From an uncultured delta proteobacterium (GTDB taxonomy: Bacteria > Desulfobacterota > Desulfobacteria > Desulfobacterales > JAFDCJ01), in assembly GCA_963769935.1 (NCBI GenBank), contig CAVYNY010000009.1, positions 128,001 through 192,000 of the forward strand: a DNA stretch of 64,000 bases, given 5' to 3'. Positions 1-64,000 of this stretch are shown here, one piece after another. Position numbers and translations under genes: made by a program. The notes beneath the pieces were generated by a model that was not told the DNA's origin, ran no database searches, and saw only the letters and a program-made list of their open reading frames with translations. Numbering within the stretch: the first letter of the stretch is position 1; each line of letters begins with the position of its first letter.

Positions 1-912
1 TCGGATCAACTCCGCCCTGCCGCCAAGTCTGGGCTGCACTTCATGCTCAAACGAGCTGTCCAGAAATAAGAGAAGAGAGATGTAGGATAGCAGCGGCGAA
101 ATCACTACAACTTGGGGAGTTCAAAGACGAGGATAGAGCATCTGACTATCTTCCATTACGAAGGCTTTAAGACACTTGCGCAACATCGGATAGATCACAA
201 CGTCTAGCACGAGCTTGCTTACAAATAGACGCACGTGCTGATGGCTCACCGTGTCGAAGTAGCTCTTGATGTCTACTTCCACACGCAACACTGTGTACAC
301 ATGCGCATGACTGCTAGACAAAGATTATATAAGGCCTGGTGACTGCTGCGACGAGACAGAAAGACATACGAACAATCTAAAAAGTACTGCTAGTATATAG
401 GCGTCAACAGCATCAACACGGCTCGCTGAAGCACTTTGTCTTCCAACGTCGGTATGCTTATCGGTCGCTAGGCTTTACTCTAGGCTTCCTTTGGTATATA
501 TACGAGACGCACTGCTGGCGCACGGTAATTGACTGACTTGAACTGCTACAACAATGATGCCAGATTGGTCTCCAAATCTTGCTCATACTCGGTGGCCGTC
601 CTTGATAGACGCGAGCCGCTCCATCCTTCCGCGTGCGCCGGTATGACTCGAGAAGACAGTGCATGTACACATGGTACGACAGCGTTGTGAGCACCGACTG
701 CGGCATCTGCTCCGCAAGTTGCGCTATCTGTTGCTGTTTCGTGTACACACTCACAGATCGCAACGTATCCTCCGTGTTGCCCACCAACGGCTCCATGCCC
801 CGGCACGGCCCTTTCCTCGGCCGGCTCTCCCCGGGTCGGATTCACCGGCTCCCTCGGTACGATGACCGTGCTAAGACTCCCTGCCGTCATCCCCATGGGC
901 TTCGTCGACTCC
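1..912 (-). mobile_element. Degenerate, 5'-truncated group II intron (domain II/III-like RNA segment plus RT ORF pseudogene), runs off window start
   Basis: Minus-strand frames give RT motifs LTTLSYH..YRRTRKDGA, IPTLEDKVLQRAV..PIY*QYFLDCSY, EVDIKSYFDTV and TPQ..ISPLL, with stops and frameshifts. 800-912 resembles intron DIII (GGAGTCTTAG..GTACCGAGGGAGCCGGTGAA..GAGGAAAGGG). No GTGCG 5' end or domain I is seen. Confidence 0.85.
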
Positions 913-1049
913 TAACCTTTAACCTTTATCTTTACCTTTATCCTTTAACCTTTATCCTTTATCCAACAGCATCTATCATCCAGAATCAACCATTCAACTA
1001 TGAACTATGAACTATGAGCTATGAGCTATGAACTATGAGCTATCAGCTC
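913..1049. repeat. Tandem heptamer arrays (CCTTTAW and ARCTATG)
   Basis: cctttaa-cctttat... and aactatg-aactatg-agctatg... read directly. Confidence 0.95.
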
Positions 1050-1940
1050 TCATACCGCCCGCTCCGGTTTGCCGAACAGGCCGTAAGGCTTTATCGACAG
1101 GACGATAACCAGCAAAATAAAGCCGTAGATATCCACAAAAGACGGGTGAATGAAGGCACTCCCCAGACTCTCTGCGATACCCAGTGAAAGACCGGCAACC
1201 AGAATACCCGGTATGGACCCCAGACCGGCGATAACAATTATTTCAAATCCACGAACCGTCGGAGCCGCGCCGCACAGCGGGTATACCAGAAAAATCGGGG
1301 CCAGCAGCGCACCGCCGGCGCCTGCCAAGGCGGTCCCCAGCCCGAAGGCCAGAGTATCGTATTTGAGCACATTGACCCCGGCGGTTTGAACGCCGGGCCG
1401 GTTTTGCGCAACTCCCTGAAAAGCTTTGCCGGCCCAGGTCTTTTTGATGAAATAGTAAAATGCCCCCAGCATGACTAGGGAGCCGATCAGCGCGATCAGG
1501 CGATTTCCGCTGATGGGCAGCGTCAGCAGCTGGGTCGGACCGGCGTAATCGGGCGGTGTATAAATATAGGGACCGCCGATAAGCACCGCCATGTTGCGCA
1601 GGAAGATCGCCAGGGAAATGGTAACAATTGTCGCATATTCCATTTTGGCTTCAATAATACCGACGAACATCGGCTTGATCAGTATCCGTTGGACCACGGC
1701 ACCGAAAATGAAAACAACAAAAGCCGCGATGACAATTCCGACAAACCAGAGATTCGGACCGAGGATGTAAGTCAGCAGCAAATATTGGACATAGGCCCCG
1801 ATCATGAAGAATTCGCCCATGGACCAGTTGATCACTTTCATGATACCGTAAATGAAATTGATCCCCATGGACATCAGGCAGTACAGGACCCCCATGATGA
1901 TCCCTGAAATTAAAAACTGGCTGAAGAGATGCAGGTCGAT
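1050..1940 (-). CDS. livH: Branched-chain amino acid ABC transporter permease (LivH family)
   Basis: LivH-type N-terminus (SQFLISGIIMGVLYCL..GINFIYG..INWSMGEF) and C-terminal KPYGLFG. Homology and the SD extend to an ATC at 1940; the first ATG is at 1895. Confidence 0.85.
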   Translation of the reverse strand: MDLHLFSQFLISGIIMGVLYCLMSMGINFIYGIMKVINWSMGEFFMIGAYVQYLLLTYILGPNLWFVGIVIAAFVVFIFGAVVQRILIKPMFVGIIEAKMEYATIVTISLAIFLRNMAVLIGGPYIYTPPDYAGPTQLLTLPISGNRLIALIGSLVMLGAFYYFIKKTWAGKAFQGVAQNRPGVQTAGVNVLKYDTLAFGLGTALAGAGGALLAPIFLVYPLCGAAPTVRGFEIIVIAGLGSIPGILVAGLSLGIAESLGSAFIHPSFVDIYGFILLVIVLSIKPYGLFGKPERAV

Positions 1941-1975
1941 GGCCCTATCCTCCTTTCACGGTTAAGTTTAGGCTT

Positions 1976-3544
1976 TCAACGTCTTATTCGATAGCCCGAC
2001 TTCTCAAGGTCCCAGCAATCCATAATATCCCTGGAAAGCTTATCTTTTGCAATTCGCTGGGTAGGCGTTTTTTCAAAATCTTCAATAAATGCTATGTAGC
2101 GCGGTATCTGGTAATAGGCCATCCGCGGCTCACACCACTTAATAAAATCAAGAGGGTCAAGCCTGACGCCGGACGCACATTTTATGAAAACCTTTAAATC
2201 CTGTTCACCGACTTCTGCCGCCACACCGACGACGGCGCTTTCCTGAATGTCCGGGTGCGCGTTGATGATATGCTCGACTTCCCAGGCCGATATGTTTTCG
2301 CCGCGGCGACGGAAACTGTCTTTCTTGCGTCCCAGGTAGTAATAATCGCCCTCAGCGTCGCAGCAGGCCAGATCGCCGGTGTAAAGCCAGCCGTCTCGCA
2401 GCTCGGCTCCGGTCCCCGCCGAATTCTCCAGATAGCCCTGCATGATCAGGCCGGGCTCTTGTTCCCGCACGCAGATTTCGCCGCTTTGACCGGCCTCGAC
2501 CGGCTGTCCGTTGTCATCGACAATCCGCAGCTCAAAATACGGGTAGGGCTTGCCGATTGATCCCACCTTACCCGTTCGGTTCAGAGTGGTAAAACAGGAG
2601 GCTTCGGTCATACCATAGACTTCGCGAATTTCGACCCCGAAACGCTGTTCAAAGGCCTTCCACGTGCCCTTGGTACAGCCTGCACCAAATGCGATCCGCA
2701 CGTTGTGATCCCTGTCATACGGACCGGGGGGCTGCTTCAGCAATATATCGAGAATACCGCCGAGATAATGCAGCTTGGTGACCTGATATTTTCTCATCTG
2801 CTCCCAAAACCGGGAGGCGCTGAAGCGCGGCACGATTGCCAGTTTAACGGGTTCCAGCAGGGCCAGCACGCACATCTGGGCACCACTGGTGTGGTAAACA
2901 GGCTCCCACAGTAAAAAGACGTCACCCGGACGAACATCGGCCGCCCGGCCGGCAGCAGCCGCGCAAGTTGTCAACATCTTTTCGGTCAAAGGGGCACCTT
3001 TGGGCGGCCCTGTCGTACCCGACGTAAAAAAAACAGCGCGAACTTCATCCATCGTTGCGGCCGCGCGCAGCGGTGCGCCGCTCCCTTCGGCAACCAAGGC
3101 AAAATCGTACCCATCGGCTGGTTCCGCCGGGGCTCCCGGGTTGCGAATGACCAGGGTATCGAACGTATTAGCTGCTGGAAGAGACTTCAAATGCGGCCAG
3201 AATTGTGCATCCGCAATTACAATGCGGGGTGCTGACTGCTTAAAAATAAACTCCAGACCTGCGCCGCGCAGGTTGGTATTGACCGGCACCCAAACAGCCC
3301 CCAGTTTTGCCAGCGCAAAAAACGTAAAAATGTGATCCGGGTGATTGGTGAAGATGACGGCCACCCGTTGACCCGCCGCAACACCGAGTTTCGCCAATCC
3401 ATTCGCCAGACTGTTTACACGGGATTCCAGAGTCCTGAATGTAATTTCGCCGTCGTCATGGATACCGAAGACATCGTCGGGCGTCTGCCGGGCGCGGAGC
3501 TCCAACAGCTCGGCTATGGTTTTTTCAAATGCCATTGGTACCAA
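1976..3544 (-). CDS. ATP-dependent acyl-CoA ligase, CaiC (crotonobetaine/carnitine-CoA ligase)-like
   Basis: AMP-binding FTSGTTGPPKG, YGMTE, GWLYTGDL, RRRGENIS and KTPTQRI motifs. Confidence 0.9.
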   Translation of the reverse strand: MVPMAFEKTIAELLELRARQTPDDVFGIHDDGEITFRTLESRVNSLANGLAKLGVAAGQRVAVIFTNHPDHIFTFFALAKLGAVWVPVNTNLRGAGLEFIFKQSAPRIVIADAQFWPHLKSLPAANTFDTLVIRNPGAPAEPADGYDFALVAEGSGAPLRAAATMDEVRAVFFTSGTTGPPKGAPLTEKMLTTCAAAAGRAADVRPGDVFLLWEPVYHTSGAQMCVLALLEPVKLAIVPRFSASRFWEQMRKYQVTKLHYLGGILDILLKQPPGPYDRDHNVRIAFGAGCTKGTWKAFEQRFGVEIREVYGMTEASCFTTLNRTGKVGSIGKPYPYFELRIVDDNGQPVEAGQSGEICVREQEPGLIMQGYLENSAGTGAELRDGWLYTGDLACCDAEGDYYYLGRKKDSFRRRGENISAWEVEHIINAHPDIQESAVVGVAAEVGEQDLKVFIKCASGVRLDPLDFIKWCEPRMAYYQIPRYIAFIEDFEKTPTQRIAKDKLSRDIMDCWDLEKSGYRIRR

Positions 3545-3548
3545 AGAA

Positions 3549-3596
3549 TATGGTTGATTAAGTTGATTGGGTTGATTAAGTTGATCACGTTGACTT
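3549..3596. repeat. 9-mer tandem array (GTTGATTAA/GTTGATTGG)
   Basis: Direct reading immediately upstream of the ligase start. Confidence 0.9.
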
Positions 3597-3710
3597 GAAT
3601 AAGGTCAGTTATACATAAGGACATAAATCATTATTACTCATTGGTCGATATGGGCTATAAGGGATTTCCTCTTCGATAAAACCGGCCGCTCCATCGTTAG
3701 CGGCGGCGCT

Positions 3711-3973
3711 GACACCTCATATGAAACTACATCTCACACAGAGCGCTCAGAGATCACAGAGGTCTGGGTTTACAGGCGCCTGCGGCGAAAGAAAAATGTT
3801 CTCTGCGGTCTCTGTGAGCTCTAACGGCTTGTCGGGTCGTAGCTCGAAGAGCGAAGCCTGAAAGTGGGCGTGATATTAAATCCAACTGTGTCCGATTTCC
3901 AAAAGTTTCTTTTATGATCAGACCGGCCGTTGTTTTGGCCGGCGGCGGCGCTGACACCTGAACACTGAAACCT
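3711..3973. repeat. MITE/REP-like element family A, copy 1
   Basis: 3904-3973 is the near-exact reverse complement of 30934-31002, and 3711-3729 is the reverse complement of 31153-31171. Confidence 0.9.
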
Positions 3974-3996
3974 ATATTCCTCCTGGCTCAATCAAC

Positions 3997-4779
3997 CTAA
4001 TCAACTGGATTTTTCCTTCCGGCGGCGTGCTCCTGAAGAAATTTTTCCATAGTTGCCTGGGGCTCTCCGGTTGCATAGGATTCATGATGGTACCTTACAG
4101 CGGCGTCCAGGGCCTCCTGAAAACCGGCTTCCGTCACCTCACGGAACCGCTGTTTATCCAGCCGCATGGCCACCGGCGGTTTTGACGCCAGCATCCCGGC
4201 GGTGCGGATGGCTTCGTTCATCAATTCCTCCCGGGGAACCAGCTTGTGAATCAACCCGATATGCAGGCATTCTTCCGCCGCCATCATCCGCCCGGTCAGG
4301 GTAAGCTCGATGGTTCGGGAAAGGCCCAGCATTTCCCTCATAATCCACGGGCCGGTGATACTCAAAATACCGGAGTTGATTTCGGGCTGGCCCATGGTAA
4401 CCTCCGGGTGTCCGATGCGGACATCGGCCAGCAGCGCCACTTGAAATCCGGACCCCGCTGCAACTCCGTTCAAGGCTGCAATCAACGGTATGGTCAAACT
4501 GCGAATCAAACCATACAGACTGCGCCATTCTTCAATCCAGCGTTCTGCACCCTGAGGATCGAAGGTTTTAGCCTCTCCGAAATCCTGGCCGGCACAAAAC
4601 GCACGGTCGCCGGTGCCGGTAAGAATAATGGCCCGAATGGCCTCATCTTTGTCATAATGTTCAAGCGCCTGCGCTATTTCGTCTCGCATCGGCTTGTGCC
4701 AGGCATTCAAGACATCGGGCCGATTCAGCGCGATAATCCCGATGTTACCTATTTCTTCAGTCTTAATAGATTCGAACAT
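3997..4779 (-). CDS. Enoyl-CoA hydratase/isomerase (crotonase) family protein
   Basis: LNRP..LNA, AFCAGQD, AALNGVAAGSG and QPEINSG motifs. Confidence 0.92.
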   Translation of the reverse strand: MFESIKTEEIGNIGIIALNRPDVLNAWHKPMRDEIAQALEHYDKDEAIRAIILTGTGDRAFCAGQDFGEAKTFDPQGAERWIEEWRSLYGLIRSLTIPLIAALNGVAAGSGFQVALLADVRIGHPEVTMGQPEINSGILSITGPWIMREMLGLSRTIELTLTGRMMAAEECLHIGLIHKLVPREELMNEAIRTAGMLASKPPVAMRLDKQRFREVTEAGFQEALDAAVRYHHESYATGEPQATMEKFLQEHAAGRKNPVD

Positions 4780-5076
4780 TTCGATGGAGTTCTCCTTTAG
4801 TTGCCGATTCGGATTGCCGGTCAGCGAGCATGATGATAATTAATAAGTATGATAGAAGTCAGTTGTATGTTGTCGGTTTTGCGTTAAGAAGAATTGGGAG
4901 CCTTATCTTCCGGCGCTCCTCTGAGAAAAATGCTGTTATAATGTGATCCGTTTTTAACGCTAAACAACAAGCCACACACAACAAACCACCTGAACCCTGA
5001 TCGAGCCTGAAGACTCGATCAGGGTGTTATTTATGCAGTTCTCTCAAAGGTGCGTCACTTGCCAGCTGGAAATCGA

Positions 5077-6303
5077 TCAGGGCCCGGCAATTTTGCCGTC
5101 TCCGCCGAATTGCGGCGGATATACCAGATGTGACTCGGTAAACGGCTGCCGCACCTCCGTTTCCTGGAGGATCAGATGCGGCGGCGACACATTGTGCCAT
5201 TTCAGACCCTGCGGCTCCTCAAATTTCACGTTTCCGCTCCAGTCCTGATAGGTATTGCCGACCAGCGCCTTTTGCAAGGCCTTGGGATCGTCGGACTGGG
5301 CCTTGTCGAGCGCCTGGGCGATGACGACCAGTTCGCCGAAGACGTTGAGCGCGTAAAAAGTCGGGTCTTCATCATGAGCGGCTTTATATTTGGCCGCCAT
5401 CCAGTTGCCGGATTCCGACATCAGCATGCCGGGCTTGTAGTAGGAGGTGTACATGACCCACTTGCCTTTATCCCCCACAGCATCCCAGTATTCAGGGCGC
5501 ACCGGCCAGGCAAACGAACCGAGCATTTTGACCTGCGGGAAAAGCCCGATATCATAGGCCTGTTTAACCATCAGATAAGCCGGAGGCCCCACACCTATAT
5601 TCACGATCAGGTCCGGTTTCCAGGCTTTGGTCTCCAGCAGCATCGGGGTCATATCCGTGATGGTCCGCGGAAAAATGATGGACTTGATTTCCAGGCCGGC
5701 ATCCTTGCCGTAATCTTTTACATAGGTTTCAAAGCCGGTGCCGTAGTCCGTATCTTCGGCAATAACGGCCACCCGTTTAAAATTCATGGCCTTGGCGAAA
5801 TCAATCCAGAATTTGGCCCGATCGGGCGTCAATGACATGATGCTGAATATATAGGGATTCTGGGACTCGGTGATTTTAGGGCTGGACGCACCCGATGAAA
5901 ACAGGGGTACCTGAAGGTCTTGGGAAACTTTGTTCACCGCCAGACAAACAGAGCTGTGATATTGCCCCACGACCGCCACCACACCGTCTTTCTGAACCAG
6001 CTTGCGAAATCCCGCAATGCCATCGGCCGGGGTTCCGGCATCATCTTCCACCACCAGTTCCACGGTCCTGCCGCCCAAAACGCCGCCCATCTCCTTGTTG
6101 ATATATTCAATTGCCAGTTCCGCGCCCCAGCGCATTCGTTTGCCGGCGGCCGGATCACCCGGCGGCGAAAACGGCGATAGGAGACCCAGTTTCACGGAAT
6201 CCTTGGCAGCCGCCGGTGATGGCCCCAACCCCCATAGTACGACCACCAACGCCATTACCGAGATGAGACCAAACGATAATTGTTTACGGCTAAAGATTTT
6301 CAT
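5077..6303 (-). CDS. Branched-chain amino acid-type ABC transporter substrate-binding protein (LivK/PBP6 family)
   Basis: Signal peptide; INKEMGGVLGGR..ELVVEDD and VVGQYHSSV motifs; SD AGGAGG. Confidence 0.9.
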   Translation of the reverse strand: MKIFSRKQLSFGLISVMALVVVLWGLGPSPAAAKDSVKLGLLSPFSPPGDPAAGKRMRWGAELAIEYINKEMGGVLGGRTVELVVEDDAGTPADGIAGFRKLVQKDGVVAVVGQYHSSVCLAVNKVSQDLQVPLFSSGASSPKITESQNPYIFSIMSLTPDRAKFWIDFAKAMNFKRVAVIAEDTDYGTGFETYVKDYGKDAGLEIKSIIFPRTITDMTPMLLETKAWKPDLIVNIGVGPPAYLMVKQAYDIGLFPQVKMLGSFAWPVRPEYWDAVGDKGKWVMYTSYYKPGMLMSESGNWMAAKYKAAHDEDPTFYALNVFGELVVIAQALDKAQSDDPKALQKALVGNTYQDWSGNVKFEEPQGLKWHNVSPPHLILQETEVRQPFTESHLVYPPQFGGDGKIAGP

Positions 6304-6352
6304 CAGTAATACCCTCCTTTCTTTTGATTAGTGAACTCAATCAACCCATCAA

Positions 6353-7102
6353 CTAATCACCCAAAATCCGCCGCGGCATAATACCCTTGTATTCTATTCT
6401 TACCAGAGTTTCATAAACCATATTGGTCAGCGTGACAATATCAAAAACCGGAACGTGAATCTTTTCCTGAATCAGGCGGGCAAACGGGGGCAAATCCGTG
6501 CATTCAATCACCAGTGCGCCCATCTCAGGATGATCCCCGGCCAAGCCTTCCACCACGGCCAGCACTTCCTCCGCCAGACGCGCCACATCCAGCTCCCGGC
6601 GCCGGCCCTCGATGACGACTTCACAGAATTCTTGCCGGTCATCCATGCCGGCCACACAAACCGGCACCGCCTCCGCTCCGACCGCTTTAAGGTGCGCTGC
6701 GGTAAGCGTGCCTTTGCTGGCGGTTAAAATTCCCACTTTTTGGTTCCGGCGGAGCATACGATAGACCATGGGAATTTGAATCAGGCTGGAAGTAAAGACC
6801 GGGATGTCGACCGAATCGGCGAGTTCATCCTGAAACAGCGCCAGAAACCCGCAGCTTCCGGTGATAGCCATCACCCCTTCCTGTTCGAGGTCCTGCGCGG
6901 CTTTGATGAACGGATTTAATAGTTCCGGGTCGGCTTCTTTGACAACCCGCCTGGCCGTGGCACCTTGGACGATGCGGTACATGACCGGAAACCGGAAGGT
7001 GGATGCGTTGCGGATGTGACCGGGGGGCCGGCCGTAGTAAGTTTCCAGGCAGAGGATGCCGATGGGTATGCCGCATAAATTGGTTCCGCCTTTTAAGATC
7101 AT
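6353..7102 (-). CDS. Aspartate/glutamate/hydantoin racemase family protein
   Basis: Two Cys motifs AITGSCGF and LVIECTDLPP; ATG at 7102 with SD AGGAG. Confidence 0.85.
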   Translation of the reverse strand: MILKGGTNLCGIPIGILCLETYYGRPPGHIRNASTFRFPVMYRIVQGATARRVVKEADPELLNPFIKAAQDLEQEGVMAITGSCGFLALFQDELADSVDIPVFTSSLIQIPMVYRMLRRNQKVGILTASKGTLTAAHLKAVGAEAVPVCVAGMDDRQEFCEVVIEGRRRELDVARLAEEVLAVVEGLAGDHPEMGALVIECTDLPPFARLIQEKIHVPVFDIVTLTNMVYETLVRIEYKGIMPRRILGD

Positions 7103-7187
7103 CGTTTCAGCTCCTATGTCAAAAACTCCAAAATAACCCCACAAAAAATTCCAAGCCAGTTGCATCAATTTTCAGACCCCAGCCAAA

Positions 7188-7643
7188 TCAGGCGGCCTGC
7201 AGCTCAGATGTACAAAACGGGCAGCGCGTGGCCTTGATCGGTATGGTTGAAAAACAATGGGCGCACTCTTTCGTGGTTGGTTCGGCCGCAGGGACCGGCT
7301 TTTCGCGCTTGAGCTTGTTGAGCCCCCGGATCAAGAAAAAGATGGCAAAGGCGACGATCAGAAAATTTATGACGGTGTTGATGAACAGGCCATAGTTGAT
7401 CGTTACGGCCCCCGCTTTCTGAGCGTCGGCCAGAGCCAGAAACGGCCCCGGGGTGGTACCTTCCTTCAGAACGACGAAAAGATTGGAAAAATCTACGTTG
7501 CCCAGCAACAGGCCGATCGGCGGCATAATGATATCGGCCACTAGTGATTTTACGATCAGACCGAATGCCGCTCCGATAATGATGCCGACGGCCATGTCCA
7601 CGACGTTGCCTCTCATGGCAAATTCTTTGAATTCTTTAAACAT
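7188..7643 (-). CDS. mscL: Large-conductance mechanosensitive channel with C-terminal CxxC-CxxC zinc ribbon
   Basis: [28 protein letters not shown] signature; ATG at 7643 with SD AAGGAG. Confidence 0.96.
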
Positions 7644-7732
7644 GACACTTATCTCCTTTCGTTTGCCTATGAAAAAAATGACCTCCAAATTACATCGATT
7701 CCTGCAAAATCAAGGCAGGCACAATGCGGCCG

Positions 7733-8413
7733 CTACAGCCCGTTCAGCATGATCCGGGCATCCGCCACCACGCACCGACTGGCGCTGCATTTAACGGGAT
7801 TGAGATCGATCGATGCCATATCATTTTCCAAATCCATGACCAGGTCTGAAAAAGCCAGCATCAGCCGGGTCAAAAGGGAAACGTTGATGGGTTCGGCGCC
7901 CCGGTAGCCCTGGAGCAGTTTGGCACCCTTGAGACCCGCCAGCATCGCCGGCACATCTTTTTCGGTAATAGGCGCCATGCGGATGCTCGTATCCTGGTAG
8001 ATTTCAACGCCGGTGCCGCCGATGCCCAGCAGAATTACGGGCCCGAACTGAAAGTCGACCTTGGCGCCGACGATCAATTCGCTGCCCGGCAGCACTTCTT
8101 CCACCAACAGCCCGGCAAATCCCGCCAGGGCTGAAAATTTTTCGAAAATACCCGTCAAACGGAACGCATCCGGTACACCGACGACCACCCCGCCCGCCTC
8201 CGATTTATGGAGGATTTGGGCCGAAACCACCTTGGCGACCACCGGCCAGCCGATCCGTTGGGCCGCAGCGACAGCTTCCGATGCAGTGGTCGTAAGCTCA
8301 TATTCCGGCACCGCTAAACCGGCCAGAGAAAGCAGCCGTTTGGCCTCGGACTCCAGGATCCAGCCGTCCTCCCGTCCGTTTTCAAGGATGGCACGCATGT
8401 CTGCGGTCAGCAT
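7733..8413 (-). CDS. ADP-forming acetate/acyl-CoA ligase, ATP-grasp (beta) subunit
   Basis: LESEAKRLL, GWPVVAKVVS..ILHKSEAGGV, FGPVILLGIGG and DLNPV motifs. Confidence 0.9.
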   Translation of the reverse strand: MLTADMRAILENGREDGWILESEAKRLLSLAGLAVPEYELTTTASEAVAAAQRIGWPVVAKVVSAQILHKSEAGGVVVGVPDAFRLTGIFEKFSALAGFAGLLVEEVLPGSELIVGAKVDFQFGPVILLGIGGTGVEIYQDTSIRMAPITEKDVPAMLAGLKGAKLLQGYRGAEPINVSLLTRLMLAFSDLVMDLENDMASIDLNPVKCSASRCVVADARIMLNGL

Positions 8414-9786
8414 GTCTTGTACCTCCGGATGGCCTCAACCATCAGAACCGCCCCTTCAATCGAAGAGGACACCGGCACGTTGTTCAGTTCGAAACCTTCG
8501 ATAAGCATGCGGTATTTTTCCTGGTGGGGTACGTAGGCCACCAGGGGTTTACCCTCCCGACGCAGCACATGGCTTAACCGTGCTCCCAGATCCATACTGA
8601 TTCCCGGTGAATATGGCAACAGCAGCAGGATCACGGCGTCGACTTCGGGCGAGGTGCTCAGACCGCCGGCGGCCGCCACAAAATCCTCGTCCACCGCACT
8701 GCCGGTAAGGTCAATGGGGTTTTCAAGGGAAGCAATCGACTGGATACTGGGCGACAGGTTTTCCCGGATCAGCCGGCGGGTCTGCTCGGATAAATTCGGC
8801 AGTGTAAGACCGTGGGCGATGCAGACATCGGACGCCAGAGCCCCGTGACCGCCGCTGACGGATATAATTCCCACCCTGCCGCTAACGGACGTCTGATAGC
8901 AGCTCAGGGCTTCGCAAAACGACACCATCTCGAACTCGTCCTGCGCTTCCACAATGCCGTACTGGGTCATGACCTCGGAAAATACCCGGTAGTCGCCGGC
9001 CAGCGAAGCCGTGTGGCTCGAGACGGCCCGGCGGCCTGCGACGGATTTACCGGCTTTGAGCATAATGATCGGCTTGCACAGCTGAGCTGCCTTCTGCACG
9101 AACCGGCGGCCTTCATTGCGTTTAAATCCTTCCAGATAAAACGCGATAACGCGCGTGGCGTCGTCTGCGGCCAGGTAATCGAGCAGATCCAGTTCCCGGA
9201 TCAGGGCTTTGTTGCCGATGCTTACCGCCAGGGAAAGGCCCACACCCTGTTCGGCAAATTTAACCATCTGATCCACCAGCACGCCGCCGCTCTGACTGAC
9301 CAAGGCCACGCTGCCGGTTTCGGGCCGGATCAGGCGCTCACCGGGCAGAAAGAAAGTGTCAAAGCGGGTGGGGGCATAGACGCCGAGACAGTTCGGACCG
9401 ATGAAGGGGAAATCCGCTGCCCGGGCCAGATCAACCAGTCGGTCCTGCAGGTCCTGCCGCCCGCTTTCGGCAAAACCGCCCGAAATGACGATCGCCCCGC
9501 CGACACCGTTTTGAATGCAGGCTTGCAAAATGTCAGGCACGAACTCGGCCCTGGCCGCCACCACCGCCAGGTCGATTTTGGCCGGTATGCGGGAGATATC
9601 CTCATAGACCCGGTCGCGCTGAAGGTCGCCGCCCTTGGGATTAACGGGATATACCTTGACCGGGTAGCGCAGAAGGATCTTATTGTAGATGACATTGGCC
9701 GGATGCCGGTCATTGGTCAAGGAAACGCCGATGACGGCGATGGTCCCGGGGTTAAAGAGGGGCCTGTAATCCAAATCGACCTCCAA
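8407..9786 (-). CDS. ADP-forming acetate/acyl-CoA ligase, CoA-binding (alpha) subunit
   Basis: YPVNPK, IGPNCLG, SQSG and phospho-His SHTASLAG motifs; overlaps the beta-subunit start. Confidence 0.9.
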   Translation of the reverse strand: MEVDLDYRPLFNPGTIAVIGVSLTNDRHPANVIYNKILLRYPVKVYPVNPKGGDLQRDRVYEDISRIPAKIDLAVVAARAEFVPDILQACIQNGVGGAIVISGGFAESGRQDLQDRLVDLARAADFPFIGPNCLGVYAPTRFDTFFLPGERLIRPETGSVALVSQSGGVLVDQMVKFAEQGVGLSLAVSIGNKALIRELDLLDYLAADDATRVIAFYLEGFKRNEGRRFVQKAAQLCKPIIMLKAGKSVAGRRAVSSHTASLAGDYRVFSEVMTQYGIVEAQDEFEMVSFCEALSCYQTSVSGRVGIISVSGGHGALASDVCIAHGLTLPNLSEQTRRLIRENLSPSIQSIASLENPIDLTGSAVDEDFVAAAGGLSTSPEVDAVILLLLPYSPGISMDLGARLSHVLRREGKPLVAYVPHQEKYRMLIEGFELNNVPVSSSIEGAVLMVEAIRRYKTC

Positions 9787-9815
9787 GCTAATTGGCAGTT
9801 ATTCGTTATTTGTTA

Positions 9816-11213
9816 TTATGAATCCATCATGATTGTTTTAATTCGAAACGGCCACCTTAACGGGCTGTGCAGCTTTTGCCAGGCCTCTTGGATCCTGATA
9901 ATCTGTTGTGAGCTGAGGGTGGATTCCCCGTATACCTCCCAATGCACCATCTCAATAATCAGCATAATATCAGTTTTTAATTTCGGGAATCGGCAAGCCA
10001 GGCGCGTGCCGTACTCCATGGGTGTTTCATCGGATGCCTGAGGTATTCCGCTGTAGCGGCCCCAGCGCAGCAATGCTGCGTAAAAATCAAGGGCGCTTCG
10101 TTTGGCACCGGTGCGCAGCATCCACTCATAGCAGGCAAGCAAAAACGCCTTCAGCCGGTGCCACCACCATAAAAGATCGACTTGTTCCCATTTTTCATCG
10201 GCACCGTAGCGCTGCCTGAATAGCCATCGAATCGTGTACCATAATGCCAGGCCGGCCACCACAATCCCCAGAGCCAGCAGCAGCGTGCCGCCTCCCCACA
10301 TCAGAACTTTTTGCATCAGCAGCATCCAGGCGCCGGGTTCGTTCCCTTGCGGGGTGCCGGCTGTGCCGGCCGAGGGAGACAAGCCCGGGGGCTGCTGACC
10401 GAATTTCGCATGCCCGAAAATAAACCTGATCACCGCAATCAATATCGGTGAAAACGGTGCGGCGGCACTTTTCATCAGGTCGTATCCGACCACCGAAGCG
10501 CTTCTAAGGTACGGCAGGAAGAATAGAAAAACCGCACCACCCAAAATTAAGGCCCCGACGGAAAAACCGGTGAATACGCCGACAGCGTGATAGCCTGATA
10601 AATAGTCTTTTTTATGACCATGGCCCTGATTGCGGGTCAGTCCAATTTCCGTCAAACTGAAAATAAAAAAGGGAAAAATCAGCCAGACCGTCATCGAATC
10701 ATGGAACTGGAGCCCCGCCTGGGTGTGTAAAATCAATTTAATCAGGAAGAGACTGAAAAATGCGGCCACCCCCCGGTCAAACCGTGTGCAGGCATAAAAG
10801 TAAGATTTTACCTGCAGCGCAAACCGGACCCCGATCCCCCAGAACATAACGGTATATGCCAAAACAAAAATAAGCAGAAACCACGCCAAATGATCCCGCG
10901 GCCGATTAAAAAAATCAGCGAACCAGGCCGGATTCCACAAGGCAGAAGAACGGTAGTAAAAGACATGCACAACCCACAGAACGGTGCCGGCCAGACCGAT
11001 CAGGTGCATACCGATAATCTGAATCACCCGCCGGCGGTGTCTGCGGAGAACAAGCGTCAGCAACGCCGCCAGGCAGAAAGTTCCAAGAGCCTCGGGCAAG
11101 GGATACAGCCGCTGGAAGAATGAAAAAAGCAGAAAGGACGCCCAGGCATAAAGCCAGGTCAGTTCCGCTCCGGCACCGGAGACAAACAAAAAAACGGCGG
11201 GATTTCTTTTCAA
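9816..11213 (-). CDS. Multi-pass membrane protein with C-terminal DUF4129-like domain
   Basis: About 10 hydrophobic segments; C-terminal FYAALLRWG..G..ETPMEY..RL..YGE; TTG start abutting the DUF58 stop. Confidence 0.75.
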   Translation of the reverse strand: MKRNPAVFLFVSGAGAELTWLYAWASFLLFSFFQRLYPLPEALGTFCLAALLTLVLRRHRRRVIQIIGMHLIGLAGTVLWVVHVFYYRSSALWNPAWFADFFNRPRDHLAWFLLIFVLAYTVMFWGIGVRFALQVKSYFYACTRFDRGVAAFFSLFLIKLILHTQAGLQFHDSMTVWLIFPFFIFSLTEIGLTRNQGHGHKKDYLSGYHAVGVFTGFSVGALILGGAVFLFFLPYLRSASVVGYDLMKSAAAPFSPILIAVIRFIFGHAKFGQQPPGLSPSAGTAGTPQGNEPGAWMLLMQKVLMWGGGTLLLALGIVVAGLALWYTIRWLFRQRYGADEKWEQVDLLWWWHRLKAFLLACYEWMLRTGAKRSALDFYAALLRWGRYSGIPQASDETPMEYGTRLACRFPKLKTDIMLIIEMVHWEVYGESTLSSQQIIRIQEAWQKLHSPLRWPFRIKTIMMDS

Positions 11214-11214
11214 T

Positions 11215-12411
11215 TCAGACCGGCGCCTCCATACAGATATCCTCGAGAGGAATGCAATGGCTGAATCGGAATTTTTGATCTGCGGCGGGCCTGTTTGGTG
11301 CACGGCAGACGACCGACACAACCGGCATCCGGCGGTGTTTGAAAAACGCCAAAATTTCCCGGAACGACTCGCCGGATTCATAGGACAAGCTGAAACCGGT
11401 GGTCCCCCAGGGCAGTTTCAAGCCGCGTCTTAGAAAATCGGCCATGTCTGCCAGCGGTGACATCTGCAGCCGGGCCAGTGTCTCGAGGATTTTCGGAACC
11501 TGCCGCGGCCCTCGGCCGATCGGCAAAGCATTTGACCCATCGCCGTTCATCTTCCCGTTTGTCACCAAGCCCACGGCAAAACCCGAACGATCGAAGCGGA
11601 CCGCAGCCGAAGCCGCAACTTCGAGAATTTTTTCAAATTCAGCGTGCGCCCCTTGTTCAGCGAAGCGGGCGACATCAACCATCAGCAATATTTTTTCCTG
11701 GGCGGCAGGCTCGCAGATTTTTTCCTGCAGCTGCCTGAAGCGGGCACTGGCTTTCCAGTGGATATACCGCGCCGGCCGCCCGCTCTGATACTGCCGGGTG
11801 CCGTAAACATAAACGGGATCTTCGATCGGACTTTTGGCTCCGGGAACACCGAAAAAATCGCGACGCGGCAAAGCAAGCGGCTTTAACGGAATCAGACGGG
11901 GATAGACAATGACATCGTGAAAGGATGCTGTTTTTTGCTTTTTCGAATAAAATCCAAAAAGGTCCCCAACGCGCAGTTCCGCGGTTGAGATTTGGTGCAC
12001 TCCGCGCCGCAGTGCCGTCAAATGCCACTGAAAATCGGCCTCCTGATACCAGAGCAGGCTGCATTCTTTTTTAGACGATGCAGCGTTCTCGGCCGACAGG
12101 AAAGACTTTGAGAAAACAACCGACAATTGGACCAGCACCGGCAGCACCTTTGCATTTTGAACCCGGGTGGAAAGGGTCAGCGTTTCTCCCGGAAAAACCC
12201 GTTGTTTGTTCAATACGCTTTCGAAGTGGATTTTGGCCGGGCTCAATCGGCTCCAGCAGTTGGTCCCCGCCATAATTGCGATGACAACCAGGCCCAGCAC
12301 CGTCAAATCGCGTTGATCGTTCAGCAGGGCTATAAAAAGAAAAAGGACCACAAAAATCTGTATCAGGGGGATGATTAAAGCAGTCGGCAGTCTATCTTGA
12401 TTGGTGTCCAT
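11215..12411 (-). CDS. DUF58 domain-containing protein (MoxR partner)
   Basis: RRGVH..GDLFGF, VIVYP and RQYQSG..RYIHWKASAR motifs; the 5' extension in the ORF track is repeat-derived. Confidence 0.9.
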   Translation of the reverse strand: MDTNQDRLPTALIIPLIQIFVVLFLFIALLNDQRDLTVLGLVVIAIMAGTNCWSRLSPAKIHFESVLNKQRVFPGETLTLSTRVQNAKVLPVLVQLSVVFSKSFLSAENAASSKKECSLLWYQEADFQWHLTALRRGVHQISTAELRVGDLFGFYSKKQKTASFHDVIVYPRLIPLKPLALPRRDFFGVPGAKSPIEDPVYVYGTRQYQSGRPARYIHWKASARFRQLQEKICEPAAQEKILLMVDVARFAEQGAHAEFEKILEVAASAAVRFDRSGFAVGLVTNGKMNGDGSNALPIGRGPRQVPKILETLARLQMSPLADMADFLRRGLKLPWGTTGFSLSYESGESFREILAFFKHRRMPVVSVVCRAPNRPAADQKFRFSHCIPLEDICMEAPV

Positions 12412-12419
12412 AATAAAGA

Positions 12420-12790
12420 GTTCATCGTTGATAGTTGATAGATGATCGTTGATAGTTGATAGTTCATAGTTCATAGCTGATAAAAGTGGCTGGAAAGCTT
12501 GAAAGGGAAGAAGAGAAGAAGGTGAGGATAAGAAGATCAGAAACTCAGAAACTCAGAAAAAAACAGGCATTGCTTCCCTTCTACCTTATAACTCAACAAA
12601 CTCAACAAACTGAAACCCTTTTTCCTTTCACCTTTAGCCTTTTACCTCTATCCCTTTTTCTATCAACTATGAGCTATGAACTATCAACTGGCGCGTTCGC
12701 GCCGCCTTCAACCTTTATCTGCTTCAGCCTTATTCAACTCATTAAACTCAACAAACTCAACAAACTCAACAAACTATCAAACTCTATCCG
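12420..12790. repeat. Composite intergenic tandem-repeat block (7-mers and 9-mers around a conserved core)
   Basis: gttgata/gttcata arrays, gaag-rich 9-mers, core GAAAAAAACAGGCATTGCTTCC, then aactcaaca, cctttag and tatcaac/tatgaac arrays. Confidence 0.92.
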
Positions 12791-12808
12791 CCTGTTACCT
12801 GCCCCAAA

Positions 12809-13744
12809 TCACTCGCCCACCGGTACGGCTGTCCCGCCGATAATATCTTCGACAACCTGTTTGGTTTCAGCGCCTCGCAGCCGTTCTTCTTCTTTGAGAA
12901 TCAGGCGGTGGCACAATACCGGACCGGCCAGCTGTTTGACGTCGTCGGGCAAAACAAACGCGCGTCCCTGCAAGGCGGCCAGTCCCTGCGCGGCCCGCAT
13001 CAAACCGAGCGTTGCCCGCGGACTGGCCCCGTACTGCAGGGCGGAATGACCGCGCGTGCCCCTGACAATATCGGCGATGTAAGCCCGCACGGGCCCGGAG
13101 ACGCGTATTTGCCGGCGGGCTGCCTGCAGCTCAACAAAAACCTCCGGTTGGATGACGGGTCCAAGTTCTTCGAGCGGATCTTTTTCCTGGAAACGTTCTA
13201 AAATCGTAATTTCTTCCGCGCGCTCCGGATATCCCAGGTCGATTTTTAACAGAAACCGGTCCAGTTGGGCTTCAGGCAGGGGAAAAGTCCCCTCAAGTTC
13301 AATGGGATTCTGGGTTGCAATTACAAAAAACGGAGAGGGCAGCCGATACGTCCGGCCGTCAACCGTCACCTGCCGCTCCTCCATGCTTTCCAACAGGCTG
13401 GACTGGGTACGAGGAATTGTGCGATTGATTTCGTCGGCCAGAAGAACATTGGTCATGACCGGTCCGGGTTGGAACTCAAAACTACCCGCCTGCCGGCTGT
13501 AGACATTAAAGCCCGTTATATCCGACGGCAGCAGGTCCGGTGTGAACTGCACCCGTTTAAAGGCCCCGCCGATGCTTCGGGCCAGGCATTTGGCCATCAG
13601 GGTTTTCCCCATACCGGGCACGTCCTCGAGCAGGACATGCCCGTCGGCCAGCAGGGCGACCGTGAGCATCTCGACACACTTTTTTTTGCCGACGATCACG
13701 CGCGCAACATTGTCGATGATTTCCTGACACAGATTGAAATCCAA
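12809..13744 (-). CDS. moxR: MoxR-family AAA+ ATPase
   Basis: GHVLLEDVPGMGKT, RVQFTPDLLPSD, LADEINR and NPIELEGTFPLPEAQLDRF motifs. Confidence 0.95.
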   Translation of the reverse strand: MDFNLCQEIIDNVARVIVGKKKCVEMLTVALLADGHVLLEDVPGMGKTLMAKCLARSIGGAFKRVQFTPDLLPSDITGFNVYSRQAGSFEFQPGPVMTNVLLADEINRTIPRTQSSLLESMEERQVTVDGRTYRLPSPFFVIATQNPIELEGTFPLPEAQLDRFLLKIDLGYPERAEEITILERFQEKDPLEELGPVIQPEVFVELQAARRQIRVSGPVRAYIADIVRGTRGHSALQYGASPRATLGLMRAAQGLAALQGRAFVLPDDVKQLAGPVLCHRLILKEEERLRGAETKQVVEDIIGGTAVPVGE

Positions 13745-13765
13745 AAAAATTCCTCCGGAATATTT

Positions 13766-15649
13766 TTATCCATGGACTTTGACCAGCATGGTCAAACCGA
13801 GCTTTTCAAGCTCGGCCTCATCCGGCCGGCCGCTGTCGGGGTTCCAGCCCATGGCCTGCCGGTATTCCCGGGCCAGATTGTCGATATCCAGGGTAACGCC
13901 GGCCACAGGGCCTTCCTGCTGGGGCGGACGACCAGCCATGCGCTCCGGCAATTTGAAGTCGGCCGGCTGAATGCCTTCGCGGACATTGAAGCTTTGCCGC
14001 AGGGTCTGGATGCGCGCACCGGTGGTCAGGACATCGGCCACAGAAAGGTTCCATCCGGTCACGGCATTTAAAAAATCGACAAAGGGAAAATTGCCGAAGA
14101 ACATCAGCGGCATGAGACATAGACCCGCGCTGGCGCCGGCCTGCAGATAGCTGGATGCCGTGGCGCTCATCGGTCCCTTGCCGGTGTAAGCGTAGCGTTC
14201 AAATTGTTCGATCTTCAACTCGGCATACGGCGCAAAGGCGCCGGGGCCGCCGTCGATGCGCGCCATGGGGGCGGCCGTGTGGCGCCCCGGCGTGGGGTCG
14301 CACACAAAACCGGTGCCCCGGCTAGGCAGAAAAAGGGCATTATGCAGCCCGGGCTCCTGACCGCCCACGTGCATGGCATACTTTTCGGCGCCGCCGCCGA
14401 TTTTCCGCGCGGCAATCCTGACCCCGTCCGCCAGGATATCGCCGAAGCCTTCCCGGGCGGCCATTTTGCCCACCATGGTGATCATGGCTTCGGCATTGCC
14501 CCAGGTCAGGGGCACGCCGTCCATGTCGGCCTCGGAAATGATGCCGTTTTCAAAGCACTCCATGGCAAAGGCCAGGGCCGTGCCGGCCGAGATGGTGTCC
14601 AGGCCGCTGCGGTTGCACATTTCGTTTAACTTGATGATGGCCTCAAAATCGTCGCACAGGCACATTGTGCCGAAAGCGCCGATGGTTTCATACTCGGGCT
14701 TGTGGGTTTCACCCACCGGGTACTTTCCGCCGGTGACATTGAAAATGCCGCCGCAGGCAATCGGGCAGTTGGCACAGCCGTATTTGCGGCTCTGGTGTTG
14801 AAGGACGGCATCGGCATCGGCGATTTTTTCCAGGTTGGCAAAGGACTGGGTGCCGGTCATTTGCCAGTTTTTGACCGGGGTGGCGCCGGAGGCCACCAGC
14901 CCCGCAGTCAGTCCGCAGGTGCCGTGTTTTATCAGTATGTCGGCAAATCCTCCCATGGCACGCATTTCGGCAATAAAATCCTTGCGTAGCCTCTCCAGAG
15001 CTTGGTTATCGGCCACGGCCGCCTTGCCGGTGCCGCGCACCGCCACGGCCTTGAGCTTTTTGGCGCCCATCACGGCCCCCACACCGGAGCGGGCGGCCGC
15101 CCGGCCCCGGTCATTGATGATGCCGCTGATCAGTGACAGCTTCTCCGAAGCGGGTCCGATGCAGGCAATCCGGATTTTCCTGTCGCCGGCCGCGGTCTGG
15201 ATGGCGGTTTCGGTTTCGACAGTGTCTTTGCCCCAGAGCTGGGCGGCATCCTTTAATTCGATCCTATCATCCGTGATCATCAGATATTTGGGAGAAGCGG
15301 CCGCGCCGGAGACAAAAACCGCATCCCAGCCGGCGGCCTTCAGTTCGGCGCCGAAATACCCGCCGGAGTTGGCATCCCCCCAGCCCCCGGTCAAAGGCGA
15401 CTTGCAGACCGCCATGTAGCGTCCGCCGGTAGGTGTTTTGGTCCCGGTCAGCGGCCCCGTGGTGAAGCCCAGTATGTTCTCCGGCCCCAGCGGGTCGACA
15501 CCCTTTTTCTGGCGCTCAAACAAAATCCGCGCCCCCAGACCTTGCCCGCCGATGAAATCCCGCGCCAGGGTTTCATCCAATTTCTCAGTTATAATTTCAC
15601 CTTTTGTCAAATCGACAAATGCAATTTTTCCTGCGTATCCGCCAGCCAT
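13766..15649 (-). CDS. Aldehyde ferredoxin oxidoreductase family protein (tungsten-type)
   Basis: GGYAGKIAFVDL, KSPLTG, GPASEK..RAAARSGVGAVMGAKKLKAV, CANCPIAC, PEYET and GLDTIS motifs. Confidence 0.93.
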   Translation of the reverse strand: MAGGYAGKIAFVDLTKGEIITEKLDETLARDFIGGQGLGARILFERQKKGVDPLGPENILGFTTGPLTGTKTPTGGRYMAVCKSPLTGGWGDANSGGYFGAELKAAGWDAVFVSGAAASPKYLMITDDRIELKDAAQLWGKDTVETETAIQTAAGDRKIRIACIGPASEKLSLISGIINDRGRAAARSGVGAVMGAKKLKAVAVRGTGKAAVADNQALERLRKDFIAEMRAMGGFADILIKHGTCGLTAGLVASGATPVKNWQMTGTQSFANLEKIADADAVLQHQSRKYGCANCPIACGGIFNVTGGKYPVGETHKPEYETIGAFGTMCLCDDFEAIIKLNEMCNRSGLDTISAGTALAFAMECFENGIISEADMDGVPLTWGNAEAMITMVGKMAAREGFGDILADGVRIAARKIGGGAEKYAMHVGGQEPGLHNALFLPSRGTGFVCDPTPGRHTAAPMARIDGGPGAFAPYAELKIEQFERYAYTGKGPMSATASSYLQAGASAGLCLMPLMFFGNFPFVDFLNAVTGWNLSVADVLTTGARIQTLRQSFNVREGIQPADFKLPERMAGRPPQQEGPVAGVTLDIDNLAREYRQAMGWNPDSGRPDEAELEKLGLTMLVKVHG

Positions 15650-15787
15650 GGAATATCTCCTGCTGTTTTGATAATACCGATTTAAATTCGAACTCATTGT
15701 GCCTAAATCAATTTGTTAAAATAGTCAACAATAACAATAGGGTTGAAAGTTAGACACAGAAGGGATACTATCGAAAAGAAATGATAA

Positions 15788-15905
15788 CCGTTCAGGGGAT
15801 AATGGTCAATCCGAACCATGGATTTGCCCTACAAACCTGAGCTTGTAAACACGTTTGAATAGAGGCAATCTTGAACGGTGAACTTCGAACCTGTAAACGC
15901 TTACA
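15788..15905. repeat. Short inverted-repeat (REP-like) element
   Basis: ACCGTTCAGG...CTTGAACGGT inverted ends, followed by gaacctgtaaacgcttac. Confidence 0.55.
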
Positions 15906-15909
15906 AGAA

Positions 15910-16206
15910 ATGAAGCCGTATTCAGAATCAGAAATAAAAAATATGCTTTCACGGTTGTACTGGGATGTCAAGGTGCATCCTGATCAACTGTATGCGCTCT
16001 TGAAGGGTGAAACAAAAAAGGTCGGACACATTGATATCGCCAACCTTTACCATCGAATGTTGATGACATTTGACTGGTACACTATCCTGAGAATCTTTCC
16101 GCGAGAAAAGCTGTCGGAACTTTTGGATGAGGCCGTGATTGAACGAATTCGTTTTAAAGATCTGAAAGATAAGTACCACTATGCGAGAGAAAGCATTCTA
16201 TCATAA
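15910..16206 (+). CDS. Small helical protein, putative antitoxin partner of the AbiEii-like toxin
   Basis: LSRLYWD motif; overlaps the downstream nucleotidyltransferase gene; AT-rich two-gene unit. Confidence 0.7.
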   Translation: MKPYSESEIKNMLSRLYWDVKVHPDQLYALLKGETKKVGHIDIANLYHRMLMTFDWYTILRIFPREKLSELLDEAVIERIRFKDLKDKYHYARESILS

Positions 16207-16861
16207 ATTATACGCCCTGCAGGATCAATTAATGGAGTTAATTCAGAAGCAGGACGTCGATTTTTACCTTACCGGCGGTACTGCTTTGGGAAGGTTCTAT
16301 TTGAACCACCGACTTTCCGACGATCTAGACTTCTTCGTTAACCAGGCTGCCGATTTCAAGAAGCAGGCAGAACGCTCTGTGGCCGCCATTAGGAAAAGCG
16401 GGCTGCAAATCGAAATCGGCACAGCATCTGATTCGTTTCTCAGAATTGCGGTTTTGAGAGACGAGATATCAATGAAAATAGATTTTGTTAATGATGTCAT
16501 CTACCATTACGGCGGATTTGAAGCGGCGGATTTTTTCCCTAAAATTGACAGTTGGAGGAATATTCTTTCAAATAAATTGTGCGCAATCAGTCGATCAGAA
16601 CCAAAAGACATAGCCGATTTGCTGTTCATCGCCAAAAACTTTTCTTTTGAATGGCCCGAAATCATAGAAGAAGCAAAAAACAAAGATCTATGGGTCGATC
16701 CGCTGGATGTTTCACGAATTATACAAGAGTTTCCGATAAACTTGTTTGATACCGTAAAATGGATGAAGCCGGTTGACCGGGAAACACTGGGCAATGAACT
16801 CAAGCAGATGCATGATGATATTTTCTACGGACAATCGAATTCCCTGGCTGGTTTGAGGTAG
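16181..16861 (+). CDS. Nucleotidyltransferase AbiEii/AbiGii toxin family protein
   Basis: FYLTGGTAL.RFYLNHRLSDDLDFF, KIDFV and NKLCAI.SRSEPKD..DL motifs. Confidence 0.9.
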   Translation: MREKAFYHKLYALQDQLMELIQKQDVDFYLTGGTALGRFYLNHRLSDDLDFFVNQAADFKKQAERSVAAIRKSGLQIEIGTASDSFLRIAVLRDEISMKIDFVNDVIYHYGGFEAADFFPKIDSWRNILSNKLCAISRSEPKDIADLLFIAKNFSFEWPEIIEEAKNKDLWVDPLDVSRIIQEFPINLFDTVKWMKPVDRETLGNELKQMHDDIFYGQSNSLAGLR

Positions 16862-16961
16862 TTCGTAGTTGAAGGAAAACCAAGTCCCGTGAGTGGTTGG
16901 GGCACGCCTCCTATGGTCTAATGGATTAAGGTTGTTTTCCGATATATATTCAATTCTGCAC

Positions 16962-17215
16962 CGGTCTGAAGCCGGACGGCGTTGTCGGACCGCAGACGCG
17001 CCGGGCGTTAAACTTGACGGTGCAGCAGCGAATCCGCCAAATCATCGTCAACATGGAGCGGTGGCGGTGGCTGCCGCAGAATCTCGGAATTCGATATCTG
17101 CTGGTCAACATTGCCGCCTTCAATTTGACGGTTGTCGAAGAAGGTCAGACCGTGATGCAGATGCGGGTGGTCACCGGTACGCCCTGCCGGCGCACACCGG
17201 TTTTTTTCGGCCCGG
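16962..17215 (+). pseudogene. Fragment of YcbB/LdtD-type murein L,D-transpeptidase
   Basis: GLKPDGVVGPQTRRALN..RIRQIIVNMERWRWLP..YLLVNIAAFNL..MRVVTG..RRTPVF; lacks the N-terminus and catalytic C-terminus. Confidence 0.85.
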
Positions 17216-17244
17216 TTAACATATCAGGCAAATCTTCCAGGTCT

Positions 17245-17907
17245 TCACTGATCGGCAGTCTTATAGCTGATGGAAACTCCCGCCGAGCTTGACCTATCGA
17301 TCGTGGTTGCAAAGTTCGGCAGGCTTTGCACGTAATCGAGAAACTCTTGAATCCCGCCCCAATGGCTGGCAACATTGTGGGCCGTAAAGCAGCCGCCCAC
17401 TTCGAGTTTGGGCGCCAAGGCGATAAAGTAGTTTTTATACCAGTCCTTATCGGCATCGGAAAACACGAAATCAAACGGTCCCTTCAGTTCTGCGACCAGT
17501 TGATGGGCATCAGCCAGCCGGGCGTCGATATAGTCGGACAGCCCGGCCTTTTTAAAATTAGCCAGGGCCTGTTGGTAGCGGCTTTCATCTATTTCGATCG
17601 TGATGAGCCTGCCGCCGGTTTTGCTGAGCGCCCATGCCATCCAGATGGCAGAGTGTCCGGTGGAGGTGCCGATTTCGACCGCTTTTTGATAATCGTTTTT
17701 GACGATAAGATCGTACAAAACCTTCCCATCTGCTTCAGGAATGTTCCAGTCGACCCATTTACCCCGCTGGCTTGCGAGAAACCTCCTTACTTTCTGATCG
17801 AGGCCCCCGCTTTTATTGGCATTTTCAGCGAGCGCGGTACACACAATTGAAAATAAAAAGAGCAAAAGAAAAATAAAGTAAAATCCGGCCCTGAAATTTA
17901 TTGTCAT
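17245..17907 (-). CDS. Class I SAM-dependent O-methyltransferase with N-terminal signal-like peptide
   Basis: VEIGTSTGHS, ITIEID, FDFVFSDADK and AHNV motifs; hydrophobic leader ending ALA. Confidence 0.85.
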   Translation of the reverse strand: MTINFRAGFYFIFLLLFLFSIVCTALAENANKSGGLDQKVRRFLASQRGKWVDWNIPEADGKVLYDLIVKNDYQKAVEIGTSTGHSAIWMAWALSKTGGRLITIEIDESRYQQALANFKKAGLSDYIDARLADAHQLVAELKGPFDFVFSDADKDWYKNYFIALAPKLEVGGCFTAHNVASHWGGIQEFLDYVQSLPNFATTIDRSSSAGVSISYKTADQ

Positions 17908-17944
17908 TTTGTCACCCATCTGTCTACCATTTGGCAGCAATTGG

Positions 17945-18082
17945 AAAGGAGTTTCATCACCTAAGCGGTGGCCGGCGTGACCTGGTGCCGAAAGGTGGAC
18001 GCATCTCCAACCAGGCATCGGTAGAATGCCGGTTTCAGAGCAAATACCGCCCCTGAAAGGGTCTTTGCATCTCTCACCGAGC
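17945..18082 (+). ncRNA. Candidate structured RNA of unknown family
   Basis: Nested stems GCGGT/ACCGC, GGCCGGCGT/ATGCCGGTT and CCTGGT/ACCAGG, with a GCC-GAAA-GGT tetraloop and a CCC-TGAAA-GGG hairpin. Confidence 0.45.
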
Positions 18083-18119
18083 AAATAAATGGCAGGGTCT
18101 TGCCTTGATGACCCTGCCG
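18083..18119 (-). terminator. Rho-independent terminator
   Basis: GGCAGGGTC-N9-GACCCTGCC followed by ATTTATTT on the minus strand, just after the 18129 stop. Confidence 0.7.
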
Positions 18120-18128
18120 TGGATGCCG

Positions 18129-18425
18129 CTATCCAGTAAGATGTTTAATCAATTCAACTACTTCACTAATCGAAGCAGCCGGATGAATCTCGAATTGAAC
18201 ATATGGTACATATTGCTCAGTCATCTTCATTATTTCCAAATAAGTTCCTTCGGCAACAACATATCCTTTTCCTTCACCGGGAAATGTCCCATAATCTTTT
18301 ATAATACCTTTTTCAATATCTTGCTTAACCATCGCCGTAAGAAGTTCATATCCGGATCCTCGTTCCTTAGGATCAACCGGTATTCTTGCCTCATTAAGGC
18401 TCCAAAGTATGAGATGTTTTGCCAT
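18129..18425 (-). CDS. Hypothetical small alpha/beta protein (possibly DUF3303-like)
   Basis: Clean 98-aa ORF with SD GGAGG and a terminator downstream. Confidence 0.75.
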   Translation of the reverse strand: MAKHLILWSLNEARIPVDPKERGSGYELLTAMVKQDIEKGIIKDYGTFPGEGKGYVVAEGTYLEIMKMTEQYVPYVQFEIHPAASISEVVELIKHLTG

Positions 18426-18589
18426 AATTTCGCCTCCCATTTATTCTATTGGTCTGCTGCTTCGGTGTAAATATGGATATTAGCCAATAAAAATGTTTAG
18501 GATTCCCAACAGGAGATAGATATTCCCGTTAGGAGATGGATAGGCACAATTTGAGAGGATACTCCATTTTATCTTTGCACCGTTAAATT

Positions 18590-18790
18590 TTAAGTAAGCA
18601 CAGCTTGGGTCTGAATCGTTCGGCTTACCAGTTCTCCGCGCTCGCTGGGGATATCTGTCTGTATGACAATCGCAGCATGTCCGATATGAACGGGGGTGGC
18701 TACCACCTCGATATGACCTTCTTTTACACCCCGGGAAAAGTTGGTTTTAGACTCTATCGTCGCTGTTTTGGCGCCTTGAGGTAAATTGAA
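18590..18790 (-). pseudogene. C-terminal half of PaaI-family hotdog thioesterase
   Basis: Own translation NLPQGAKTATIESKTNFSRGVKEG..ATPVHIG..VIQTDI..GELVSRTIQTQAVLT*; no start codon. Confidence 0.75.
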
Positions 18791-18796
18791 CCTATA

Positions 18797-18937
18797 TTAT
18801 TCATTCTTTTTTTGTTTTGGAAAATTAATTTTTCTATAAAGAGAGCACCACCAGAGAAAAGCACAACCAATAAAGAAGATCCCTAAGCCACCAAAAAAAC
18901 CGGCAAAAAAAATGCCTAAATCCCCTAAATTCCCCAT
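18797..18937 (-). CDS. 46-aa small membrane protein
   Basis: SD GGAGG plus ATG; MGNLGDLGIFFAGFFGGLGIFFIGCAFLWWCSLYRKINFPKQKKNE (one TM helix and a basic tail). Confidence 0.65.
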   Translation of the reverse strand: MGNLGDLGIFFAGFFGGLGIFFIGCAFLWWCSLYRKINFPKQKKNE

Positions 18938-18986
18938 GCTTTCGCCTCCGAAATGAATTATAAAATCCAATTTAGAATATAGGATA

Positions 18987-19431
18987 TTACAAACTGTGCC
19001 GAATTACAGATAATTGGTGAGATTGTCGAAATAGCCTTTTTCGAGGACCCATTAATTTGCGAAATTTGCGGTCCGGAATGTAAGCATCCAATTTCTCTTC
19101 TTCGCATTTTTCTAAGGTGCTTTGGTTATGATAATTGGTATCAGCGGTGAAAATCTTGTCCTCAAAATAATCTTCTGATTGACCGATCTTTTTAAGATTG
19201 TCTTTGGCGCCATCAACCATAGGAGCAAGATGCTCATTGTCTTGACCGCTGCAAAAGGCTTCTGCTTGCATGACCACCTGATGCTCATTATCCACTAAAG
19301 CCTGAGCATTGTACCCCTGGATGGTACCATGAGAGGTCATCATTTTCGCCAATTCGTTATCGGTGACGTTGCTTTGCAGTTCTCGGCCGTTGGCCCCAAT
19401 CTTAGCATTGTTTTCTGCCAACCACTTCTCA
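18987..19431 (-). mobile_element. IS1182-family transposase internal fragment
   Basis: SNVTDNE.AKM.TSHGTIQGYNAQALVD..HQV, ADTNY and DAYIPD motifs. Confidence 0.8.
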
Positions 19432-19764
19432 AGGCCGCAGAGTGTCTCCAAAAGGACCATAAAGTGCTGCTGACATTTTACGATTTCCCGGCTGAGCACT
19501 GGAGACACATCCGAACGACCAATCCGATTGAATCAACCTTTGCAACGGTAAGGCTGCGGACAAACAAGGTCCGCGGTTGTTTTTCAGCGCAGAGCGTTAT
19601 CACAATGGCTTTTAAACTCTGCCAGTGTGCGCAGAAACGCTGGATTCGACTTCACCACCCTCAACGCCTGGCAGAAGTCATTAGAGGAGTAAAATTTGTC
19701 AATGGTGTCGAAGAAAAACGGATTGCCGCCTGATTCCGTCATACACAACTATTGACTATATCTC
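19432..19764 (+). mobile_element. IS256-family transposase C-terminal fragment with right end
   Basis: LLTFYDFPAEHWRHIRTTNPIESTFATVRLRT; end sequence ATACACAACTATTGACTATATCTC. Confidence 0.88.
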
Positions 19765-20356
19765 CTGAAGATGCGTAAAACGGATTCCTGCGGTATTATT
19801 CAGAACATAGCATAATACCATAGATACAGAATGGTCTTTGTCAAGATTAAGAATGGCGCAATGCGGTGAAATCAAATCGCGAAATTAGAAACCAAATTTT
19901 ATAGATAGCTTGCCGAAGGTCCAACTATCAGTTTTTATTTATTGCAGATACAATTTGGATATATTGACAATATCGTATCAGGAAATCCGATGTCAAATCG
20001 AAATCATGAAAATGGGGTTTTGAAAACCAAAAATGGAAAATTCATATCACCAAACCGGCACTTTTTCTGTGGTATATGATTTTTATATCTCAGGGCTCCA
20101 AGGTGCTTACTATTTTGTATTAATCGTAGCACCTGCAATTTAATTGTTTGGGGGGTATAAGTTTACAACATATGAAATTTATAGAGTGCTTGTTCCTTAC
20201 AGATATCGACCATATCGCAGCATGAGAATTGATTTTTTTATATGCGGTCTCATACAACTTTTTGCCTCTATAACAATCGATCCAAAGTGACTTAACCCTA
20301 TATGCAATTGTCTTGGGGGGTCTCTATAAAAATCAATCCCCCCACATTCCATTCTC

Positions 20357-20992
20357 TCATCGAATAAAATTGGTGGCAATTTTATCAACCTTGGCCGGTG
20401 GAGAAACTTTTGTGCTCCCAGCTTCGATAACCTTCATCAACCAAGCCATATTTCTACCGAGGACTTCCATGATCTGCATGCCTTCAGCGTCCTGCTCCAT
20501 CTCACCGGGATCTCTGCCATGGGCTACAGTCCAGTAGTTGGCGCTGGGCATAAACATTTCAGAATAAGCAATATAGTGATTAAGGGTATCTATGGTCGGA
20601 ATGCCTCCGGACCGACGCACGGCGGCAACTGATGCACCCACTTTGTGACGAAACAGATTACCGTTCATTGTGCTAACAAAAAAGGCCCGATCCAGAAAAG
20701 ATTTTATGGTGCCGGCTGCACCTGAAAAATGAACTGGTGATCCTAATAAAATACCATCGGCGGCTTTCATTTTCTGAATCCATTCATTTACCGGATCATC
20801 ATCGAACGCGCATTTTTCGTTTTGTTCTTTGAGACAGGTATAACAGGCCACACAGCCCCTTATTTTGTTTTTTCCCACAAGGATCATCTCGGTTTCGATG
20901 CCTGCTTTATTAAGCTCTTTAAACACAGCATTCAGGCATCCTGTTGTATTCCCCTTTTCTCGAGGGCTTCCGTTAAATGCAACTACTTTCAT
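20357..20992 (-). CDS. Iron-sulfur flavoprotein / NADPH-dependent FMN reductase (flavodoxin family)
   Basis: FNGSPR..GNT, CVACYTC...C and LGSPVHF..FLDRAFF motifs. Confidence 0.92.
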   Translation of the reverse strand: MKVVAFNGSPREKGNTTGCLNAVFKELNKAGIETEMILVGKNKIRGCVACYTCLKEQNEKCAFDDDPVNEWIQKMKAADGILLGSPVHFSGAAGTIKSFLDRAFFVSTMNGNLFRHKVGASVAAVRRSGGIPTIDTLNHYIAYSEMFMPSANYWTVAHGRDPGEMEQDAEGMQIMEVLGRNMAWLMKVIEAGSTKVSPPAKVDKIATNFIR

Positions 20993-21668
20993 TAATCGTC
21001 TCCTTTTATCAATAGTTAAAAATTGATTCGTGATTCAAGATGTTGTGGTGAGCCTTCTCACTGCCAATCTATGATATATTGAGACTACATGCAAAATCAT
21101 TAAAATTCATATAAGTAGATGATCTATCAGAATTTAGGGCTCACAGAATCATGAATTTTTTGACAGATACCCCAGCTATCAACCTTACCCAAATTATTGC
21201 AGATACGAAATAGATACATTATGTTTATCTCAGGCGGTTTATGGAGGTCAAACCCAAAAACCAAAAGGAGGCAGACAATGGGATTTTCACAAAAATATAT
21301 AAACGAAAAATTTCGTCACGAACTTGTGGTGCCAGATATTTGGAGGTAGCGGTTATAAGAATTTCCATAGCGCCATTTTTCGATAGTCTGATAGTTCAAG
21401 CATTTAAAGAATTAAGGTAGAATGGCCGGTTCCGGATTTAAGGTAAAATTCAAGCCGCCGGTAACTTGCGGCGACATTGAACCCCATGCTATTTTGAAGT
21501 TTGGGCAGGCATACCGGGCACAGGGTCAGCGGCCGGGAAAATCATTAATCCAATTCTAAATTAAGCGATTCCAATACAAAGCGCAGTTGCGTTTGACCAC
21601 GTGATGCTTAGCTTAAATCTAATACCTGGCAAAAGGGTATCAAAAAATCCACGTGGAGGGCAATAGCT

Positions 21669-21755
21669 ATGGCTAAAAAAATGTCCAGTAAAGAAAGTGT
21701 CTGCATGGAAAGGTGCTATCTTGAATCCCGGAATTGCAGGCAAAATGAACCATAG
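21669..21755 (+). CDS. 28-aa Cys-motif micro-ORF (Cx3Cx6C)
   Basis: SD GGAGG; MAKKMSSKESVCMERCYLESRNCRQNEP. Confidence 0.45.
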   Translation: MAKKMSSKESVCMERCYLESRNCRQNEP

Positions 21756-21769
21756 AGGAGGATATTCAA

Positions 21770-21904
21770 ATGCCCATCGAAAACATCGACAAGGAAAAAG
21801 ACTGCATCAGCAGATGCCAGGAAGAATTTATCGACTGCGTTGAAGATGATCACTCAGATTGTGTTTCAACTTTTAAAGACTGTTCCGGCACCTGCGAACG
21901 TTGA
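21770..21904 (+). CDS. 44-aa acidic six-cysteine microprotein
   Basis: SD GAGGAGG; MPIENIDKEKDCISRCQEEFIDCVEDDHSDCVSTFKDCSGTCER. Confidence 0.65.
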   Translation: MPIENIDKEKDCISRCQEEFIDCVEDDHSDCVSTFKDCSGTCER

Positions 21905-21928
21905 CCATTGACGGCCGCTGCCGCGAAA

Positions 21929-22747
21929 TCATAATTTCAATATCGTTCGCGCGTCATCGGGTGTCGCCACCTCGCGGCCGTATTCCTGCGCCAGCCTGAC
22001 AATGCGCTCCACAAACTGGGCGTTGGTTTTGGCCAGAATCCCCCTGTTGTAGTAGATATTGTCTTCCATACCAACGCGTATGTGACCGCCCATGACCATT
22101 GCCATCATTGACATCGGCAAATGGCCTTTGCCGATCCCGATAATGGACCAGGTGGAATTTTCAGGGATATAGTCGTGCAAATAGATAAGCGACTTCGGCG
22201 TTGCCGGTGCTCCCCAGGGAGTTCCCAGCACCAACTGGAAGTGCAGCGGTTCGTCTAACTTCCCTTCATCCCGCATGCGAAGGCAGGTGAGGAGCATTCC
22301 CAGATCGAAAATCTCAAGCTCCGGTTTTACGCCCGCTGTCCTCATTTTTTCCGCCGCCCGTTCAAGAAACTCCGGGGAATTCAAAAAAACGGAACCTCCC
22401 AGATTAATCGATCCCGCATCGAATGAGGCCACTTCCGGTTTCAGGTCAAGCGGCGCCAGCCGCTCCTCGGAGGGAAGATTGCGGCCCGGGATGCCGCTGG
22501 TGGTCAGGCACAGGATCAAATCGGTTTTTTCCCGCAAAATATCAACAACCTGTCTGAATTTTTCCACATCCTGGGTTCCCAGGCCGGTTTGCGGATCGCG
22601 TACGTGGATGTGGACCATAGCGGCGCCTGCCTTCCAGCACTCGACAGCGGATTGGGCAATCTCCTCTGGTGTTATGGGGATGTAGGGCGTGGTTTCGCGC
22701 GAAATTCGGCTCCCGGTGATGGCGGCGGTTATGATTAACTTTTCCAT
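21929..22747 (-). CDS. Beta-keto acid cleavage enzyme (BKACE/Kce, DUF849)
   Basis: LIITAAITG, P.TPEEIA, AGAAMVHIHVRD, KPELEIFD and GGHIRVGMEDN motifs. Confidence 0.93.
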   Translation of the reverse strand: MEKLIITAAITGSRISRETTPYIPITPEEIAQSAVECWKAGAAMVHIHVRDPQTGLGTQDVEKFRQVVDILREKTDLILCLTTSGIPGRNLPSEERLAPLDLKPEVASFDAGSINLGGSVFLNSPEFLERAAEKMRTAGVKPELEIFDLGMLLTCLRMRDEGKLDEPLHFQLVLGTPWGAPATPKSLIYLHDYIPENSTWSIIGIGKGHLPMSMMAMVMGGHIRVGMEDNIYYNRGILAKTNAQFVERIVRLAQEYGREVATPDDARTILKL

Positions 22748-23057
22748 ATATTTATCCTAAAGCAATGTTTTTGGGGTCTGTGTTTTTAACATAACGCCAT
22801 TCGACCCTGATTTCAACCGCCCAAATCCAATTTACATATGTTGTGTCAGATCCAATATCTGGTATAATGTGCAATTAAGCTTGTACAATTCCTGATTTAA
22901 TTTCGCAAAATTATAAAAAGTTTTAAAACCAAATCGGTGTTGCTGAAATTTATTGTGTTCCCGCCGTATGGAGGAGGAGCTTCGTATTTGCGGTAATTCC
23001 GGTTAAGTTGATGATTTATTGCAACAATTGCACGTCCACATGCTGAGGCTTTTATCT

Positions 23058-25591
23058 ATGCTGAAAACCCGCTTGAACTTTATCATTTCGCTAATTTTTC
23101 TGGTGGGTATGTTCCCAGCCGGCCCGAGCATTGCCGGCAATGACAATCCCTCGGACCTTCCCCGCCAGGTTATTGCCTCCGCGAGTGAATTGGACTATCC
23201 GCCATTTTCTTTGGTTCGCGAGGACGGCACCGCCGACGGGTTTTCGGTCGAGCTCCTCAAGGCAGTTGCCCAGGCGACCGGTCTCGAGGTCACTTTTAAG
23301 GTCGGCCCCTGGCATGTAATAAAGCGTGAACTTGTCGAGGGCCGGCTTGATGCGCTTCCTCTGGTCTCTTATTCAACAGAGCGCGATAAAGAGCTCGATT
23401 TCACGGCGCCTTATCTTAGAATGCATGGCGCAATTTTCGTTCGTCAAGGATGATACATCGATCCATGATGAGACCGACTTAAAGGAAAAGGAAGTCCTTG
23501 TGATGCGGGACGATGCGGCGCATGAATACGTCGTCCGGAAACCAATTGTGCAACAAACTGATACTGACTGACAGCATTGAAGATGCCATGCAGCAGCTAT
23601 CAGCGGGAAAGCATGATGCGGTGGTGGTCCAACAATTGGTCGGACTGCAGATCATTAAAAAGCTTCATCTTTCCAACCTGGTCAGTGTGCGTTCGATTCA
23701 GGAATCGAGTTTGAAACCGGCAGCCGAACCACTGTCAGGGTTCCAGCAGAAGTTTTGTATCGCCGTCAAAGAAGGTAATCAGGCGCTGCTGGCACGCTTG
23801 AACGAAGGCTTGTCAATTGTCATCACCAACGGCGTCTACGATGAACTTTATGACAAGTGGTTCGGTCCCATTCTGCCGAAGCCCTCCGTAGATCTTGCAA
23901 CCCTGGTTAAATACCTTTTCTTCATCCTTATTCCATTATTGGTTTTGATCGGCATATTTGGACTCTGGTATTTAAGAAGGGAAGTTGACAGGAAGACCCA
24001 AAAATTAAGAGAGCAAATCGCAGTCTGCCAAGCGACCGAGGAATCGCTGGTGCAAACACGTGATACACTGCAGGCTGTTCTTGATGCAGCCCCTGCCGGT
24101 GTGGTTGTGGCGGACAGCGCTGGGCGCATTTTGTTGTCCAGCGCCTTCACCCGGCACATCTTCGGCGACTCCACTGCCGAGAACGCTTATGGACCCGACC
24201 GCGGATACCGCGTACTCAATCCGGACGGCTCACCCATACCGCAAAGCAACTTACCGCTGTCGCTGGCTTTGGCCGGTCAAGCCGTGTTCGATAAGGAACT
24301 GCTCGTAACACACTCAAACGGCACACAGTCCATAATCCTGGCCAACGCAACGCCCCTGAGAACCGAAGCTGCCGAAATCTGGGGGGCGGTTACCGTGTTT
24401 CAGGACATCACCGCCCTTAAGCAAACAGAAAAGGCGCTGCAAAACAGCAATACACGTCTGGAATTATTGACCACGGTGGCGCAGCGGCTGCTTCGCGCAG
24501 AAAACCCGCAGGCCATCATCGAAGAGCTCTGCCGGTTGGTGATGGCACACATTGATTGTCAATTCTTTTTCAACTACCTGGTGGATGTTCCCGGGCAACG
24601 GATGCTGCTCAACGCCTGCGCCGGTATTCCGACCAAGACGGCCGATTCTATCCGGCAGCTCGATTTCGGGGTAGCGGTCTGCGGCTGTGTGGCGCGTGAC
24701 GGTGAACGCATCATTGCCGAGCACATTTGCGACAGCAATGATCTTCGGACACAACTGGTCAAATCCTTCGGGGTGCAGGCGTACTGCTGTCATCCCATGC
24801 TGGTACAAGACGAACTTATCGGCACGCTTTCGTTCGGAACTCGGACCCGGTCGACGTTCACCGCCGACGAAGTTGAATTGATGAAAACAGTCACGGACAA
24901 GGTGGCAGTGGCCATGCAGCGGTTGCAGGCAACCAGGGCCCTGCGGGCAAGCGAAGAGCGCCTGAGATCCTCGCTCGCTGAAAAAGAGGTGTTGTTAAAA
25001 GAGATTCACCACAGGGTGAAAAACAACATGCAGGTTATCTCCAGCCTGCTGGATTTGCAGGCCGACGAAGTCGAGGAGGCCGCCATGCGCGACATTTTCA
25101 AGGACGTGGTTTATCGCGTGCGTTCGATGGCCATGGTCCATGAGAAGCTCTACCAGTCAACCGACCTGGCCCGGGTAGAGTTTGCCGATTACGCGCAAAG
25201 CCTGTTGGGTTACCTGTGGCGGGCCCAAGGGGCCGCGGCCTCCGGCGTCCGGTTAAACCTGGACTTAAAACCGGTTTTCCTGCCGGTGAACGCAGCGGTG
25301 CCCTGCGGTCTGATCCTGAACGAACTGTTCAGCAACGCGTTGAAGCATGCCTTTAACGGACGTAACCAAGGCAAGGTAACCGTGTCGCTTGACGGCGACC
25401 GCCAAGGCCGGGTGCGCCTCTGCGTGGGCGACAACGGAATCGGGTTGCCGCCGGAGCTTGACTGGAAAAATGCCCGCTCCCTGGGTCTGCGCCTGGTGCA
25501 TATGCTCGCCGGGCAGCTGCAAGCTGCCGTGGAGGTTGCAATCGATAAAGGAACCGAATTCAGGATCACATTCGAAGCACCGAAGTCATGA
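23058..25591 (+). pseudogene. Sensor histidine kinase (SBP_bac_3-TM-PAS-GAF-HisKA_2-HATPase) with two frameshifts in the sensor domain
   Basis: SELDYPPF..GFSVELL periplasmic domain split over three frames (breaks near 23451 and 23540); [36 protein letters not shown] and DNGIG motifs. Confidence 0.85.
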
Positions 25592-25777
25592 GCCGAATCA
25601 TCATCATCCTTCAAGTAAAGAATCCTGACCCAGCTTCCTGTCCGTGGGCCTACAGCCCGGCTTCCGGCTCGTAGAGCCTACAGCTCGGAGAGAGGGAGGA
25701 CCAGGTTTTCAATGTTGGAATAGATTTAAGGGATTCGTACAGACGCCGAACAGCTGACAACAGGCGAAATCGCTCAA

Positions 25778-26725
25778 TCAACAGCACTTCCGATTAAGCT
25801 TCAGAATTTCTATCAGCATTTTATCGCGCCAGTTTTGGATCTTCTCCAGCGAGTTCTCGCGCACAACCGCCATGTCATGGACGCTTTTTACCAGAGCATC
25901 CCGCTGCGGCGGCGCAATCTCCTTCCAGGCAGCCATCGATTCCCATCTTACGCTGTAGGACGCTGAATATTTTTCGATAAAGCTCTCGATGCCGTCGCCT
26001 GCCAGATAGGCCCGCAATAATGGTCCGATGAAAGGATCGCGCATCCCCATGCCCGCGCAGAATGCGCGATCCACTTCCTCCGCGCCGGCCACGCCGCTTG
26101 CCACCAGATCAATGGCCTCGCGTAGAACAGCGGCCTGGAGACGATTGACGATGTAGCCCGGCACCTCTTTTTTGAGTTGCACCGGCATTTTGCCGATTTT
26201 TTCCATGAGCTCGCAAGTTGCCTGGACCGTCTCGGGGTCGGTTTGGTCCCCGCCGACGACCTCCACCAGCGGCAGGAGATGGACAGGCAGAAAAGGATGA
26301 ACCAGCAAACAGCGCTCCGGTCGTGTAGCGACTTTTTGAATCTCACTCATCAGCAGCCCGGAACTGCTGCTGGCAAGAATCGCCTGGAACGGTGCCCGCG
26401 CGTCCATCTCCCTGAAAATCATTTTCTTCGCCTGGTAGTTGTCGGGCACGGATTCCTGAACATAATCTGCATCTTTTAGCGCCTCGTTCAGATTGGTCGT
26501 GGTCCGGATGCGGTTGTAAGCTGCTCCGGCCGCTCCCTGCAGCAGCCGGCCGTTGTCTTCCAGAAACCCCAGGTTTAAATTGATCTGCCGGACAGCCCGT
26601 TCCAGTTTGTCGTCGGTCAGGTCCTGCATCGCAACCGTATATCCCCCGGCAGCAAACAGCGTTGCCCAGCCCTGCCCGATAAGCCCGGAACCGACACAGG
26701 CCACGTTTTTAATTTCATTGTGCAT
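25778..26725 (-). CDS. 3-hydroxyacyl-CoA dehydrogenase family, L-carnitine dehydrogenase/lambda-crystallin-like
   Basis: GSGLIGQGWA, YVQESVPD, ASSSSG, HPFLPVHLLPLVEVV and PGYIVNRLQAA motifs. Confidence 0.88.
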   Translation of the reverse strand: MHNEIKNVACVGSGLIGQGWATLFAAGGYTVAMQDLTDDKLERAVRQINLNLGFLEDNGRLLQGAAGAAYNRIRTTTNLNEALKDADYVQESVPDNYQAKKMIFREMDARAPFQAILASSSSGLLMSEIQKVATRPERCLLVHPFLPVHLLPLVEVVGGDQTDPETVQATCELMEKIGKMPVQLKKEVPGYIVNRLQAAVLREAIDLVASGVAGAEEVDRAFCAGMGMRDPFIGPLLRAYLAGDGIESFIEKYSASYSVRWESMAAWKEIAPPQRDALVKSVHDMAVVRENSLEKIQNWRDKMLIEILKLNRKCC

Positions 26726-26975
26726 TTTTTCTGCTCCCCGGCAATGGAAAGAATCCTGATCCTGATCCAGAGAACCAGGTTTTCAGTACTAGATATTTCA
26801 TGCATATGCTGATATCAAATTATTTCTTTTAAGGTCAATCTGAATCTTCTGGATACTTTATCATCATGTGATATAGATAGTGCGAGTTAGATTAATGTGC
26901 GTGGGAAGCCTCACCCGGGGAGGATGTGTATTTATATTTTACCGAACAAATTTTGATTTCTGAGATGGTTGGAAA

Positions 26976-28133
26976 ATGTGGCTGATATTGAGCGCTATAA
27001 CTTTACATTTTACCCGGTATGGCCTTATTTTTCCGTTTATCCCATTGCTGGCCGAAAAAATGGGAGCCGGACCGACGACCACGGGATTTATTGTCGGTGC
27101 GTTTAGCTTGATTGCCGTATTTCTATCGATACCGTTGGGCGGGTTGGTGGATCGGTTTGGTGTCAAGCGTCTGCTATTGTTGGGTATCATCTGCAATATT
27201 GCAAATGCCGTAATTTTGTTGCAGACCGACACGATAATCGAATTGATCGTTGCCCAATTGATTGCCGGTATCGGCTTTCTACTGCATGTTGTTGCCGGCC
27301 AAACATTTATCTCACGGCTGCCCGATGCTCACCGGCGCGAGAAAGGATTCGGTTGGTTTAGCTTCGGCGCGGCAGCCGGTCAAAGCGTGGGGCCGATCCT
27401 CGGAGGAATCCTGGTCCATCGCTCAGGCTACCCGGCTGCATTTTGGGTGGCTCTAATCTTGTCGAGTGCCGGATTAATTGTATTGGGGCTGAAAAATACC
27501 CAAGCGACATGTGCTACAAAATCTTCCTACAACCCGGTTCATGACGCCCGGCTCGCTGGTGCGCTCGCAGTTGATCCGAAGGTTTTAACGACTCTCATAG
27601 CGACCTTTGCAATTATTTTTGCGGCCAATCTGCGCACATCATTTTTACCGGTCCTGCTCCGCACTAAAGGCTTAACTGAGTCCACTGTGGGAATATTGAT
27701 TTCTATTTTTGCAGTCATGTCCACTTCCATCAGGCTTTTATTTGGCAGGCTGTTGGATATATTTGATCGCAAGAAGATTCTCGCATCTTCCATGCTGGCC
27801 ATTATCCTGGCAGTCGGACTGATACCAATGATGATATCGACTGCAGGATTCGCCATCCTGATATCGCTTTTCGGGCTCGGATTCGGCATGACGCAACCGC
27901 TGACAATGGTAATGGTCGCCGATCTGACTGAGCCGCACCAATCGGGTCTTGCCATGGGGCTGCGGTTCACCGCTACCATGGCCGCAAGCCTGATAAGTCC
28001 GATTTTTCTCGGATTGATTATCGAGACATTCGGCTTGGATCCGGCATTTTACGTTGCCGCATTGGTCGTTGGTCTGGCCGGAATTCGCATGTTCATCATA
28101 AGGCCGGATCTCATTCCCGAACGGCGGAAATAA
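26976..28133 (+). CDS. MFS transporter
   Basis: About 12 TM segments; motif A GGLVDRFGVKR. Confidence 0.92.
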   Translation: MWLILSAITLHFTRYGLIFPFIPLLAEKMGAGPTTTGFIVGAFSLIAVFLSIPLGGLVDRFGVKRLLLLGIICNIANAVILLQTDTIIELIVAQLIAGIGFLLHVVAGQTFISRLPDAHRREKGFGWFSFGAAAGQSVGPILGGILVHRSGYPAAFWVALILSSAGLIVLGLKNTQATCATKSSYNPVHDARLAGALAVDPKVLTTLIATFAIIFAANLRTSFLPVLLRTKGLTESTVGILISIFAVMSTSIRLLFGRLLDIFDRKKILASSMLAIILAVGLIPMMISTAGFAILISLFGLGFGMTQPLTMVMVADLTEPHQSGLAMGLRFTATMAASLISPIFLGLIIETFGLDPAFYVAALVVGLAGIRMFIIRPDLIPERRK

Positions 28134-28187
28134 ATGCTCGATCAATTATCTGAGAAATGAAGCAGCCCGATGGGTCAAAGATCTGCG

Positions 28188-28216
28188 TTGACAAGTCCTG
28201 ACAGTTCGGCTATTAA
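28188..28216 (+). promoter_or_regulatory. Sigma70-like promoter of the peptide ABC operon
   Basis: TTGACA-N17-TATTAA. Confidence 0.6.
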
Positions 28217-28378
28217 AAATATCTGTTTCATCTCACGGCTGCCGTCGCGGTGCTAAGTGCCGGACTGCTGCCGCAGCCGGCAACCGACCGGAATTGGAGA
28301 ATTAAACCTTCGCCAAAACCGATTTCAATCCCCAGACAACACATCCCACACAATCGCTTCAGAAGAAAGGAGGAGGTT

Positions 28379-29974
28379 ATGATCATCAGAATTTTTAAAA
28401 AGGCAGCGCTTATGGTTGGGCTGACGGCCGCCGCCGTATTGAGCTTCGGCGGTCAACCGGCCGTCGCCGAAACGGTCATCAGGGCCAATCTCGATTCTGC
28501 GCTCAAGCAGCTGGATCCCATTTGGACCACCGCTTACATCTCCCGCAGCCACGGCTTTATGGTCTATGATACCCTGTTCGGCCTGGACGAAAACTTCAAT
28601 GTCAAACCCCAGATGGTAGACACCTATACCATGAGCGACGACGGCATGACCTACACGTTTACCCTCAGAGACGGTTTGAAATGGCACGACGGCACGCCGG
28701 TGACCGCCAAGGATTGTGTCGCCTCCCTCAAGCGCTGGGGCGCCAAAGACGGCATGGGACAAAAATTGATGGCTGCCACCGCAACCCTTGAGACGGTCAA
28801 CGACAAAACCTTCAAACTGCAATTGAAAGAACCTTTCGGCATGGTTCTGCTGGCCCTGGCTAAAATCACCTCCAACGTGCCGTTTATGATGAAAGAGGAG
28901 CAGGCCATGACCCCGCCGGATGAGCAGATCAAGGATGTCATCGGTTCGGGTCCCTTCAAGTTCGTCAAGGAGGAATTCAAGCCCGGTGTTTCGGCAGTAT
29001 ATGTCAAAAACGAGGATTATGTTCCTCGCAAGGAACCGGCCAGCGGCACGGCCGGCGGTAAGGTCGTGAATGTGGATCGGGTGGAGTTTGTCTGGATTCC
29101 GGACACCAATACCCAGACCAATGCCCTGATTGCCGGCGAAATCGACTTTATCCAGGTGCCGCAAACCGACTTTCTGCCGAAACTGAAAGACGCCCCCGGC
29201 GTTAAGGTTGAAGTCTTTGACCCCCTCGGACTTCAAACCGTGATGCGATTAAACCACCTGCAGCCGCCGTTTGACAACCCGAAGGCGCGCCAGGCGGTCC
29301 TCTGGGCAACCAGTCAGAAGGATGATTTGCTGGCGGCCGTGGGCAATAATCCGGACCTGATGGACCCCTGCCCCTCGATGTATCCCTGCAAATCGCCGCT
29401 GGCTTCCGACGCGGGGTCCGAACCGCTCGTCAAGCAGGATTTCGACAAAGCCAAACAGCTGCTCAAAGAAGCAGGTTACAACAACGAGCCCATCGTCGTG
29501 CTGCATTGCACCGATGATTTCATTATCTCGAATCAGACCCTGGCCTCGGTCCAAAATCTGCGCAAGGCCGGATTCAACGTGAAGGTAGAGTCCATGAACT
29601 GGTCGACCCTGGTGTCCCGTCGCGCCAGCAAGAAGCCGGCCTCCGAAGGCGGCTGGCACATTTTCCAAACCTGGTTCAACGGTCCGGATTTCTTGAACCC
29701 GGTGGAGCACATTGCCATCGGTGCCGGCTGCGACAAGGCGTGGTTCGGCTGGCCCTGCGATGCGAAAATCGAAGAGCTGCGCACGGAATTCGGCCGCGAA
29801 CCCGATCCGGCAAAACAAAAACAACTTGCCCGCGAAATTCAGGAGCGGGCTTTTGAAGTTGTCACCTATGTACCCCTGGGCACCATTTTTTCACCGGTTG
29901 CCTATCGCGGTGATCGACTGACGGGGCTGATCAAATGCCCGGTGCCGCTGTTCTGGAATGTCAGCAAAAAGTAG
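28379..29974 (+). CDS. Peptide/nickel-type ABC transporter substrate-binding protein (SBP family 5)
   Basis: SD AGGAGG; LDPIWTTAY, VYDTLF, TFTLRDGLKWHDG and IGSGPFKF motifs. Confidence 0.93.
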   Translation: MIIRIFKKAALMVGLTAAAVLSFGGQPAVAETVIRANLDSALKQLDPIWTTAYISRSHGFMVYDTLFGLDENFNVKPQMVDTYTMSDDGMTYTFTLRDGLKWHDGTPVTAKDCVASLKRWGAKDGMGQKLMAATATLETVNDKTFKLQLKEPFGMVLLALAKITSNVPFMMKEEQAMTPPDEQIKDVIGSGPFKFVKEEFKPGVSAVYVKNEDYVPRKEPASGTAGGKVVNVDRVEFVWIPDTNTQTNALIAGEIDFIQVPQTDFLPKLKDAPGVKVEVFDPLGLQTVMRLNHLQPPFDNPKARQAVLWATSQKDDLLAAVGNNPDLMDPCPSMYPCKSPLASDAGSEPLVKQDFDKAKQLLKEAGYNNEPIVVLHCTDDFIISNQTLASVQNLRKAGFNVKVESMNWSTLVSRRASKKPASEGGWHIFQTWFNGPDFLNPVEHIAIGAGCDKAWFGWPCDAKIEELRTEFGREPDPAKQKQLAREIQERAFEVVTYVPLGTIFSPVAYRGDRLTGLIKCPVPLFWNVSKK

Positions 29975-29988
29975 GAATTTAACCGACA

Positions 29989-30930
29989 ATGTGGCAATAC
30001 ACTGTCCGACGAATATTGGCTATCATCCCCGTGGCGGGGGTGATAGCCATCTTTGTCTTTTTGCTGCTGCACCTGGCTCCGGGGGACCCGGCGGCAATTA
30101 TTGCGGGCGATACGGCCATGCCCGAGGATATTGCCCGCATCCGCGTCAAGCTGGGCCTCGATGACCCCATTTACGTCCAGTTTGTGCGTTGGATGGGCCA
30201 GCTGCTGCACGGCGACCTGGGCATTTCCATCTACTCCGATATGCCGGTGACCACCCTGATCGGCCAGCGCATGGAAGCAACGCTCTGCCTGGCATCGGCC
30301 AGCATTATCATTGCCGTCTTCCTGGCGGTTCCCATGGGCATCCTGGCGGCCTGGAAAGCCGGTACCTGGATTGATTATGTGGTCATGATATTTGCGGTTT
30401 TCGGCTTTTCGGTCCCGGTTTTTGTCATCGGCTACCTGCTGATCTTCGGATTTTCCGTCCACCTGCACTGGTTTCCGGTCCAGGGGTTTGTCAGCATCAG
30501 AGAAGGCGTGTTGCCGTTTCTGCGCACCATCACCCTGCCGAGCCTGGCGTTGGGGCTGATCTATGCCGCCCTGATTGCCCGCATCACCCGGGCCAGCGTA
30601 CTGGAAATTCTGACCCAGGATTATATCCGCACCGCCCAGTCCAAAGGCCTGAATACTTATGCGATCCTGATTCGGCACACGCTGCGCAACGCCGCCATTC
30701 CCATCGTCACGATTATCGGCATCGGCATCGCCCTGTTGATCGGCGGCGTGGTGGTCACGGAGAGCGTGTTCAACATTAACGGCATCGGCAGGCTGGTTGT
30801 GGATGCCATTCTCTCCCGGGATTACCCCGTGATTCAGGGAATCATTCTCATGTCATCGGGTGTATACTTGGTGATTAATCTGATTGTCGATATATCGTAC
30901 CGGTTTTTCGATCCGAGGATTGAGTACTAG
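29989..30930 (+). CDS. Peptide ABC transporter permease (DppB/OppB-like)
   Basis: APGDPA, GLDDP, QDYIRTA.SKGL and RDYPVIQG motifs. Confidence 0.93.
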   Translation: MWQYTVRRILAIIPVAGVIAIFVFLLLHLAPGDPAAIIAGDTAMPEDIARIRVKLGLDDPIYVQFVRWMGQLLHGDLGISIYSDMPVTTLIGQRMEATLCLASASIIIAVFLAVPMGILAAWKAGTWIDYVVMIFAVFGFSVPVFVIGYLLIFGFSVHLHWFPVQGFVSIREGVLPFLRTITLPSLALGLIYAALIARITRASVLEILTQDYIRTAQSKGLNTYAILIRHTLRNAAIPIVTIIGIGIALLIGGVVVTESVFNINGIGRLVVDAILSRDYPVIQGIILMSSGVYLVINLIVDISYRFFDPRIEY

Positions 30931-30933
30931 TTG

Positions 30934-31171
30934 AGGTTTCAGTGTTCAGGTGTCAACCCAGCCGCCGGCCAAAACAACGGCCGGTCTGATCGAAAAAGAA
31001 ACATAATAGTTCACCGCAGAGCCCGCCGCCTCTGGCCCATAGGGCCTACGCCCCGGTGGGAGAACGCCGAGAAAGAAAAGTTAAATTAATCTCCGCGCTC
31101 TCTGCGCTCTCAGCGGTGAGACACTTCGTAAAAATGGCATCGAATTTAAGAAAGTTTCATATGAGGTGTCA
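30934..31171. repeat. MITE/REP-like element family A, copy 2
   Basis: Termini match 3711-3973 in inverted orientation; internal CACCGCAGAG.../...CTCAGCGGTG inverted repeat. Confidence 0.9.
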
Positions 31172-31179
31172 GGCGGATA

Positions 31180-31545
31180 AAGGTTGTTAGTTTCTTGTGT
31201 TTATTGAGTTAAAATGTATAGAAGGTTAAAGGCCAAAGGAGAAAGGCTGGGAGGATGCGAGTTATGCGGCGCACGTCGCATGGCACATGGCTAAAAGTAT
31301 AGGGTATAAGGTATAAGGTGTAAAGTGTAAGGTTTGAGGTTTGAGGCAAAAAGAGAAAGGAAGAAATGCCGGTTCATTTCTTAGCTTCTTATTTTCTTAT
31401 CTTCTTCTCTTCTTTCCTTCTCAGCTTCTCAACTTCTTTCTTTGTCACCTTCTTTCCTTTCGAGCCTTCCAGCCACTTCGTCTCAGCCATGACCTATCGA
31501 CTATCAACTATGAACTATAAACTATGAACGATGAACTATCGACGG
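31180..31545. repeat. Composite intergenic tandem-repeat block
   Basis: G-rich 7/9-mers, core GGAAGAAATGCCGGTTCATTTC, then C/T-rich 9-mers and aactatg heptamers running into the dppC start. Confidence 0.9.
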
Positions 31546-32411
31546 CAGACGAAGTTGTAGCGGAACCCGCCAAAGCATGGGGGCAGCGTTGGTTTGAATT
31601 TTCGCGGCACAATCCCACCGTTGTCGGCGGTGCGGCCGTTTTAGTGGCCATGACGCTCCTGGCAGTGCTGGCTTCTTATATCGCTGTTGATCCGATTGAA
31701 ATCAACCCGATCGAGAGGCTGAGACCGCCGTCGCTCGAGCATCTGTTCGGCACGGACAACCTAGGTCGCGACATCTTCAGCCGAACGCTGTATGGCGGGC
31801 GGATCTCACTGACCGTCGGATTGAGCGTCGCCGTTTTAACCTCACTGATCGGCCTGTTTATCGGGCTGGTTTCCGGATACATCCGCGCCGTTGATGCCAT
31901 TATGATGCGGATTATGGACGGATTGATGGCCATTCCTGAAATTTTGCTGGCCATCTCGCTGATGGCCATCAGCAGTGCTTCCGTCAAAACTGTAATCATC
32001 GCCATCACCATCCCGGAAGTGCCGCGAATGGCCCGCCTGGTGCGCAGCATCGTAATCACTCTCCGCGAGCAGCCTTTTATCGAAGCAGCTGTCTCCATTG
32101 GAACCGGTCTTCCCAAAATTCTTTTCCGCCATGTGCTGCCCAACACCATTGCACCGTTGCTGGTGACCGCAACCTACGCTTTCGCCTCGGCGGTCATCAC
32201 CGAATCTCTGCTGGGATTTATCGGCGCCGGAACGCCGCCGGAAATTCCCAGCTGGGGCAACATCATGGCGGATGGACGGACCTATTTCGAAATCGGCTCC
32301 TGGATCATCTTTTTCCCGGGGGCCTTTTTGACGCTGACGGTGCTGGCCGTAAACATTATGGGAGACGGGCTGCGGGATATGCTGGATCCGCGGCTTTCGC
32401 GGCAGTTGTGA
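31524..32411 (+). CDS. Peptide ABC transporter permease (DppC/OppC-like)
   Basis: HLFGTDNLGRDIFSR, RHVLPN, PSWG and GDGLRDMLDPR motifs. Confidence 0.93.
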   Translation: MNDELSTADEVVAEPAKAWGQRWFEFSRHNPTVVGGAAVLVAMTLLAVLASYIAVDPIEINPIERLRPPSLEHLFGTDNLGRDIFSRTLYGGRISLTVGLSVAVLTSLIGLFIGLVSGYIRAVDAIMMRIMDGLMAIPEILLAISLMAISSASVKTVIIAITIPEVPRMARLVRSIVITLREQPFIEAAVSIGTGLPKILFRHVLPNTIAPLLVTATYAFASAVITESLLGFIGAGTPPEIPSWGNIMADGRTYFEIGSWIIFFPGAFLTLTVLAVNIMGDGLRDMLDPRLSRQL

Positions 32412-32539
32412 GTTCAGAGGTTCTGGGGGTTCCGAGGTTCTGGGTTCAGGGTTAAGCCTAACCGCCAGTTTCCTGGCTTCCCAGCTTCCAAGCTTCTGTT
32501 GACCGGTAACGAATAACCAATAACTGATAACAAAACATA

Positions 32540-33568
<1,029 letters not shown>

Positions 33569-33575
33569 TAATATG

Positions 33576-33885
33576 GAATGGATTCTATTATATTTTTTTA
33601 TTCAGACAGGATAAACAGGATTAGCAGGATTATTTTTTTGTCTTCATCAATTTCCGCAAGAAATTGATGAAACACAATCCACCTTCGGTGGAAAGCAGAA
33701 ATTCAGTATGGCCGGCATTCTTTCTTGAATTGTTTGCCCAAAAATTTTTGATACCTTATCGCTTAATAGCTACCTCGCAGAAGGCGATTGAGTATTCTTT
33801 GTTTCATCCGGAAACAAAGAATAAAAAAATTCAATAAATCCTGTAAATCCTGTCTAAAAAAAATAAAATATAAAGGAATCCATTC
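33576..33885. repeat. AT-rich MITE-like element with long terminal inverted repeats (family B)
   Basis: GAATGGATTC..TATTTTTTT..AGACAGGATAAACAGGATT versus AATCCTGTAAATCCTGTCT..AAAAAAATA..GAATCCATTC. Confidence 0.8.
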
Positions 33886-33941
33886 AATAATGATATCTTT
33901 TGTCTAGTATAAAGCATCATACAGAGCCAGGATTAACATCG

Positions 33942-34958
33942 ATGCCTAACATTGCTACTCATACGTCCGACATGCCGGTCGAAGAAATACTGGCGGTCTC
34001 TAACCTCAAGAAGTATTTTCCGGTCCGGGGCGGTATCCTGATGCGCACGATCGGCCAAGTTTTGGCGGTGGACGGCGTGTCCTTTGATATTCGGCGGGGC
34101 GAAACCCTGGGCCTGGTCGGAGAGAGCGGCTGCGGCAAGACCACCGTCGGCAAAACGGTTTTGAGACTCATCGCACCCACCGCCGGGGAGATCCGCTTGA
34201 AATCACGAGATATCACCCATCTGGAGGGCAGCGAGCTGCGGTCTGTGCGGCGGGAAATGCAGATGATTTTTCAGGACCCGTATTCATCATTGAATCCGCG
34301 CATGTCGGCCCGCGACATTGTCGCGGAGCCGATGGAAAATTTCGGACTGGCAAGCGGCAGGGAAAAAAGAGCACGAGCGGCGACCTTGCTGGAGCGCGTC
34401 GGTTTTCGCGCCGGCCAGATGGCCAAGCGGCCGCATGAATTTTCCGGCGGGCAGCGCCAGCGCATCGGCATTGCCAGGGCCCTGGCGTTGAATCCGAGCC
34501 TGATTGTCGCCGACGAGCCGGTTTCCGCCCTGGACGTATCCATCCAGGCCCAGGTAATCAATCTTTTAGTGGACCTGCAAAACGAATTCAATCTGGCCTT
34601 CTTGTTTATCTCCCACGATCTGGCGGTGGTCAAACACATCAGCCACCGCATCGCCGTCATGTATCTGGGAAAGATTGTTGAACTCGCAGACAAAAAGGAC
34701 TTGTTTGCAGCGCCTCTTCACCCGTACACGGAAGCTCTGCTGGGGGCCATACCGATTCCCAACCCGCGGGCGGACCGCAAGGTAATCATACTGGAAGGAG
34801 ATATCCCCAGCCCGATTACCCCGCCGCCGGGCTGCCGTTTTCACACCCGCTGCCTCTATGTTTTTGACCGCTGCCGGATTGAAGAGCCGCCGTTAATTGA
34901 AGTGACGGCGCGACATTGGGCCGCGTGCCATTTGCGTCAGCCGCAGGAGAGTTCATAG
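33942..34958 (+). CDS. Peptide ABC transporter ATP-binding protein (DppF-like)
   Basis: [31 protein letters not shown] and GCRFHTRC motifs. Confidence 0.95.
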
Positions 34959-35140
34959 CTCATAGGTCATAGCTGATAGTTCGGAGTTCATAGTTTGTAG
35001 TTGATAGATCATAGTTGATGGGGGTGAAAAGGAGAAAGGCAAAAGGAAAAAGGTCAAAGGAAAAAGGAAAAAGGGTGTTAGCTTGTTGAGTTTATTGTGT
35101 TTGTTGAGTTGAAAAGGATAAAGGTGAAAGGTATAAAGAA
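34951..35140. repeat. G-rich tandem 7/9-mer arrays
   Basis: agttcat/agctcat, aaaggNN and gtttgttga arrays; the first array supplies the dppF stop. Confidence 0.9.
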
Positions 35141-35143
35141 AAA

Positions 35144-36589
35144 GTGACGGAAATTATGGATTGGGAAAAAATCTTTCGACTAACGGCTGCCGGAATTGCA
35201 ATTCTGATCATCATTTCTGGTGGAGATGCCTGGGCGGAATATAAAAAACCCAACATTATACTCATTGTTGCGGATGACCTTGGCTATTGCGACAGCGATC
35301 TCTATGGGTGTGATCGAATCCCGACTCCCAACATCGATACGATTGCCCGAAACGGAGTTCTTTTCACGGCTGGCTACGTCACCAATCCTGTTTGCGCGCC
35401 TTCCCGGGCCGCGTTGATGACCGGCCGCTATCAGCAGAGATTTGGATTTGAATACAACACCGGCCCATTGAGCCGGGATTACGACCAGGGACTTGGATTG
35501 CCGCTGGAGGAAATTACTGTGGCTGACGTGCTTAAAAATTCTGGCTACGTTACCGGCATGGTCGGCAAGTGGCATTTAGGAACCCGGCCAAAGTTCCATC
35601 CCCTCAAACGAGGATTTGATGAATTTTTCGGTTTTACGTTTGGGGCGAGTCTTTACATCAACCCCAACCGCAAGGATGTCATGAGCTATTTTAAAAATGG
35701 CCGGACCCAACTGCCCGACTGGAAGGGACGTGATGCTCGAAATCCGATTATGCGCGGCACCGTGGCAATTAAAGAGGAATCATATTTGACGGATGCCTTT
35801 ACCAGAGAAGGCCTATCCTTTATTGAACGACATCATCAAGAACCTTTCTTTCTGTATCTAGCCTACAGTGCGCCACACACACCGCTTCAAGCTACGCTCA
35901 AGTACTACGCACGTTTTGAGCATATCAAGGATGAGCGGCAACGAATCTATGCTGCTATGGTTTCGGCCTTGGACGACGGCGTGGGGCAGATTCTAAGCAA
36001 ACTCAGTCAATATGGTCTGGCAGCCAATACCCTGATCATTTTTCTCAGCGACAATGGGTGTGCCCTCTACACGAAAGCCTGCAGCAATGACCCCTTGCGA
36101 CTTGGTAAATTATCCCAGTTCGAGGGCGGCGTGCGGGTTCCCTTTGCCATGATGTGGCCGGATCAGATAGCGCCCCGAGCGAAATACGACGACCCTGTCA
36201 GCGCTTTAGACATCATGCCGACAGTTCTTGCGGCCGCCAATGCAAAAATGATCCAGGAGAGAGTGTTGGACGGCGTCGATCTGCTTCCCTATTTAAATGG
36301 GGAAATCGATTCCCCACCCCATAAAATTCTGTTCTGGCGCGATGGCCCCAACTGGGCTGTCAGGGATGGAAACTGGAAGCTGTTCGCAGCCGAAGGACAT
36401 TACTGGCTTTTCGATCTTGCCGTGGATATCGGCGAAAAGACCAACCTTGCCGATCTAAATATGGAAGTCTGCCAAAGGTTAAAAAATGAACATGATCAAT
36501 GGAATGCTAAAATGATGCCACCGCTGTGGGGGCCGCGCGGTAGCATTCCTTTTGAACTCGATGGGGTTAATTTGAAATGGCATTATTAG
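35144..36589 (+). CDS. Formylglycine-dependent (Cys-type) sulfatase
   Basis: PNIILIVADDLGY, CAPSRAALMTGRY, GKWHLG and SDNG motifs. Confidence 0.95.
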   Translation: MTEIMDWEKIFRLTAAGIAILIIISGGDAWAEYKKPNIILIVADDLGYCDSDLYGCDRIPTPNIDTIARNGVLFTAGYVTNPVCAPSRAALMTGRYQQRFGFEYNTGPLSRDYDQGLGLPLEEITVADVLKNSGYVTGMVGKWHLGTRPKFHPLKRGFDEFFGFTFGASLYINPNRKDVMSYFKNGRTQLPDWKGRDARNPIMRGTVAIKEESYLTDAFTREGLSFIERHHQEPFFLYLAYSAPHTPLQATLKYYARFEHIKDERQRIYAAMVSALDDGVGQILSKLSQYGLAANTLIIFLSDNGCALYTKACSNDPLRLGKLSQFEGGVRVPFAMMWPDQIAPRAKYDDPVSALDIMPTVLAAANAKMIQERVLDGVDLLPYLNGEIDSPPHKILFWRDGPNWAVRDGNWKLFAAEGHYWLFDLAVDIGEKTNLADLNMEVCQRLKNEHDQWNAKMMPPLWGPRGSIPFELDGVNLKWHY

Positions 36590-36635
36590 CAATTGCCCGT
36601 TTTGATTTAGACACATTTAAATATAGGAGCCTGCA

Positions 36636-37724
36636 ATGAAGAGGAACCTGCCGTTTCCCATCGTAAAAACCGGAGGCTCTCCCTTCGAGCGCGGCGAACA
36701 GTACGGCTCGCAATGCCGGGAGATGATTGCCCGGGTGATCGATTTTTATCGCTGGATTTTTGAGGTCAAATCCAAGCTCAGCTGGGAGCAATCTCTGGCC
36801 AAGGGCGCCGAATTTGTGCCTGTTCTCAATAAATACGACAGCGACATCATGGAGGAAATCGAAGGCATTGCCCGCGGAGCGCACCGCCCGGTTGAAGAAA
36901 TTGTCGCCCTCAACGTGCGAACCGAACTGTTGTTTCTGCTGGCTGCCCAAGCCGGTGGTGGCATTGCCGAATGCACATCTGTGGCCGCAGTGCCCCCGGC
37001 TGCCGAGCATACCCTGCTGGCCCAAAATTGGGACTGGTATCCCCAGGTACGCGATTGTTGTGTGATTTTAGATGAAGCGCCGCATGGCCGACCCAAGATC
37101 CGGCAGGTGGTGGAAGCGGGCATCATTGCCAAAGCGGGCTGCAATTCAGCCGGAATCGGCCTTTGCACCAATGCGCTGGTAACCAGCGGCTGGCGCGTGG
37201 GGGTTCCCTACCACGCCATATTGTGGCGAATTCTGAAGTCCGCAACCATGGCCGAGGCCATCGGGGCCGTTACCGGCCCTACGCGGGCCTCGGCGGCCAA
37301 TTATCTCATCGGCCATGCGGACGGCGAAGCCGTCAACCTGGAGGCCGCACCGCAGGGGTTGAACGTGATTTTCCCGGACAAAGGCATCATCTCCCATGCC
37401 AATCACTGCAAGGTCGGCAACGCCGACATCACCGACTTGACGCCGGCGCTATGGCCCGATACCATCATGCGGGATTACCGGGCCGGCAAAATCCTGCAGC
37501 AATACAGCGGCCGCATTGATGCCTCATCCATTCAGCAGGTTTTAAAAGATCATTTTGACAAACCCAATTCCATCTGCACCCATACGAACGTCAATTCGCC
37601 GCCCCAGGAACACGGCCAGACCAATGTGTCGCTGATCATGGATCTGACTGCAAAAAAATTCCTCGTCGCCAAGGGGCCGCCCTGTGAGCATGAGTATATT
37701 CAGATTGACGACATGGAGGGTTGA
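36636..37724 (+). CDS. C45 family autoproteolytic acyltransferase/peptidase
   Basis: G.PFERG.QYG, LNVRTE, ECTS nucleophile, AQNWDW and HANH motifs. Confidence 0.9.
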   Translation: MKRNLPFPIVKTGGSPFERGEQYGSQCREMIARVIDFYRWIFEVKSKLSWEQSLAKGAEFVPVLNKYDSDIMEEIEGIARGAHRPVEEIVALNVRTELLFLLAAQAGGGIAECTSVAAVPPAAEHTLLAQNWDWYPQVRDCCVILDEAPHGRPKIRQVVEAGIIAKAGCNSAGIGLCTNALVTSGWRVGVPYHAILWRILKSATMAEAIGAVTGPTRASAANYLIGHADGEAVNLEAAPQGLNVIFPDKGIISHANHCKVGNADITDLTPALWPDTIMRDYRAGKILQQYSGRIDASSIQQVLKDHFDKPNSICTHTNVNSPPQEHGQTNVSLIMDLTAKKFLVAKGPPCEHEYIQIDDMEG

Positions 37725-37930
37725 AAAATCCGATGGGTCGATATGGCGGTTTAAGGATAGTGCAGTTATTGTTGACATAATCAATGAATTTGGAAGTTGT
37801 GCATAGTCAGACATATCGCAGGTTTTCGAGATGGATGATATTTTCGCCTTTTGAGCGGGTATCTCAGGAATCATCAGGGTGAAAAATGCCGAATGCTTCA
37901 CCCCGGTTGTTTCCTCGATGCACACAGATA

Positions 37931-38045
37931 TTTTTGTCGTTTTAACCTGCGAACCACATTATTGTGACAGTTAATATGTCACAAAAGATTGACTCACGAC
38001 AAATATAAGGCTATTTTGTCGTAAAAACTAATTTCGCGACAAAAA
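37931..38045. promoter_or_regulatory. Array of palindromic operator-like sites upstream of the Fic gene
   Basis: TTGTGACA-N7-TGTCACAA, ACGACAAA-N11-TTTGTCGT, extra TTTTGTCG/CGACAAAA half-sites; overlaps TTGACT-N17-TATTTT. Confidence 0.55.
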
Positions 38046-38046
38046 G

Positions 38047-39426
38047 ATGCCAAAATATATTGCAGAAAATGATCTATCCCCCATTGAATCCCTGCTTGCC
38101 GACCGACATGACGGCTGGCGGATTGGGGAACTAGAGAAGGCCCTTGAGGATCAGGGCCTACCCTTCAATCGCCGTACTTTGCAGCGACGGTTGGCCCGGC
38201 TCGAAAAAACAGGACGCATCCTGATTGCCGGTGTGGGGCGGGCCACTCGATATCTGCCCGTTGTCGCCGCCGAAAAATCGACTGAAGCCGATGGCGGTAT
38301 CTTCCTTTCGGCTGATGCAAAGGAGGTACTAAGTCGGATCAGCAGGCCTTTATCTGCCCGCCCACCGGTTGGTTATCAAAGAAAATTCACCGATAGCTAT
38401 CAACCGAATGCAACTTGGTACCTGCCGGCGGCAATACGAAGCCACCTGATGGCTGTTGGCCGGCGCATGGGTGTCGACTATGCCGCCGGAACTTACATGC
38501 GGCAAATTCTTGACAGGCTTCTGATCGATCTTTCCTGGGCCTCCAGCCGGCTGGAAGGAAATACCTACTCGCTCCTTGAAACCGAAAGACTCATCGCGTT
38601 AGGGGAAGCAGCGGCTGGAAAAACACCCTTCGAAACCCAGATGGTGCTCAATCACAAAGCGGCTATCGAGTTCCTCGTAGATGCGGTAGATGAAATCGGG
38701 TTTGATCGACGAACTATTCTTAATCTTCATGCCCTGCTTTCGGATAATTTGCTGGGTGATCCGTCCGCATCAGGGCGACTGCGCGCTATCCCTGTTGGTA
38801 TCGGAAAGTCTGTCTACGAACCGCTGGCGGTGCCGCAACTCATCGATGAAATCTTCAGTCAAATACTGGATACTGCTGTTGCCATATCCGATCCATTCGA
38901 ACAGGCATTTTTTGTCATCGTACACCTGCCTTACCTCCAACCGTTTGAGGATGTCAATAAACGGGTTTCGCGGCTGGCGGCGAATATTCCCTTCATTCGC
39001 CACAACCTGTGCCCGCTGTCCTTCATGGATGTACCGGAGGATCTTTATGTCAACGGACTGCTGGGTGTTTACGAACTTAACCGTATTGAGCTTATGAGGG
39101 ACGTATTTGTTTGGACCTATGAACGGTCGTGCAATCGTTATCAGGTCGTACGGCATACTTTGGGGGAGCCCGATCCATTTCGGCTGCACTACCGGAAAGC
39201 CTTAATCGATTGCGTGGGTGAGGCAGTCCGGCAGGTTGGCCGGGGGAATGCTATTGATACCGGAGAAGTCCTTTTAAAGTCAGCCAAGGACCTGGTGCCG
39301 GAAAATGACCGTGAACACTTTCTCAAAATCGCTAAAGAAGAAATCGCCGCATTGCACGAGGGAAACTATGCCCGTTTCCGGCTCCGCCCCAGTGAATTTA
39401 AAGACTGGCAAAAACGAAAGATCTAG
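38047..39426 (+). CDS. Fic family protein with N-terminal winged HTH
   Basis: RRTLQRRL..L HTH, SSRLEGN inhibitory-type motif and variant Fic motif YLQPFEDVNKRVSR. Confidence 0.9.
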   Translation: MPKYIAENDLSPIESLLADRHDGWRIGELEKALEDQGLPFNRRTLQRRLARLEKTGRILIAGVGRATRYLPVVAAEKSTEADGGIFLSADAKEVLSRISRPLSARPPVGYQRKFTDSYQPNATWYLPAAIRSHLMAVGRRMGVDYAAGTYMRQILDRLLIDLSWASSRLEGNTYSLLETERLIALGEAAAGKTPFETQMVLNHKAAIEFLVDAVDEIGFDRRTILNLHALLSDNLLGDPSASGRLRAIPVGIGKSVYEPLAVPQLIDEIFSQILDTAVAISDPFEQAFFVIVHLPYLQPFEDVNKRVSRLAANIPFIRHNLCPLSFMDVPEDLYVNGLLGVYELNRIELMRDVFVWTYERSCNRYQVVRHTLGEPDPFRLHYRKALIDCVGEAVRQVGRGNAIDTGEVLLKSAKDLVPENDREHFLKIAKEEIAALHEGNYARFRLRPSEFKDWQKRKI

Positions 39427-39993
39427 TGGCCACCTACGTCAGACTTATCAAAGGTTTTCCGGCCGGCTGATAGCCTGAGGCTTTTGGACAATATCACAGA
39501 TTTAGCAGCATCTACATTTTCTGTAAGATTTTTATGCAAGCTGTGCACGAGCGTTCCACCAAACTTTATAGGGAGCATGGCAGGCGCAAATTGAAACACG
39601 AATTGAATTGATCTTATAGCTGGGACAAATGGCGATGGCATTTAGTCAACTCAGTCAACAACGTCCCCGAGTTTCCCCTAAAGATCAATTATAATATCAG
39701 CCGGCCATGCCCCGATGCATTCTCACTTCTTAGGTACATCGCAAGTATTAAATTCCGGTCTTCTGGCGCTACCCAAAATCTTCGAGTACTACTCGACCCA
39801 ATCATGGACTGGACTGGCGGGGCTCCCACTAATACATGATGCCCAAATTATTCTGGAAAATGGTCACGTTGGGAATTGGATATCGCAGGTTATTGTTAGA
39901 GACATATCTTACCGGCTTGTTGGAGAAATGACAGGTTCCATACCAGATCCCATGGCCATAAGGGCTCGTGTGGCCATCATCCATGTTTTTTGT

Positions 39994-40052
39994 TCCGAAC
40001 GTTTGCAGACAGCGGCGTGCCGCATTCGGCCTTACGCTGGAAGGCGTTGGGC
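39994..40052 (-). other. Degenerate attC-like site (59 bp)
   Basis: GCCCAAC...CAGCG...CGCTG...GTTCGGA on the minus strand, 16 nt after the stop of the 40069 ORF. Confidence 0.6.
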
Positions 40053-40068
40053 GGCGGTCAGCGTCTAC

Positions 40069-40470
40069 TCAAGACGGCGGTTTTTTCCCGAGCACCCGTT
40101 CGATAGCCGGCACAATATCCTCAGGACCGCGCACAAGGATGATCTTCGATTTCGGCGCGTTCGCGTGGACGATGTTGAGAACTCGATTGAACCAGACAGT
40201 GGTCGCTTCTGTCGCGGGGAAATTTTCGGCGTCCTGTCCGTTGATGTAGCCGCCGATGGCCACGCCATCGTACTCGACTCGCTTCAGCTCCGCGACCAGC
40301 CGTGCGTCCCCGGCTTCATCGTTCGTGAGCGCGAAATTTGTCGCCTGGAACCCGAGCGAACGGAGTTTCTCTTGAACGGCGGATGCGATTTCGGGATGTT
40401 TGCCGAACCCGAGGATGCGCCAACCCGTAGGTTGTGAGTAAGAGGCAGTCGACATTCCGAAACTGAACAT
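40069..40470 (-). CDS. Hypothetical protein (probable integron gene cassette ORF)
   Basis: SD AAGGAGG plus ATG at 40470; GC-rich codon usage against AT-rich flanks. Confidence 0.7.
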   Translation of the reverse strand: MFSFGMSTASYSQPTGWRILGFGKHPEIASAVQEKLRSLGFQATNFALTNDEAGDARLVAELKRVEYDGVAIGGYINGQDAENFPATEATTVWFNRVLNIVHANAPKSKIILVRGPEDIVPAIERVLGKKPPS

Positions 40471-40654
40471 GCTGGAGCCCTCCTTTGGACTCATACTTTC
40501 ATCAATTCAGCTCGTGAGAAAGCCAAATGTGCACCCAACCCAAACTTAGGATATCATCGAGACTTTGACAACATTACTTGCATTATTATGAAATCATAAA
40601 ATATTCAAGTATACTGACCGGATTATTGAAAATTTGTAATATTTCAAAAACCGA

Positions 40655-41376
40655 TCATATCCCAAACCATGGCCGAATAGCGACGCCTTCACGGGTTAGG
40701 GCTTGATCGCCGCCGTATACCAGAGTGGCGCTGTCCAATGGTCGGCCGCTTAGTTGGCACCACCAGCGCAGGCTGTCGAGCATGTCGCCGGAGAGAGTTT
40801 GGGATGATTTAATTTCCACCGGATAAAGTTGACCGGCATCGTCTATGATCAAATCAACTTCATGGCCGGTACGGTCGCGCCAGAAAAACAGAGGCGCGGG
40901 CCTTCTGTGATGCTTGTAAGCTTTGACCGTCTCTGAAATCACGAGGTTTTCGAAAAGAGCGCCGCGAAGGGGATGGGTTGGAACCTGATCCGCCTCCCGG
41001 ATTCCCAACAGATGGCAGAGCAGACCGGTATCAAAAAAGTACAGCTTGGGACTTTTGATTACCCGCTTGCTGAAATTGCGGTGACGGGATCTTCGTCAAC
41101 CGCGGATTGAATGTAGGACAAAAGGTCGGGAACGTGCTGGATTTCGTCGAGTATGGCAGGGCCTTACAACTGGGACAGAAATCCCCGCGGATCTTCCTGG
41201 GCAAAACGCCGCTGGTCGATCAGCTCCAGCGAGATATACTGGTGGGATGGGAAGGCAACTCTTGCCATGGTGGTTTTGCCGGCCTGCCGCGGACCGGTAA
41301 GGGTGACCACCGGGTAGTAGCCGGCATCACGGACCAGGTAATCTTTGAGCAGTCTGTTTTTTAAGTTAGAAGCCAT
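40655..41376 (-). pseudogene. AAA_14/DUF4143 ATPase pseudogene with premature stop and internal deletion
   Basis: TGPRQAGKTT and LDEIQ..PDLLSYIQ join directly to KRVIKSPKLYFFDTGL..GALFEN..FWRD..EVD..PVEIK; TAA at 41164; junction near 41085. Confidence 0.88.
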
Positions 41377-41435
41377 GTTGCTAATTTACGATTGGATCGT
41401 TGATTTATCAATATGATTAAAGTTTTTTTCGATTA

Positions 41436-41580
41436 ATCTGGCCGTCTTTTGGGCCAGCGGCCTGGCTCGTGTGAAACTTCACCTGAACGGAACAGCGAAC
41501 CGCAGAATATCGAACCGCAGAATGTCGAAGGTTTAATGAGTTTTTGGTTCGTGGTTATTCGTGTCCCTTCGTGGCTAACT
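41436..41580. repeat. Cluster of short repeat remnants
   Basis: ctggccg..ggccagcgg..tgaaact (family A-like), gaaccgcagaat x2 and ttcgtg x3. Confidence 0.6.
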
Positions 41581-41609
41581 CATATTTTAAAAGACTAAAA
41601 AGCCACAAA

Positions 41610-43238
41610 TTAACAATACCTCAAAACCTTGCCCGGCAGCGCGTCTGTCTGGCGCTCGTCCTGGACAACGATCCGACCGTTGACCAGGACGTGCAGGATG
41701 CCTTCCGGGAACTGATGCGGCTCCAGGAAGGTGGCCTTATCGATGACGTGCCCGGGGTCAAAAACCACGATGTCGGCCCACATGCCCTCCTTTAACAATC
41801 CTCGATCCGTCAGGCCCAGCCGCTGGGCCGGAAAGGAGGTCATCCGGCGCACGGCATCTTCCAGGGTCAGCACGCCTTCTTGGCGCACATATTTTCCCAG
41901 GATGCGCGGATAGGTGCCGTAATAGCGGGGATGCGGTTTGCCGTGCCCCAGGACACCGGAGGGATTGACGCCCCAGGCGTCGGTGCCGATCATGGTGTAG
42001 CGGGCCGTCATGATTCGGCGGATGTCCTCCTCACCCATCAATTCGATGGTCATGGTGACTTCACCGCTTTCATCGATGAGCAGGGCAAACAGCGTTTCCC
42101 ATTGATCGGTTTTGCCTTTGAGACGCGTGATCTCGCCGATGCTTTTGCCTTCCATTTCGCGCCATTTCTCCGATTTAACGGAGGCGATGTATATGGCCTC
42201 GAATCCGGCGTCTTTAATCCAGTTTTCCCATCCCGGCAACCCCTGGTTGACATCATGCATGATGCGCGCACGGCAGGCAGGATCTTTGAGGCGTGCGATG
42301 AGCGCTTCCAGACCGCCCGCATGCACCCAGGTCGGCAGCAGGGTGATCAACGAGGTCATCCCCCGGCTGTAGGGATACTGGTCGCAGGTGATGCTCAACC
42401 CACGCGCATTGGCATCTTCCATCAGCTGAAGCGTTTCGCGGCTCCTGCCCCAATAGGCCTTGCCGGCCACCTTGTGATGGGCGATATGACCACCGCGGCA
42501 GCCCGACTTTTCCGTGATCTCGATCACTTCCTTGACGGCATCCACCACCGTCGCGCCTTCGCCCCGAATGTGACTGCAGTAAAGGCCGTTGTATTCGGCC
42601 ACGATCTTGGCCAGGGAGATGATTTCCCCGGTTCGGGCATAGGCCTGCGGGGCATAGATCAAGCCGGTGCTCATACCGAAAGCGCCCGCCTGCATGGCCT
42701 CTGCGACGAAGGACTGCATGCGCTTTTCTTCGCCGGCCGTGGGCGGCCGATCTTCGAATCCCGGTCCGCCGGCCACCCGCACCGTACCCAGGCCCACCAG
42801 ATGGGCCGCGTTGGCGACGCAGCCGTGCTGCTCCATATAAGTAAGATATTCGCCAAATGTGTTCCAGGGCACCGCTTCGAAACTGAGATCCGGCGGCGCA
42901 AAAACGCCGTATAATTTGAGATACTCCCGCCGGGTCTCCGGCGCCAGCGGGGCCAGATTGTCGCCGCAATTTCCCAGCAGGCTGGTAGTGATGCCCTGAC
43001 GGATGGTCGACGGCAGGGTATTGTCGAAGTAAATGGCCGCATCCGAATGGGAGTGCACGTCGATGAAGCCCGGACATACGACCAGGTCTGCGGCATCGAT
43101 GATTTCTGCGGCCTGCTCATTTTTTAAAAGCCCGATTTTTTCGATCCGGCCGTTATGTATCCCGACATCGCCCCGGTAGCCGGGATTGCCGGCACCGTCG
43201 ATAATTTTGCCGTTCTTAATGATGACATCATAGTGCAT
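41610..43238 (-). CDS. N-acyl-D-amino acid deacylase (D-aminoacylase)
   Basis: PGFIDVHSHSD, QGITT..GNCG, GMSTGLIY.P, SHIRGE, DQYPY and HPRYYGTYPR motifs. Confidence 0.93.
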   Translation of the reverse strand: MHYDVIIKNGKIIDGAGNPGYRGDVGIHNGRIEKIGLLKNEQAAEIIDAADLVVCPGFIDVHSHSDAAIYFDNTLPSTIRQGITTSLLGNCGDNLAPLAPETRREYLKLYGVFAPPDLSFEAVPWNTFGEYLTYMEQHGCVANAAHLVGLGTVRVAGGPGFEDRPPTAGEEKRMQSFVAEAMQAGAFGMSTGLIYAPQAYARTGEIISLAKIVAEYNGLYCSHIRGEGATVVDAVKEVIEITEKSGCRGGHIAHHKVAGKAYWGRSRETLQLMEDANARGLSITCDQYPYSRGMTSLITLLPTWVHAGGLEALIARLKDPACRARIMHDVNQGLPGWENWIKDAGFEAIYIASVKSEKWREMEGKSIGEITRLKGKTDQWETLFALLIDESGEVTMTIELMGEEDIRRIMTARYTMIGTDAWGVNPSGVLGHGKPHPRYYGTYPRILGKYVRQEGVLTLEDAVRRMTSFPAQRLGLTDRGLLKEGMWADIVVFDPGHVIDKATFLEPHQFPEGILHVLVNGRIVVQDERQTDALPGKVLRYC

Positions 43239-43459
43239 TTCAATCGCCTCCCGAGTCAAATTCTTACCAGCCATATCAAATCTATTTTATGAAATCCAGA
43301 GCGATTAACTAAAGTATTCCGATTTTACCCTCCTTGTAGTATAATATAGCCAGCATTAGCATAATTTTTCAGATTTTGCTGATCCAAAAGGTGCTGACTA
43401 CTGAAACTTGGCAATAATGGTTCCGGCTTGTCCGGGTCATTCTAAGGAGAGGAGTTGTT

Positions 43460-43666
43460 ATGCGTGGAATGTTTATAGTCGGCCTTCTCATCGTCGCATT
43501 GATCGTTGGATTGCTGGTCATGAAAAATATGGGAGCCGACAATGCGGGGGGCGTCACCAAAACCCAAGCCCAAAAATACATAAATAAAGCGGAAAGCGCC
43601 ACCCATGACGTGAATAAAAGACTGAATGATCTCAGCAGGCAAGTGAAGGATGCGAAGGCGGATTAG
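43460..43666 (+). CDS. Small membrane-anchored hypothetical protein
   Basis: Strong SD AAGGAGAGGAG; N-terminal TM helix and coiled-coil-like tail. Confidence 0.75.
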   Translation: MRGMFIVGLLIVALIVGLLVMKNMGADNAGGVTKTQAQKYINKAESATHDVNKRLNDLSRQVKDAKAD

Positions 43667-43721
43667 GTGCGCACGGCGGTTGGTCAACGGCCACCCCGTA
43701 TATGACACGGGAGGGTAGGAA

Positions 43722-44375
43722 TCAGCTCAGCACCGCAACTTTATATACATACTTCACCCAATCCGAGCCGTAATACCCCTCGGCCACCACGCGCAGCGGA
43801 AATCCGTGTTTTTCTGGCAGATCCTCACCATTTACCCGGTAAGCCAAAAACACTTTGTCAGCGAGGATATCCGCGATGGGAAATCGTTCCACCTTTTCAT
43901 AATTGGCAGGCGGACCGGTAAAGCTGATGTGGGTTGCCCCGGGCCGAATTTGGGCCATTTCAAGTATGGTCGCCACTGAAATGCCTGTCCAGCGAGCGTT
44001 GTAGGAAAAAACACCCGGACAGATTAAAAGAACATTTCTTTCGATGGCGGGCAACTGCACGATTTGGGCGTAGGTGAGCTGCAAGGGGCGTTGCAGGTGG
44101 CCCGATACTTCAAGCTGCCAGGTCTTCAAATCGACATGGTGATTGGTGGTCCCCATTGTTCCGAACTTATCGATCGGCGTCAGCCGCAAATTGCGTGTAT
44201 CCAGACTGGCGGGATCCTGGCCCATAAGGGTTTCGGGCCGGGTTCCTTGCGGCAGAATGATCTTTTTGACCTTGGCAAAAGCCTTGCGGACCCAAAAAGC
44301 GGCCGGGCTGAAGAAAACACCCATGCCGACGAGAAATCCCAGCAAATTCTTGATAAATTGGCGTCGTTTTTTCAT
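43722..44375 (-). CDS. Tat-exported molybdopterin-dependent oxidoreductase (sulfite oxidase/MsrP-like)
   Basis: KKRRQFIK twin-arginine; WQLEVSG, LICPG, WTGI and NGEDLPEKHGFPLRVV..YG..WVKY motifs. Confidence 0.88.
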   Translation of the reverse strand: MKKRRQFIKNLLGFLVGMGVFFSPAAFWVRKAFAKVKKIILPQGTRPETLMGQDPASLDTRNLRLTPIDKFGTMGTTNHHVDLKTWQLEVSGHLQRPLQLTYAQIVQLPAIERNVLLICPGVFSYNARWTGISVATILEMAQIRPGATHISFTGPPANYEKVERFPIADILADKVFLAYRVNGEDLPEKHGFPLRVVAEGYYGSDWVKYVYKVAVLS

Positions 44376-44459
44376 AGTTATATTCCTTTATTCCTGCGGC
44401 TGAGTACCTTGCGGGAGCACCGATAGTAAATACCAGGTTAACCCTTTATACGGTCTACT

Positions 44460-44497
44460 TCACAAGATCATCACAAAATTATCACTTTTTTGTAACA
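44460..44497. promoter_or_regulatory. 11-bp-period direct repeats (OmpR/PhoB-type box)
   Basis: TCACA/TCACA/TCACT/TAACA at 44460, 44471, 44482 and 44493. Confidence 0.45.
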
Positions 44498-44502
44498 AAT
44501 GA

Positions 44503-44538
44503 AAAAAGCGTGGAATTTAAAAGTCAATTCCACGCTTT
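44503..44538 (-). terminator. Rho-independent terminator downstream of hsp20
   Basis: AAAGCGTGGAATT..AATTCCACGCTTT stem followed by a T-run on the minus strand. Confidence 0.75.
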
Positions 44539-44660
44539 CCAAGTGAAAAGCTATATGATTTAATCAAGAATAAAAAGATACAGATATCATCATCTTATAA
44601 CCTTTGAATCCCGCCGGAGCGAAAAACCCTGAATCCGGAACCGATCCCTTAAGTAATGTG

Positions 44661-44963
44661 CTATTCGACGGTCACTTTGTGTCCATGCAAGCTGTCCTTG
44701 AAAGGAACGCTGATTCGCAACAGTCCGGAATCAAATTTTGCCTTGGCGCTCTCACGCTTAACCTCATGGGCAAGCGTATAGCAGTTATCATATCGAAAAT
44801 CCTCGGCTTCGGCTTTGATGCAAAAACCTTTGTCACCCACGTCGAGATCAACGCTTTCTTTTGATGCGCCCGCCAAATCCACCCGTATATCCAAACCGGT
44901 ATCATCGTCATTGTGGTTGACATTGATCATGGGAACAACAACTCGTTTTGAATTTTTGTCCAT
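44661..44963 (-). CDS. Hsp20/alpha-crystallin small heat-shock protein
   Basis: VDLAGASKE.V.L and AKAKFDSGLLRISVP motifs; ATG at 44963 with SD. Confidence 0.88.
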   Translation of the reverse strand: MDKNSKRVVVPMINVNHNDDDTGLDIRVDLAGASKESVDLDVGDKGFCIKAEAEDFRYDNCYTLAHEVKRESAKAKFDSGLLRISVPFKDSLHGHKVTVE

Positions 44964-45157
44964 TTGAGTCACCCCCTTTCTTGATAAACATGTACTGGTA
45001 ATAATCACAAATTTGTTCAAATCAAGATAGTCCGGAGGCTCAAACCGCAATTCGACGCATTTGCCGTTTGTAATTTCGATAATGACAAGATAATATTCCG
45101 TTAGCAGCCACCCCGGACATTTAATCATCAGTTTTTCGAACAGCGGAGGTTTGAGCC

Positions 45158-47341
45158 ATGACTGAAATCAGGCGATCTTATTGCGGTTTATGTCATCCCC
45201 GTTGCGGTCTCCTTTTGGAAATGGAAAACGGCCGGATTGTCAAAGTGAAAGGGGACCCGGATCATCCCATATCAAAGGGACGAATTTGTCAGAGAGGCAG
45301 TTTGATGGCTGATCATGTGGATCATCCGGATCGCATCAATTACCCGCTCAAGCGCAAGGGCGGCAAGGGAGCCGGACAATGGCAGCGCCTGACATGGCAT
45401 CAGGCCCTGGATGAAGTCGCTAACAAGCTAGGGGATCTTCGCGAACACTACGGCGCTGAGACCCTGGCTTTTACGCATGGCACCAAGCGAACCTATCACT
45501 GGGATGAACGCCGATTTTTCAACCTGTTCGGGTCACCCAATATCTGCGGAGCAAACAATATCTGCATGTGCCCGAGCCAGGCGGTAGAATTTGCAACTTA
45601 TGGCGGCTTCACGTGGGGTGATGCGATGCATACCAAATGCGTGGTTTTATGGGGGCATGCACCATCCAAGTCCAGCCCCATCGGCCTTTATCCCATGATC
45701 CTTCAAGCCCAGAAAAATGGGGCGCAACTTATCGTGGTCGATCCCCGCCGAATCCCGGAGGCGGAAAGAGCGGATATGTGGCTTCCCATACGGCCCGGGA
45801 CCGATGTGGCCTTGATGCTCGGATGGCTGCGGATTATCATCGAAGAAGACCTTTATGACACCGATTTTGTAGCAAACTGGACGATCGGATTTGAAGATCT
45901 CAAGACGGCCGCCGCCGAATATACGCCTCAAAAGGTTGCCGAGATTACCTGGCTGACACCCGAACAGGTGGTGAGTTCAGCCCGCTGCTACGCCACGACC
46001 AAACCGGCCATGATCACCTGGGGTTTCGGCCTGGACAAGCAGGGCGTCAACGCGACCCAGGCGGCAAGGGCCAGATGTTGTCTCAGAGCGGTGACCGGCA
46101 ATTTGGATATCCAGGGCGGGGAGCCGCTGGGCTGGAACGAACCTGTCGGCAGAATCATCGGCGACGAGGAAGTAGAATTCAACACTGCGCTTTCAAATGA
46201 GCAGCGGGCCAAGCAGTTGGGTGCCGATCAATATCCTTTCTTCGGTTTTCCGGGGTGGTCGCGCAACAGGGAAGCCAATCGCCGCCTGCCCATAGAATAC
46301 ATGCATCCACCCCATGCCGACATGACCTGTGTCGCCCATGCGCGAAGTGTGTTTGACGCCATGATTACCGCCAAACCCTATCCGGTTAAGGCGGCCATCT
46401 CGGTAGCCAGCAATCCGTTGCTTTCCCTGCCGAATGTGCGCCATACCTACGAGGCATTGAAGCAGTTGAAACTTTATGTTGTCGGTGAATTTTATCTCAC
46501 GCCCTCGGCCGCTCTGGCAGATTATGTTTTTCCGATATGTTCCACAGTCGAGACGACCGAATTGTGGCTGACCCCCATGTTCTGTGTGGCTTGTCCCCGC
46601 GGTGTTGAGCCGCTGTATGAACGGCGCAACACCTATGATTTCTGGCGCGGCCTGGCGCTGAGACTTGGGCAGCAAGATGACTGGCCATGGAAGACGGTGG
46701 ATGATGTGTGGGACTACCGGCTCGCTCCGGCAGAACTTACCTTCAAAAAGCTGCTTGAACAAAACGGCCTTTTCGGAAGGCCGCAATACAAGCGTTATGA
46801 AAAATTTGGTTTCGGTACACCGTCAGGTAAAGTTGAGCTTCGCTCCACAACCTTCGAGCAGCTGGGTTGCGAACCCTTGCCGGTATATCGTGAACCTTTT
46901 CACAGCCCCTTGGGTAATTCGAAACTAGCCGAATCCTTCCCCCTGGTTCTCATTTCCGGGAGCCGGTTTATGCCGATGTACCAATCCGAACAGCGCCAAA
47001 TTCAGGCGGCCAGAAAAAAAAGACCCGACCCGCTTCTGACGCTTCACCCGGATACGGCGGAAGCCCTTGGCCTGGCTGAAGGTGAATGGGTCAAGGTGGA
47101 ATCACCTCAGGGGAGCATTCGGATGCGTCTTCATCTTTCCGATATGGTTGACCGGCGGATGGCAGATGCAGATCATGGGTGGTGGTTTCCCGAACGTCGC
47201 GAGCAGGACCCCGAACTATTTGGAGTTTTTGAATCAAACGCCAATATTCTCTGCCCTGACGGATCGGAATTTTGCAGTCCGGAGATCGGAAGCTGGCCGC
47301 ATTCGGCGCTGCTGTGCCGGGTGAGCAAAGAAAGAAGCTGA
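45158..47341 (+). CDS. Mo/W-bisPGD oxidoreductase, acetylene hydratase-like clade
   Basis: CGLCHPRC..IC [4Fe-4S] motif, RRFFNLFGSPN, QLGADQYPF, PYPVKA, TPSGKVEL and HGWWFPE motifs; 727 aa, no Tat signal. Confidence 0.88.
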   Translation: MTEIRRSYCGLCHPRCGLLLEMENGRIVKVKGDPDHPISKGRICQRGSLMADHVDHPDRINYPLKRKGGKGAGQWQRLTWHQALDEVANKLGDLREHYGAETLAFTHGTKRTYHWDERRFFNLFGSPNICGANNICMCPSQAVEFATYGGFTWGDAMHTKCVVLWGHAPSKSSPIGLYPMILQAQKNGAQLIVVDPRRIPEAERADMWLPIRPGTDVALMLGWLRIIIEEDLYDTDFVANWTIGFEDLKTAAAEYTPQKVAEITWLTPEQVVSSARCYATTKPAMITWGFGLDKQGVNATQAARARCCLRAVTGNLDIQGGEPLGWNEPVGRIIGDEEVEFNTALSNEQRAKQLGADQYPFFGFPGWSRNREANRRLPIEYMHPPHADMTCVAHARSVFDAMITAKPYPVKAAISVASNPLLSLPNVRHTYEALKQLKLYVVGEFYLTPSAALADYVFPICSTVETTELWLTPMFCVACPRGVEPLYERRNTYDFWRGLALRLGQQDDWPWKTVDDVWDYRLAPAELTFKKLLEQNGLFGRPQYKRYEKFGFGTPSGKVELRSTTFEQLGCEPLPVYREPFHSPLGNSKLAESFPLVLISGSRFMPMYQSEQRQIQAARKKRPDPLLTLHPDTAEALGLAEGEWVKVESPQGSIRMRLHLSDMVDRRMADADHGWWFPERREQDPELFGVFESNANILCPDGSEFCSPEIGSWPHSALLCRVSKERS

Positions 47342-47520
47342 GAAGCTGGGAAGCTGGGAAGGTGAGAAGGTAAGAAGAGCAGAAGATCAGAGGATCAGAG
47401 GATAAGAAGGTGGGAGGTTGGGAAGTTGAGAAGGTGAGAGGTTGCGAACCTTTTTTCAACTCAATCAACCAATCAACCCAATCAACCCAATCAACCCAAT
47501 CAATTATGAACTACAAACCT
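47335..47520. repeat. 9-mer tandem arrays (G-rich, then C-rich)
   Basis: gaagctgg/gaaggtga arrays followed by caacccaat x3. Confidence 0.92.
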
Positions 47521-47555
47521 TTTATCTGACACTTGATCAGTTTATGGAGGAAAAA

Positions 47556-49475
47556 ATGTTGGCGGATGTATACGGGTGGTGCGGCAAAATACTCGATGTC
47601 AACCTATCCGAGGGCCGCATTAACGCACTAATGACCATGAATTATGCCGATCGGTTCCTGGGCGGGCGCGGGATTGCCACGCGGATTTATTGGGAGACGG
47701 TCGGGCCTGGTGTGGGAGCCTTTGATCCGGAGAATCGCCTGATTTTCATGACGGGTCCGTTGGGGGCGACCGGCGCCCAAGGGGCTTCCCGTTTTGAAGT
47801 GGTGGGAAAGTCTCCCATGCTGTTGCCGGAGGGGTTCTGCTATGCGAACCTGGGCGGATTTTTCGGTCCCTACCTGAAAAGAGCCGGCTACGACGGTATT
47901 GTCGTCTCCGGACGATCCGAAAAACCGGTCTATCTCTGGATCGAGGACGGCCAAGCCCGCCTTTTGGATGCCTCGGCGCTCTGGGGCAAGGGTGTTTATG
48001 CGGTTCGGGACACCTTAAAAACACTGCATGGGGAAAATGTCCGATTTGTGACCACCGGCGTGGCCGGTGAAAATATGTGCCGCAGTGCCAATCTGATGAC
48101 CGACAATGAAGGCAGCGGCACCGGTGGGTTCGGCGCCGTGATGGGATCGAAAAACTTAAAGGCCCTGGCGGTATTCGGTACCGGGACCCCTTTGGTAGCC
48201 GACCCTACTGAGTTAAAGGAGCTCAATCGCCTGGCAGTCCATTTGAGCCGGCGCGACCCTATGTTCGTGCCGTTCCCGCCAGACCAGATTCGCCGCACCG
48301 GCAGGGCCTCCTGCTATCAATGCGGCCTTGACTGCATCATGCGAAATTCCTACCGGACCGCATCCGGCAAGAACGTTGTCCGAAAATGCCAGGCCATGTT
48401 TGTTTATTTTCCATGGGTCATGCGAAGACCGGCCGAGCCGATTGAAACCGCCGTTGATGCCACCGGTATTTGCAACGATTTGTCAATCTGCACGATGGAA
48501 ATGCAGAATATCATTCGGTGGCTGAATACGTGCGACAAGGCAGGCTACCTTACCGCTAAAGAGACCGGCCTGGACATGGCCAAGCTTGGCACGCGAGAGT
48601 TTTTTGAAAATCTCGCCAATATGATCGCCCGCCGGCAGGGATTCGGCGATGTTTTGGCCGAAGGTCTCCTGCGCGCCGGGAATAAGCTCGGTGCACAAGC
48701 CACAGCGCATTTCTCAAACGAGGTTTCCGGCGTCGGTGACGGGGCCACTTATTCTGCCCGCGAATATCTTATGAACGGCCTGCTGTATGCTCTGGAACCT
48801 AGACAGCCGATTGCGATGCTGCATGAAATAAGCCGCATCATGGGATTTTGGGTCATGAATCAGTCCGATCCGAAATCTTCACCGGTAACATCCGAGGTTT
48901 TTCGGGCCGCGGCCGCAAAATTCTGGGGACACGAAAAGGCATGGGATTTGACAACCCATGAAGGCAAGGCCGCAGCGGCGGTCAAGATTATGGACCGTAC
49001 CTATGCCAAAGATAGCCTACTGTTGTGCGATTCCGGCTGGCCGCTCATATTTTCCTGGAACACGCCGGATCATGTGGGAGATCCGGGGTTGGAAAGCCGG
49101 ATATTCACCGCCGTCACCGGTGTTGAAACCGATGAGACCGCTCTCAATCAGTACGGTGAACGAATATTCAACCTGCAACGAGGGATTCTTTTGCGGGAAG
49201 GCCGGCAGCCAAAAGACGATGATGTGCCCGCAAATTTTAACTTCACTGATCCGGTTGAAACGGTCTTTATGAATCCGGATGTGATCGTGCCCGGGCCGGG
49301 GGAGGAGGTCGTCAGCCTCAAAGGCCGGGTCCTGGATCGCAGCGTATTCGAAGAGATGCGCAAGGAATTTTATGAACTGCGGGGCTGGGACGCTGAGTCG
49401 GGTCTGCAAAAGTCCGAAACCCTCGAGCGTCTCGGATTGTCGGACCTCGTTAGCGGCGGTGTGACGACAGGATGA
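47556..49475 (+). CDS. Aldehyde ferredoxin oxidoreductase family protein (divergent)
   Basis: GWCGKILDVNLS, FLGGRG, KSP, GFGAVMGSKNLKA, CYQC..DC and YELRGWD motifs; SD GGAGG. Confidence 0.9.
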   Translation: MLADVYGWCGKILDVNLSEGRINALMTMNYADRFLGGRGIATRIYWETVGPGVGAFDPENRLIFMTGPLGATGAQGASRFEVVGKSPMLLPEGFCYANLGGFFGPYLKRAGYDGIVVSGRSEKPVYLWIEDGQARLLDASALWGKGVYAVRDTLKTLHGENVRFVTTGVAGENMCRSANLMTDNEGSGTGGFGAVMGSKNLKALAVFGTGTPLVADPTELKELNRLAVHLSRRDPMFVPFPPDQIRRTGRASCYQCGLDCIMRNSYRTASGKNVVRKCQAMFVYFPWVMRRPAEPIETAVDATGICNDLSICTMEMQNIIRWLNTCDKAGYLTAKETGLDMAKLGTREFFENLANMIARRQGFGDVLAEGLLRAGNKLGAQATAHFSNEVSGVGDGATYSAREYLMNGLLYALEPRQPIAMLHEISRIMGFWVMNQSDPKSSPVTSEVFRAAAAKFWGHEKAWDLTTHEGKAAAAVKIMDRTYAKDSLLLCDSGWPLIFSWNTPDHVGDPGLESRIFTAVTGVETDETALNQYGERIFNLQRGILLREGRQPKDDDVPANFNFTDPVETVFMNPDVIVPGPGEEVVSLKGRVLDRSVFEEMRKEFYELRGWDAESGLQKSETLERLGLSDLVSGGVTTG

Positions 49476-49529
49476 TTAGTACAAAATTCCAGCGGAGGTT
49501 CGGGCTTTGAACTTACCCCGGCGGGCTGC

Positions 49530-49675
49530 CTTGGCAGCGTTGGAGCAATGGAGTACTGGAGTTTTGGAGTGTTGGGGATCAAAAACAAATATGGGTCTGA
49601 TATTATATTTTTTATCGCTGCCAACCCTATAAAAACAGATCTCCTTCAACAAACCCAACACGCCAAGACTCCGGT
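49530..49675. repeat. TGGAG-type repeat element with inverted partner
   Basis: tggagcaa-tggagtac-tggagttt-tggagtgttggg versus cccaacacgccaagactcc. Confidence 0.7.
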
Positions 49676-49722
49676 TCGTATTTTTGACAGAGCCGACTAT
49701 CTCTGTTTTGGTCTTCCCGGCT

Positions 49723-50826
49723 TCAGGGAAAAAAATACGTGTCGCCGTGCCGTAGATCCACCAAGCGGTCTATCAAGCCTTCTTTTTCCATTGCTTTTCG
49801 AATATCCACAGGAGGAAAGTGCACCGGCTCATCCCCTAAACGAAAGGTTCCCCAGTGAACGATCATTAGCTTCTTGGCGCCCAATTCCTTGAAGGCCCGC
49901 ACGGTTTCCGACGGATTGGCGTGGCTGGGGGCCATAAACCAGCGCGGTTCGTACGCACCCAGATTGAATATCGCCAGGTCGATTGCAAATTCCCGGCCCA
50001 GTTGGCTGAAGCCGTCGAAATAGGCGGTATCGCCGGAAAGATAGAGGGTCGGTCCGGCCGCGGTTTTGATCAGATAGGAGCCCCACAGCGCCCGGTTGGG
50101 TCCCTCCAGCGGATTGCGTATGGTCCAGTGGTTGCTCGGCAGAAATATGATTTCGCTTCCGTGCGCTTTATGGGAATCGTACCAGTCCAGCTGCGTCCGA
50201 TTCTTGAACTTGAGCCGATCCAATATCTCATTGTAGCCCAGGGGACTGATCACATGGGTGTCTTTGTCCAGCAGATCCAAAGACGGCGCATCTAAATGAT
50301 CGTAGTGGCCATGGGTGATCAGGACCTGGTCCGGCCCGGGGATTTCCCGCGGGTCGAACTGCAGGGGCGAGAAATCCTTGATAAACCAGAAAATACTGCC
50401 AAATACCGGGTCCACCAGCAGATACCGGTCGACATCTCGAATCAACACGCTGGCGTGTTTCAGGAAGGTGACCGACAGTCCCGTATGGCTTCGGATACGT
50501 TGCCAGTCAACGGTCACGGCTGTGGTGGGCTGATCGTCAAGGTAAGGCGCAAACGCGTTCCGGTGGAACAATTTCCAGGACATCACCTGCCAGAAGCGCC
50601 CGTTGCGGGGAAGTCCGATGGGGTTTTGAAAGTGGCCGTTGCCGTGATGCACCTTTTTTTCGGCAATTTCCCGCAGGCTGCGCCCGTTGAGCGGACGATA
50701 ATGCAGCGCCCCATTGCCCGGTGCTTCCGGTTGCGCTGCCAAGTTCAGCGGCGAAACCGCACTCATCAGGGCCAGGCCTTTGAAGCTGACCAGCATTTTT
50801 TGGATAAACTGTCTTCGGCTCATCAT
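49723..50826 (-). CDS. Tat-exported MBL-fold metallo-hydrolase (NAPE-PLD/RomA-like)
   Basis: SRRQFI twin-arginine; THGHYDHLD, SGDTAY, GAYEPRWFM..H.NP.E and HWGTFRL.DE motifs. Confidence 0.9.
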   Translation of the reverse strand: MMSRRQFIQKMLVSFKGLALMSAVSPLNLAAQPEAPGNGALHYRPLNGRSLREIAEKKVHHGNGHFQNPIGLPRNGRFWQVMSWKLFHRNAFAPYLDDQPTTAVTVDWQRIRSHTGLSVTFLKHASVLIRDVDRYLLVDPVFGSIFWFIKDFSPLQFDPREIPGPDQVLITHGHYDHLDAPSLDLLDKDTHVISPLGYNEILDRLKFKNRTQLDWYDSHKAHGSEIIFLPSNHWTIRNPLEGPNRALWGSYLIKTAAGPTLYLSGDTAYFDGFSQLGREFAIDLAIFNLGAYEPRWFMAPSHANPSETVRAFKELGAKKLMIVHWGTFRLGDEPVHFPPVDIRKAMEKEGLIDRLVDLRHGDTYFFP

Positions 50827-51099
50827 CGTTTCGTTTCACACTATCCGATCACCCCGCAGAGCAGGTGTGTAGTCGGCCGGTCTTGGGTTTTTGCAATGTT
50901 GGAATAAAAACTATAAGCACTGTGTCCGAAAGCGCAACTTCCTATAAAAGCCTGAATTCAGGCCGGAGATCGATGTTTATGCCAAATGATTCCAATTGCA
51001 ATTTTCTTATTTGGTAACTTGCGCGGCCGAAGGGTCAGCACTCGTCCCATAAACAACCATTGACATTTACCTTCCGTATTAACTAAAAAGTTGGTAAAA

Positions 51100-51127
51100 T
51101 GTTAGATTATTGTTAGATTAGTGTTAG
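51100..51127. promoter_or_regulatory. 11-bp direct repeats TGTTAGATTA between divergent genes
   Basis: tgttagattat-tgttagattag-tgttag. Confidence 0.55.
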
Positions 51128-51174
51128 CGTCTTTACGGGAGACTCCATGGGCGCCGATTCATCCGGGATGAGTT

Positions 51175-54100
51175 ATGACAGATAAACAAGCTAAATTTCT
51201 ATTCGACAAGCGAGATCACGAGCTGATCCGGATCGTCAATAATGTGCAGCAGGTCGAAAGCAGCGCCCGATTTGCCCGCAAGTTCTATTTCCCCTATCTT
51301 CATCCCCATGGTATCAAGGAGATGACCGAAACCAAGGGCTTGCGCGCGGCCTACGCTGTAGCGCAACTGCTCAATTCGCTCGAGATCGGCGGTGTGGATG
51401 ACCGTATCAATGCCCTGCGCTCGCTGCGCCATGAAGTGATCGACATCGCCGAGGGTCCGCTGCCCAAAAACACGGCCCGGGTGCTGCTCCAGATCATGAA
51501 AGACCTGGTGCGCGCCCAAGGGGATTACCGCAGGCAGCTGGAGCTGGCCCATGATTTCCGCCGGACGGCCTCGGGCAAACCGCGCCTTGTCCGCCGGCAT
51601 TTGCGACGCTACCACCTGCTGGAAATGCCCGAGGAGTGGAATCAGATTGCCTTTGACGACCACGTTCATGATGCCAACACCAAGGGCCGCAAATCCTCCA
51701 CTCACCTGATAATGGACGCCTGGATCAAGGGGATCCGACGGCTGCGCGTTATTCACTACAACTATATCGAGCCGCGGTTTGCCGCGGAACTGCTGGAAGC
51801 GGCGAGAATATTGGAAATCGACATCCGGATCGGCATTGAGTTTTCCAGTCGATTTCGCGATAAGTACGTCCAGCTCATCTGGGTCCCCCGGGGGTTCACC
51901 GATGCCCAGTCGTTTTTGTGCTTTCTGGCCGAGCCGCCCGTCATGCAGCTCATGCAAGCCGGACGCAGCGCCTCCCGTTACCAGCAACAGTATGTCATGG
52001 ACCTGCTGCGAAAATTCAACGAGGTGCACCGACTGGAAATCAATCAGGTCTTCGGCGTCGATCTGCCCCCGATCAGGGAGGACGAGTTTCTGGCCTTTGT
52101 CGGCATCGGGCAGAAATCCAAACTGCATCTGTCGAAATTCATTCACAACCAATTGCTGCAGGTTCTACAGAAACGGGCCGCGGCGTTGCGAGACGAGTAT
52201 CTCCAGGCGGATGGCGACCGACGCCGGCAAATTTCCGAGTGGATCCAGGCCACGAATGCGCAGGACCTGGAATCCGTGGTGGATGCCTACCTGGAGCCGG
52301 AAAAAAACGCGGGGATCGGCAATCCGGACACCCCCGTTGATGCACCGGACTGTCCGGAGCTGCTGCTTCTGTCCCCCCTCGAATTGCTGAGCCGGCTGGC
52401 CCAGTTCCACGCGGGATACCGGGTAACCCTGAATTTGTCCAATCTGGTGGTTGAAGACGTACTGGAACTGATTTATGACTGCCAGGGCATGATCACGCGC
52501 CTGGAAATCTTCAATCTCAAGGATTATGCCGCCGGCAAGACCGCCCATGTTCCCGATATCAGCCGGCTGATGCAGGCCGTCAACGAAGGCAGTGCAATTC
52601 ATCTCAAACAGGTTACCCGCGACATCATTGACCGGCTGATCCGGTCCGGTTCTGCTGAAAAAAAAGTGCAGATCGATAAATTAACGACGATTTTGCATGA
52701 TATCGATACCCTCAAATCCTTTTACATTGGAAAACCACTGAAGGCCCGCATCGGCAGTGACTCCACCGGGCGATCGAGCCGCATGCACGGCATGGGACTG
52801 GCAATTAAAGAAACCCTGCCCAAAAGAGCCCAACGGTCGATCAAGCGCGACCGCATGCAGGATGTACGGGAGATCATTCCCATCCGGATGATCGCTTGCA
52901 AGCAACTGACATTCCTTCCCAAAAAAGGCTATATGCCGACCAGGCAGGTATTGTACTGGCTGGCGGCTCTGCTGCCGATCAACGGCTGGCTGGGTTTGAC
53001 GCGCCGGGAAGGCTGGGAGGTGGAACCGGCAGCCACCCGCATGGCGGACCCGGGCAACATTGTAACCCTCGGGGGCGTTCAAAAGAACATCGTCAACGGG
53101 CTTTATCTGAACCCGCCGGAAGCCGCCGACCGGCGCATTCGATTTCGCTGGCGCAATCTCAACTCCCATCTGCAGAATGCGCTGAAAGTGGTCATCGGTT
53201 TCATTCCGGCGTTTGCAACCTTCGCCCTGACCAAGGACTGGTGGGTGTTGGCCTATTGCGGGGCGTTTATCTGGTTCGGCATTACCGGCCTGCGCAATAT
53301 TCTGCAGTCGGTTCTGGGCGGCGGCGGTTTCAAGCGCTCGCCCCTGCTCAATTGGAACGACTACATCAGCTGGAGCCGCATCACGGACTCCTTGATGTAC
53401 ACCGGTTTCTCAGTGCCCCTGTTGGATTATGTCGTCAAAACTTTGATCCTCGACCGGGCCTTCGGCATCACCACGTCAACCAACCCGGTGCTGCTCTACA
53501 CGTTCATGGCGGTGGCCAACGGCATTTACCTCTCCAGCCACAACCTCATCAGGGGGCTATCCAAAGGTGCCGTCTATGGAAATTTCTTCCGCAGTATTTT
53601 GTCCATTCCCATTGCCGTCGGTTTGAACATGGTCATCGGAATAATTCTGGCGGCCGGGGGCGTCGCCGGCGTCGATCTGGAATTGCAGAAATGGGCGGCC
53701 ATCATTTCCAAAGCCGCCTCGGATATGGTTGCCGGCGTCATCGAGGGCCTGGCCGACCGCCACAAAAACATCCAGAACCGCCTGCGCGAATACACAGGCA
53801 AGTTTGCCCAGCTGTTCGACATCTATGCCCAGCTGGAGCTGCTCTACCCGGATGTGCGGACTTTCCGAATTCTGGATAGACCCGACAATCCGCAGCGCCG
53901 GACCAGCGCTGAGGCGCGCGACCTGGAAAAAATCATTATGATCCACGCCCTGGATCTGCTCTACTTCTGGTTGTACCAGCCGCGTTCGCGCACGGCACTG
54001 CGCCAGTTCCTGCACACCTTGACCGAAGACGAGCGCCACATCCTGGTCAGCAGTCAGTTTACGTTGCTGCGGCACCGCGAGATCAGCCAGCTTTTTATCG

Positions 54101-54312
54101 ACGGCATCCTGGGCGACAACTTCCCGCGTCCCCTGTCTTTTTATTTATCGCGCTACGAAGACTACCTGAAAGATGTCAAACGCCTGATTTTCGACGAGCA
54201 GCTGAACGATTCAGGCCCCTCCGCCCGGCCGGGTGTCCCCGTTGAACCTGCCGGTGCAGCGACTGCGGTCAAGGACTACTGCGAGGCATCCGTGCGCCGC
54301 ACGGCGAACTAA
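51175..54312 (+). CDS. Large uncharacterised protein with PHP-like phosphoesterase motifs and C-terminal membrane domain
   Basis: DDHVHD..TKG, IGIEF, LEIFN and IGSDS motifs; hydrophobic segments at aa ~670-850. Confidence 0.75.
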   Translation: MTDKQAKFLFDKRDHELIRIVNNVQQVESSARFARKFYFPYLHPHGIKEMTETKGLRAAYAVAQLLNSLEIGGVDDRINALRSLRHEVIDIAEGPLPKNTARVLLQIMKDLVRAQGDYRRQLELAHDFRRTASGKPRLVRRHLRRYHLLEMPEEWNQIAFDDHVHDANTKGRKSSTHLIMDAWIKGIRRLRVIHYNYIEPRFAAELLEAARILEIDIRIGIEFSSRFRDKYVQLIWVPRGFTDAQSFLCFLAEPPVMQLMQAGRSASRYQQQYVMDLLRKFNEVHRLEINQVFGVDLPPIREDEFLAFVGIGQKSKLHLSKFIHNQLLQVLQKRAAALRDEYLQADGDRRRQISEWIQATNAQDLESVVDAYLEPEKNAGIGNPDTPVDAPDCPELLLLSPLELLSRLAQFHAGYRVTLNLSNLVVEDVLELIYDCQGMITRLEIFNLKDYAAGKTAHVPDISRLMQAVNEGSAIHLKQVTRDIIDRLIRSGSAEKKVQIDKLTTILHDIDTLKSFYIGKPLKARIGSDSTGRSSRMHGMGLAIKETLPKRAQRSIKRDRMQDVREIIPIRMIACKQLTFLPKKGYMPTRQVLYWLAALLPINGWLGLTRREGWEVEPAATRMADPGNIVTLGGVQKNIVNGLYLNPPEAADRRIRFRWRNLNSHLQNALKVVIGFIPAFATFALTKDWWVLAYCGAFIWFGITGLRNILQSVLGGGGFKRSPLLNWNDYISWSRITDSLMYTGFSVPLLDYVVKTLILDRAFGITTSTNPVLLYTFMAVANGIYLSSHNLIRGLSKGAVYGNFFRSILSIPIAVGLNMVIGIILAAGGVAGVDLELQKWAAIISKAASDMVAGVIEGLADRHKNIQNRLREYTGKFAQLFDIYAQLELLYPDVRTFRILDRPDNPQRRTSAEARDLEKIIMIHALDLLYFWLYQPRSRTALRQFLHTLTEDERHILVSSQFTLLRHREISQLFIDGILGDNFPRPLSFYLSRYEDYLKDVKRLIFDEQLNDSGPSARPGVPVEPAGAATAVKDYCEASVRRTAN

Positions 54313-54470
54313 GGTCTCACTCAAAAATAATTTCACATTTTATTCGCCGCTGCATCCCACCTGGCTGTGTTGCGAAAGCTCGGAATATCCAGATACTCCT
54401 GCGTTTTCGCGCCTTGCCAGCCGGGCGCCGCAACGCCTAAAATTGTGAACTAATTTTTTCGTGAACCCTA
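54312..54470. repeat. Palindromic REP/MITE-like element (family C)
   Basis: TCACTCAAAAATAATTTCACATTTT ... AAAATTGTGAACTAATTTTTTCGTGA imperfect inverted ends, with internal CCTGGCTG/CAGCCGGG and GCGAAA/TTTCGC stems. Confidence 0.75.
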
Positions 54471-54646
54471 AGTCGATTCGCCCTACAACTTCTTAATTGA
54501 CAGTCTCCATATTTTTGAATATAGGCATCGATACATCCGGCCTCGTCTGGAAGCGCGATGCGCGACTTTTTATTAGTGGCTTTACGCTATAACCCGACAG
54601 CGTGCTTTTAGGTTTGGCTTGATAAATTCTTCTGGGAGTCAGGCGC

Positions 54647-55240
54647 ATGTCGCAGGGAAAATCACCCGGGGTCCCAACGGGCGGCCGATTCACCTTCTTT
54701 GGCGAATTTCTGAAACATCCGCTTCAGGTCGCCTCGATCATTCCCAGCTCTCGCTGTGTCGAGCGGCGTATTGTGGAGACAGCCGGAGTTGATTTCGCAA
54801 AGTCCATTATAGAGTTGGGCCCTGGTACCGGGGGCACGACCCGAGCGATACTGAATGCAATGGCGCCGCAAGCCAAGCTTTTGAGCATTGAAATCAATCC
54901 GCGGTTGTACAACCTGGTAAACCGCATCAGGGACGAACGATTCATCGCTCACCATGGCAACGCCGAGAATCTGCTGGAAATCATTTCAGCCTATGGGGTG
55001 GAAGTCCCGGAGATTTTTATTTCCGGCATTCCCTTTTCTACCATCAGCCACTCATCAGGATCCAAAATTCTTGAAGCGATCTCGTCTGTTCTCGCCCCGG
55101 GGGGGCGCTTTGTGGCATACCAGGTTAGCAGCCACGTCGCCTCCGTCTGCCGGCCCTTTCTGGGTACGGCACAGGTAGAAGTGCAGCTTTTCAACATACC
55201 GCCGCTGCGAATCTACCGTTGGGAGAAAAATTTCAGATGA
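54647..55240 (+). CDS. Phospholipid N-methyltransferase (PmtA-like class I SAM methyltransferase)
   Basis: FLKHP..VASIIPSS, IELGPGTGGTT, ISGIPF and FNIPP motifs. Confidence 0.8.
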   Translation: MSQGKSPGVPTGGRFTFFGEFLKHPLQVASIIPSSRCVERRIVETAGVDFAKSIIELGPGTGGTTRAILNAMAPQAKLLSIEINPRLYNLVNRIRDERFIAHHGNAENLLEIISAYGVEVPEIFISGIPFSTISHSSGSKILEAISSVLAPGGRFVAYQVSSHVASVCRPFLGTAQVEVQLFNIPPLRIYRWEKNFR

Positions 55241-55431
55241 TTTGATTGCGCAAAATATTTTAGCATTTCCCTCAAGTAATCTGCAAAATTCCCGATAAAA
55301 AAGATGACTCCCTATACAACAAGTGAATTTATGATATAAGAATAAATCCCGACTTGGGTTGACAAGCCGCCAAGATTTGAATATAAACACACAAAACAGC
55401 GATTCTGGAGCCTGAAACAGATCCTCAATAT

Positions 55432-56748
55432 TTGAAAGCTGAACTAGTCATAAAACCGATGCCTAAATTCAAGATAAGCCCCGCTGCCCTGACGATGGTC
55501 CTGATTCACCTGATGGTTCTCGGCCTCGTGTTGACTGCTTCCGCCAATGACGTCGTCTTGGCGCTCGAAAATTCTTGGGACAGGCCGGACAGCTCTCAGG
55601 TCGAACACCCTGCAATGCGCGCGCCCGATGGGCCACTGACGGTTATCGAGGGCAAAATCGGTCGACAACCCGTCTACAACTTACTGGTGGCCTATGGCAT
55701 CGCTCCTTCAGAAGTGCTGTCTCTGACGCGATCTTTCAAAGGCCTATTTGATTTTCGCAACGCGCGTCCCAAAGATGAATTCAGAGTCTCCCTGACACCA
55801 CAAAAGAATCTGCAAAAACTCACCTATAAAACAGGGCTTACCGATCAATATATTGCCGTCCGAACCGATGACGGCGACTTTCGCGCCTATCACCAGGAAA
55901 TTGAGTTGGAGAGAGAATTCATCGCCAAAAGCTTTACCATTGAAAGTTCGCTTTTTCAGGCCGTATCCGACCAGCAGGAAAGCAGCTGCCTGGCGGCCGA
56001 CTTTGCCGGCATCTTCTCCTGGGATATCGATTTCTACCTTTTTCCCCGCAAGGGAGACACCATCCGGATGCTTTATGAAAAATATAGCCTTAAGGGGGAG
56101 TTTGTAAAATACGGCAGGATCCTCGCGGCGGAATACATCGGGCGCAACCGAAAATTCTCGGCGTTTTATTTCGACGACGGCCGTGAGGCAGGCTATTATG
56201 ATGAAAATGGTGTTCCGTTACGCAAGATGTTCATGCGCGTACCTGTCAAATTCGGCCTGTGCACCTCATCCTATTCGGCAAGACGCTTCCACCCCATCTC
56301 GAAAATATACAAGCGCCACACCGGCATCGATTACGGGGCCACCCTCGGCACGCCCATCTTTGCAACCGCAAGCGGCACCGTGGAATATGCCGGCTGGCGC
56401 GGCGGCTATGGCAAACTGGTGATCGTCCGCCATCCCAACGGTTACGAAACTTACTACGGCCACTGCAGCCGTTTGCGGGTCAAAAAGGGTGCCTATGTGA
56501 AACAGGGAGAGACCATCGCCGAAGTCGGCCAGACCGGCGACGCTACCGGTCCTCATGTGCACTATGAGATCCGCATCAACGGCCGGCCGGTGAACCCCAG
56601 CAGTCTGAAAACCACCAAGGCCCCCTCTCTGCCCCCCGATCAGCGGCTCAGGTTTGAGCATATGGTGCAGCAGCGCCTGCTGATGGTGGGGGATCATATG
56701 CTCTCTGAAAACCAGCAGACCGACGATACCACGGTGGGACTTCGCTAG
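55432..56748 (+). CDS. M23 family peptidoglycan DD-endopeptidase
   Basis: IFSWDIDF, HTGIDY, GGYGK, YGH and TGPHVHYE motifs. Confidence 0.93.
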   Translation: MKAELVIKPMPKFKISPAALTMVLIHLMVLGLVLTASANDVVLALENSWDRPDSSQVEHPAMRAPDGPLTVIEGKIGRQPVYNLLVAYGIAPSEVLSLTRSFKGLFDFRNARPKDEFRVSLTPQKNLQKLTYKTGLTDQYIAVRTDDGDFRAYHQEIELEREFIAKSFTIESSLFQAVSDQQESSCLAADFAGIFSWDIDFYLFPRKGDTIRMLYEKYSLKGEFVKYGRILAAEYIGRNRKFSAFYFDDGREAGYYDENGVPLRKMFMRVPVKFGLCTSSYSARRFHPISKIYKRHTGIDYGATLGTPIFATASGTVEYAGWRGGYGKLVIVRHPNGYETYYGHCSRLRVKKGAYVKQGETIAEVGQTGDATGPHVHYEIRINGRPVNPSSLKTTKAPSLPPDQRLRFEHMVQQRLLMVGDHMLSENQQTDDTTVGLR

Positions 56749-56897
56749 GAACAACAGAGAACAGAGGACAGAGGACAGATAAGAAGTTGAGAAGGTGAGA
56801 AGATCAGAAGGTAAGAAGTTGGGAAGTTGAGAAAAAAACCGGCATTTCTTCCTTTAGCCTTTCACCTTTAGCCTTTCACCTTTAGCCTTTCACCTTC
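56749..56897. repeat. Composite tandem-repeat block between convergent genes
   Basis: agaggac and gaagttga arrays, core GAAAAAAACCGGCATTTCTTCC, then cctttag/cctttca array. Confidence 0.92.
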
Positions 56898-57366
56898 ACC
56901 TTTCCCTACTTGCAAGACGCGGATCAAATCGGTAATTAATCGTGCTGCCGATGGTAATCTTTGCAAAATCCGGATGGTGCGGGCTGAGCAGATAGTTGTA
57001 TTCCTCAGGGATCACAACACTGGGCACTTTTAATACTGCAGATTTTCCTTGCTTAACCCAGCGATCCCCGATCGCTTTGATGGATGGTGCAGCAGGCCGG
57101 CTGTTCCAATCGTTTGGAAGAATGTCCAAAGGCAAGTCCATGATCAGGTTCGCCGGAATATGTACCGGGATTCTGACATATGCCTCCAAAAGCTTGGGAC
57201 CGGGAAGGTTTACCACCATTTCGATGGATGCTAAGGCAATGCTGCCGGCCGTGTATACCATGATGGTTCCCTTGCTGTTCCAGCGGCCGCCGCGAAGCCG
57301 CGCGCCTTCGCCGGAAAAAGCGTCGTCTTGGTATCTTGCCTGCACGATTCTCCACGCCGTTATCAT
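56896..57366 (-). CDS. RES domain toxin (NAD+ phosphorylase, MbcT/ParT-like)
   Basis: AWRI, FSGEGA..GGRWN, E, VPSV..PEEYNYLL.P.HPDF and FDPRL motifs. Confidence 0.93.
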   Translation of the reverse strand: MITAWRIVQARYQDDAFSGEGARLRGGRWNSKGTIMVYTAGSIALASIEMVVNLPGPKLLEAYVRIPVHIPANLIMDLPLDILPNDWNSRPAAPSIKAIGDRWVKQGKSAVLKVPSVVIPEEYNYLLSPHHPDFAKITIGSTINYRFDPRLASRER

Positions 57367-57767
57367 CAGGTGAAGATCCCATGTTCGATGCGGCCTAACA
57401 GGTCGTCCACTTCCTGAGCTCCAAGCTCAGTCTCGGCGAACTCCAGCGGTGGTATATCTCCCAGCGCCCATGCGGGTTCCTTGAGCCACTTGCGGCCCAT
57501 TTTCTTGTCTTCAAACACCTCCACTGCTCGGTCATACAGCCGCGCAATTCGGAAGATTCTTTCGGATTCTTCAAAGGTCATCCGACCGGATTTTTTTCGT
57601 CGCGCCAACGTGCTGATCGCAATGTTCAGCGTCTTGGCAAGCGACTTTTCGGACAATTCCAGGTTTTTGCATAGCCGGTCAAAAGCCTTCACGGACAATC
57701 CCTCCTTGATCTTGGCGATTAGCTTGGCACTGCTTTGCGGCTGAAGACCGATGGAGACCCCATACAT
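57366..57767 (-). CDS. Xre/MbcA/ParS-type antitoxin (DUF2384)
   Basis: STLARRK HTH; ESERIFRIARL..A.EVF and WL..P..ALG..P..ELGAQEV..LLGRIEHG motifs. Confidence 0.93.
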   Translation of the reverse strand: MYGVSIGLQPQSSAKLIAKIKEGLSVKAFDRLCKNLELSEKSLAKTLNIAISTLARRKKSGRMTFEESERIFRIARLYDRAVEVFEDKKMGRKWLKEPAWALGDIPPLEFAETELGAQEVDDLLGRIEHGIFT

Positions 57768-57892
57768 GACAATTGCCCTCCTGTTGCGTTTTTTATATGG
57801 CAATAATATAATTACCAAATGACAACTTGTAAAGCGAACAAAATAGTATCTGTTAATATATTGCTTCCGCTTTTACCCACCCGTTAATCGGC

Positions 57893-60100
57893 TCACTTCA
57901 CCGTAAAACTTACCACTGAGGTTTCCTGAAATTGCCCGGTTTGATCGAGCGCTATACGGGCCTTGACCGAATGGGCTCCCCGCTGCAACGGCCACCGGTA
58001 TTCGCCGGAAGGCGTGGTCACCGCCGGCTTGTCGTCGATATACCAGTCCACTTTTGTTTTTGTATTCAGGTTGGCCAGTCTGAAAACAAATGCCTCCTGA
58101 TCGTCGGCAATTCGGGGATCCATTGCCAATTGCAGCCCGGGGGTGGGATACTGCAGATACACCGGCAGTGCTTCGTAGGTGCGAACACCGGAAGATTCGG
58201 GTTCGGTTCCGGGAACGAACCACTCGCCGACGGCGGAGCAGCTGCCGTCGGCCGGCAATCCGCTGTCGCGGCAGATTTCCATTTTTATCAGCCGCGAGCT
58301 CAAATACAGCGGACGCGTGTCCTGGTGCCGATTGAGCTCCGCAAACACGGATCGCAATATCAGCGCCGGACCGTTGGATCCGGTGATACCGTCGGTGGCC
58401 TGATGGCTCAGGTTGCCGATCCAGACACCGGCCGTGAAGCGGGAATTATAACCGACGGCCCAGGCATCCCGGTAATCGCTGGATGTTCCGGTCTTAACGG
58501 CGGTTTGAACCGGAAACCGCAGCAGACTGCCGTTGCCGAATTCCAGCCGCCGGGCTTCCGGATCCGACAGGATGCTGCCGATCAGCGATGCGGTTTCGGA
58601 TGAAAAGATTCGGCGCGCGCTCTGCCGGGGCGGTTCGTCCATTAAATATTTCAGGGGTCGAAAAGTTCCCTGTCCGGCCAGCACCGTATAGGCCCGCACC
58701 AGTTCCAGCAGAGTAATTTCGCCGTTGCCCAGCGCCAGACCGTCGCCGTAAAAATCCGGGTGCTGCTGCAGGCTGCGGATTTCCAGTTCATGCAGACAAT
58801 CGAGAAACGCATCGACACCTGTAAACTGGATGGCACGCACCGCCGGTATGTTCAGTGAATTGCCGAGCGCCTCCCGGACCCTCAACGGCCCGTAATGCGT
58901 GCGGCTGTAGTTATGGTAGGAATGCAGACCCCGGCCGACGGCTTCGGCCAACGGTTGATCATCCACCAGCGTGGCCGCGGTCCAGCCTTTTTCCAGCGCC
59001 AGGGCATACAAAAGCGGTTTCAGGGTTGAGCCCGGCTGGCGGGGCGTGGTGACCGCATCAATCCAGCTGGCCGGAATATCCGCCAGATAGCTGCCGCTGT
59101 TTACCCACGCCAGCACCTCACTGCGCTGATGGTCTATGATCAATACCGCTCCGTTTTCGGCGCCCCGTTTTTTGATATCTTTCAGCCGATTGTCCAGGAT
59201 GGATTGAACGATGCGCTGCAGGCCGGAATCAAGCGTGCTGTGCAGGCGAACGGTATCCTGCAAATCCGCCGGCGGTAATATTTGAAAGAGGTGGTGAACG
59301 AAGTGATCGGCCTGCACGGGAATATCGCCGGTTCTAATCTCCAGCGCATCGGTGCTGATCATCGCGTAGCGTTCTGCATCGATGATCCCGTCCTGCAGCA
59401 GACGATCCGCAAGTCCGGCAATCGAACGAGCCAGGTCATCCGGCTTGCTGCGCACATCCAGGCGGGCCGGCGCCCGGACCATCACCACCAGGGCCAGCAT
59501 TTCCTTGGTGCTCAGCGTGTCCGGATCGCGATCAAAAAAATAGCGGGCCGCCTGCACCACACCCCTCCGCCGGGCGGTATATGGCACCTGATTGAGGTAA
59601 AACTCCAGAATTTCGCTTTTAGAAAAAGATTTTTCAAGCCCGGCGGCCTCGATACCTTCCAGCCAGCGCGACCAGAGGGTGCGCGGCCGCGGATGCCACA
59701 TGCGAACCACCTGCTCGCTGATAGTGCTTGCGCCCCTCACCGATCGCAGCGCTTTTATATTTTGCCAGAGCGCATGCAGGCGTGCCGGCCAGTCGACGCC
59801 GCCATGCTCAAAGAACCGCTGATCCTCGGACGCCACGAACGCCTGCCGCAGAAAATCGGGAATATCGTGCAACGGCACAAAGTCATGGATGTTCCAACGG
59901 TTCTGGTAGGTGACCGTCAGCGGAACATAATTGCGATCGACAATCTGAACTTTTCGCAGATGGGTAGAACCCAGGGCCAGTGAATCCGGCAGCGGCCGAA
60001 GATCGGCCCGGGTTTTCCAAAACAAGCCCCCTGCAATCAATACCGTCGACACCAATAAAGCTGCGGCCGCTTTTCTGGTTATGGCGTGTTTTCTATCCAT
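57893..60100 (-). CDS. pbpC: Penicillin-binding protein 1C
   Basis: Transglycosylase EDQRFFEHGG and GASTISEQ motifs; transpeptidase STLK, SLN and KTGT motifs; downstream of A2M. Confidence 0.92.
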   Translation of the reverse strand: MDRKHAITRKAAAALLVSTVLIAGGLFWKTRADLRPLPDSLALGSTHLRKVQIVDRNYVPLTVTYQNRWNIHDFVPLHDIPDFLRQAFVASEDQRFFEHGGVDWPARLHALWQNIKALRSVRGASTISEQVVRMWHPRPRTLWSRWLEGIEAAGLEKSFSKSEILEFYLNQVPYTARRRGVVQAARYFFDRDPDTLSTKEMLALVVMVRAPARLDVRSKPDDLARSIAGLADRLLQDGIIDAERYAMISTDALEIRTGDIPVQADHFVHHLFQILPPADLQDTVRLHSTLDSGLQRIVQSILDNRLKDIKKRGAENGAVLIIDHQRSEVLAWVNSGSYLADIPASWIDAVTTPRQPGSTLKPLLYALALEKGWTAATLVDDQPLAEAVGRGLHSYHNYSRTHYGPLRVREALGNSLNIPAVRAIQFTGVDAFLDCLHELEIRSLQQHPDFYGDGLALGNGEITLLELVRAYTVLAGQGTFRPLKYLMDEPPRQSARRIFSSETASLIGSILSDPEARRLEFGNGSLLRFPVQTAVKTGTSSDYRDAWAVGYNSRFTAGVWIGNLSHQATDGITGSNGPALILRSVFAELNRHQDTRPLYLSSRLIKMEICRDSGLPADGSCSAVGEWFVPGTEPESSGVRTYEALPVYLQYPTPGLQLAMDPRIADDQEAFVFRLANLNTKTKVDWYIDDKPAVTTPSGEYRWPLQRGAHSVKARIALDQTGQFQETSVVSFTVK

Positions 60101-60104
60101 GCTT

Positions 60105-60343
60105 GTTTTGTTAATTGAGTTTGTTGCGTTTGTTGAGTTTGTTGTGTCGATTGAGTTGATGGAGTTGATTGGAACTGCCAGGTTTTTTAACCAACTTCTC
60201 AAACAAGCCTCATTACTTAATCGACGATCGAGCTATCGCAGCCTTTTATCTAGCCTTTGGCGCTTCACTTTGCGCCATTGACACCTGAACCTAACTGATA
60301 ACCTATAACCGTTCTTCTCTTCTTATTTCATCTTCTTCTCTTC
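60105..60343. repeat. Tandem 9-mer and C/T-rich arrays between A2M and pbpC
   Basis: gtttgttga array and ttcttctct array. Confidence 0.85.
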
Positions 60344-63300
60344 TTATCTTTCTACTCTCAGCACCGCCGGCACCCCCTGCCCGTAAACGTTGGGATCGTA
60401 CATCTGCTCGGCGTGGACCGGCATCACGCTAAATTCACCCGGCGCCACGGCCTGGGCCGTATAGGATAGATGATAGTTGCCGGCCGGCAGGTACTCGGAG
60501 TAGAACCGCGCTGCATCATGCCGCAGTTCCTGATGATAAAAGCTCCAGCGGGAAACGCCATAAGACGACCAGTCGCTGTAGCGAAACCACCAGGATCCGC
60601 CGGCCGGTTGAAACTCCCCTTGGTCGGCATCCACCGTGGAAGCCGTTGCCAGTTGGCGATTCACCGGTTCCAATCCGCCGGGTACCGGATCGTCGACCAC
60701 CACAAAATTGCCGGCCGCGGGCAGGGACATAAAAAGATCCACTCGGACCAGGTCGCCGCGTTTAAGCGGCATGGGGCTTTTTAGCAATTCCCACCGACCG
60801 TCCCGTTCCAGGCTGTACTCGCGATGAATTTCGATGCCCGCATTGACCGGATCCGTTTTCAGAGTCAAAGGTGCGTAAGACAGGCGGGCACTGTAATAAA
60901 GACGGCCCTGCCCTTTGCGCTCCAGCCGAACGACGGCCGTACGTCCCGGGTCATTGGCCTCCAGGGGCCTTTTGAGTTCTACCGGGTCATCCCGCAAATC
61001 GCTGAATTGGGCCCGTCCCATAACCTGCGCATCAAACAGCGCGCGGATGGCCATGGCCGGTTTATCGCTCTCATACACCCGGCTGTAGTCAATCAGCGCA
61101 TTCAGGCAAAACATGTTTTCCTGGGTGTTTTCCCAGTGATCGCGATTTTTGCGGCTCTGGGTGATATAGCGCACGAGTTTAAAGGGAATGTCGCCGACCA
61201 GTTGCCGGCCCGGGTCCGTAAGTCCGTAAGCCGTCAGGGCGCTCAAGACCGCACCGTTGGTCCGCAGGGCGGAAGCCAGGATACGGGTATAGCTGTCGTC
61301 AATGACTTCGCTGAAAACAAACTTTCCGCCGGATTGATCGGCATGGGCCAGGATCAGGTGGCAGACCTCGGCGCGGATGTTTTCCGATCCGGCCACTCCC
61401 AGTGCCGCCAGCAGAAAGTGGGCCTGGCCGAAAAGACTCATCTGCGGCACATGGGGCCGGTAGCGCTGCAGATCTGACAGATTGATTTTGCCATGCTCGA
61501 CCAGGGCCGCCAAGGCAACGGCCCGCACCGTGGAGGCCATACCCTTGGTATAAAAAGTCGGCACCACGTCGCGGCGCAATAAGGTTAAAAGATATTCATG
61601 CAGCTTTTGCTCCACCGGTGCCGGAATTTCGTATCCGCTCCTGCGCAGCCAGTTGAAGGCCAGCGCCGTGTAGGCGCTCAGGTAAGGGCTGACATAGCTA
61701 TCCTCCGGTATGTAATAGGTCATGCCCCCGTTGGGTGCCTGGTATGCGGCGGACCGCTCCAGCATGGATCGGGGCAGATCCGCGCTGCCCTGCCAGCTGA
61801 AGTCGCCGGGCATGTAGGCTTTGAGAGTGTTGTAATGGGACGCCATCACACCCCGGGTGAGCACCTGCTCCCAGCAAATATAGGGGTAGTCGCGCAGGTA
61901 CCTGAAAGCGCCCTCGAGATCGGCGATGACCGACGGCGCCAGCACCACGCTCACGCTGCCGACGTCGGTTCGAATAGCGGGGGGAAATTGAATTCGTTCC
62001 GTAACGGCCGCCGCCGTCGTCGATCCATAGGTGGCCGCCGTTTCCAGGCGATACCGCTTGCGGACCACCAGAGTGTGGACCAGCGCGTCCTGATCCAGGT
62101 CGTCACCGCCGCGGGCCGTAAATTTTATCTGGCCGGCCGCCACGGTCCTCAGCGGCAGCCAGACCGTGACGCGTTTATAAGGCTCCACGTCCAGCGTCCG
62201 GCTGACCGCGCGGGTTTTTTGGCCGGCAACCGTCTCAATCGCACCCTCGGCCGTGATGGTCACAGTCAGCTTTCTTTTTTGGGATGTGCGATTCATGACA
62301 CTGAAGCCGGCCTCGAAGCTGTCTCCCGCGGTGACCTGGTTGGGCATCACCGGACGAATTTCGGTGGGACGATTGACTTTGAAACCGCCCTCTCCCAGCC
62401 CCATCCGGTCACCGGGCGTTGCGGCCATGGCCAGCACCCGCCAGCCGGTCAGATTGTCCGGCACGTCAAACTCAATGGCCGCCCGGCCCTGGGCATCGGT
62501 TTTAATGGACGGATTCCAGTAGCTGACAAATTTAAATACCGACCGCAGGCTGATATCCAGCCCACCGCCCCCGCCGGCGCTGGCCCCTTTTTTCTCAAAC
62601 TTCTGCCGGCCCACCAGCCGCAGGAGTAAACTGTAATTTGTCAGATCGAGCCCGTCGACCGTGTAAAAGCCCTTATAGGGGTCAAAGTAATCCCGTCCCT
62701 GCGCCAGCAGATCAAATACCGCTTCATCCAGCACGGTTACGGCCAGTTCGATGGGTTCAGCGTTGACGGGATGCCGTGCGGCGGCTTGCAGTTGCACCTT
62801 GACGCGCTCGCGGGGTTTGTAGGTACCGCGCAAGGGCTCGACCTGAATCTGGATCTCTTTATACGGGTCCACAACCGGCACTTTGACATAACCTATACGA
62901 AAAGCCGGCTTTCCAAGATCCACCTGGCTGTCCGACGGCGGTTTTTCAACCCGCGGGGACATGACGACCACCGACAGGAAAAATCCCGGCAGATAGTCCT
63001 GTTTTACTTCAAATTCGATGATGGGGGTGGCGCTCTCCAGGGTCTCGAGCCGGCTGTGCAGGACCCCGTAGCGTTCGATGGTTACCAGCGCCCGGGCACC
63101 GGGAAAGGGATTTTTGACCAGATAGCGTGCCGTATCCCCCACGCGGTATGCCGGTTTTTCCGCGATGATCTCCAGGCTGTTGTCCGGACTTTCCTCCCAC
63201 AGGACCCGTCCTTTGCCGACCACCCATTGATAGATTTCCGTGCTGTGGGGTCGATTGCGCGTATCCTGCACCGTGGCGGTAATCCGGTGGGAACCGGGAT

Positions 63301-64000
63301 CCCGGGGTGTAAAGGCGCATTGTTCCGGTTCCAGGGACGACTTCAGTTCGCAGCGGGCCACTTCGACCCACTGATGGGAGTATTGGGTGAGGTAGGCATT
63401 GCCGGCTCCTTTGACCCGGGCCGCGCTGGTTTCACGGCGCTCGATCTTGACCTGCACGGGCACACCGGCCTGGGGGTTGCCCCGCGCGTCCACCACCAGC
63501 ACGTCGACGGCCGCCGGCTCGTCTTCGTTCATAACCCAGCCGGTACGACGCAGTCCGACGTAACGGTCGCGACCGGCATAGTCGGCTGCGGCCCGGCCCG
63601 TAATATACTTGCCGCGGTCATCTCTCACCGCGCTTTCCACAACCAGCCTGCCGTAGAGGATATTGCCGTCTGCCAGCGTGAAGCGGGTTGTCAGATTGCC
63701 CTGATTGTCAACGGTATTTTCAGTTTGATAAAGGGTCTGCCGGAACGGTGCCCCCGGCACAAAGGTGCTGAACACAAATCCACGGGCGGCCGGATCTTCC
63801 GAGCTGAAGCCACGGCTTTCCAGCGTGGCCGTGACACGGCTGCCGGCATCCGTATAAGGGCCGCCGGCATGCAGCCTGGCCTGCGTGGTCACCTCAACCT
63901 GATCCCCCGGCTGAAAATGTCCGGCATTCAGATCCGTGGTTACTTTAAAGGGCGCCGGGGTGAAATCGCTGACCAGCACCCGCATTGGCTCCCAGCCGGT
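60344..64000 (-). CDS. Bacterial alpha-2-macroglobulin (5' part outside the window)
   Basis: PDNLTGWRV, thioester YPYICWEQ, TQEN, DPVPGGLEPVN and AEQMYDP motifs. Confidence 0.93.
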   Translation of the reverse strand, partial: TGWEPMRVLVSDFTPAPFKVTTDLNAGHFQPGDQVEVTTQARLHAGGPYTDAGSRVTATLESRGFSSEDPAARGFVFSTFVPGAPFRQTLYQTENTVDNQGNLTTRFTLADGNILYGRLVVESAVRDDRGKYITGRAAADYAGRDRYVGLRRTGWVMNEDEPAAVDVLVVDARGNPQAGVPVQVKIERRETSAARVKGAGNAYLTQYSHQWVEVARCELKSSLEPEQCAFTPRDPGSHRITATVQDTRNRPHSTEIYQWVVGKGRVLWEESPDNSLEIIAEKPAYRVGDTARYLVKNPFPGARALVTIERYGVLHSRLETLESATPIIEFEVKQDYLPGFFLSVVVMSPRVEKPPSDSQVDLGKPAFRIGYVKVPVVDPYKEIQIQVEPLRGTYKPRERVKVQLQAAARHPVNAEPIELAVTVLDEAVFDLLAQGRDYFDPYKGFYTVDGLDLTNYSLLLRLVGRQKFEKKGASAGGGGGLDISLRSVFKFVSYWNPSIKTDAQGRAAIEFDVPDNLTGWRVLAMAATPGDRMGLGEGGFKVNRPTEIRPVMPNQVTAGDSFEAGFSVMNRTSQKRKLTVTITAEGAIETVAGQKTRAVSRTLDVEPYKRVTVWLPLRTVAAGQIKFTARGGDDLDQDALVHTLVVRKRYRLETAATYGSTTAAAVTERIQFPPAIRTDVGSVSVVLAPSVIADLEGAFRYLRDYPYICWEQVLTRGVMASHYNTLKAYMPGDFSWQGSADLPRSMLERSAAYQAPNGGMTYYIPEDSYVSPYLSAYTALAFNWLRRSGYEIPAPVEQKLHEYLLTLLRRDVVPTFYTKGMASTVRAVALAALVEHGKINLSDLQRYRPHVPQMSLFGQAHFLLAALGVAGSENIRAEVCHLILAHADQSGGKFVFSEVIDDSYTRILASALRTNGAVLSALTAYGLTDPGRQLVGDIPFKLVRYITQSRKNRDHWENTQENMFCLNALIDYSRVYESDKPAMAIRALFDAQVMGRAQFSDLRDDPVELKRPLEANDPGRTAVVRLERKGQGRLYYSARLSYAPLTLKTDPVNAGIEIHREYSLERDGRWELLKSPMPLKRGDLVRVDLFMSLPAAGNFVVVDDPVPGGLEPVNRQLATASTVDADQGEFQPAGGSWWFRYSDWSSYGVSRWSFYHQELRHDAARFYSEYLPAGNYHLSYTAQAVAPGEFSVMPVHAEQMYDPNVYGQGVPAVLRVER

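Follow-up and report, generated by a model that had tools for sequence, protein, structure and literature searches.

Heptamer repeats are over-abundant in many bacteria and have long been without explanation, and PF05635, a protein family of wide distribution, is not known to have a function. The closest described repeats, the GGGAATC heptamers of Xanthomonas and the GGGGAYT heptamers of Nostoc, lie in sense orientation after stops and antisense before starts, and stand closest to the 5' ORF whichever way it runs (Rehm et al. 2015, PMC4692102). The arms in the window (the whole stretch of 64,000 nucleotides that was analysed) are intergenic tandem repeats that are also sense after the stop and antisense before the start, and they share with those heptamers, as the main text of that paper presents them, the placement rule, the convergent inverted pairs, the length of about four units and the absence of a replichore preference; polarity and placement alone are thus already published and are not new. 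They differ in that a single family in each genome, interpreted as G-quadruplexes, is reported in that main text, where 'four helix' is nowhere found, while here about 25 families with units of 7, 8 or 9 bases, most of which lack G-tracts, are tied to cargo genes.

In the 23S rRNA intervening sequence of Coxiella (S23p/PF05635, PMC4990558), as described in that source, a protein of the same family as that reported below lies between inverted ends with tandem heptamers; here, in comparison, the cassettes sit in operon spacers and not in rRNA, the genes are under purifying selection, and more than 1,000 arm sets have no gene. The REPIN-RAYT system (10.1101/2021.07.10.451892), in the account given there, is alike in its hundreds of extragenic inverted doublets and in a conserved single-copy gene flanked by its cognate repeat, often at one slot, but its repeats are palindromic REPs of ~14 bp instead of tandem degenerate 7-9-mer arms, its cognate gene is an HUH Y1 transposase while the gene enclosed here is PF05635, and here the slots exchange cassettes between species. 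The Gmet_I/H repeats of Geobacter metallireducens (PMC2700814) are, like the present arms, opposite-strand 7/8-mer pairs at variable distance with insertion sequences nearby, but they were read as global regulator sites, and no cargo link was found in the passages of that paper on these sites. The TAACTGA heptamers of Beggiatoaceae (PMC4679880) resemble the arms in having the C-rich strand before starts and in overlapping stop codons, but are direct repeats of one family, and 'four helix' is nowhere in the main text of that paper. Rolling-circle elements of the IS91 family are comparable in that one arm family and its gene lie inside an IS91-like element in relatives, while the window arms and the genome's own cassettes are without such a transposase and, with few exceptions, without such ends. 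A literature search, which excluded subscription papers and bioRxiv supplements, found no paper on a link between PF05635 genes and arms.

Arrays of the window and their polarity

With TRF rows counted at a score of at least 36, the window had 26 rows of period 7-9 in comparison to 0 to 3 when its letters were shuffled locally (30 copies). The whole genome yielded 1,463 arrays of period 7-9, and TRF gave 581, 328 and 248 rows for periods 7, 8 and 9 in comparison to 1 and 5 rows for periods 5 and 6. Every array named in the first-pass annotation is present with the composition described there, at livH (916-1048), the CaiC-like ligase (3553-3593), DUF58/moxR (12419-12784), dppC (31378-31540), dppF (34950-35074), the molybdopterin gene/AOR (47333-47503), M23/RES (56753-56904) and pbpC/A2M (60103-60345), as well as at dppB, and an Rfam search of the window returned no match. 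The features are as follows.

1..912 (-): piece from within a group II intron, at 90% to two further genome copies, ending exactly at the arm array
916..964 (-): AAAGGTT-family heptamer arm, away from the livH stop
996..1048 (-): GATAGYT/CATAGCT-family heptamer arm, beginning at the livH stop (1050)
3553..3593 (+): 9-mer arm of the TTGATTAAG/ATTGAGTTT family, away from the acyl-CoA ligase start
9798..9817 (-): heptamer arm of short length, at the 9816 ORF stop
12419..12521 (+): composite arm on the left side of the moxR-DUF58 doublet, GATAGTT 7-mer then AGAAG 8-mer
12537..12784 (-): right composite arm of the moxR-DUF58 doublet, 8-mer, 9-mer, AAAGG and GATAGYT 7-mers, beginning behind the moxR stop
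30931..30956 (+): AGGTGTC-family heptamer arm, beginning at the dppB stop
30957..31165 (+): secondary element, multicopy and with 9-mer arms inside it, that interrupts the AGGTGTC arm as an insertion
31166..31346 (+): additional outward arms of AGGTGTC, AAAGG, ATAAGGT and GAGGTTT units
31378..31540 (-): inward arms (AGAAG 8-mer, GATAGTT 7-mer) into the dppC start
32412..32496 (unstranded): dppC-dppD doublet of two opposite 8-mer arms, one of them at the dppC stop
33606..33853 (unstranded): ACAGGAT 9-mer inverted doublet in the dppD-dppF spacer, of a kind also beside GxxExxY genes
34950..35140 (+): outward arms only (GATAGYT, AAAAGG, TTGAGTT units), dppF stop to sulfatase start
47333..47448 (+): AGAAG 8-mer outward arm, overlapping the molybdopterin oxidoreductase stop
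47456..47503 (-): 9-mer arm, away from the AOR start
49540..49575 (+): GGAGTAAT 8-mer arm behind the AOR stop
56753..56833 (+): ACAGAGG 7-mer and AGAAG 8-mer arms behind the M23 stop, convergent spacer
56851..56904 (-): AAAGG 7-mer arm that extends over the RES stop
60103..60169 (+): 9-mer arm, away from the pbpC start
60312..60345 (-): arm of AGAAG type, at the stop of alpha-2-macroglobulin

Immediately outside the upstream edge of the window, arms bound the other end of the intron fragment at 1..912 as well. The stop of dppB lies at 30930 and not at 31180 as first annotated, and the short arm begins directly there; 31180 lies behind a separate element of ~216 bp inserted in that arm. This secondary element (30957..31165) has 28 near-full copies, 14 of which are flanked by the heptamer on both sides, which bears out the suggestion that arms serve as landing sites. 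The AGGTGTC arm at the dppB stop is also found in the one relative that has this dpp operon, there as a simple doublet. The G-rich run before the sulfatase is real but not the exception it was taken for, since its spacer has outward arms only, and arms of a single direction are found in 679 of the 1,123 arm-bearing spacers.

The results showed that stop-side arrays genome-wide were G-rich in 522 and C-rich in 123 cases, and start-side arrays G-rich in 73 and C-rich in 262, with genes called by an ORF model made within the analysis; the strand preference first noticed in the window is thus found throughout the genome, while spacers without arms had weak, mixed skew only. The label 'G-rich' for the outward strand is approximate only: this strand is C-rich in some families (AAATCAC, 31 vs 3; AAATTCC, 15 vs 1; AAAATGCCT, 48 vs 9), and in the consensus units of the main families the G runs are at most short and do not amount to G-tracts capable of forming G-quadruplexes. 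The polarity was alike in all four gene arrangements, with tandem, convergent and divergent spacers included, because the fixed strand of each family points away from the nearest gene. The rule is therefore strand-symmetric and concerns neither transcription nor G-richness, and the direction of transcription, to which it had been tied, does not explain it. Replichore skew, named earlier as an alternative cause, was not followed either, as the rule was obeyed by 394 of 511 arms next to putative leading-strand genes and by 220 of 271 arms next to lagging-strand genes, where leading and lagging strands were assigned by the local skew of an assembly in 41 contigs. The mild trend that was seen (220:170 and 318:349) vanished when gene orientation was kept constant.

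Arms were carried by 1,188 of the 4,400 spacers scored in this genome, about a quarter. Among the 1,123 arm-bearing spacers, 427 read '> <' and 5 read '< >'; a family was common to both arms in 230 of the 427 doublets in comparison to 42 in shuffles, and the arms were unmatched in 197. Same-family neighbours less than 300 bp apart were inward in 206 cases in comparison to 2 outward. Within composite arms a general family order was not found, with 3 of 15 family pairs significant. Since arms stand in about a quarter of the spacers, take the place of gene ends and draw in other elements, they shape the operon borders of this genome.

Four-helix-bundle genes, slots in relatives and unit structure

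Seven PF05635 genes were found in the genome; the window has none, and neither have 18 slot loci in relatives. All seven adjoin protein genes or a tRNA and not 23S rRNA; six are enclosed by inverted arms, each of another family, and the remaining one, which is truncated, has arms in the same direction. In loci drawn from 90 of 222 PF05635 matches (11 of 97 four-helix rows were left out, 5 as duplicate copies and 6 as short), the flanks were inverted-like in 68 of 80 two-flank loci, and 57 of these 80 lay above the 95th percentile of mismatched flanks. Where the proteins were at least 70% alike, arms were common in 33 of 46 pairs with a shared host neighbour and in 20 of 31 pairs without one, in comparison to 0.1% of 3,491 pairs where the proteins were less than 50% alike. 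Protein clades correspond to repeat units, as read from the shallow clades only of a quick-search tree of 103 columns with many open forks. The dN/dS values of the genes, 0.04 to 0.11 where dS was unsaturated, show purifying selection. In a strict three-unit test, one of this genome's families was present on both arms in only 21 of 86 gene loci, with 11 of 26 families covered and two families reversed at gene loci. The closest solved relatives of the protein are the five-chain entries 2RLD and 2GSC, and a related Avd pentamer is described as binding RNA (10.1101/2023.10.23.563531).

The cognate gene is dispensable for repeat abundance, as 5 of 17 genomes without it hold 50 to 333 repeat matches (assemblies 77-97% complete). 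In this genome about 1,100 arm-carrying spacers stand against 7 genes and 1 remnant, so most doublets are not directly traceable to a gene. The gltX-tRNA, hutF and dppB slots form decay series in sister species, the same slot having a full, truncated or gene-less cassette or none. One slot may have different repeat families, or none, across sister species, and at the alpha-2-macroglobulin stop the families differ from genome to genome across 12 genomes. Full cassettes sit directly at host stop codons, a 20-codon gene remnant was found within a doublet, and the matched-arm doublets, which are over half, have shared non-repeat cores.

Only 24 of 566 arrays were pure, the units being a mosaic of shuffled variants. 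Identical neighbouring units were at or near pool level in nine of 11 families and above it in two (0.17 vs 0.07 and 0.23 vs 0.12), and units appear to be drawn from a small pool and not copied from the neighbour. The handedness also holds in families without a stop codon on either strand. Wide '> <' gaps (n=72) contained mostly ordinary host genes, and a second enriched cargo family was not seen there by eye. GxxExxY genes were considered as cargo and set aside, their link being mixed, with inverted arms in 8 and direct arms in 10 of 23 loci.

Proposed origin of the arms and alternative readings

It is likely that the arrays are gene-less remains and copies of PF05635 cassettes set between inverted arms of their own family. 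The wider account, in which the arrays are inward-facing arms of intergenic doublets with fixed handedness and the mechanism below applies as a whole, is the one we favour on balance. The earlier suggestion of a cassette-like system stands, with its gene outside the window, while the repeat-adding reverse transcriptase also suggested was not found. With a fixed handedness, an arm at any host gene points away from it, which gives 'G after stop, C before start' on either strand. The cassette core would be the conserved four-helix-bundle (23S-rRNA-IVS/Avd-like) gene between inverted arms of its repeat family, whose pentameric product may bind its own degenerate repeat in single-stranded form on nucleic acid, and this putative binding would preserve those positions of a unit that do not vary. 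Doublets would spread in a REPIN-like manner at the DNA level, the likeliest route being a rolling-circle (HUH) enzyme in trans together with arm-arm recombination, of which the HUH step is tentative; recombination between arms would shuffle units and mix families, internal deletion would then take out an arm or the gene, while stop codons and ribosome-binding sites would be the limits at which selection halts the arms. It is rather improbable that each pentamer specifically reads the sequence of its own 7-9-base code within an undescribed replicator system that writes or shuffles the arms one unit at a time, seeds more than 1,000 landing pads per genome at the borders of genes and is the common source of heptamer repeats in bacteria. 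If arms are cis-sites and the gene is matched to its repeat, the origin of heptamer repeats and the function of PF05635 would both become testable, and a cassette origin would give bacterial heptamer repeats a testable source.

One alternative is that selection maintains the arms as stems of operon mRNA, which RNase III would cut as it does the rRNA intervening sequence and which would tune processing or stability; this is close to the long mRNA hairpins first proposed. The Coxiella intervening sequence, described with the same gene, terminal inverted repeats of GACAGAT heptamers and excision by RNase III (PMC4990558), favours it, as does the position of the arms, which peaks 0 to 5 nt from the stop codon (the stop itself is covered by 104 of 296 abutting arms), is less often in divergent spacers (115 of 685 in comparison to 908 of 3,145 tandem spacers) and is on the stop side only in 296 spacers in comparison to 222 with the start side only. 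However, the sense duplex was lower in 84 and the antisense duplex in 74 of 164 pairs, with G.T at 111 in comparison to A.C at 117, and six of the seven window spacers folded no better than shuffles, the one at 12537..12784 alone having significant fold-back, equally on both strands (z -4.6 on the sense and -4.5 on the antisense strand). As there is no sense-strand hairpin bias, the case for an mRNA signal is weak, and the single-direction arms and family turnover at a slot add to making it unlikely. Also quite improbable is a telomerase-like templated system that adds units to DNA ends, with two joined healed ends giving '> <'; the fixed strand directed away from genes, the small unit pool, the arms that end exactly inside the group II intron on both sides and the many doublets with unmatched arms would suit it, but the 10 RVT_1 hits belong either to group II introns (Rfam matches at 5 loci) or to an intron-type RT element in 4 copies, none of them near any four-helix-bundle gene, and the matched arms and common non-repeat cores of over half of the doublets also argue against it.

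The arrays could instead be G-quadruplex formers, or sites bound by chromosome or regulatory proteins of the host, that selection has placed at gene borders, as proposed in the papers on the Geobacter paired 7/8-mers (PMC2700814) and the GGGAATC repeats (PMC4692102), and the degenerate consensus does resemble a binding motif; this is very unlikely given that G-tracts are missing from most families, that the family of a slot differs or is missing between sister species, and that the enclosure of PF05635 genes is left unexplained. Ordinary microsatellites that arise by slippage and are then filtered through the constraints of reading frames and ribosome-binding sites could account for the two families with excess identical neighbours, and stop codons within repeats are described as shaping placement (PMC4679880), but pure arrays are few, the other nine families have no such excess, periods 5 and 6 are almost missing, and handedness extends to families lacking stop codons on both strands. 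We give this reading scarcely any probability, as it is largely refuted by the handedness and the unit mosaic, in line with the original argument that random slippage would not produce the polarity.

A general mobiliser of arms was not found. RT, Y1 or Y2 enzymes beside arms were looked for in this genome and rejected, an arm being near 0 of 2 Y2 hits and only 1 of 11 Y1 transposase hits. IS91-like ends or transposase were not attached to the window arms, with 4 ori-like motifs genome-wide. In relatives, a multicopy element with fixed ends, a Zn-finger and a Y2 HUH transposase, which is IS91-like by Pfam PF14319 and PF04986 and by the end and target features of that family, carries a four-helix-bundle gene with 8-mer arms; its six copies are 99.4-99.9% alike, and its layout is repeated in 6 of 16 related loci.

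Distribution and handedness of the arrays

All of the arrays named in the first-pass annotation were found in the window by Tandem Repeats Finder (TRF) and direct reading, and its gene labels were borne out by family scans. The window, which belongs to contig C9, gave 26 TRF rows of period 7-9 and score of at least 36, in comparison to 0 to 3 in 30 local shuffles, and the whole assembly (8.0 Mb, 41 contigs) gave 581, 328 and 248 rows for periods 7, 8 and 9 and only 1 and 5 for periods 5 and 6. After overlap removal, 1,359 of 1,463 arrays genome-wide were intergenic according to our own gene model. The arrays are a real, genome-wide feature.

The proposed polarity, G-rich after stops and C-rich before starts, also holds genome-wide when each array is read along the coding strand of its nearest gene, with 522 G-rich versus 123 C-rich arrays after stops and 73 versus 262 before starts. 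The polarity itself is already known, the passages of Rehm et al. 2015 used here (PMC4692102) describing the same placement, with convergent pairs, in the heptamers of Xanthomonas and Nostoc; excerpts on Geobacter paired 7/8-mers (PMC2700814) and Beggiatoaceae TAACTGA repeats (PMC4679880) present related cases. On the plus strand, spacers mostly have a G-rich array on the left and a C-rich one on the right, whether they are tandem, convergent or divergent, and transcription direction is therefore ruled out as the cause. Replichore skew, which had been named as the alternative, fails as well, as the rule was kept next to genes on the inferred leading strand (394 of 511) and on the inferred lagging strand (220 of 271).

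Clustering of the arrays by unit showed, in all of the 16 largest families, a single strand that points away from the nearest gene, be it at a stop or at a start; in a few families this strand is C-rich. With > and < denoting the direction of this fixed strand, the 1,123 spacers bearing such arrays (arms) comprised 427 of type > <, 364 with > only, 315 with < only, 5 of type < > and 12 more complex. A family was common to both arms in 230 of the 427 > < spacers (shuffle mean 42), and same-family neighbours less than 300 bp apart faced inward in 206 cases and outward in 2.

Origin and role of the arms

Degenerate patterns of our own defined 11 families with 566 arrays, of which only 24 were pure. 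In 9 of the 11, adjacent units resembled each other no more than units picked at random from the same family; the other two showed an excess of similarity. These results rule out local slippage as the builder of the arrays, as had been argued from their polarity; possible sources are templated addition, recombination that exchanges units among loci, and drift under constraint from a binding protein. The suggestion that the arms form hairpin signals in operon mRNA agrees with their concentration at stops and their lower frequency in divergent spacers, but tandem spacers gave 164 matched pairs, of which 84 had the stabler duplex in the sense and 74 in the antisense orientation, with 111 G.T and 117 A.C mismatches, and of 7 window spacers folded only moxR-DUF58 beat shuffles, alike on both strands.

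From sequence comparison, the arms appear best explained as fixed-handed cassette arms acting like REPINs around a non-transposase gene. The likeness to REPIN-RAYT, as portrayed in the sections of 10.1101/2021.07.10.451892 considered here, is one of architecture; the window arms are not members of that family, and the enclosed gene here is a PF05635 four-helix-bundle (23S-rRNA-IVS/Avd-like) gene rather than a transposase. The genome carries seven such genes, none of them in the window, and six are enclosed by arms facing inward, of a different family for each gene and mostly beginning at a host gene stop, in agreement with the earlier idea of a cassette-like system whose gene lies outside the window. 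The seventh is truncated, with arms in the same direction.

The PF05635 family was found in 37 of 41 related genomes. Among 86 distinct full-length loci, 80 had both flanks, which were inverted-like in 68 and G-rich upstream in 77, while a strict two-arm test with the families of this genome was passed by only 21 of the 86. Matching repeat units occurred within shallow clades of a quick protein tree. Arms were shared in 33 of 46 pairs with at least 70% identity and a shared host neighbour, in 20 of 31 such pairs with no shared neighbour detected in their short flanks, and in 0.1% of 3,491 distant pairs. Of 23 genomes, 6 had the GGATGCT-clade gene, each with at least 45 repeat matches; 5 of the 17 genomes lacking it still had 50-333. 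dS was measurable in 19 of 35 pairs, and dN/dS in these was 0.04-0.11. The best solved relatives of the protein are five-chain entries, and the related Avd pentamer is described in part of 10.1101/2023.10.23.563531 as an RNA-binding, positively charged barrel. A Coxiella rRNA intervening sequence has a PF05635 gene and GACAGAT heptamers in its ends (PMC4990558, in extract); outside this rRNA case, we found no literature account of the gene-arm link.

GxxExxY (PD-(D/E)XK-type) genes (L237-L265) also border 8/9-mer arms, which are of CACAGAG, CACGAAA and ACAGGAT kinds; among 23 loci, 8 have the arms inverted and 10 have them direct.

Orthologous spacers and carriage by transposases

Of 26 gltX-tRNA loci in relatives, 3 were uninformative, 3 had full cassettes (three different clades and units), 1 a truncated gene, about 10 gene-less arms (by eye) and 5 no arms. 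The hutF spacer (17 loci) was full in 5, half-deleted in 1 and without the gene in 11, and a dppB spacer held a full cassette in 2 of 8. The A2M-pbpC spacer of the window had the same handedness and differing families in the 12 genomes shown, its arms often providing the stop codon, with no PF05635 gene in relatives. At moxR, other families occupied the three closest orthologues, and in most of the distant homologues the genes abut. These full, truncated, gene-less and empty states indicate that arms have been acquired, replaced by others and eroded, and suggest that gene-less inward-facing pairs can arise by internal deletion of cassettes. A RES-Xre toxin-antitoxin pair (56896-57767) lies between the M23 peptidase and pbpC, an arm overlapping its stop.

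The ten reverse transcriptase (RT) hits in the genome were all of the kind found in group II introns and lay far away from the four-helix genes. Four near-identical intron-type RT elements (L004-L007, on C11, C13 and C17) had no Rfam match at gathering score, two being followed immediately by a Y1 transposase-like gene. An IS91-like element with the four-helix gene was found at the following loci:

L041-L046, in the related genome G007
L271, L273, L274, L277, L283 and L290

The six G007 copies are 99.4-99.9% alike, the element having multiplied recently, and GGAATAAT-type 8-mer arms enclose the four-helix gene and the transposase; its ends presumably resemble IS91 ends. The four-helix gene was directly upstream of the transposase in 6 of 16 related loci examined (from 28 returned), two of these six having full-length transposases. 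In the present genome, none of the 2 Y2 and only 1 of the 11 Y1 transposase hits has an arm nearby, and the IS91-like route is therefore shown for one arm family only. A small hairpin element interrupts both genes of the G007 element.

Elements landing in arms

The view of arms as landing sites gained support from two window elements:

30957-31165, a multicopy element of about 216 bp, inserting into AGGTGTC heptamer arms and ending in GTTTCATAYRAG
1-912, an internal fragment of a group II intron, cut off at arms at both ends

The former has 28 near-full copies (74-98% alike), of which 21 are flanked by the AGGTGTC heptamer at the left end, 15 at the right end and 14 at both, and GTTTCATAYRAG ends number 92 genome-wide. 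All three intron copies adjoin arms in arm-bearing spacers, the others being at C9:115520-117470 and C14:146400-148391.

A very small GC-rich hairpin element of GGCCTACGCCCCGG type (25629-25688 and 31030-31060) recurs inside elements and genes of the genus. For a 1,045-aa ORF (51175-54312), neither Pfam nor NCBIfam gave a match at E 1e-8. Of the 46 genome-wide occurrences of the motif GAGCGAAGCG, 24 are within 150 bp of an arm, and several heptamer families have it in their non-repeat core.

Follow-up and report, generated by a model that had tools for sequence, protein, structure and literature searches.

A recurrent 22-nt core as the probable inherited centre of a small lineage of gene-less composite repeat elements in a Desulfobacterales genome

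The analysis of a 64,000-nt stretch of a Desulfobacterales genome (the window; positions 128001-192000 of contig C9 in an 8.0-Mb, 41-contig assembly listed as 5.4% contaminated) indicated that a recurrent 22-nt core is probably the inherited, non-repetitive centre of one small lineage of gene-less elements, likely copied mostly to nearby intergenic sites. The core is more likely a mark of that lineage than a functional site. An initial annotation of the window had reported this conserved core in three composite repeat blocks, and all three instances were located (Table 1), those at 12.5 and 31.4 kb presenting 2 mismatches each. Matches with up to 3 mismatches were obtained in 0 of 100 shuffles; the three window cores are real and not the product of chance.

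Core copies and the elements that carry them

A search of the complete genome returned 1, 2, 4, 5, 11 and 46 core matches at up to 0, 1, 2, 3, 4 and 5 mismatches, respectively. All five matches with up to 3 mismatches lie between arrays, at arm switch points, and the 6 extra matches at 4 mismatches have no arrays beside them. A degenerate-pattern search of the genome identified six core copies, located at 89, 122, 141, 159 and 185 kb of C9 and at 359 kb of C22. C30 holds a weaker look-alike at 48.6 kb. Five of the genome's six copies hence fall inside 96 kb. Each core marks the turn from a G-rich tandem-repeat arm to a C-rich arm, and all six are intergenic. They occupy the kinase/regulator, MoxR/DUF58, dppB/dppC and M23/RES spacers, the spacer between an opine dehydrogenase gene and the next gene, and a site after an aminotransferase gene, and both orientations of the core relative to adjacent genes are represented.

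Read in its own orientation, the core can be divided into an octamer-like unit, a stretch of about 6 nt and, in inverted orientation, one or two further octamer-like units, and about 10 of 12 positions of the inner core are invariant over 7 copies. Inspection by eye revealed that 8 of the 12 occurrences of the exact inner 12-mer in the genome have no adjacent arrays. A public contig spans positions 12466-12773 with 1 difference, and the run from which it originates may be the source sample itself. Apparent skips within the element in public contigs were left out, since they came from one run, had short sides and involved many repeat-bearing contigs of other organisms. Small-share runs were likewise set aside as evidence of habitat.

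The modules of the window elements (Table 1) match the initial annotation in part. The GAAG-rich arrays, described there as 9-mers, have a measured period of 8. The CCTTT-type heptamers that were said to adjoin each core follow it directly at 56.8 kb only, with a 9-mer array coming first at 12.5 kb and other heptamer types at 31.3 kb. The sequence shared between the 12.5- and 31.4-kb blocks was confirmed as a 12-mer junction, present on the reverse strand in the former and on the forward strand in the latter. The second core copy contains a possible 6-bp stem (31363-31368 with 31375-31380) with a 6-nt loop, and the outer heptamers of its G-rich arm overlap the start of dppC. The predicted starts of dppC (31524-31560) and possibly of DUF58 (12410-12474) overlap outer heptamers, and repeat DNA may therefore encode N-terminal residues of these proteins. 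The solo arm of the same lineage has neither a core nor a partner arm, and lies immediately before a sulfatase gene.

Table 1. Core copies, arms and host genes in the window (window coordinates).
Feature	Positions	Strand	Description
Core copy 1	12556..12577	+	MoxR-DUF58 spacer; switch from G-rich to C-rich arm in a gene-less element of ~390 nt
Copy 1, G-rich arm	12419..12555	+	Outer heptamers 12419-12482, 12-nt junction 12484-12495, inner octamer array
Copy 1, C-rich arm	12578..12800	+	9-mer array 12590-12611, CCTTT-type heptamers, AACTATG heptamers
Copy 1, C-rich arm, further modules			Short GC-rich palindrome, second 9-mer array 12736-12784
Core copy 2	31359..31380	-	dppB-dppC spacer
Copy 2, G-rich arm	31381..31545	-	Octamers 31378-31454, shared junction 31467-31478, outer heptamers 31489-31543
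Copy 2, C-rich arm	31175..31358	-	Several heptamer modules and a 9-mer remnant
Core copy 3	56831..56852	+	Between convergent M23 peptidase and RES genes
Copy 3, G-rich arm	56753..56830	+	Heptamers from just past the M23 stop codon, then octamers
Copy 3, C-rich arm	56853..56904	+	CCTTT-type heptamer array
Solo arm, same lineage	34945..35140	-	24-nt 9-mer junction in common with two core elements outside the window
MoxR-type AAA ATPase gene	12809..13744	-	Upstream of copy 1; host gene
Peptide ABC permease gene (dppC-like)	31524..32411	+	Downstream of copy 2; host gene

Several other features were observed in and around the window. A MITE-like element of ~228 nt at 30945-31172 abuts the core element at 31.2 kb. 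It has 35 copies of at least 200 nt with 75-100% identity, which are dispersed in the genome and mostly bounded by AGGTGTC-type heptamer units, and relatives of it are present in congeners. Core-less mirror-image or composite elements were found at 32412-32496, 33560-33900, 47333-47503 and 60103-60340, the one at 33.6-33.9 kb presenting inverted 9-mer arms and an interior of ~200 nt. Toxin-antitoxin-type genes in the window include AbiEii (16181-16861), Fic (38047-39426) and RES-Xre (56896-57818), with the RES gene terminating at the C-rich arm of core copy 3. At positions 1-912 of the window, at C9 115.5-117.5 kb and at C14 146.4-148.4 kb, three related pieces of group II introns (90-99% identical) are embedded in composite repeat arms or abut them, and the two C9 pieces, 12 kb apart, present similar junctions with the host arm. 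In addition, near-identical RT-bearing elements of ~2.1 kb adjoin PF01797 (Y1 transposase) matches at C11 462-465 kb and C17 220-223 kb, apparently as introns inserted in a transposase gene.

Mirror-image elements and their local clustering

Short-period arrays number 1490 in the genome, at a density of 186 per Mb that falls to 0.6 per Mb in shuffled sequence. In 133 cases a G-rich array was followed by a C-rich array within 150 nt and in 2 the order was reversed, which indicates that the blocks are mirror-image elements. At least 124 such gene-less elements, with many different centres, were detected by a conservative scan that missed 3 of the 6 core elements. These three were added by coordinates, yielding the 127 centres used for centre families, core-cluster draws and arm pairings, and are absent from the k-mer clustering test and the small-family distance test. 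The core is present in 6 of the 127 elements, and 17 of the 127 centres fall within a 200-codon open frame, compared with 75% of the genome.

The repeat units define 19 data-derived families with lengths of 7, 8 and 9 nt. Their nesting order is biased but not fixed, with 55 of 65 ordered family pairs following the majority, against a mean of 44.8 and a maximum of 54 in 500 shuffles. The fixed architecture initially suggested for the blocks is hence recognisable as a genome-wide bias in nesting order, but modules have been gained, lost and swapped among the six core copies, which differ in their ends and module content. The innermost arm families are alike in 45 of 101 elements, and two unit families are mostly self-paired (27 and 10 elements). 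The octamer family beside the core nearly always opposes a different family, being self-paired in 1 element among the pairings listed. The arm-calling procedure, which overlooked some core elements with octamers opposite CCTTT-type heptamers, identified this layout in 13 elements, 12 of them without the core. The core is not needed for such a layout.

The 127 centres comprise one dispersed family of 41 members, eight small groups and 55 singletons. Members of the large family (e.g. C9 125391, 200057 and 274705) present mostly GAAGATT-type heptamer arms, an inner inverted repeat and an AT-rich variable loop.

The core elements cluster along the chromosome: only 2 of 200000 random draws brought five of the six cores into a span of 100 kb. 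When the test was confined to scan-detected elements that do not belong to the 41-member family, 11 of the 22 pairs with a common centre were no more than 100 kb apart (0.64 expected; maximum 5 in 5000), and 10 of 20 such pairs still were with the core elements removed. The mean within-contig distance of centre-sharing pairs is 35 kb, against 105 kb, with 0 of 5000 permutations as low, and this clustering within contigs indicates that mixed-strain contigs are not the explanation. An independent k-mer test on all 124 elements found 11 of 63 pairs to be near one another, against 1.6; in all these counts, pairs inside one family are non-independent and overstate the number of events. The 41-member family is unclustered: of its 161 pairs, 3 are no more than 100 kb apart, against 4.7 expected, which implies that local copying is not the sole route. 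This dispersed family may move by a different route. A second case of local sharing was observed in genome G022, where two elements with a common centre lie ~1.3 kb apart in the flanks of hemW.

Descent of the core elements and competing explanations

The core elements share descent, as evidenced by their arms. The 12-nt left junction has exactly 2 exact copies in the 8.0-Mb genome, those of the 12.5- and 31.4-kb elements, and the 24-nt right junction has 3. The presence of unique arm junctions common to several copies points to copying. The copies at C9 122 kb and on C22 present a 30-nt exact match right after the core and cores that differ at 6 of 22 positions in register, which indicates that the core is preserved no better than the arms. 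The similarities of left and right arms are uncorrelated (rho 0.06, Mantel p 0.43, n = 7 copies), and the nearest left arm to that of the 12.5-kb element belongs to the 31.4-kb element and the nearest right arm to the 122-kb element. Left and right arms thus look reassorted, but with only 7 copies a fast turnover could give the same pattern. In a 95%-identical strain, the 89-kb copy occupies the same site with an identical core and exactly two more octamer units. This documents slippage in unit count and upholds the initial view of these blocks as modular elements with variable unit counts, and not as simple microsatellites.

Occupancy of the host sites turns over between genomes. The core was not found at up to 2 mismatches in 60 relatives, including 22 congeners with assemblies 77-97% complete in which repeats are often unassembled, and the degenerate-pattern search of the 22 congeners returned 0 cores. 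Among 13 MoxR+DUF58 loci in congeners, seven are more distant, with a MoxR identity of 68-70% (they may be paralogues), and have spacers of 3-4 nt. In the three closest (80-85%) the spacer is longer and its repeat content is different, and three have other spacers. The kinase/regulator spacer is 12 nt long in 2 of 2 congeners, the element of core copy 3 was found in 0 of 12 M23 loci in relatives, two of which carry other repeat elements, and the C22 site has different repeat content in each of three genomes. At the site orthologous to C9 122 kb, genome G015 presents a ~1-kb gene between inverted 9-mer and heptamer arms, a possible cargo other than a four-helix-bundle gene. The only empty alleles found are ~70% identical, too distant to place the ends of an insertion or to recognise a target duplication.

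A single core with 1 mismatch and the same right junction was identified after hemW, a gene named from sequence alone, in CP070694.1, another Desulfobacterales genome. At the hemW site, another element is common to our genome and one congener, and a third element is present in a second congener. The hemW block of CP070694.1 is 83-88% identical to that of our genome, above the congeners (70-81%), whereas at two other loci the identity between these two genomes is 72-77%, at or below that of the congeners. Lateral exchange of the hemW block would be the simplest reading of these identities. Scans of larger collections used one exact degenerate pattern, with which more diverged cores would be missed, and returned 0 matches in viral contigs, 5 in metagenomes (1 true element and 4 matches without arrays) and 2 in genomes (1 true element).

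Arrays of the same kind also flank genes encoding four-helix-bundle proteins (PF05635, the 23S rRNA intervening-sequence protein), which are putatively Avd-like. The genome contains seven such genes, six of them located between inverted arrays as judged by eye. These cassettes and the core elements have the same unit families and the same polarity of G-rich and C-rich arms, but the core elements are gene-less and their arms are composite and asymmetric. No PF05635 gene is present at the centre of a core element, all 7 matches lying elsewhere in the genome. Across the genus, 70 of roughly 160 PF05635 matches were sampled, mostly the best-scoring ones, and an arm could be assigned to this genome's array families at 38 of the 70 loci. 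Where both arms could be called, the same unit family was found on both sides in 20 of 20 loci. On the protein tree, unit-family labels require 19 changes, against 36.3 when shuffled, and the octamer family flanks four related proteins, which group with support 77/93 and include one protein of this genome, encoded at 30.6 kb of contig C19. Since kin share labels, the tree pattern shows co-inheritance only, and not recognition.

Core-like 12-mers were absent from the 200-260-nt flanks of 30 four-helix-bundle loci. The possibility that the core is a remnant of the inner flank of a cassette was rejected, with look-alike 12-mers detected in the wider flanks of 5 of 70 loci, none of them octamer-armed, a count close to chance (about 3, estimated by hand). 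No cassette with a core at its inner edge was found, and collapse of a cassette is hence only a possible origin. The two GxxExxY matches in the genome showed no clear short-period arms by eye.

Taken with the clustering, these observations suggest how the lineage may have formed. The interior of an octamer-armed element or of a four-helix-bundle cassette would have collapsed to a tip in which about 6 nt separate an octamer-like unit from one or two inverted ones. Unable to slip, this tip would persist while the arms gain and lose whole units. New copies would arise mainly when arms of the same family in nearby elements undergo ectopic recombination or gene conversion, a process that could also swap arms and replace the element at an occupied site, with the core acting as a passive homology patch at most. 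Lateral gene transfer would carry elements between co-occurring species. First entry into an empty spacer of 3-12 nt lies outside this proposed mechanism.

The initial annotation had put forward a protein-binding or recombination site as a role for the core. The notion of a sequence-specific site bound, nicked or recombined by a trans-acting enzyme that seeds or joins arrays could account for the location of all five close matches at arm switch points, for the near-invariance of the inner core and for the 1-mismatch copy in a Desulfobacterales genome whose genes are mostly 72-77% identical to ours. A dedicated site is nonetheless unlikely, given that the core occurs in so few of the mirror-image elements and in 0 of 22 congeners, that the same arm layout is mostly found without it, that its conservation is no better than that of the neighbouring arm and that most exact inner 12-mers lack arrays. 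The foreign copy adjoins the 83-88% identity block, which transfer fits better than constraint. The search for a co-occurring enzyme yielded no recombinase, nuclease or RT directly beside any of the six copies, and the neighbours identified, all but one flanking gene on the second contig, are housekeeping, transport or toxin-antitoxin genes. The nearest RT to a core is an intron fragment about 5 kb away, and none of the 11 PF01797 matches in the genome is near a core. It is very unlikely that the core operates instead as the tip of a functional mRNA hairpin, selected in operon spacers for processing, pausing or stabilising transcripts. The elements do sit in operon spacers and the 12.4-12.8-kb element folds better than shuffles (z -3.57), but the other two window elements do not (z -0.72 and -0.08), and the consensus stem enclosing the core is weak (-2.5 kcal/mol), with 0 of 11 pairs compensatory. 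Both core orientations relative to genes occur, and an Rfam search of the window returned no match. The core was also rejected as a terminator or sigma-70 promoter, none having been called at 56.6-57.1 kb, where copy 3 was scanned.

Two further explanations concern how the copies came to lie together. The region could have been acquired as one block from an element-rich donor, with no local copying; mobile-type genes are present in it (AbiEii, Fic, RES-Xre, a transposase fragment and group II intron pieces), and a block near contig position 19 kb was apparently exchanged with another core-bearing genome. Yet the region's genes have different closest relatives, the putative partner genome has one core and other centre families cluster too, on four other contigs, all of which makes acquisition as a block quite improbable. 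Alternatively, the four-helix-bundle proteins might bind the RNA of their cognate repeats and enlist an RT of host or intron origin, with template switching building mosaic arms and inserting copies near a transcribed donor. The association of unit family with protein clade, the strict polarity and mosaicism of the arms, and the location of three related group II intron pieces within or next to such arrays, including two in the cluster region, are in line with this model. We nevertheless consider it highly improbable, since the tree pattern is that of co-inheritance among kin, no RT gene adjoins a core copy and introns may simply target hairpin-rich spacers. Copying of an inherited centre among nearby elements is the explanation that we favour.

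Relation to known repeat systems and significance

Short unique sequences associated with heptamer arrays have a possible counterpart in cyanobacteria, where Elhai et al. reportedly described in 2008 small dispersed repeats (SDR) of 21-27 nt and STRR heptamer arrays, with SDR possibly moved by recombination between flanking repeats. The core resembles an SDR in its length, in being short and unique, and in its association with heptamer arrays. It differs in that an SDR is reported to move alone into new contexts, whereas the core was never found without arms, which all five matches with up to 3 mismatches carry, and has six copies only. By this analogy, the cyanobacterial SDR is perhaps the closest precedent.

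The core elements resemble both REPINs and the convergent repeat pairs of Xanthomonas, yet fail membership of both classes, and of MITEs as well. They lack the constant terminal inverted repeats of MITEs, and no near-identical full-length copies exist among the six. In the accessible text of the report on Xanthomonas GGGAATC and Nostoc GGGGA(T/C)T repeats, these form intergenic short-period arrays, with 70-75 convergent pairs on opposite strands that have hairpin or cruciform potential and lie close to the neighbouring gene (PMC4692102). The elements reported here stack units from 19 families, their arms are often unlike and their centres form small local lineages, none of which is described in that text (PMC4692102). 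A single unit on both arms, as in the Xanthomonas type, is not the rule here, even the innermost families being alike in fewer than half of the elements. REPINs are presented, in the portion of the source available, as gene-less extragenic inverted repeats with a variable spacer that spread within genomes, with types tied to a nearby protein gene and doublets described as randomly distributed (PMC3116915). The strongly biased arm order makes the elements described here REPIN-like extragenic inverted doublets, but their arms are tandem arrays of 7-9-nt units and not palindromic REPs, their small families are clustered and the partner gene is PF05635 where REPINs have RAYT.

The TAACTGA repeats of the Beggiatoaceae, known from a sediment bacterium, likewise form numerous intergenic heptamer arrays that frequently lie beside start codons, and according to the accessible text are almost all direct arrays of one unit, with one inverted set reported (PMC4679880). 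The core elements are inverted and composite, in contrast to these direct arrays (PMC4679880). No description of composite arms, centre lineages or a PF05635 link was found in the open literature, and the terms 'heptamer', 'four helix' and 'inverted repeat' do not occur in the main text of preprint 10.64898/2026.10.21.760802, which concerns non-coding sequence space.

A broader and doubtful conjecture is that sediment Desulfobacterales harbour an undescribed multi-family mobile system, in which each four-helix-bundle clade would recognise its own 7-9-nt unit. Gene-less derivatives would join unlike arms at their centre and spread by distance-limited, possibly RNA-templated copying, with local lineages acting as chromosome barcodes.

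Intergenic arrays of the heptamer type have long been noted, and left unexplained, in many bacterial genomes, and unique centres make them testable. The 22-nt core matters little as a functional site and more for the local mosaic spread that it brings to light. Taken as lineage marks, the centres show distance-limited spread, likely arm exchange, same-site replacement and probable lateral transfer. These patterns of spread constrain any mechanism and tie gene-less arrays to specific four-helix-bundle clades.

What the first reader, a model, noticed from the sequence alone, without database searches (positions are those of the whole stretch)
45158..49475. Acetylene hydratase-like enzyme with His at the catalytic Asp13 position, paired with an AOR
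Seen: a 727-aa stand-alone bisPGD enzyme with no Tat signal and no Fe-S or membrane partner genes. It has C9-x2-C12-H13-x2-C16 and an NNICMC segment, and is followed by an aldehyde ferredoxin oxidoreductase. Established, from recall: Pelobacter acetylenicus acetylene hydratase is ~730 aa with Cys9/Cys12/Cys16, catalytic Asp13 and a Cys tungsten ligand, and it makes acetaldehyde. Inference: this homolog probably has different chemistry or substrate, and may produce an aldehyde oxidised by the adjacent AOR. That would make it a candidate undescribed two-step W/Mo pathway.
Basis: partly seen in the sequence, partly recalled or inferred. Interest (0 to 1): 0.7.

Follow-up and report, generated by a model that had tools for sequence, protein, structure and literature searches.

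The report
His-type acetylene hydratase relative, chance neighbour
This is an intact, uncharacterised relative of acetylene hydratase, predicted to bind molybdenum or tungsten, whose histidine is the commonest residue at that position among its relatives and whose aldehyde-oxidoreductase neighbour is not kept in related genomes, so it is likely a lone redox enzyme of unknown substrate rather than half of a new two-step pathway.

Summary
The 727-aa gene has C9/C12/H13/C16/C44, Cys136 at the place of acetylene hydratase (AH) Cys141, no Tat motif and no Fe-S partner gene. AH is its closest solved structure (TM 0.94, 34% identity). An AOR-family gene follows after 214 bp.

The interpretation mostly fails. 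His is the commonest residue at position 13 among relatives (26 of 115; Asp 6), and the dehydroxylases Cldh and Dodh have it too. The protein belongs to a tight His13 orthogroup near AH but outside the Asp13 branch, and it also lacks Trp179. So 'not AH chemistry' is right but unsurprising.

The pairing is not conserved: 0 of 32 ortholog loci carry this AOR, 0 of 41 informative AOR-ortholog loci carry an AH-like gene, none of 60 relatives has both orthologs, and a 99%-complete genome has the enzyme with no AOR found.

Best reading: a stand-alone cytoplasmic oxo/hydroxyl-transfer oxidoreductase, substrate unknown. A second non-redox hydratase is not excluded (about 20%). The scan noted a related AH-like enzyme on other DNA before.

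The parts
45158..47341 (+). Gene for a 727-aa AH-fold bis-pyranopterin (Mo/W) enzyme, His13 orthogroup (P0001)
   Evidence: GGAGG site 9 nt upstream
45182..45205 (+). Cys9-x2-Cys12-His13-x2-Cys16 motif, predicted [4Fe-4S] ligands; His13 codon at 45194-45196
   Evidence: His in 103 of 121 orthogroup rows, the other 18 lack the N-terminus
45287..45295 (+). Cys44 (fourth predicted cluster ligand) and Arg46 (at the place of AH Lys48)
45563..45571 (+). Cys136 (predicted Mo/W ligand, aligned with AH Cys141), Met137 and orthogroup-invariant Cys138
   Evidence: (each 121 of 121)
45677..45679 (+). Pro174, in place of AH Trp179 (hydrogen-bond partner of Asp13 in AH)
   Evidence: role of Trp179 from PMC7970554 passage
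46019..46021 (+). Trp288, equivalent to AH Trp293, retained
   Evidence: (121 of 121)
47342..47555 (+). 214-bp spacer made of short simple repeats found elsewhere in the genome; no terminator-like site called in it
   Evidence: 23 other sites match parts of it
47556..49475 (+). Gene for a 639-aa AOR/WOR-family protein (P0002) of an uncharacterised subfamily; adjacent but not a conserved partner
48312..48335 (+). AOR Cys253-x2-Cys256-x3-Cys260 motif, predicted [4Fe-4S] ligands (role recalled from the AOR family)
   Evidence: sequence
44661..44960 (-). Divergent Hsp20-family gene; context only, not found in the 36 loci

Best explanation
The gene encodes a single-subunit protein with no Tat motif and a predicted acetylene-hydratase fold, predicted to hold a Cys136-bound Mo or W bis-pyranopterin centre and one [4Fe-4S] cluster, which likely catalyses a redox oxygen or hydroxyl transfer on a soluble organic substrate and likely has no dedicated link to the neighbouring AOR. 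Shown: the residues, membership of a tight His13 orthogroup near AH but outside the Asp13 branch, the lack of any conserved neighbour, and the non-conservation of the AOR pairing. Inferred mechanism: electrons from a soluble ferredoxin or flavin carrier encoded elsewhere pass through the cluster and Arg46 to the metal. The reduced metal takes an oxygen from the substrate (reductive dehydroxylation or oxide reduction, or the reverse), with His13 as second-shell proton donor where AH has Asp13. The substrate is unknown; an aromatic or heterocyclic compound is the best lead. The AOR is one of about 13 in this genome and probably came to lie next to it by local rearrangement. My odds for the parts: not AH 0.95, no dedicated AOR pathway 0.85, redox rather than hydration about 0.6.
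For: Position 13 is hypervariable: 19 residue types among 115 cluster representatives, His 26 and Asp 6. The reductive dehydroxylases Cldh and Dodh, and the row labelled eadh1, have His at this place (supplement of PMC7028382). The Asp13 branch keeps Asp13, Asn144, Trp179, Trp293 and Asp298 in 42 of 42 rows; the His group has His13, Pro139 and mostly Pro174. Within the AH-proximal clade, P0130 (42% identical) is fused to an NAD(P)/flavin/Fe-S module. A 69% ortholog (G401) is followed after 205 bp by co-oriented NuoE/F/G-type genes. A 50% relative lies in an operon with UbiD, hydantoinase A/B, ADH and xanthine-dehydrogenase-type genes. AH is described as the only non-redox Mo/W enzyme known (PMC12096430). 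Pair not conserved: 0 of 32 ortholog loci, 0 of 41 informative AOR loci, no shared genome among 60 relatives, and G460 (99% complete) has the ortholog but no AOR candidate.
Against: No Fe-S partner is encoded nearby: 1 of 32 ortholog loci has a same-strand ferredoxin-motif ORF within 1.5 kb. By contrast, several more distant AH-superclade paralogues do have one, and known dehydroxylases are described with Fe-S subunits (PMC11887054). That fits a non-redox enzyme like monomeric AH. AH is closer to this protein than the dehydroxylase-type sequences are. The redox-linked contexts are single cases. No neighbourhood points to a substrate. AOR genes occur near 3 of 32 ortholog loci against 0.7-1.9 expected (P 0.04-0.29), so a slight excess is not excluded.
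Confidence: 0.5

Rival explanations
1. A second non-redox branch of the AH fold: a stand-alone hydratase or lyase in which His13 replaces Asp13 as the acid/base that activates metal-bound water, acting on a larger or polar substrate (an activated alkyne, nitrile, enone or heterocycle).
For: Same predicted fold and length as AH. In the AH-proximal clade. Trp293 and Asp298 equivalents are kept. No Fe-S partner in 31 of 32 loci. The orthogroup has its own invariant residues (80 positions).
Against: Asp13 is reported essential in AH (D13A inactive, D13E tolerated; PMC12096430), and its partner Trp179 is also lost. His13 occurs in reductive dehydroxylases. A clade member is fused to an NAD(P)-linked redox module. 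Stand-alone ferredoxin-fed enzymes of this architecture exist (cyanobacterial NarB; recalled, from no call).
Confidence: 0.22
2. One reading: the enzyme makes an aldehyde that the adjacent AOR oxidises, as a dedicated two-gene W/Mo pathway.
For: Same strand, 214 bp apart, no terminator-like site called between them. In L018 an unrelated AOR and ThiS lie directly upstream of an ortholog on the same strand. In G018 a distant paralogue (38%) is followed by an Fe-S gene and a 40% relative of this AOR. Tungsten AORs oxidise acetaldehyde in Pelobacter carbinolicus (PMC4275255).
Against: 0 of 32 ortholog loci have an ortholog of this AOR; 26 of them have at least 2.3 kb downstream. 0 of 41 informative AOR-ortholog loci (29 clusters) have an AH-like gene. 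In 60 relatives the two orthologs fall in disjoint genomes, 2 versus 7. In 13 genomes with the ortholog or its 50% relative, no full-length match to this AOR exceeds 46%. The spacer is made of genome-wide repeats. The genome has about 13 AOR genes.
Confidence: 0.07
3. It is a true acetylene hydratase with His doing the job of Asp13.
For: AH is the nearest solved structure and nearest characterised relative found. Loose similarity would annotate it so; one 79% ortholog is named 'Acetylene hydratase' in NCBI.
Against: 34% identity to AH. Outside the Asp13 branch, whose members score 607-696 bits against AH versus 443. Two paralogues in its own genome score higher against it (466 and 464 bits) than AH does. 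Asp13 and Trp179 are absent.
Confidence: 0.03
4. A general repair or detoxification S-/N-oxide reductase, or a sulfur-transfer enzyme, used by sediment anaerobes under stress.
For: Scattered neighbours include Hsp20 and an MsrP-type gene (this window), DinB, glyoxalase, flavin reductase, MarR, TspO and FmdE. The extra invariant Cys138 lies next to the metal ligand. An AH-related module does sulfur transfer in ergothioneine synthase (27% to AH; PMC9516567).
Against: None of these neighbour families was seen beside more than two ortholog loci. The gene is patchy (8 of 400 phylum genomes). Curated BisC, DmsA and PhsA models score far below their cut-offs.
Confidence: 0.18

Closest known systems
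Acetylene hydratase of Syntrophotalea (Pelobacter) acetylenica, PDB 2e7z
   Same: Predicted fold (TM 0.94, Z 50.9), length, N-terminal four-Cys cluster motif, Cys metal ligand, Trp293 and Asp298 equivalents, no signal peptide.
   Different: 34% identity; Asp13 to His, Trp179 to Pro, Lys48 to Arg, Ile142 to Met, Gly143 to Cys, Asn144 to Pro. Separate branch from the Asp13 clade.
Catechol dehydroxylases of Gordonibacter (Cldh, Dodh) and Eggerthella (Dadh, Hcdh, Cadh)
   Same: Same bis-MGD superclade, described as closest to AH and widespread in anaerobic aromatic degraders including Desulfobacula and Desulfomonile (PMC7028382). Cldh and Dodh have His at the Asp13 place.
   Different: They fall outside the AH-proximal clade. 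They are described with Fe-S (and membrane) subunits. Cldh and Dodh lack the first cluster Cys in the usual spacing; Dadh, Hcdh and Cadh have Gly there and twin-arginine-like leaders.
Metallopterin-dependent ergothioneine synthase (MES), Caldithrix abyssi
   Same: AH-related module with non-AH chemistry (sulfur transfer; PMC9516567 passages).
   Different: Only 27% identical to AH and fused to a cysteine desulfurase; no such fusion here.
AOR/WOR family (Pyrococcus furiosus AOR 1aor; 9mqx; YdhV-like NCBIfam PRK09849) for the neighbour
   Same: AFOR_N and AFOR_C domains and a Cys-x2-Cys-x3-Cys motif.
   Different: Weak C-terminal similarity to every solved member and far below the model cut-off. 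Only 5 of 92 WOR clades have a defined role (PMC13328260), so aldehyde oxidation is assumed, not shown.

Membership tests
DMSO-reductase (MopB, bis-PGD) superfamily | Molybdopterin oxidoreductase, Fe4S4 and dinucleotide-binding domains and fold | tested here: met
   Pfam PF00384, PF04879 and PF01568 above cut-off; fold matches
AH / catechol-dehydroxylase superclade | Closer to AH than to any other solved bis-PGD enzyme; Cys metal ligand at the 141 position | tested here: met
   443 versus 258.5 bits; Z 50.9 versus 37.1; Cys136 in 121 of 121
AH-proximal clade | Groups with the Asp13 branch to the exclusion of dehydroxylase-type sequences | tested here: met
   Support 100, 100 and 99 in three trees. 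AH itself was not available as a row; Asp13 proxies were used. Branching order inside the clade differs between trees.
Acetylene hydratase (strict) | Asp13 in the cluster motif | tested here: not met
   His13; Asp in 116 of 118 proteins of the AH-side search; feature as given in PMC12096430
Acetylene hydratase (strict) | Trp179 / Trp293 / Trp472 second shell | tested here: not met
   Trp179 is Pro174; Trp293 is kept as Trp288; Trp472 may be Trp470 but the alignment is ambiguous by two columns
Acetylene hydratase (strict) | Membership of the Asp13 branch | tested here: not met
   Separate branch; 35-42% identity to 42 Asp13 rows
Acetylene hydratase (strict) | Tungsten dependence and acetylene-to-acetaldehyde activity | not testable with these tools
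   The host has a TupA-like ORF and a ModA match, so either metal is possible
Catechol dehydroxylases (Gordonibacter or Eggerthella type) | Groups with Cldh/Dodh or Dadh-type catalytic subunits | tested here: not met
   Cldh/Dodh-type rows were fetched by motif; the Dadh type was represented by one motif-matched proxy
Catechol dehydroxylases (Gordonibacter or Eggerthella type) | Adjacent Fe-S (and membrane) subunit genes | tested here: not met
   None in the window; 1 of 32 ortholog loci has a same-strand ferredoxin-motif ORF nearby
Catechol dehydroxylases (Gordonibacter or Eggerthella type) | Reductive removal of a catechol hydroxyl | not testable with these tools
   Needs an enzyme assay
Conserved two-gene AH-like + AOR module | Synteny of the two orthologs across genomes | tested here: not met
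   0 of 32; 0 of 41; 0 of 7 extended regions around 62-79% AOR orthologs
Conserved two-gene AH-like + AOR module | Co-occurrence in genomes | tested here: not met
   Disjoint among 60 relatives; no AOR candidate in G460. Many genomes are incomplete.
Conserved two-gene AH-like + AOR module | Co-transcription in the host | tested here: inconclusive
   No terminator-like site called in the spacer; no expression data were available
AOR/WOR family (neighbour) | AFOR_N and AFOR_C domains | tested here: met
AOR sensu stricto (neighbour) | Catalytic Glu/His pair of P. furiosus AOR (recalled) and aldehyde oxidation | tested here: inconclusive
   Those regions did not align to solved AORs

The most novel reading that the evidence does not exclude
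The His13 orthogroup is a second non-redox branch of the acetylene hydratase fold: a partner-less W/Mo hydratase or lyase with a His13/Cys138-remodelled water-activating site and a new substrate in sediment Desulfobacterota. It would be only the second non-redox Mo/W enzyme and a natural Asp-to-His test of the disputed AH mechanism.
Probability: 0.2. Interest if true: 0.7.

Novelty: new member of a known kind. Interest (0 to 1): 0.22.

Why it matters
As found, this is one of many uncharacterised members of a clade already described as large and unexplored. Two modest uses remain. First, it shows that 'acetylene hydratase' labels given by similarity cover several branches with different second-shell residues. 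That bears on surveys that read the whole AH family as evidence of acetylene use (PMC10100899, passages; PMC7858054). Asp13 plus Trp179 is a simple filter. Second, the orthogroup is highly conserved, single-gene and has no maturation or partner genes nearby, so it is a tractable target for finding new Mo/W chemistry. If it proved to be a hydratase it would bear directly on the unsettled AH mechanism.

Tried and rejected
Conserved neighbourhood: all-against-all clustering of ORFs in 36 loci found only enoyl-CoA hydratase (5 loci), acyl-CoA dehydrogenase-like (4) and adenylate-cyclase-like (3) families, at varying distance and strand, named by eye from their sequences. Pfam on 109 of 134 flanking ORFs showed no recurring partner. 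Rejected as a guide to substrate.

The promoter/terminator scan was at chance level (9 versus 6.0 and 8 versus 8.7).

AH as a tree row: a search from an Asp13 protein did not list AH among its best 120, so proxies were used. The first mixture-model tree did not finish; FastTree and LG+G4 quick trees were used instead, without bootstrap or AU test.

The ESM Atlas gave only generic molybdopterin clusters. The longer-protein search gave one 38% fusion to NRPS-like domains and no close fused form (weak evidence). No complex prediction was run, because binding is not claimed.

Papers not held: PMC3067604, PMC7190893, PMC1805521. PMC13101534, PMC13170169 and bioRxiv 2025.01.17.632430 had nothing relevant in the passages found. 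The 677-aa TTG start of the AOR was rejected. 'His13 is a rare substitution' was rejected.


Full report
VERDICT. The protein is a real, uncharacterised relative of acetylene hydratase (AH) and almost certainly not an AH. The two points that made it look special do not hold: His13 is the usual residue among relatives, and the pairing with the AOR is not conserved.

1. WHAT IS IN THE SEQUENCE. Window 45158-47341 (+) encodes 727 aa with Cys9, Cys12, His13, Cys16, Cys44 and Cys136 and no Tat motif. Pfam finds the three bis-PGD domains; no curated NCBIfam family reaches its cut-off. The best solved relative is AH 2e7z (443 bits; next 258.5). A model from a 112-sequence alignment (pLDDT 96.4) matches 2e7z at TM 0.94 and Z 50.9 against 37.1. 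The AOR-family gene most likely runs 47556-49475 (639 aa). The 214-bp spacer consists of simple repeats, parts of which match 23 other sites in the genome; no terminator-like site was called in it. Flanks are Hsp20, an MsrP/sulfite-oxidase-type gene, an amidohydrolase and an MBL hydrolase. The genome (8.0 Mb, 96.7% complete) gives 20 six-frame ORF hits to the enzyme and 14 to the AOR, self and fragments included. Two paralogues score 466 and 464 bits, higher than AH does, and one of them also has His13. A TupA-like ORF and a ModA match are present, so the metal cannot be assigned. The closest orthologs come from Desulfobacterales MAGs.

2. IS HIS13 SPECIAL? No. Of the 150 best 50%-cluster representatives, 135 of 600-900 aa were aligned and 115 keep Cys9/12/16. 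Among these, position 13 is His 26, Gly 14, Tyr 13, Ser 7, Asp 6, Asn 6 and 13 other residues. The sample is ranked by similarity to the query, which may favour His. In the supplementary alignment of PMC7028382 (N-terminal excerpts seen), Cldh, Dodh and eadh1 have His after the second Cys, and Dadh, Hcdh and Cadh have Gly. Asp13 marks its own branch: 116 of 118 new proteins from a search with an Asp13 representative have it. In 42 of 42 sampled rows that branch keeps Asp13, Cys141, Asn144, Trp179, Trp293 and Asp298 equivalents (40 of the 118 plus two proxies). The query's orthogroup (120 proteins at 71-91%) has His13 in all 102 that include the N-terminus. It keeps Trp288 and Asp293 but has Pro at the Trp179 place (111 of 121). 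Trp179 is described as hydrogen-bonded to Asp13 in AH (PMC7970554 passage), so both partners changed together. Asp13 is reported essential, with Glu tolerated and Ala inactive (PMC12096430 passages). The orthogroup also has 80 near-invariant positions that are rare in distant relatives, among them Arg15, His107, His114, Cys138, Lys294 and Cys476. This points to one specific, conserved reaction.

3. WHERE IT SITS. Three trees (72 rows FastTree; 30 and 39 rows IQ-TREE quick LG+G4; no bootstrap) agree on three things: an AH-proximal clade (support 100, 100, 99), an Asp13 branch (100) and the His13 group (99-100). Cldh/Dodh-type and Dadh-type rows fall outside. Two trees make the Asp13 branch sister to the rest (94, 95); the third leaves the order open. 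AH itself was not a row. Its proxies score 607-696 bits against 2e7z versus 443 for the query. Cldh/Dodh-type rows came from an Eggerthellaceae-centred motif search; one begins with the same residues as Cldh in the supplement.

4. IS THE AOR PAIRING CONSERVED? No. Of 36 loci, 32 are orthologs at 71-91% with enough length to judge; two partial and two distant loci were left out. None of the 32 carries an ortholog of this AOR. Three carry an unrelated one (29-35%): L001 convergent, L009 6 kb away on the other strand, and L018 upstream on the same strand with ThiS between, which looks operon-like. 26 of the 32 have at least 2.3 kb downstream. Chance expectation is 0.7-1.9 loci for 13-30 AORs per genome (P of 3 or more 0.04-0.29). 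In the other direction, 55 of 66 metagenome loci are AOR orthologs at 60% or more; 41 have the 5' end and at least 500 bp upstream (29 clusters at 95% DNA identity); none has an AH-like hit. Among 81 AOR loci tested there were two hits: the L001 context, and G018. In G018 a distant paralogue (38% to the query, 74% to the host's C38 paralogue) is followed by an Fe-S gene, a 40% relative of this AOR and MoaF. It was the only AH-like gene in 14 extended regions around relatives of this AOR. Among 60 related genomes, close orthologs of the enzyme occur in 2 (G046; G004, split) and of the AOR in 7, with no overlap (many are incomplete, and at most 18-20 candidates were scored per genome). Across the phylum 8 of 400 genomes match at E 1e-230 or better (two candidates scored per genome; three appear to duplicate loci). 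In 13 genomes carrying the ortholog or its 50% relative, the best full-length match to this AOR is 46% or less. G460 (99% complete) has no AOR candidate at all. A looser tendency of Mo/W genes to cluster, or a local co-transcription in this host, is not excluded.

5. HOW IT MOST LIKELY WORKS. Shown: architecture, ligand residues, and solitary genes with no recurring partner. Inferred: Mo/W-bis-PGD bound by Cys136, one [4Fe-4S] cluster, and cytoplasmic location. For redox chemistry: His13 is shared with reductive dehydroxylases; a 42% clade member is fused to an NAD(P)/flavin/Fe-S module; a 69% ortholog is followed by co-oriented NuoE/F/G-type genes; and AH is described as the sole non-redox case. 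For non-redox chemistry: 31 of 32 loci have no same-strand ferredoxin-motif ORF within 1.5 kb, unlike several more distant paralogues, and AH is the nearest characterised relative. I put a ferredoxin- or flavin-fed oxo/hydroxyl transfer on an organic substrate at about 0.5, a hydratase/lyase at 0.22, a repair or sulfur-transfer role at 0.18, the dedicated AOR pathway at 0.07 and true AH at 0.03. The only substrate lead is a 50% relative (G240) in an operon with a sigma-54 activator, nitroreductase, two UbiD, hydantoinase A/B, ADH and xanthine-dehydrogenase-type genes (the second UbiD and later genes named by eye). That suggests aromatic or heterocycle catabolism. It is one locus and a different sub-branch.

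6. WHAT IS KNOWN. PMC7028382 (section 11, passages, two supplements) describes a large uncharacterised group related to AH and catechol dehydroxylases in anaerobic aromatic degraders. PMC12096430 (passages) says AH forms a subfamily with uncharacterised proteins and treats Asp13 as specific to it. PMC10100899 (passages) counts 452 AH-family hits in genomes and MAGs. PMC13328260 (passages) says only 5 of 92 WOR clades have a defined role. PMC11887054, PMC9516567, PMC7858054, PMC4275255 and PMC7970554 were seen as passages only. Eight searches found no study of this orthogroup or of an AH-like/AOR pair. The library lacks most subscription journals, three primary AH papers were not held, and a paper on the active site of a catechol dehydroxylase was seen only as a reference; any of these may already discuss position 13. 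Supplements of the bioRxiv urolithin preprint were not seen.

7. SCORES. Novelty: new member of a known kind. Interest 0.22. Most novel surviving reading: a second non-redox AH-fold enzyme (probability 0.2, interest 0.7).

Noticed in passing
L176 and L179 (G240:C18): A 50%-identical His13 relative lies in a tight operon: sigma-54 activator, nitroreductase, UbiD, AH-like enzyme, hydantoinase A/B, Zn-ADH, xanthine-dehydrogenase-type subunits and a second UbiD. It looks like an undescribed anaerobic aromatic or heterocycle degradation cluster.
   Followed up: partly
L180 (G018:C1570:16000-33000): CoA ligase, AH-superclade enzyme (His13), 4Fe-4S protein, AOR and MoaF in one run, beside a tannase/feruloyl esterase, an alcohol dehydrogenase and an ABC transporter. 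A better candidate for an AH-like/AOR pathway (lignin-monomer type) than the window's pair.
   Followed up: partly
G000:C38 about 85000-95000 (own genome, outside the window): A His13 AH-superclade paralogue with a downstream Fe-S gene and an upstream regulator lies next to genes that look like protocatechuate dioxygenase subunits and a cycloisomerase (named by eye). A candidate two-subunit catechol dehydroxylase in a sulfate-reducer lineage.
   Followed up: partly
P0128, P0136, P0273-P0390: A large Asp13/Trp179/Trp293 branch extends far beyond known acetylene fermenters, with named members from Nevskia, Bradyrhizobium and Paraburkholderia. These are better candidates for AH-type chemistry than the query.
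   Followed up: partly
P0130, P0156, P0214, P0391: AH-superclade modules fused to an NAD(P)/flavin Fe-S domain, a ferredoxin, an [FeFe]-hydrogenase large subunit, and NRPS-like domains; single sequences that may include assembly artefacts.
   Followed up: partly
window 13766-15697 (-): A second AOR-family gene in the same window; a third lies elsewhere on the contig.
   Followed up: no
window 47342-47555: Intergenic simple repeats (purine-rich units and a 9-bp C/A-rich unit) recur 12-43 times per tested motif in the genome for 6 of 8 motifs, against 1 or fewer expected; function unknown.
   Followed up: partly
window 51175-54312 (+): A 1045-aa ORF with no Pfam match, with a His/Asp-rich motif near residue 160 and a hydrophobic C-terminal part.
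   Followed up: no
L106, L107, L109, L121: A 44-45% sister branch of the enzyme is preceded in four same-genus genomes by a URO-D-fold (MtaA/CmuA-like, label recalled) gene, a conserved pairing worth a look (Pfam run on one of the four).
   Followed up: partly
L120/L129 (G004), L161, L162: Some orthologs in other genomes show an internal stop or split; not examined for sequencing error versus decay.
   Followed up: no
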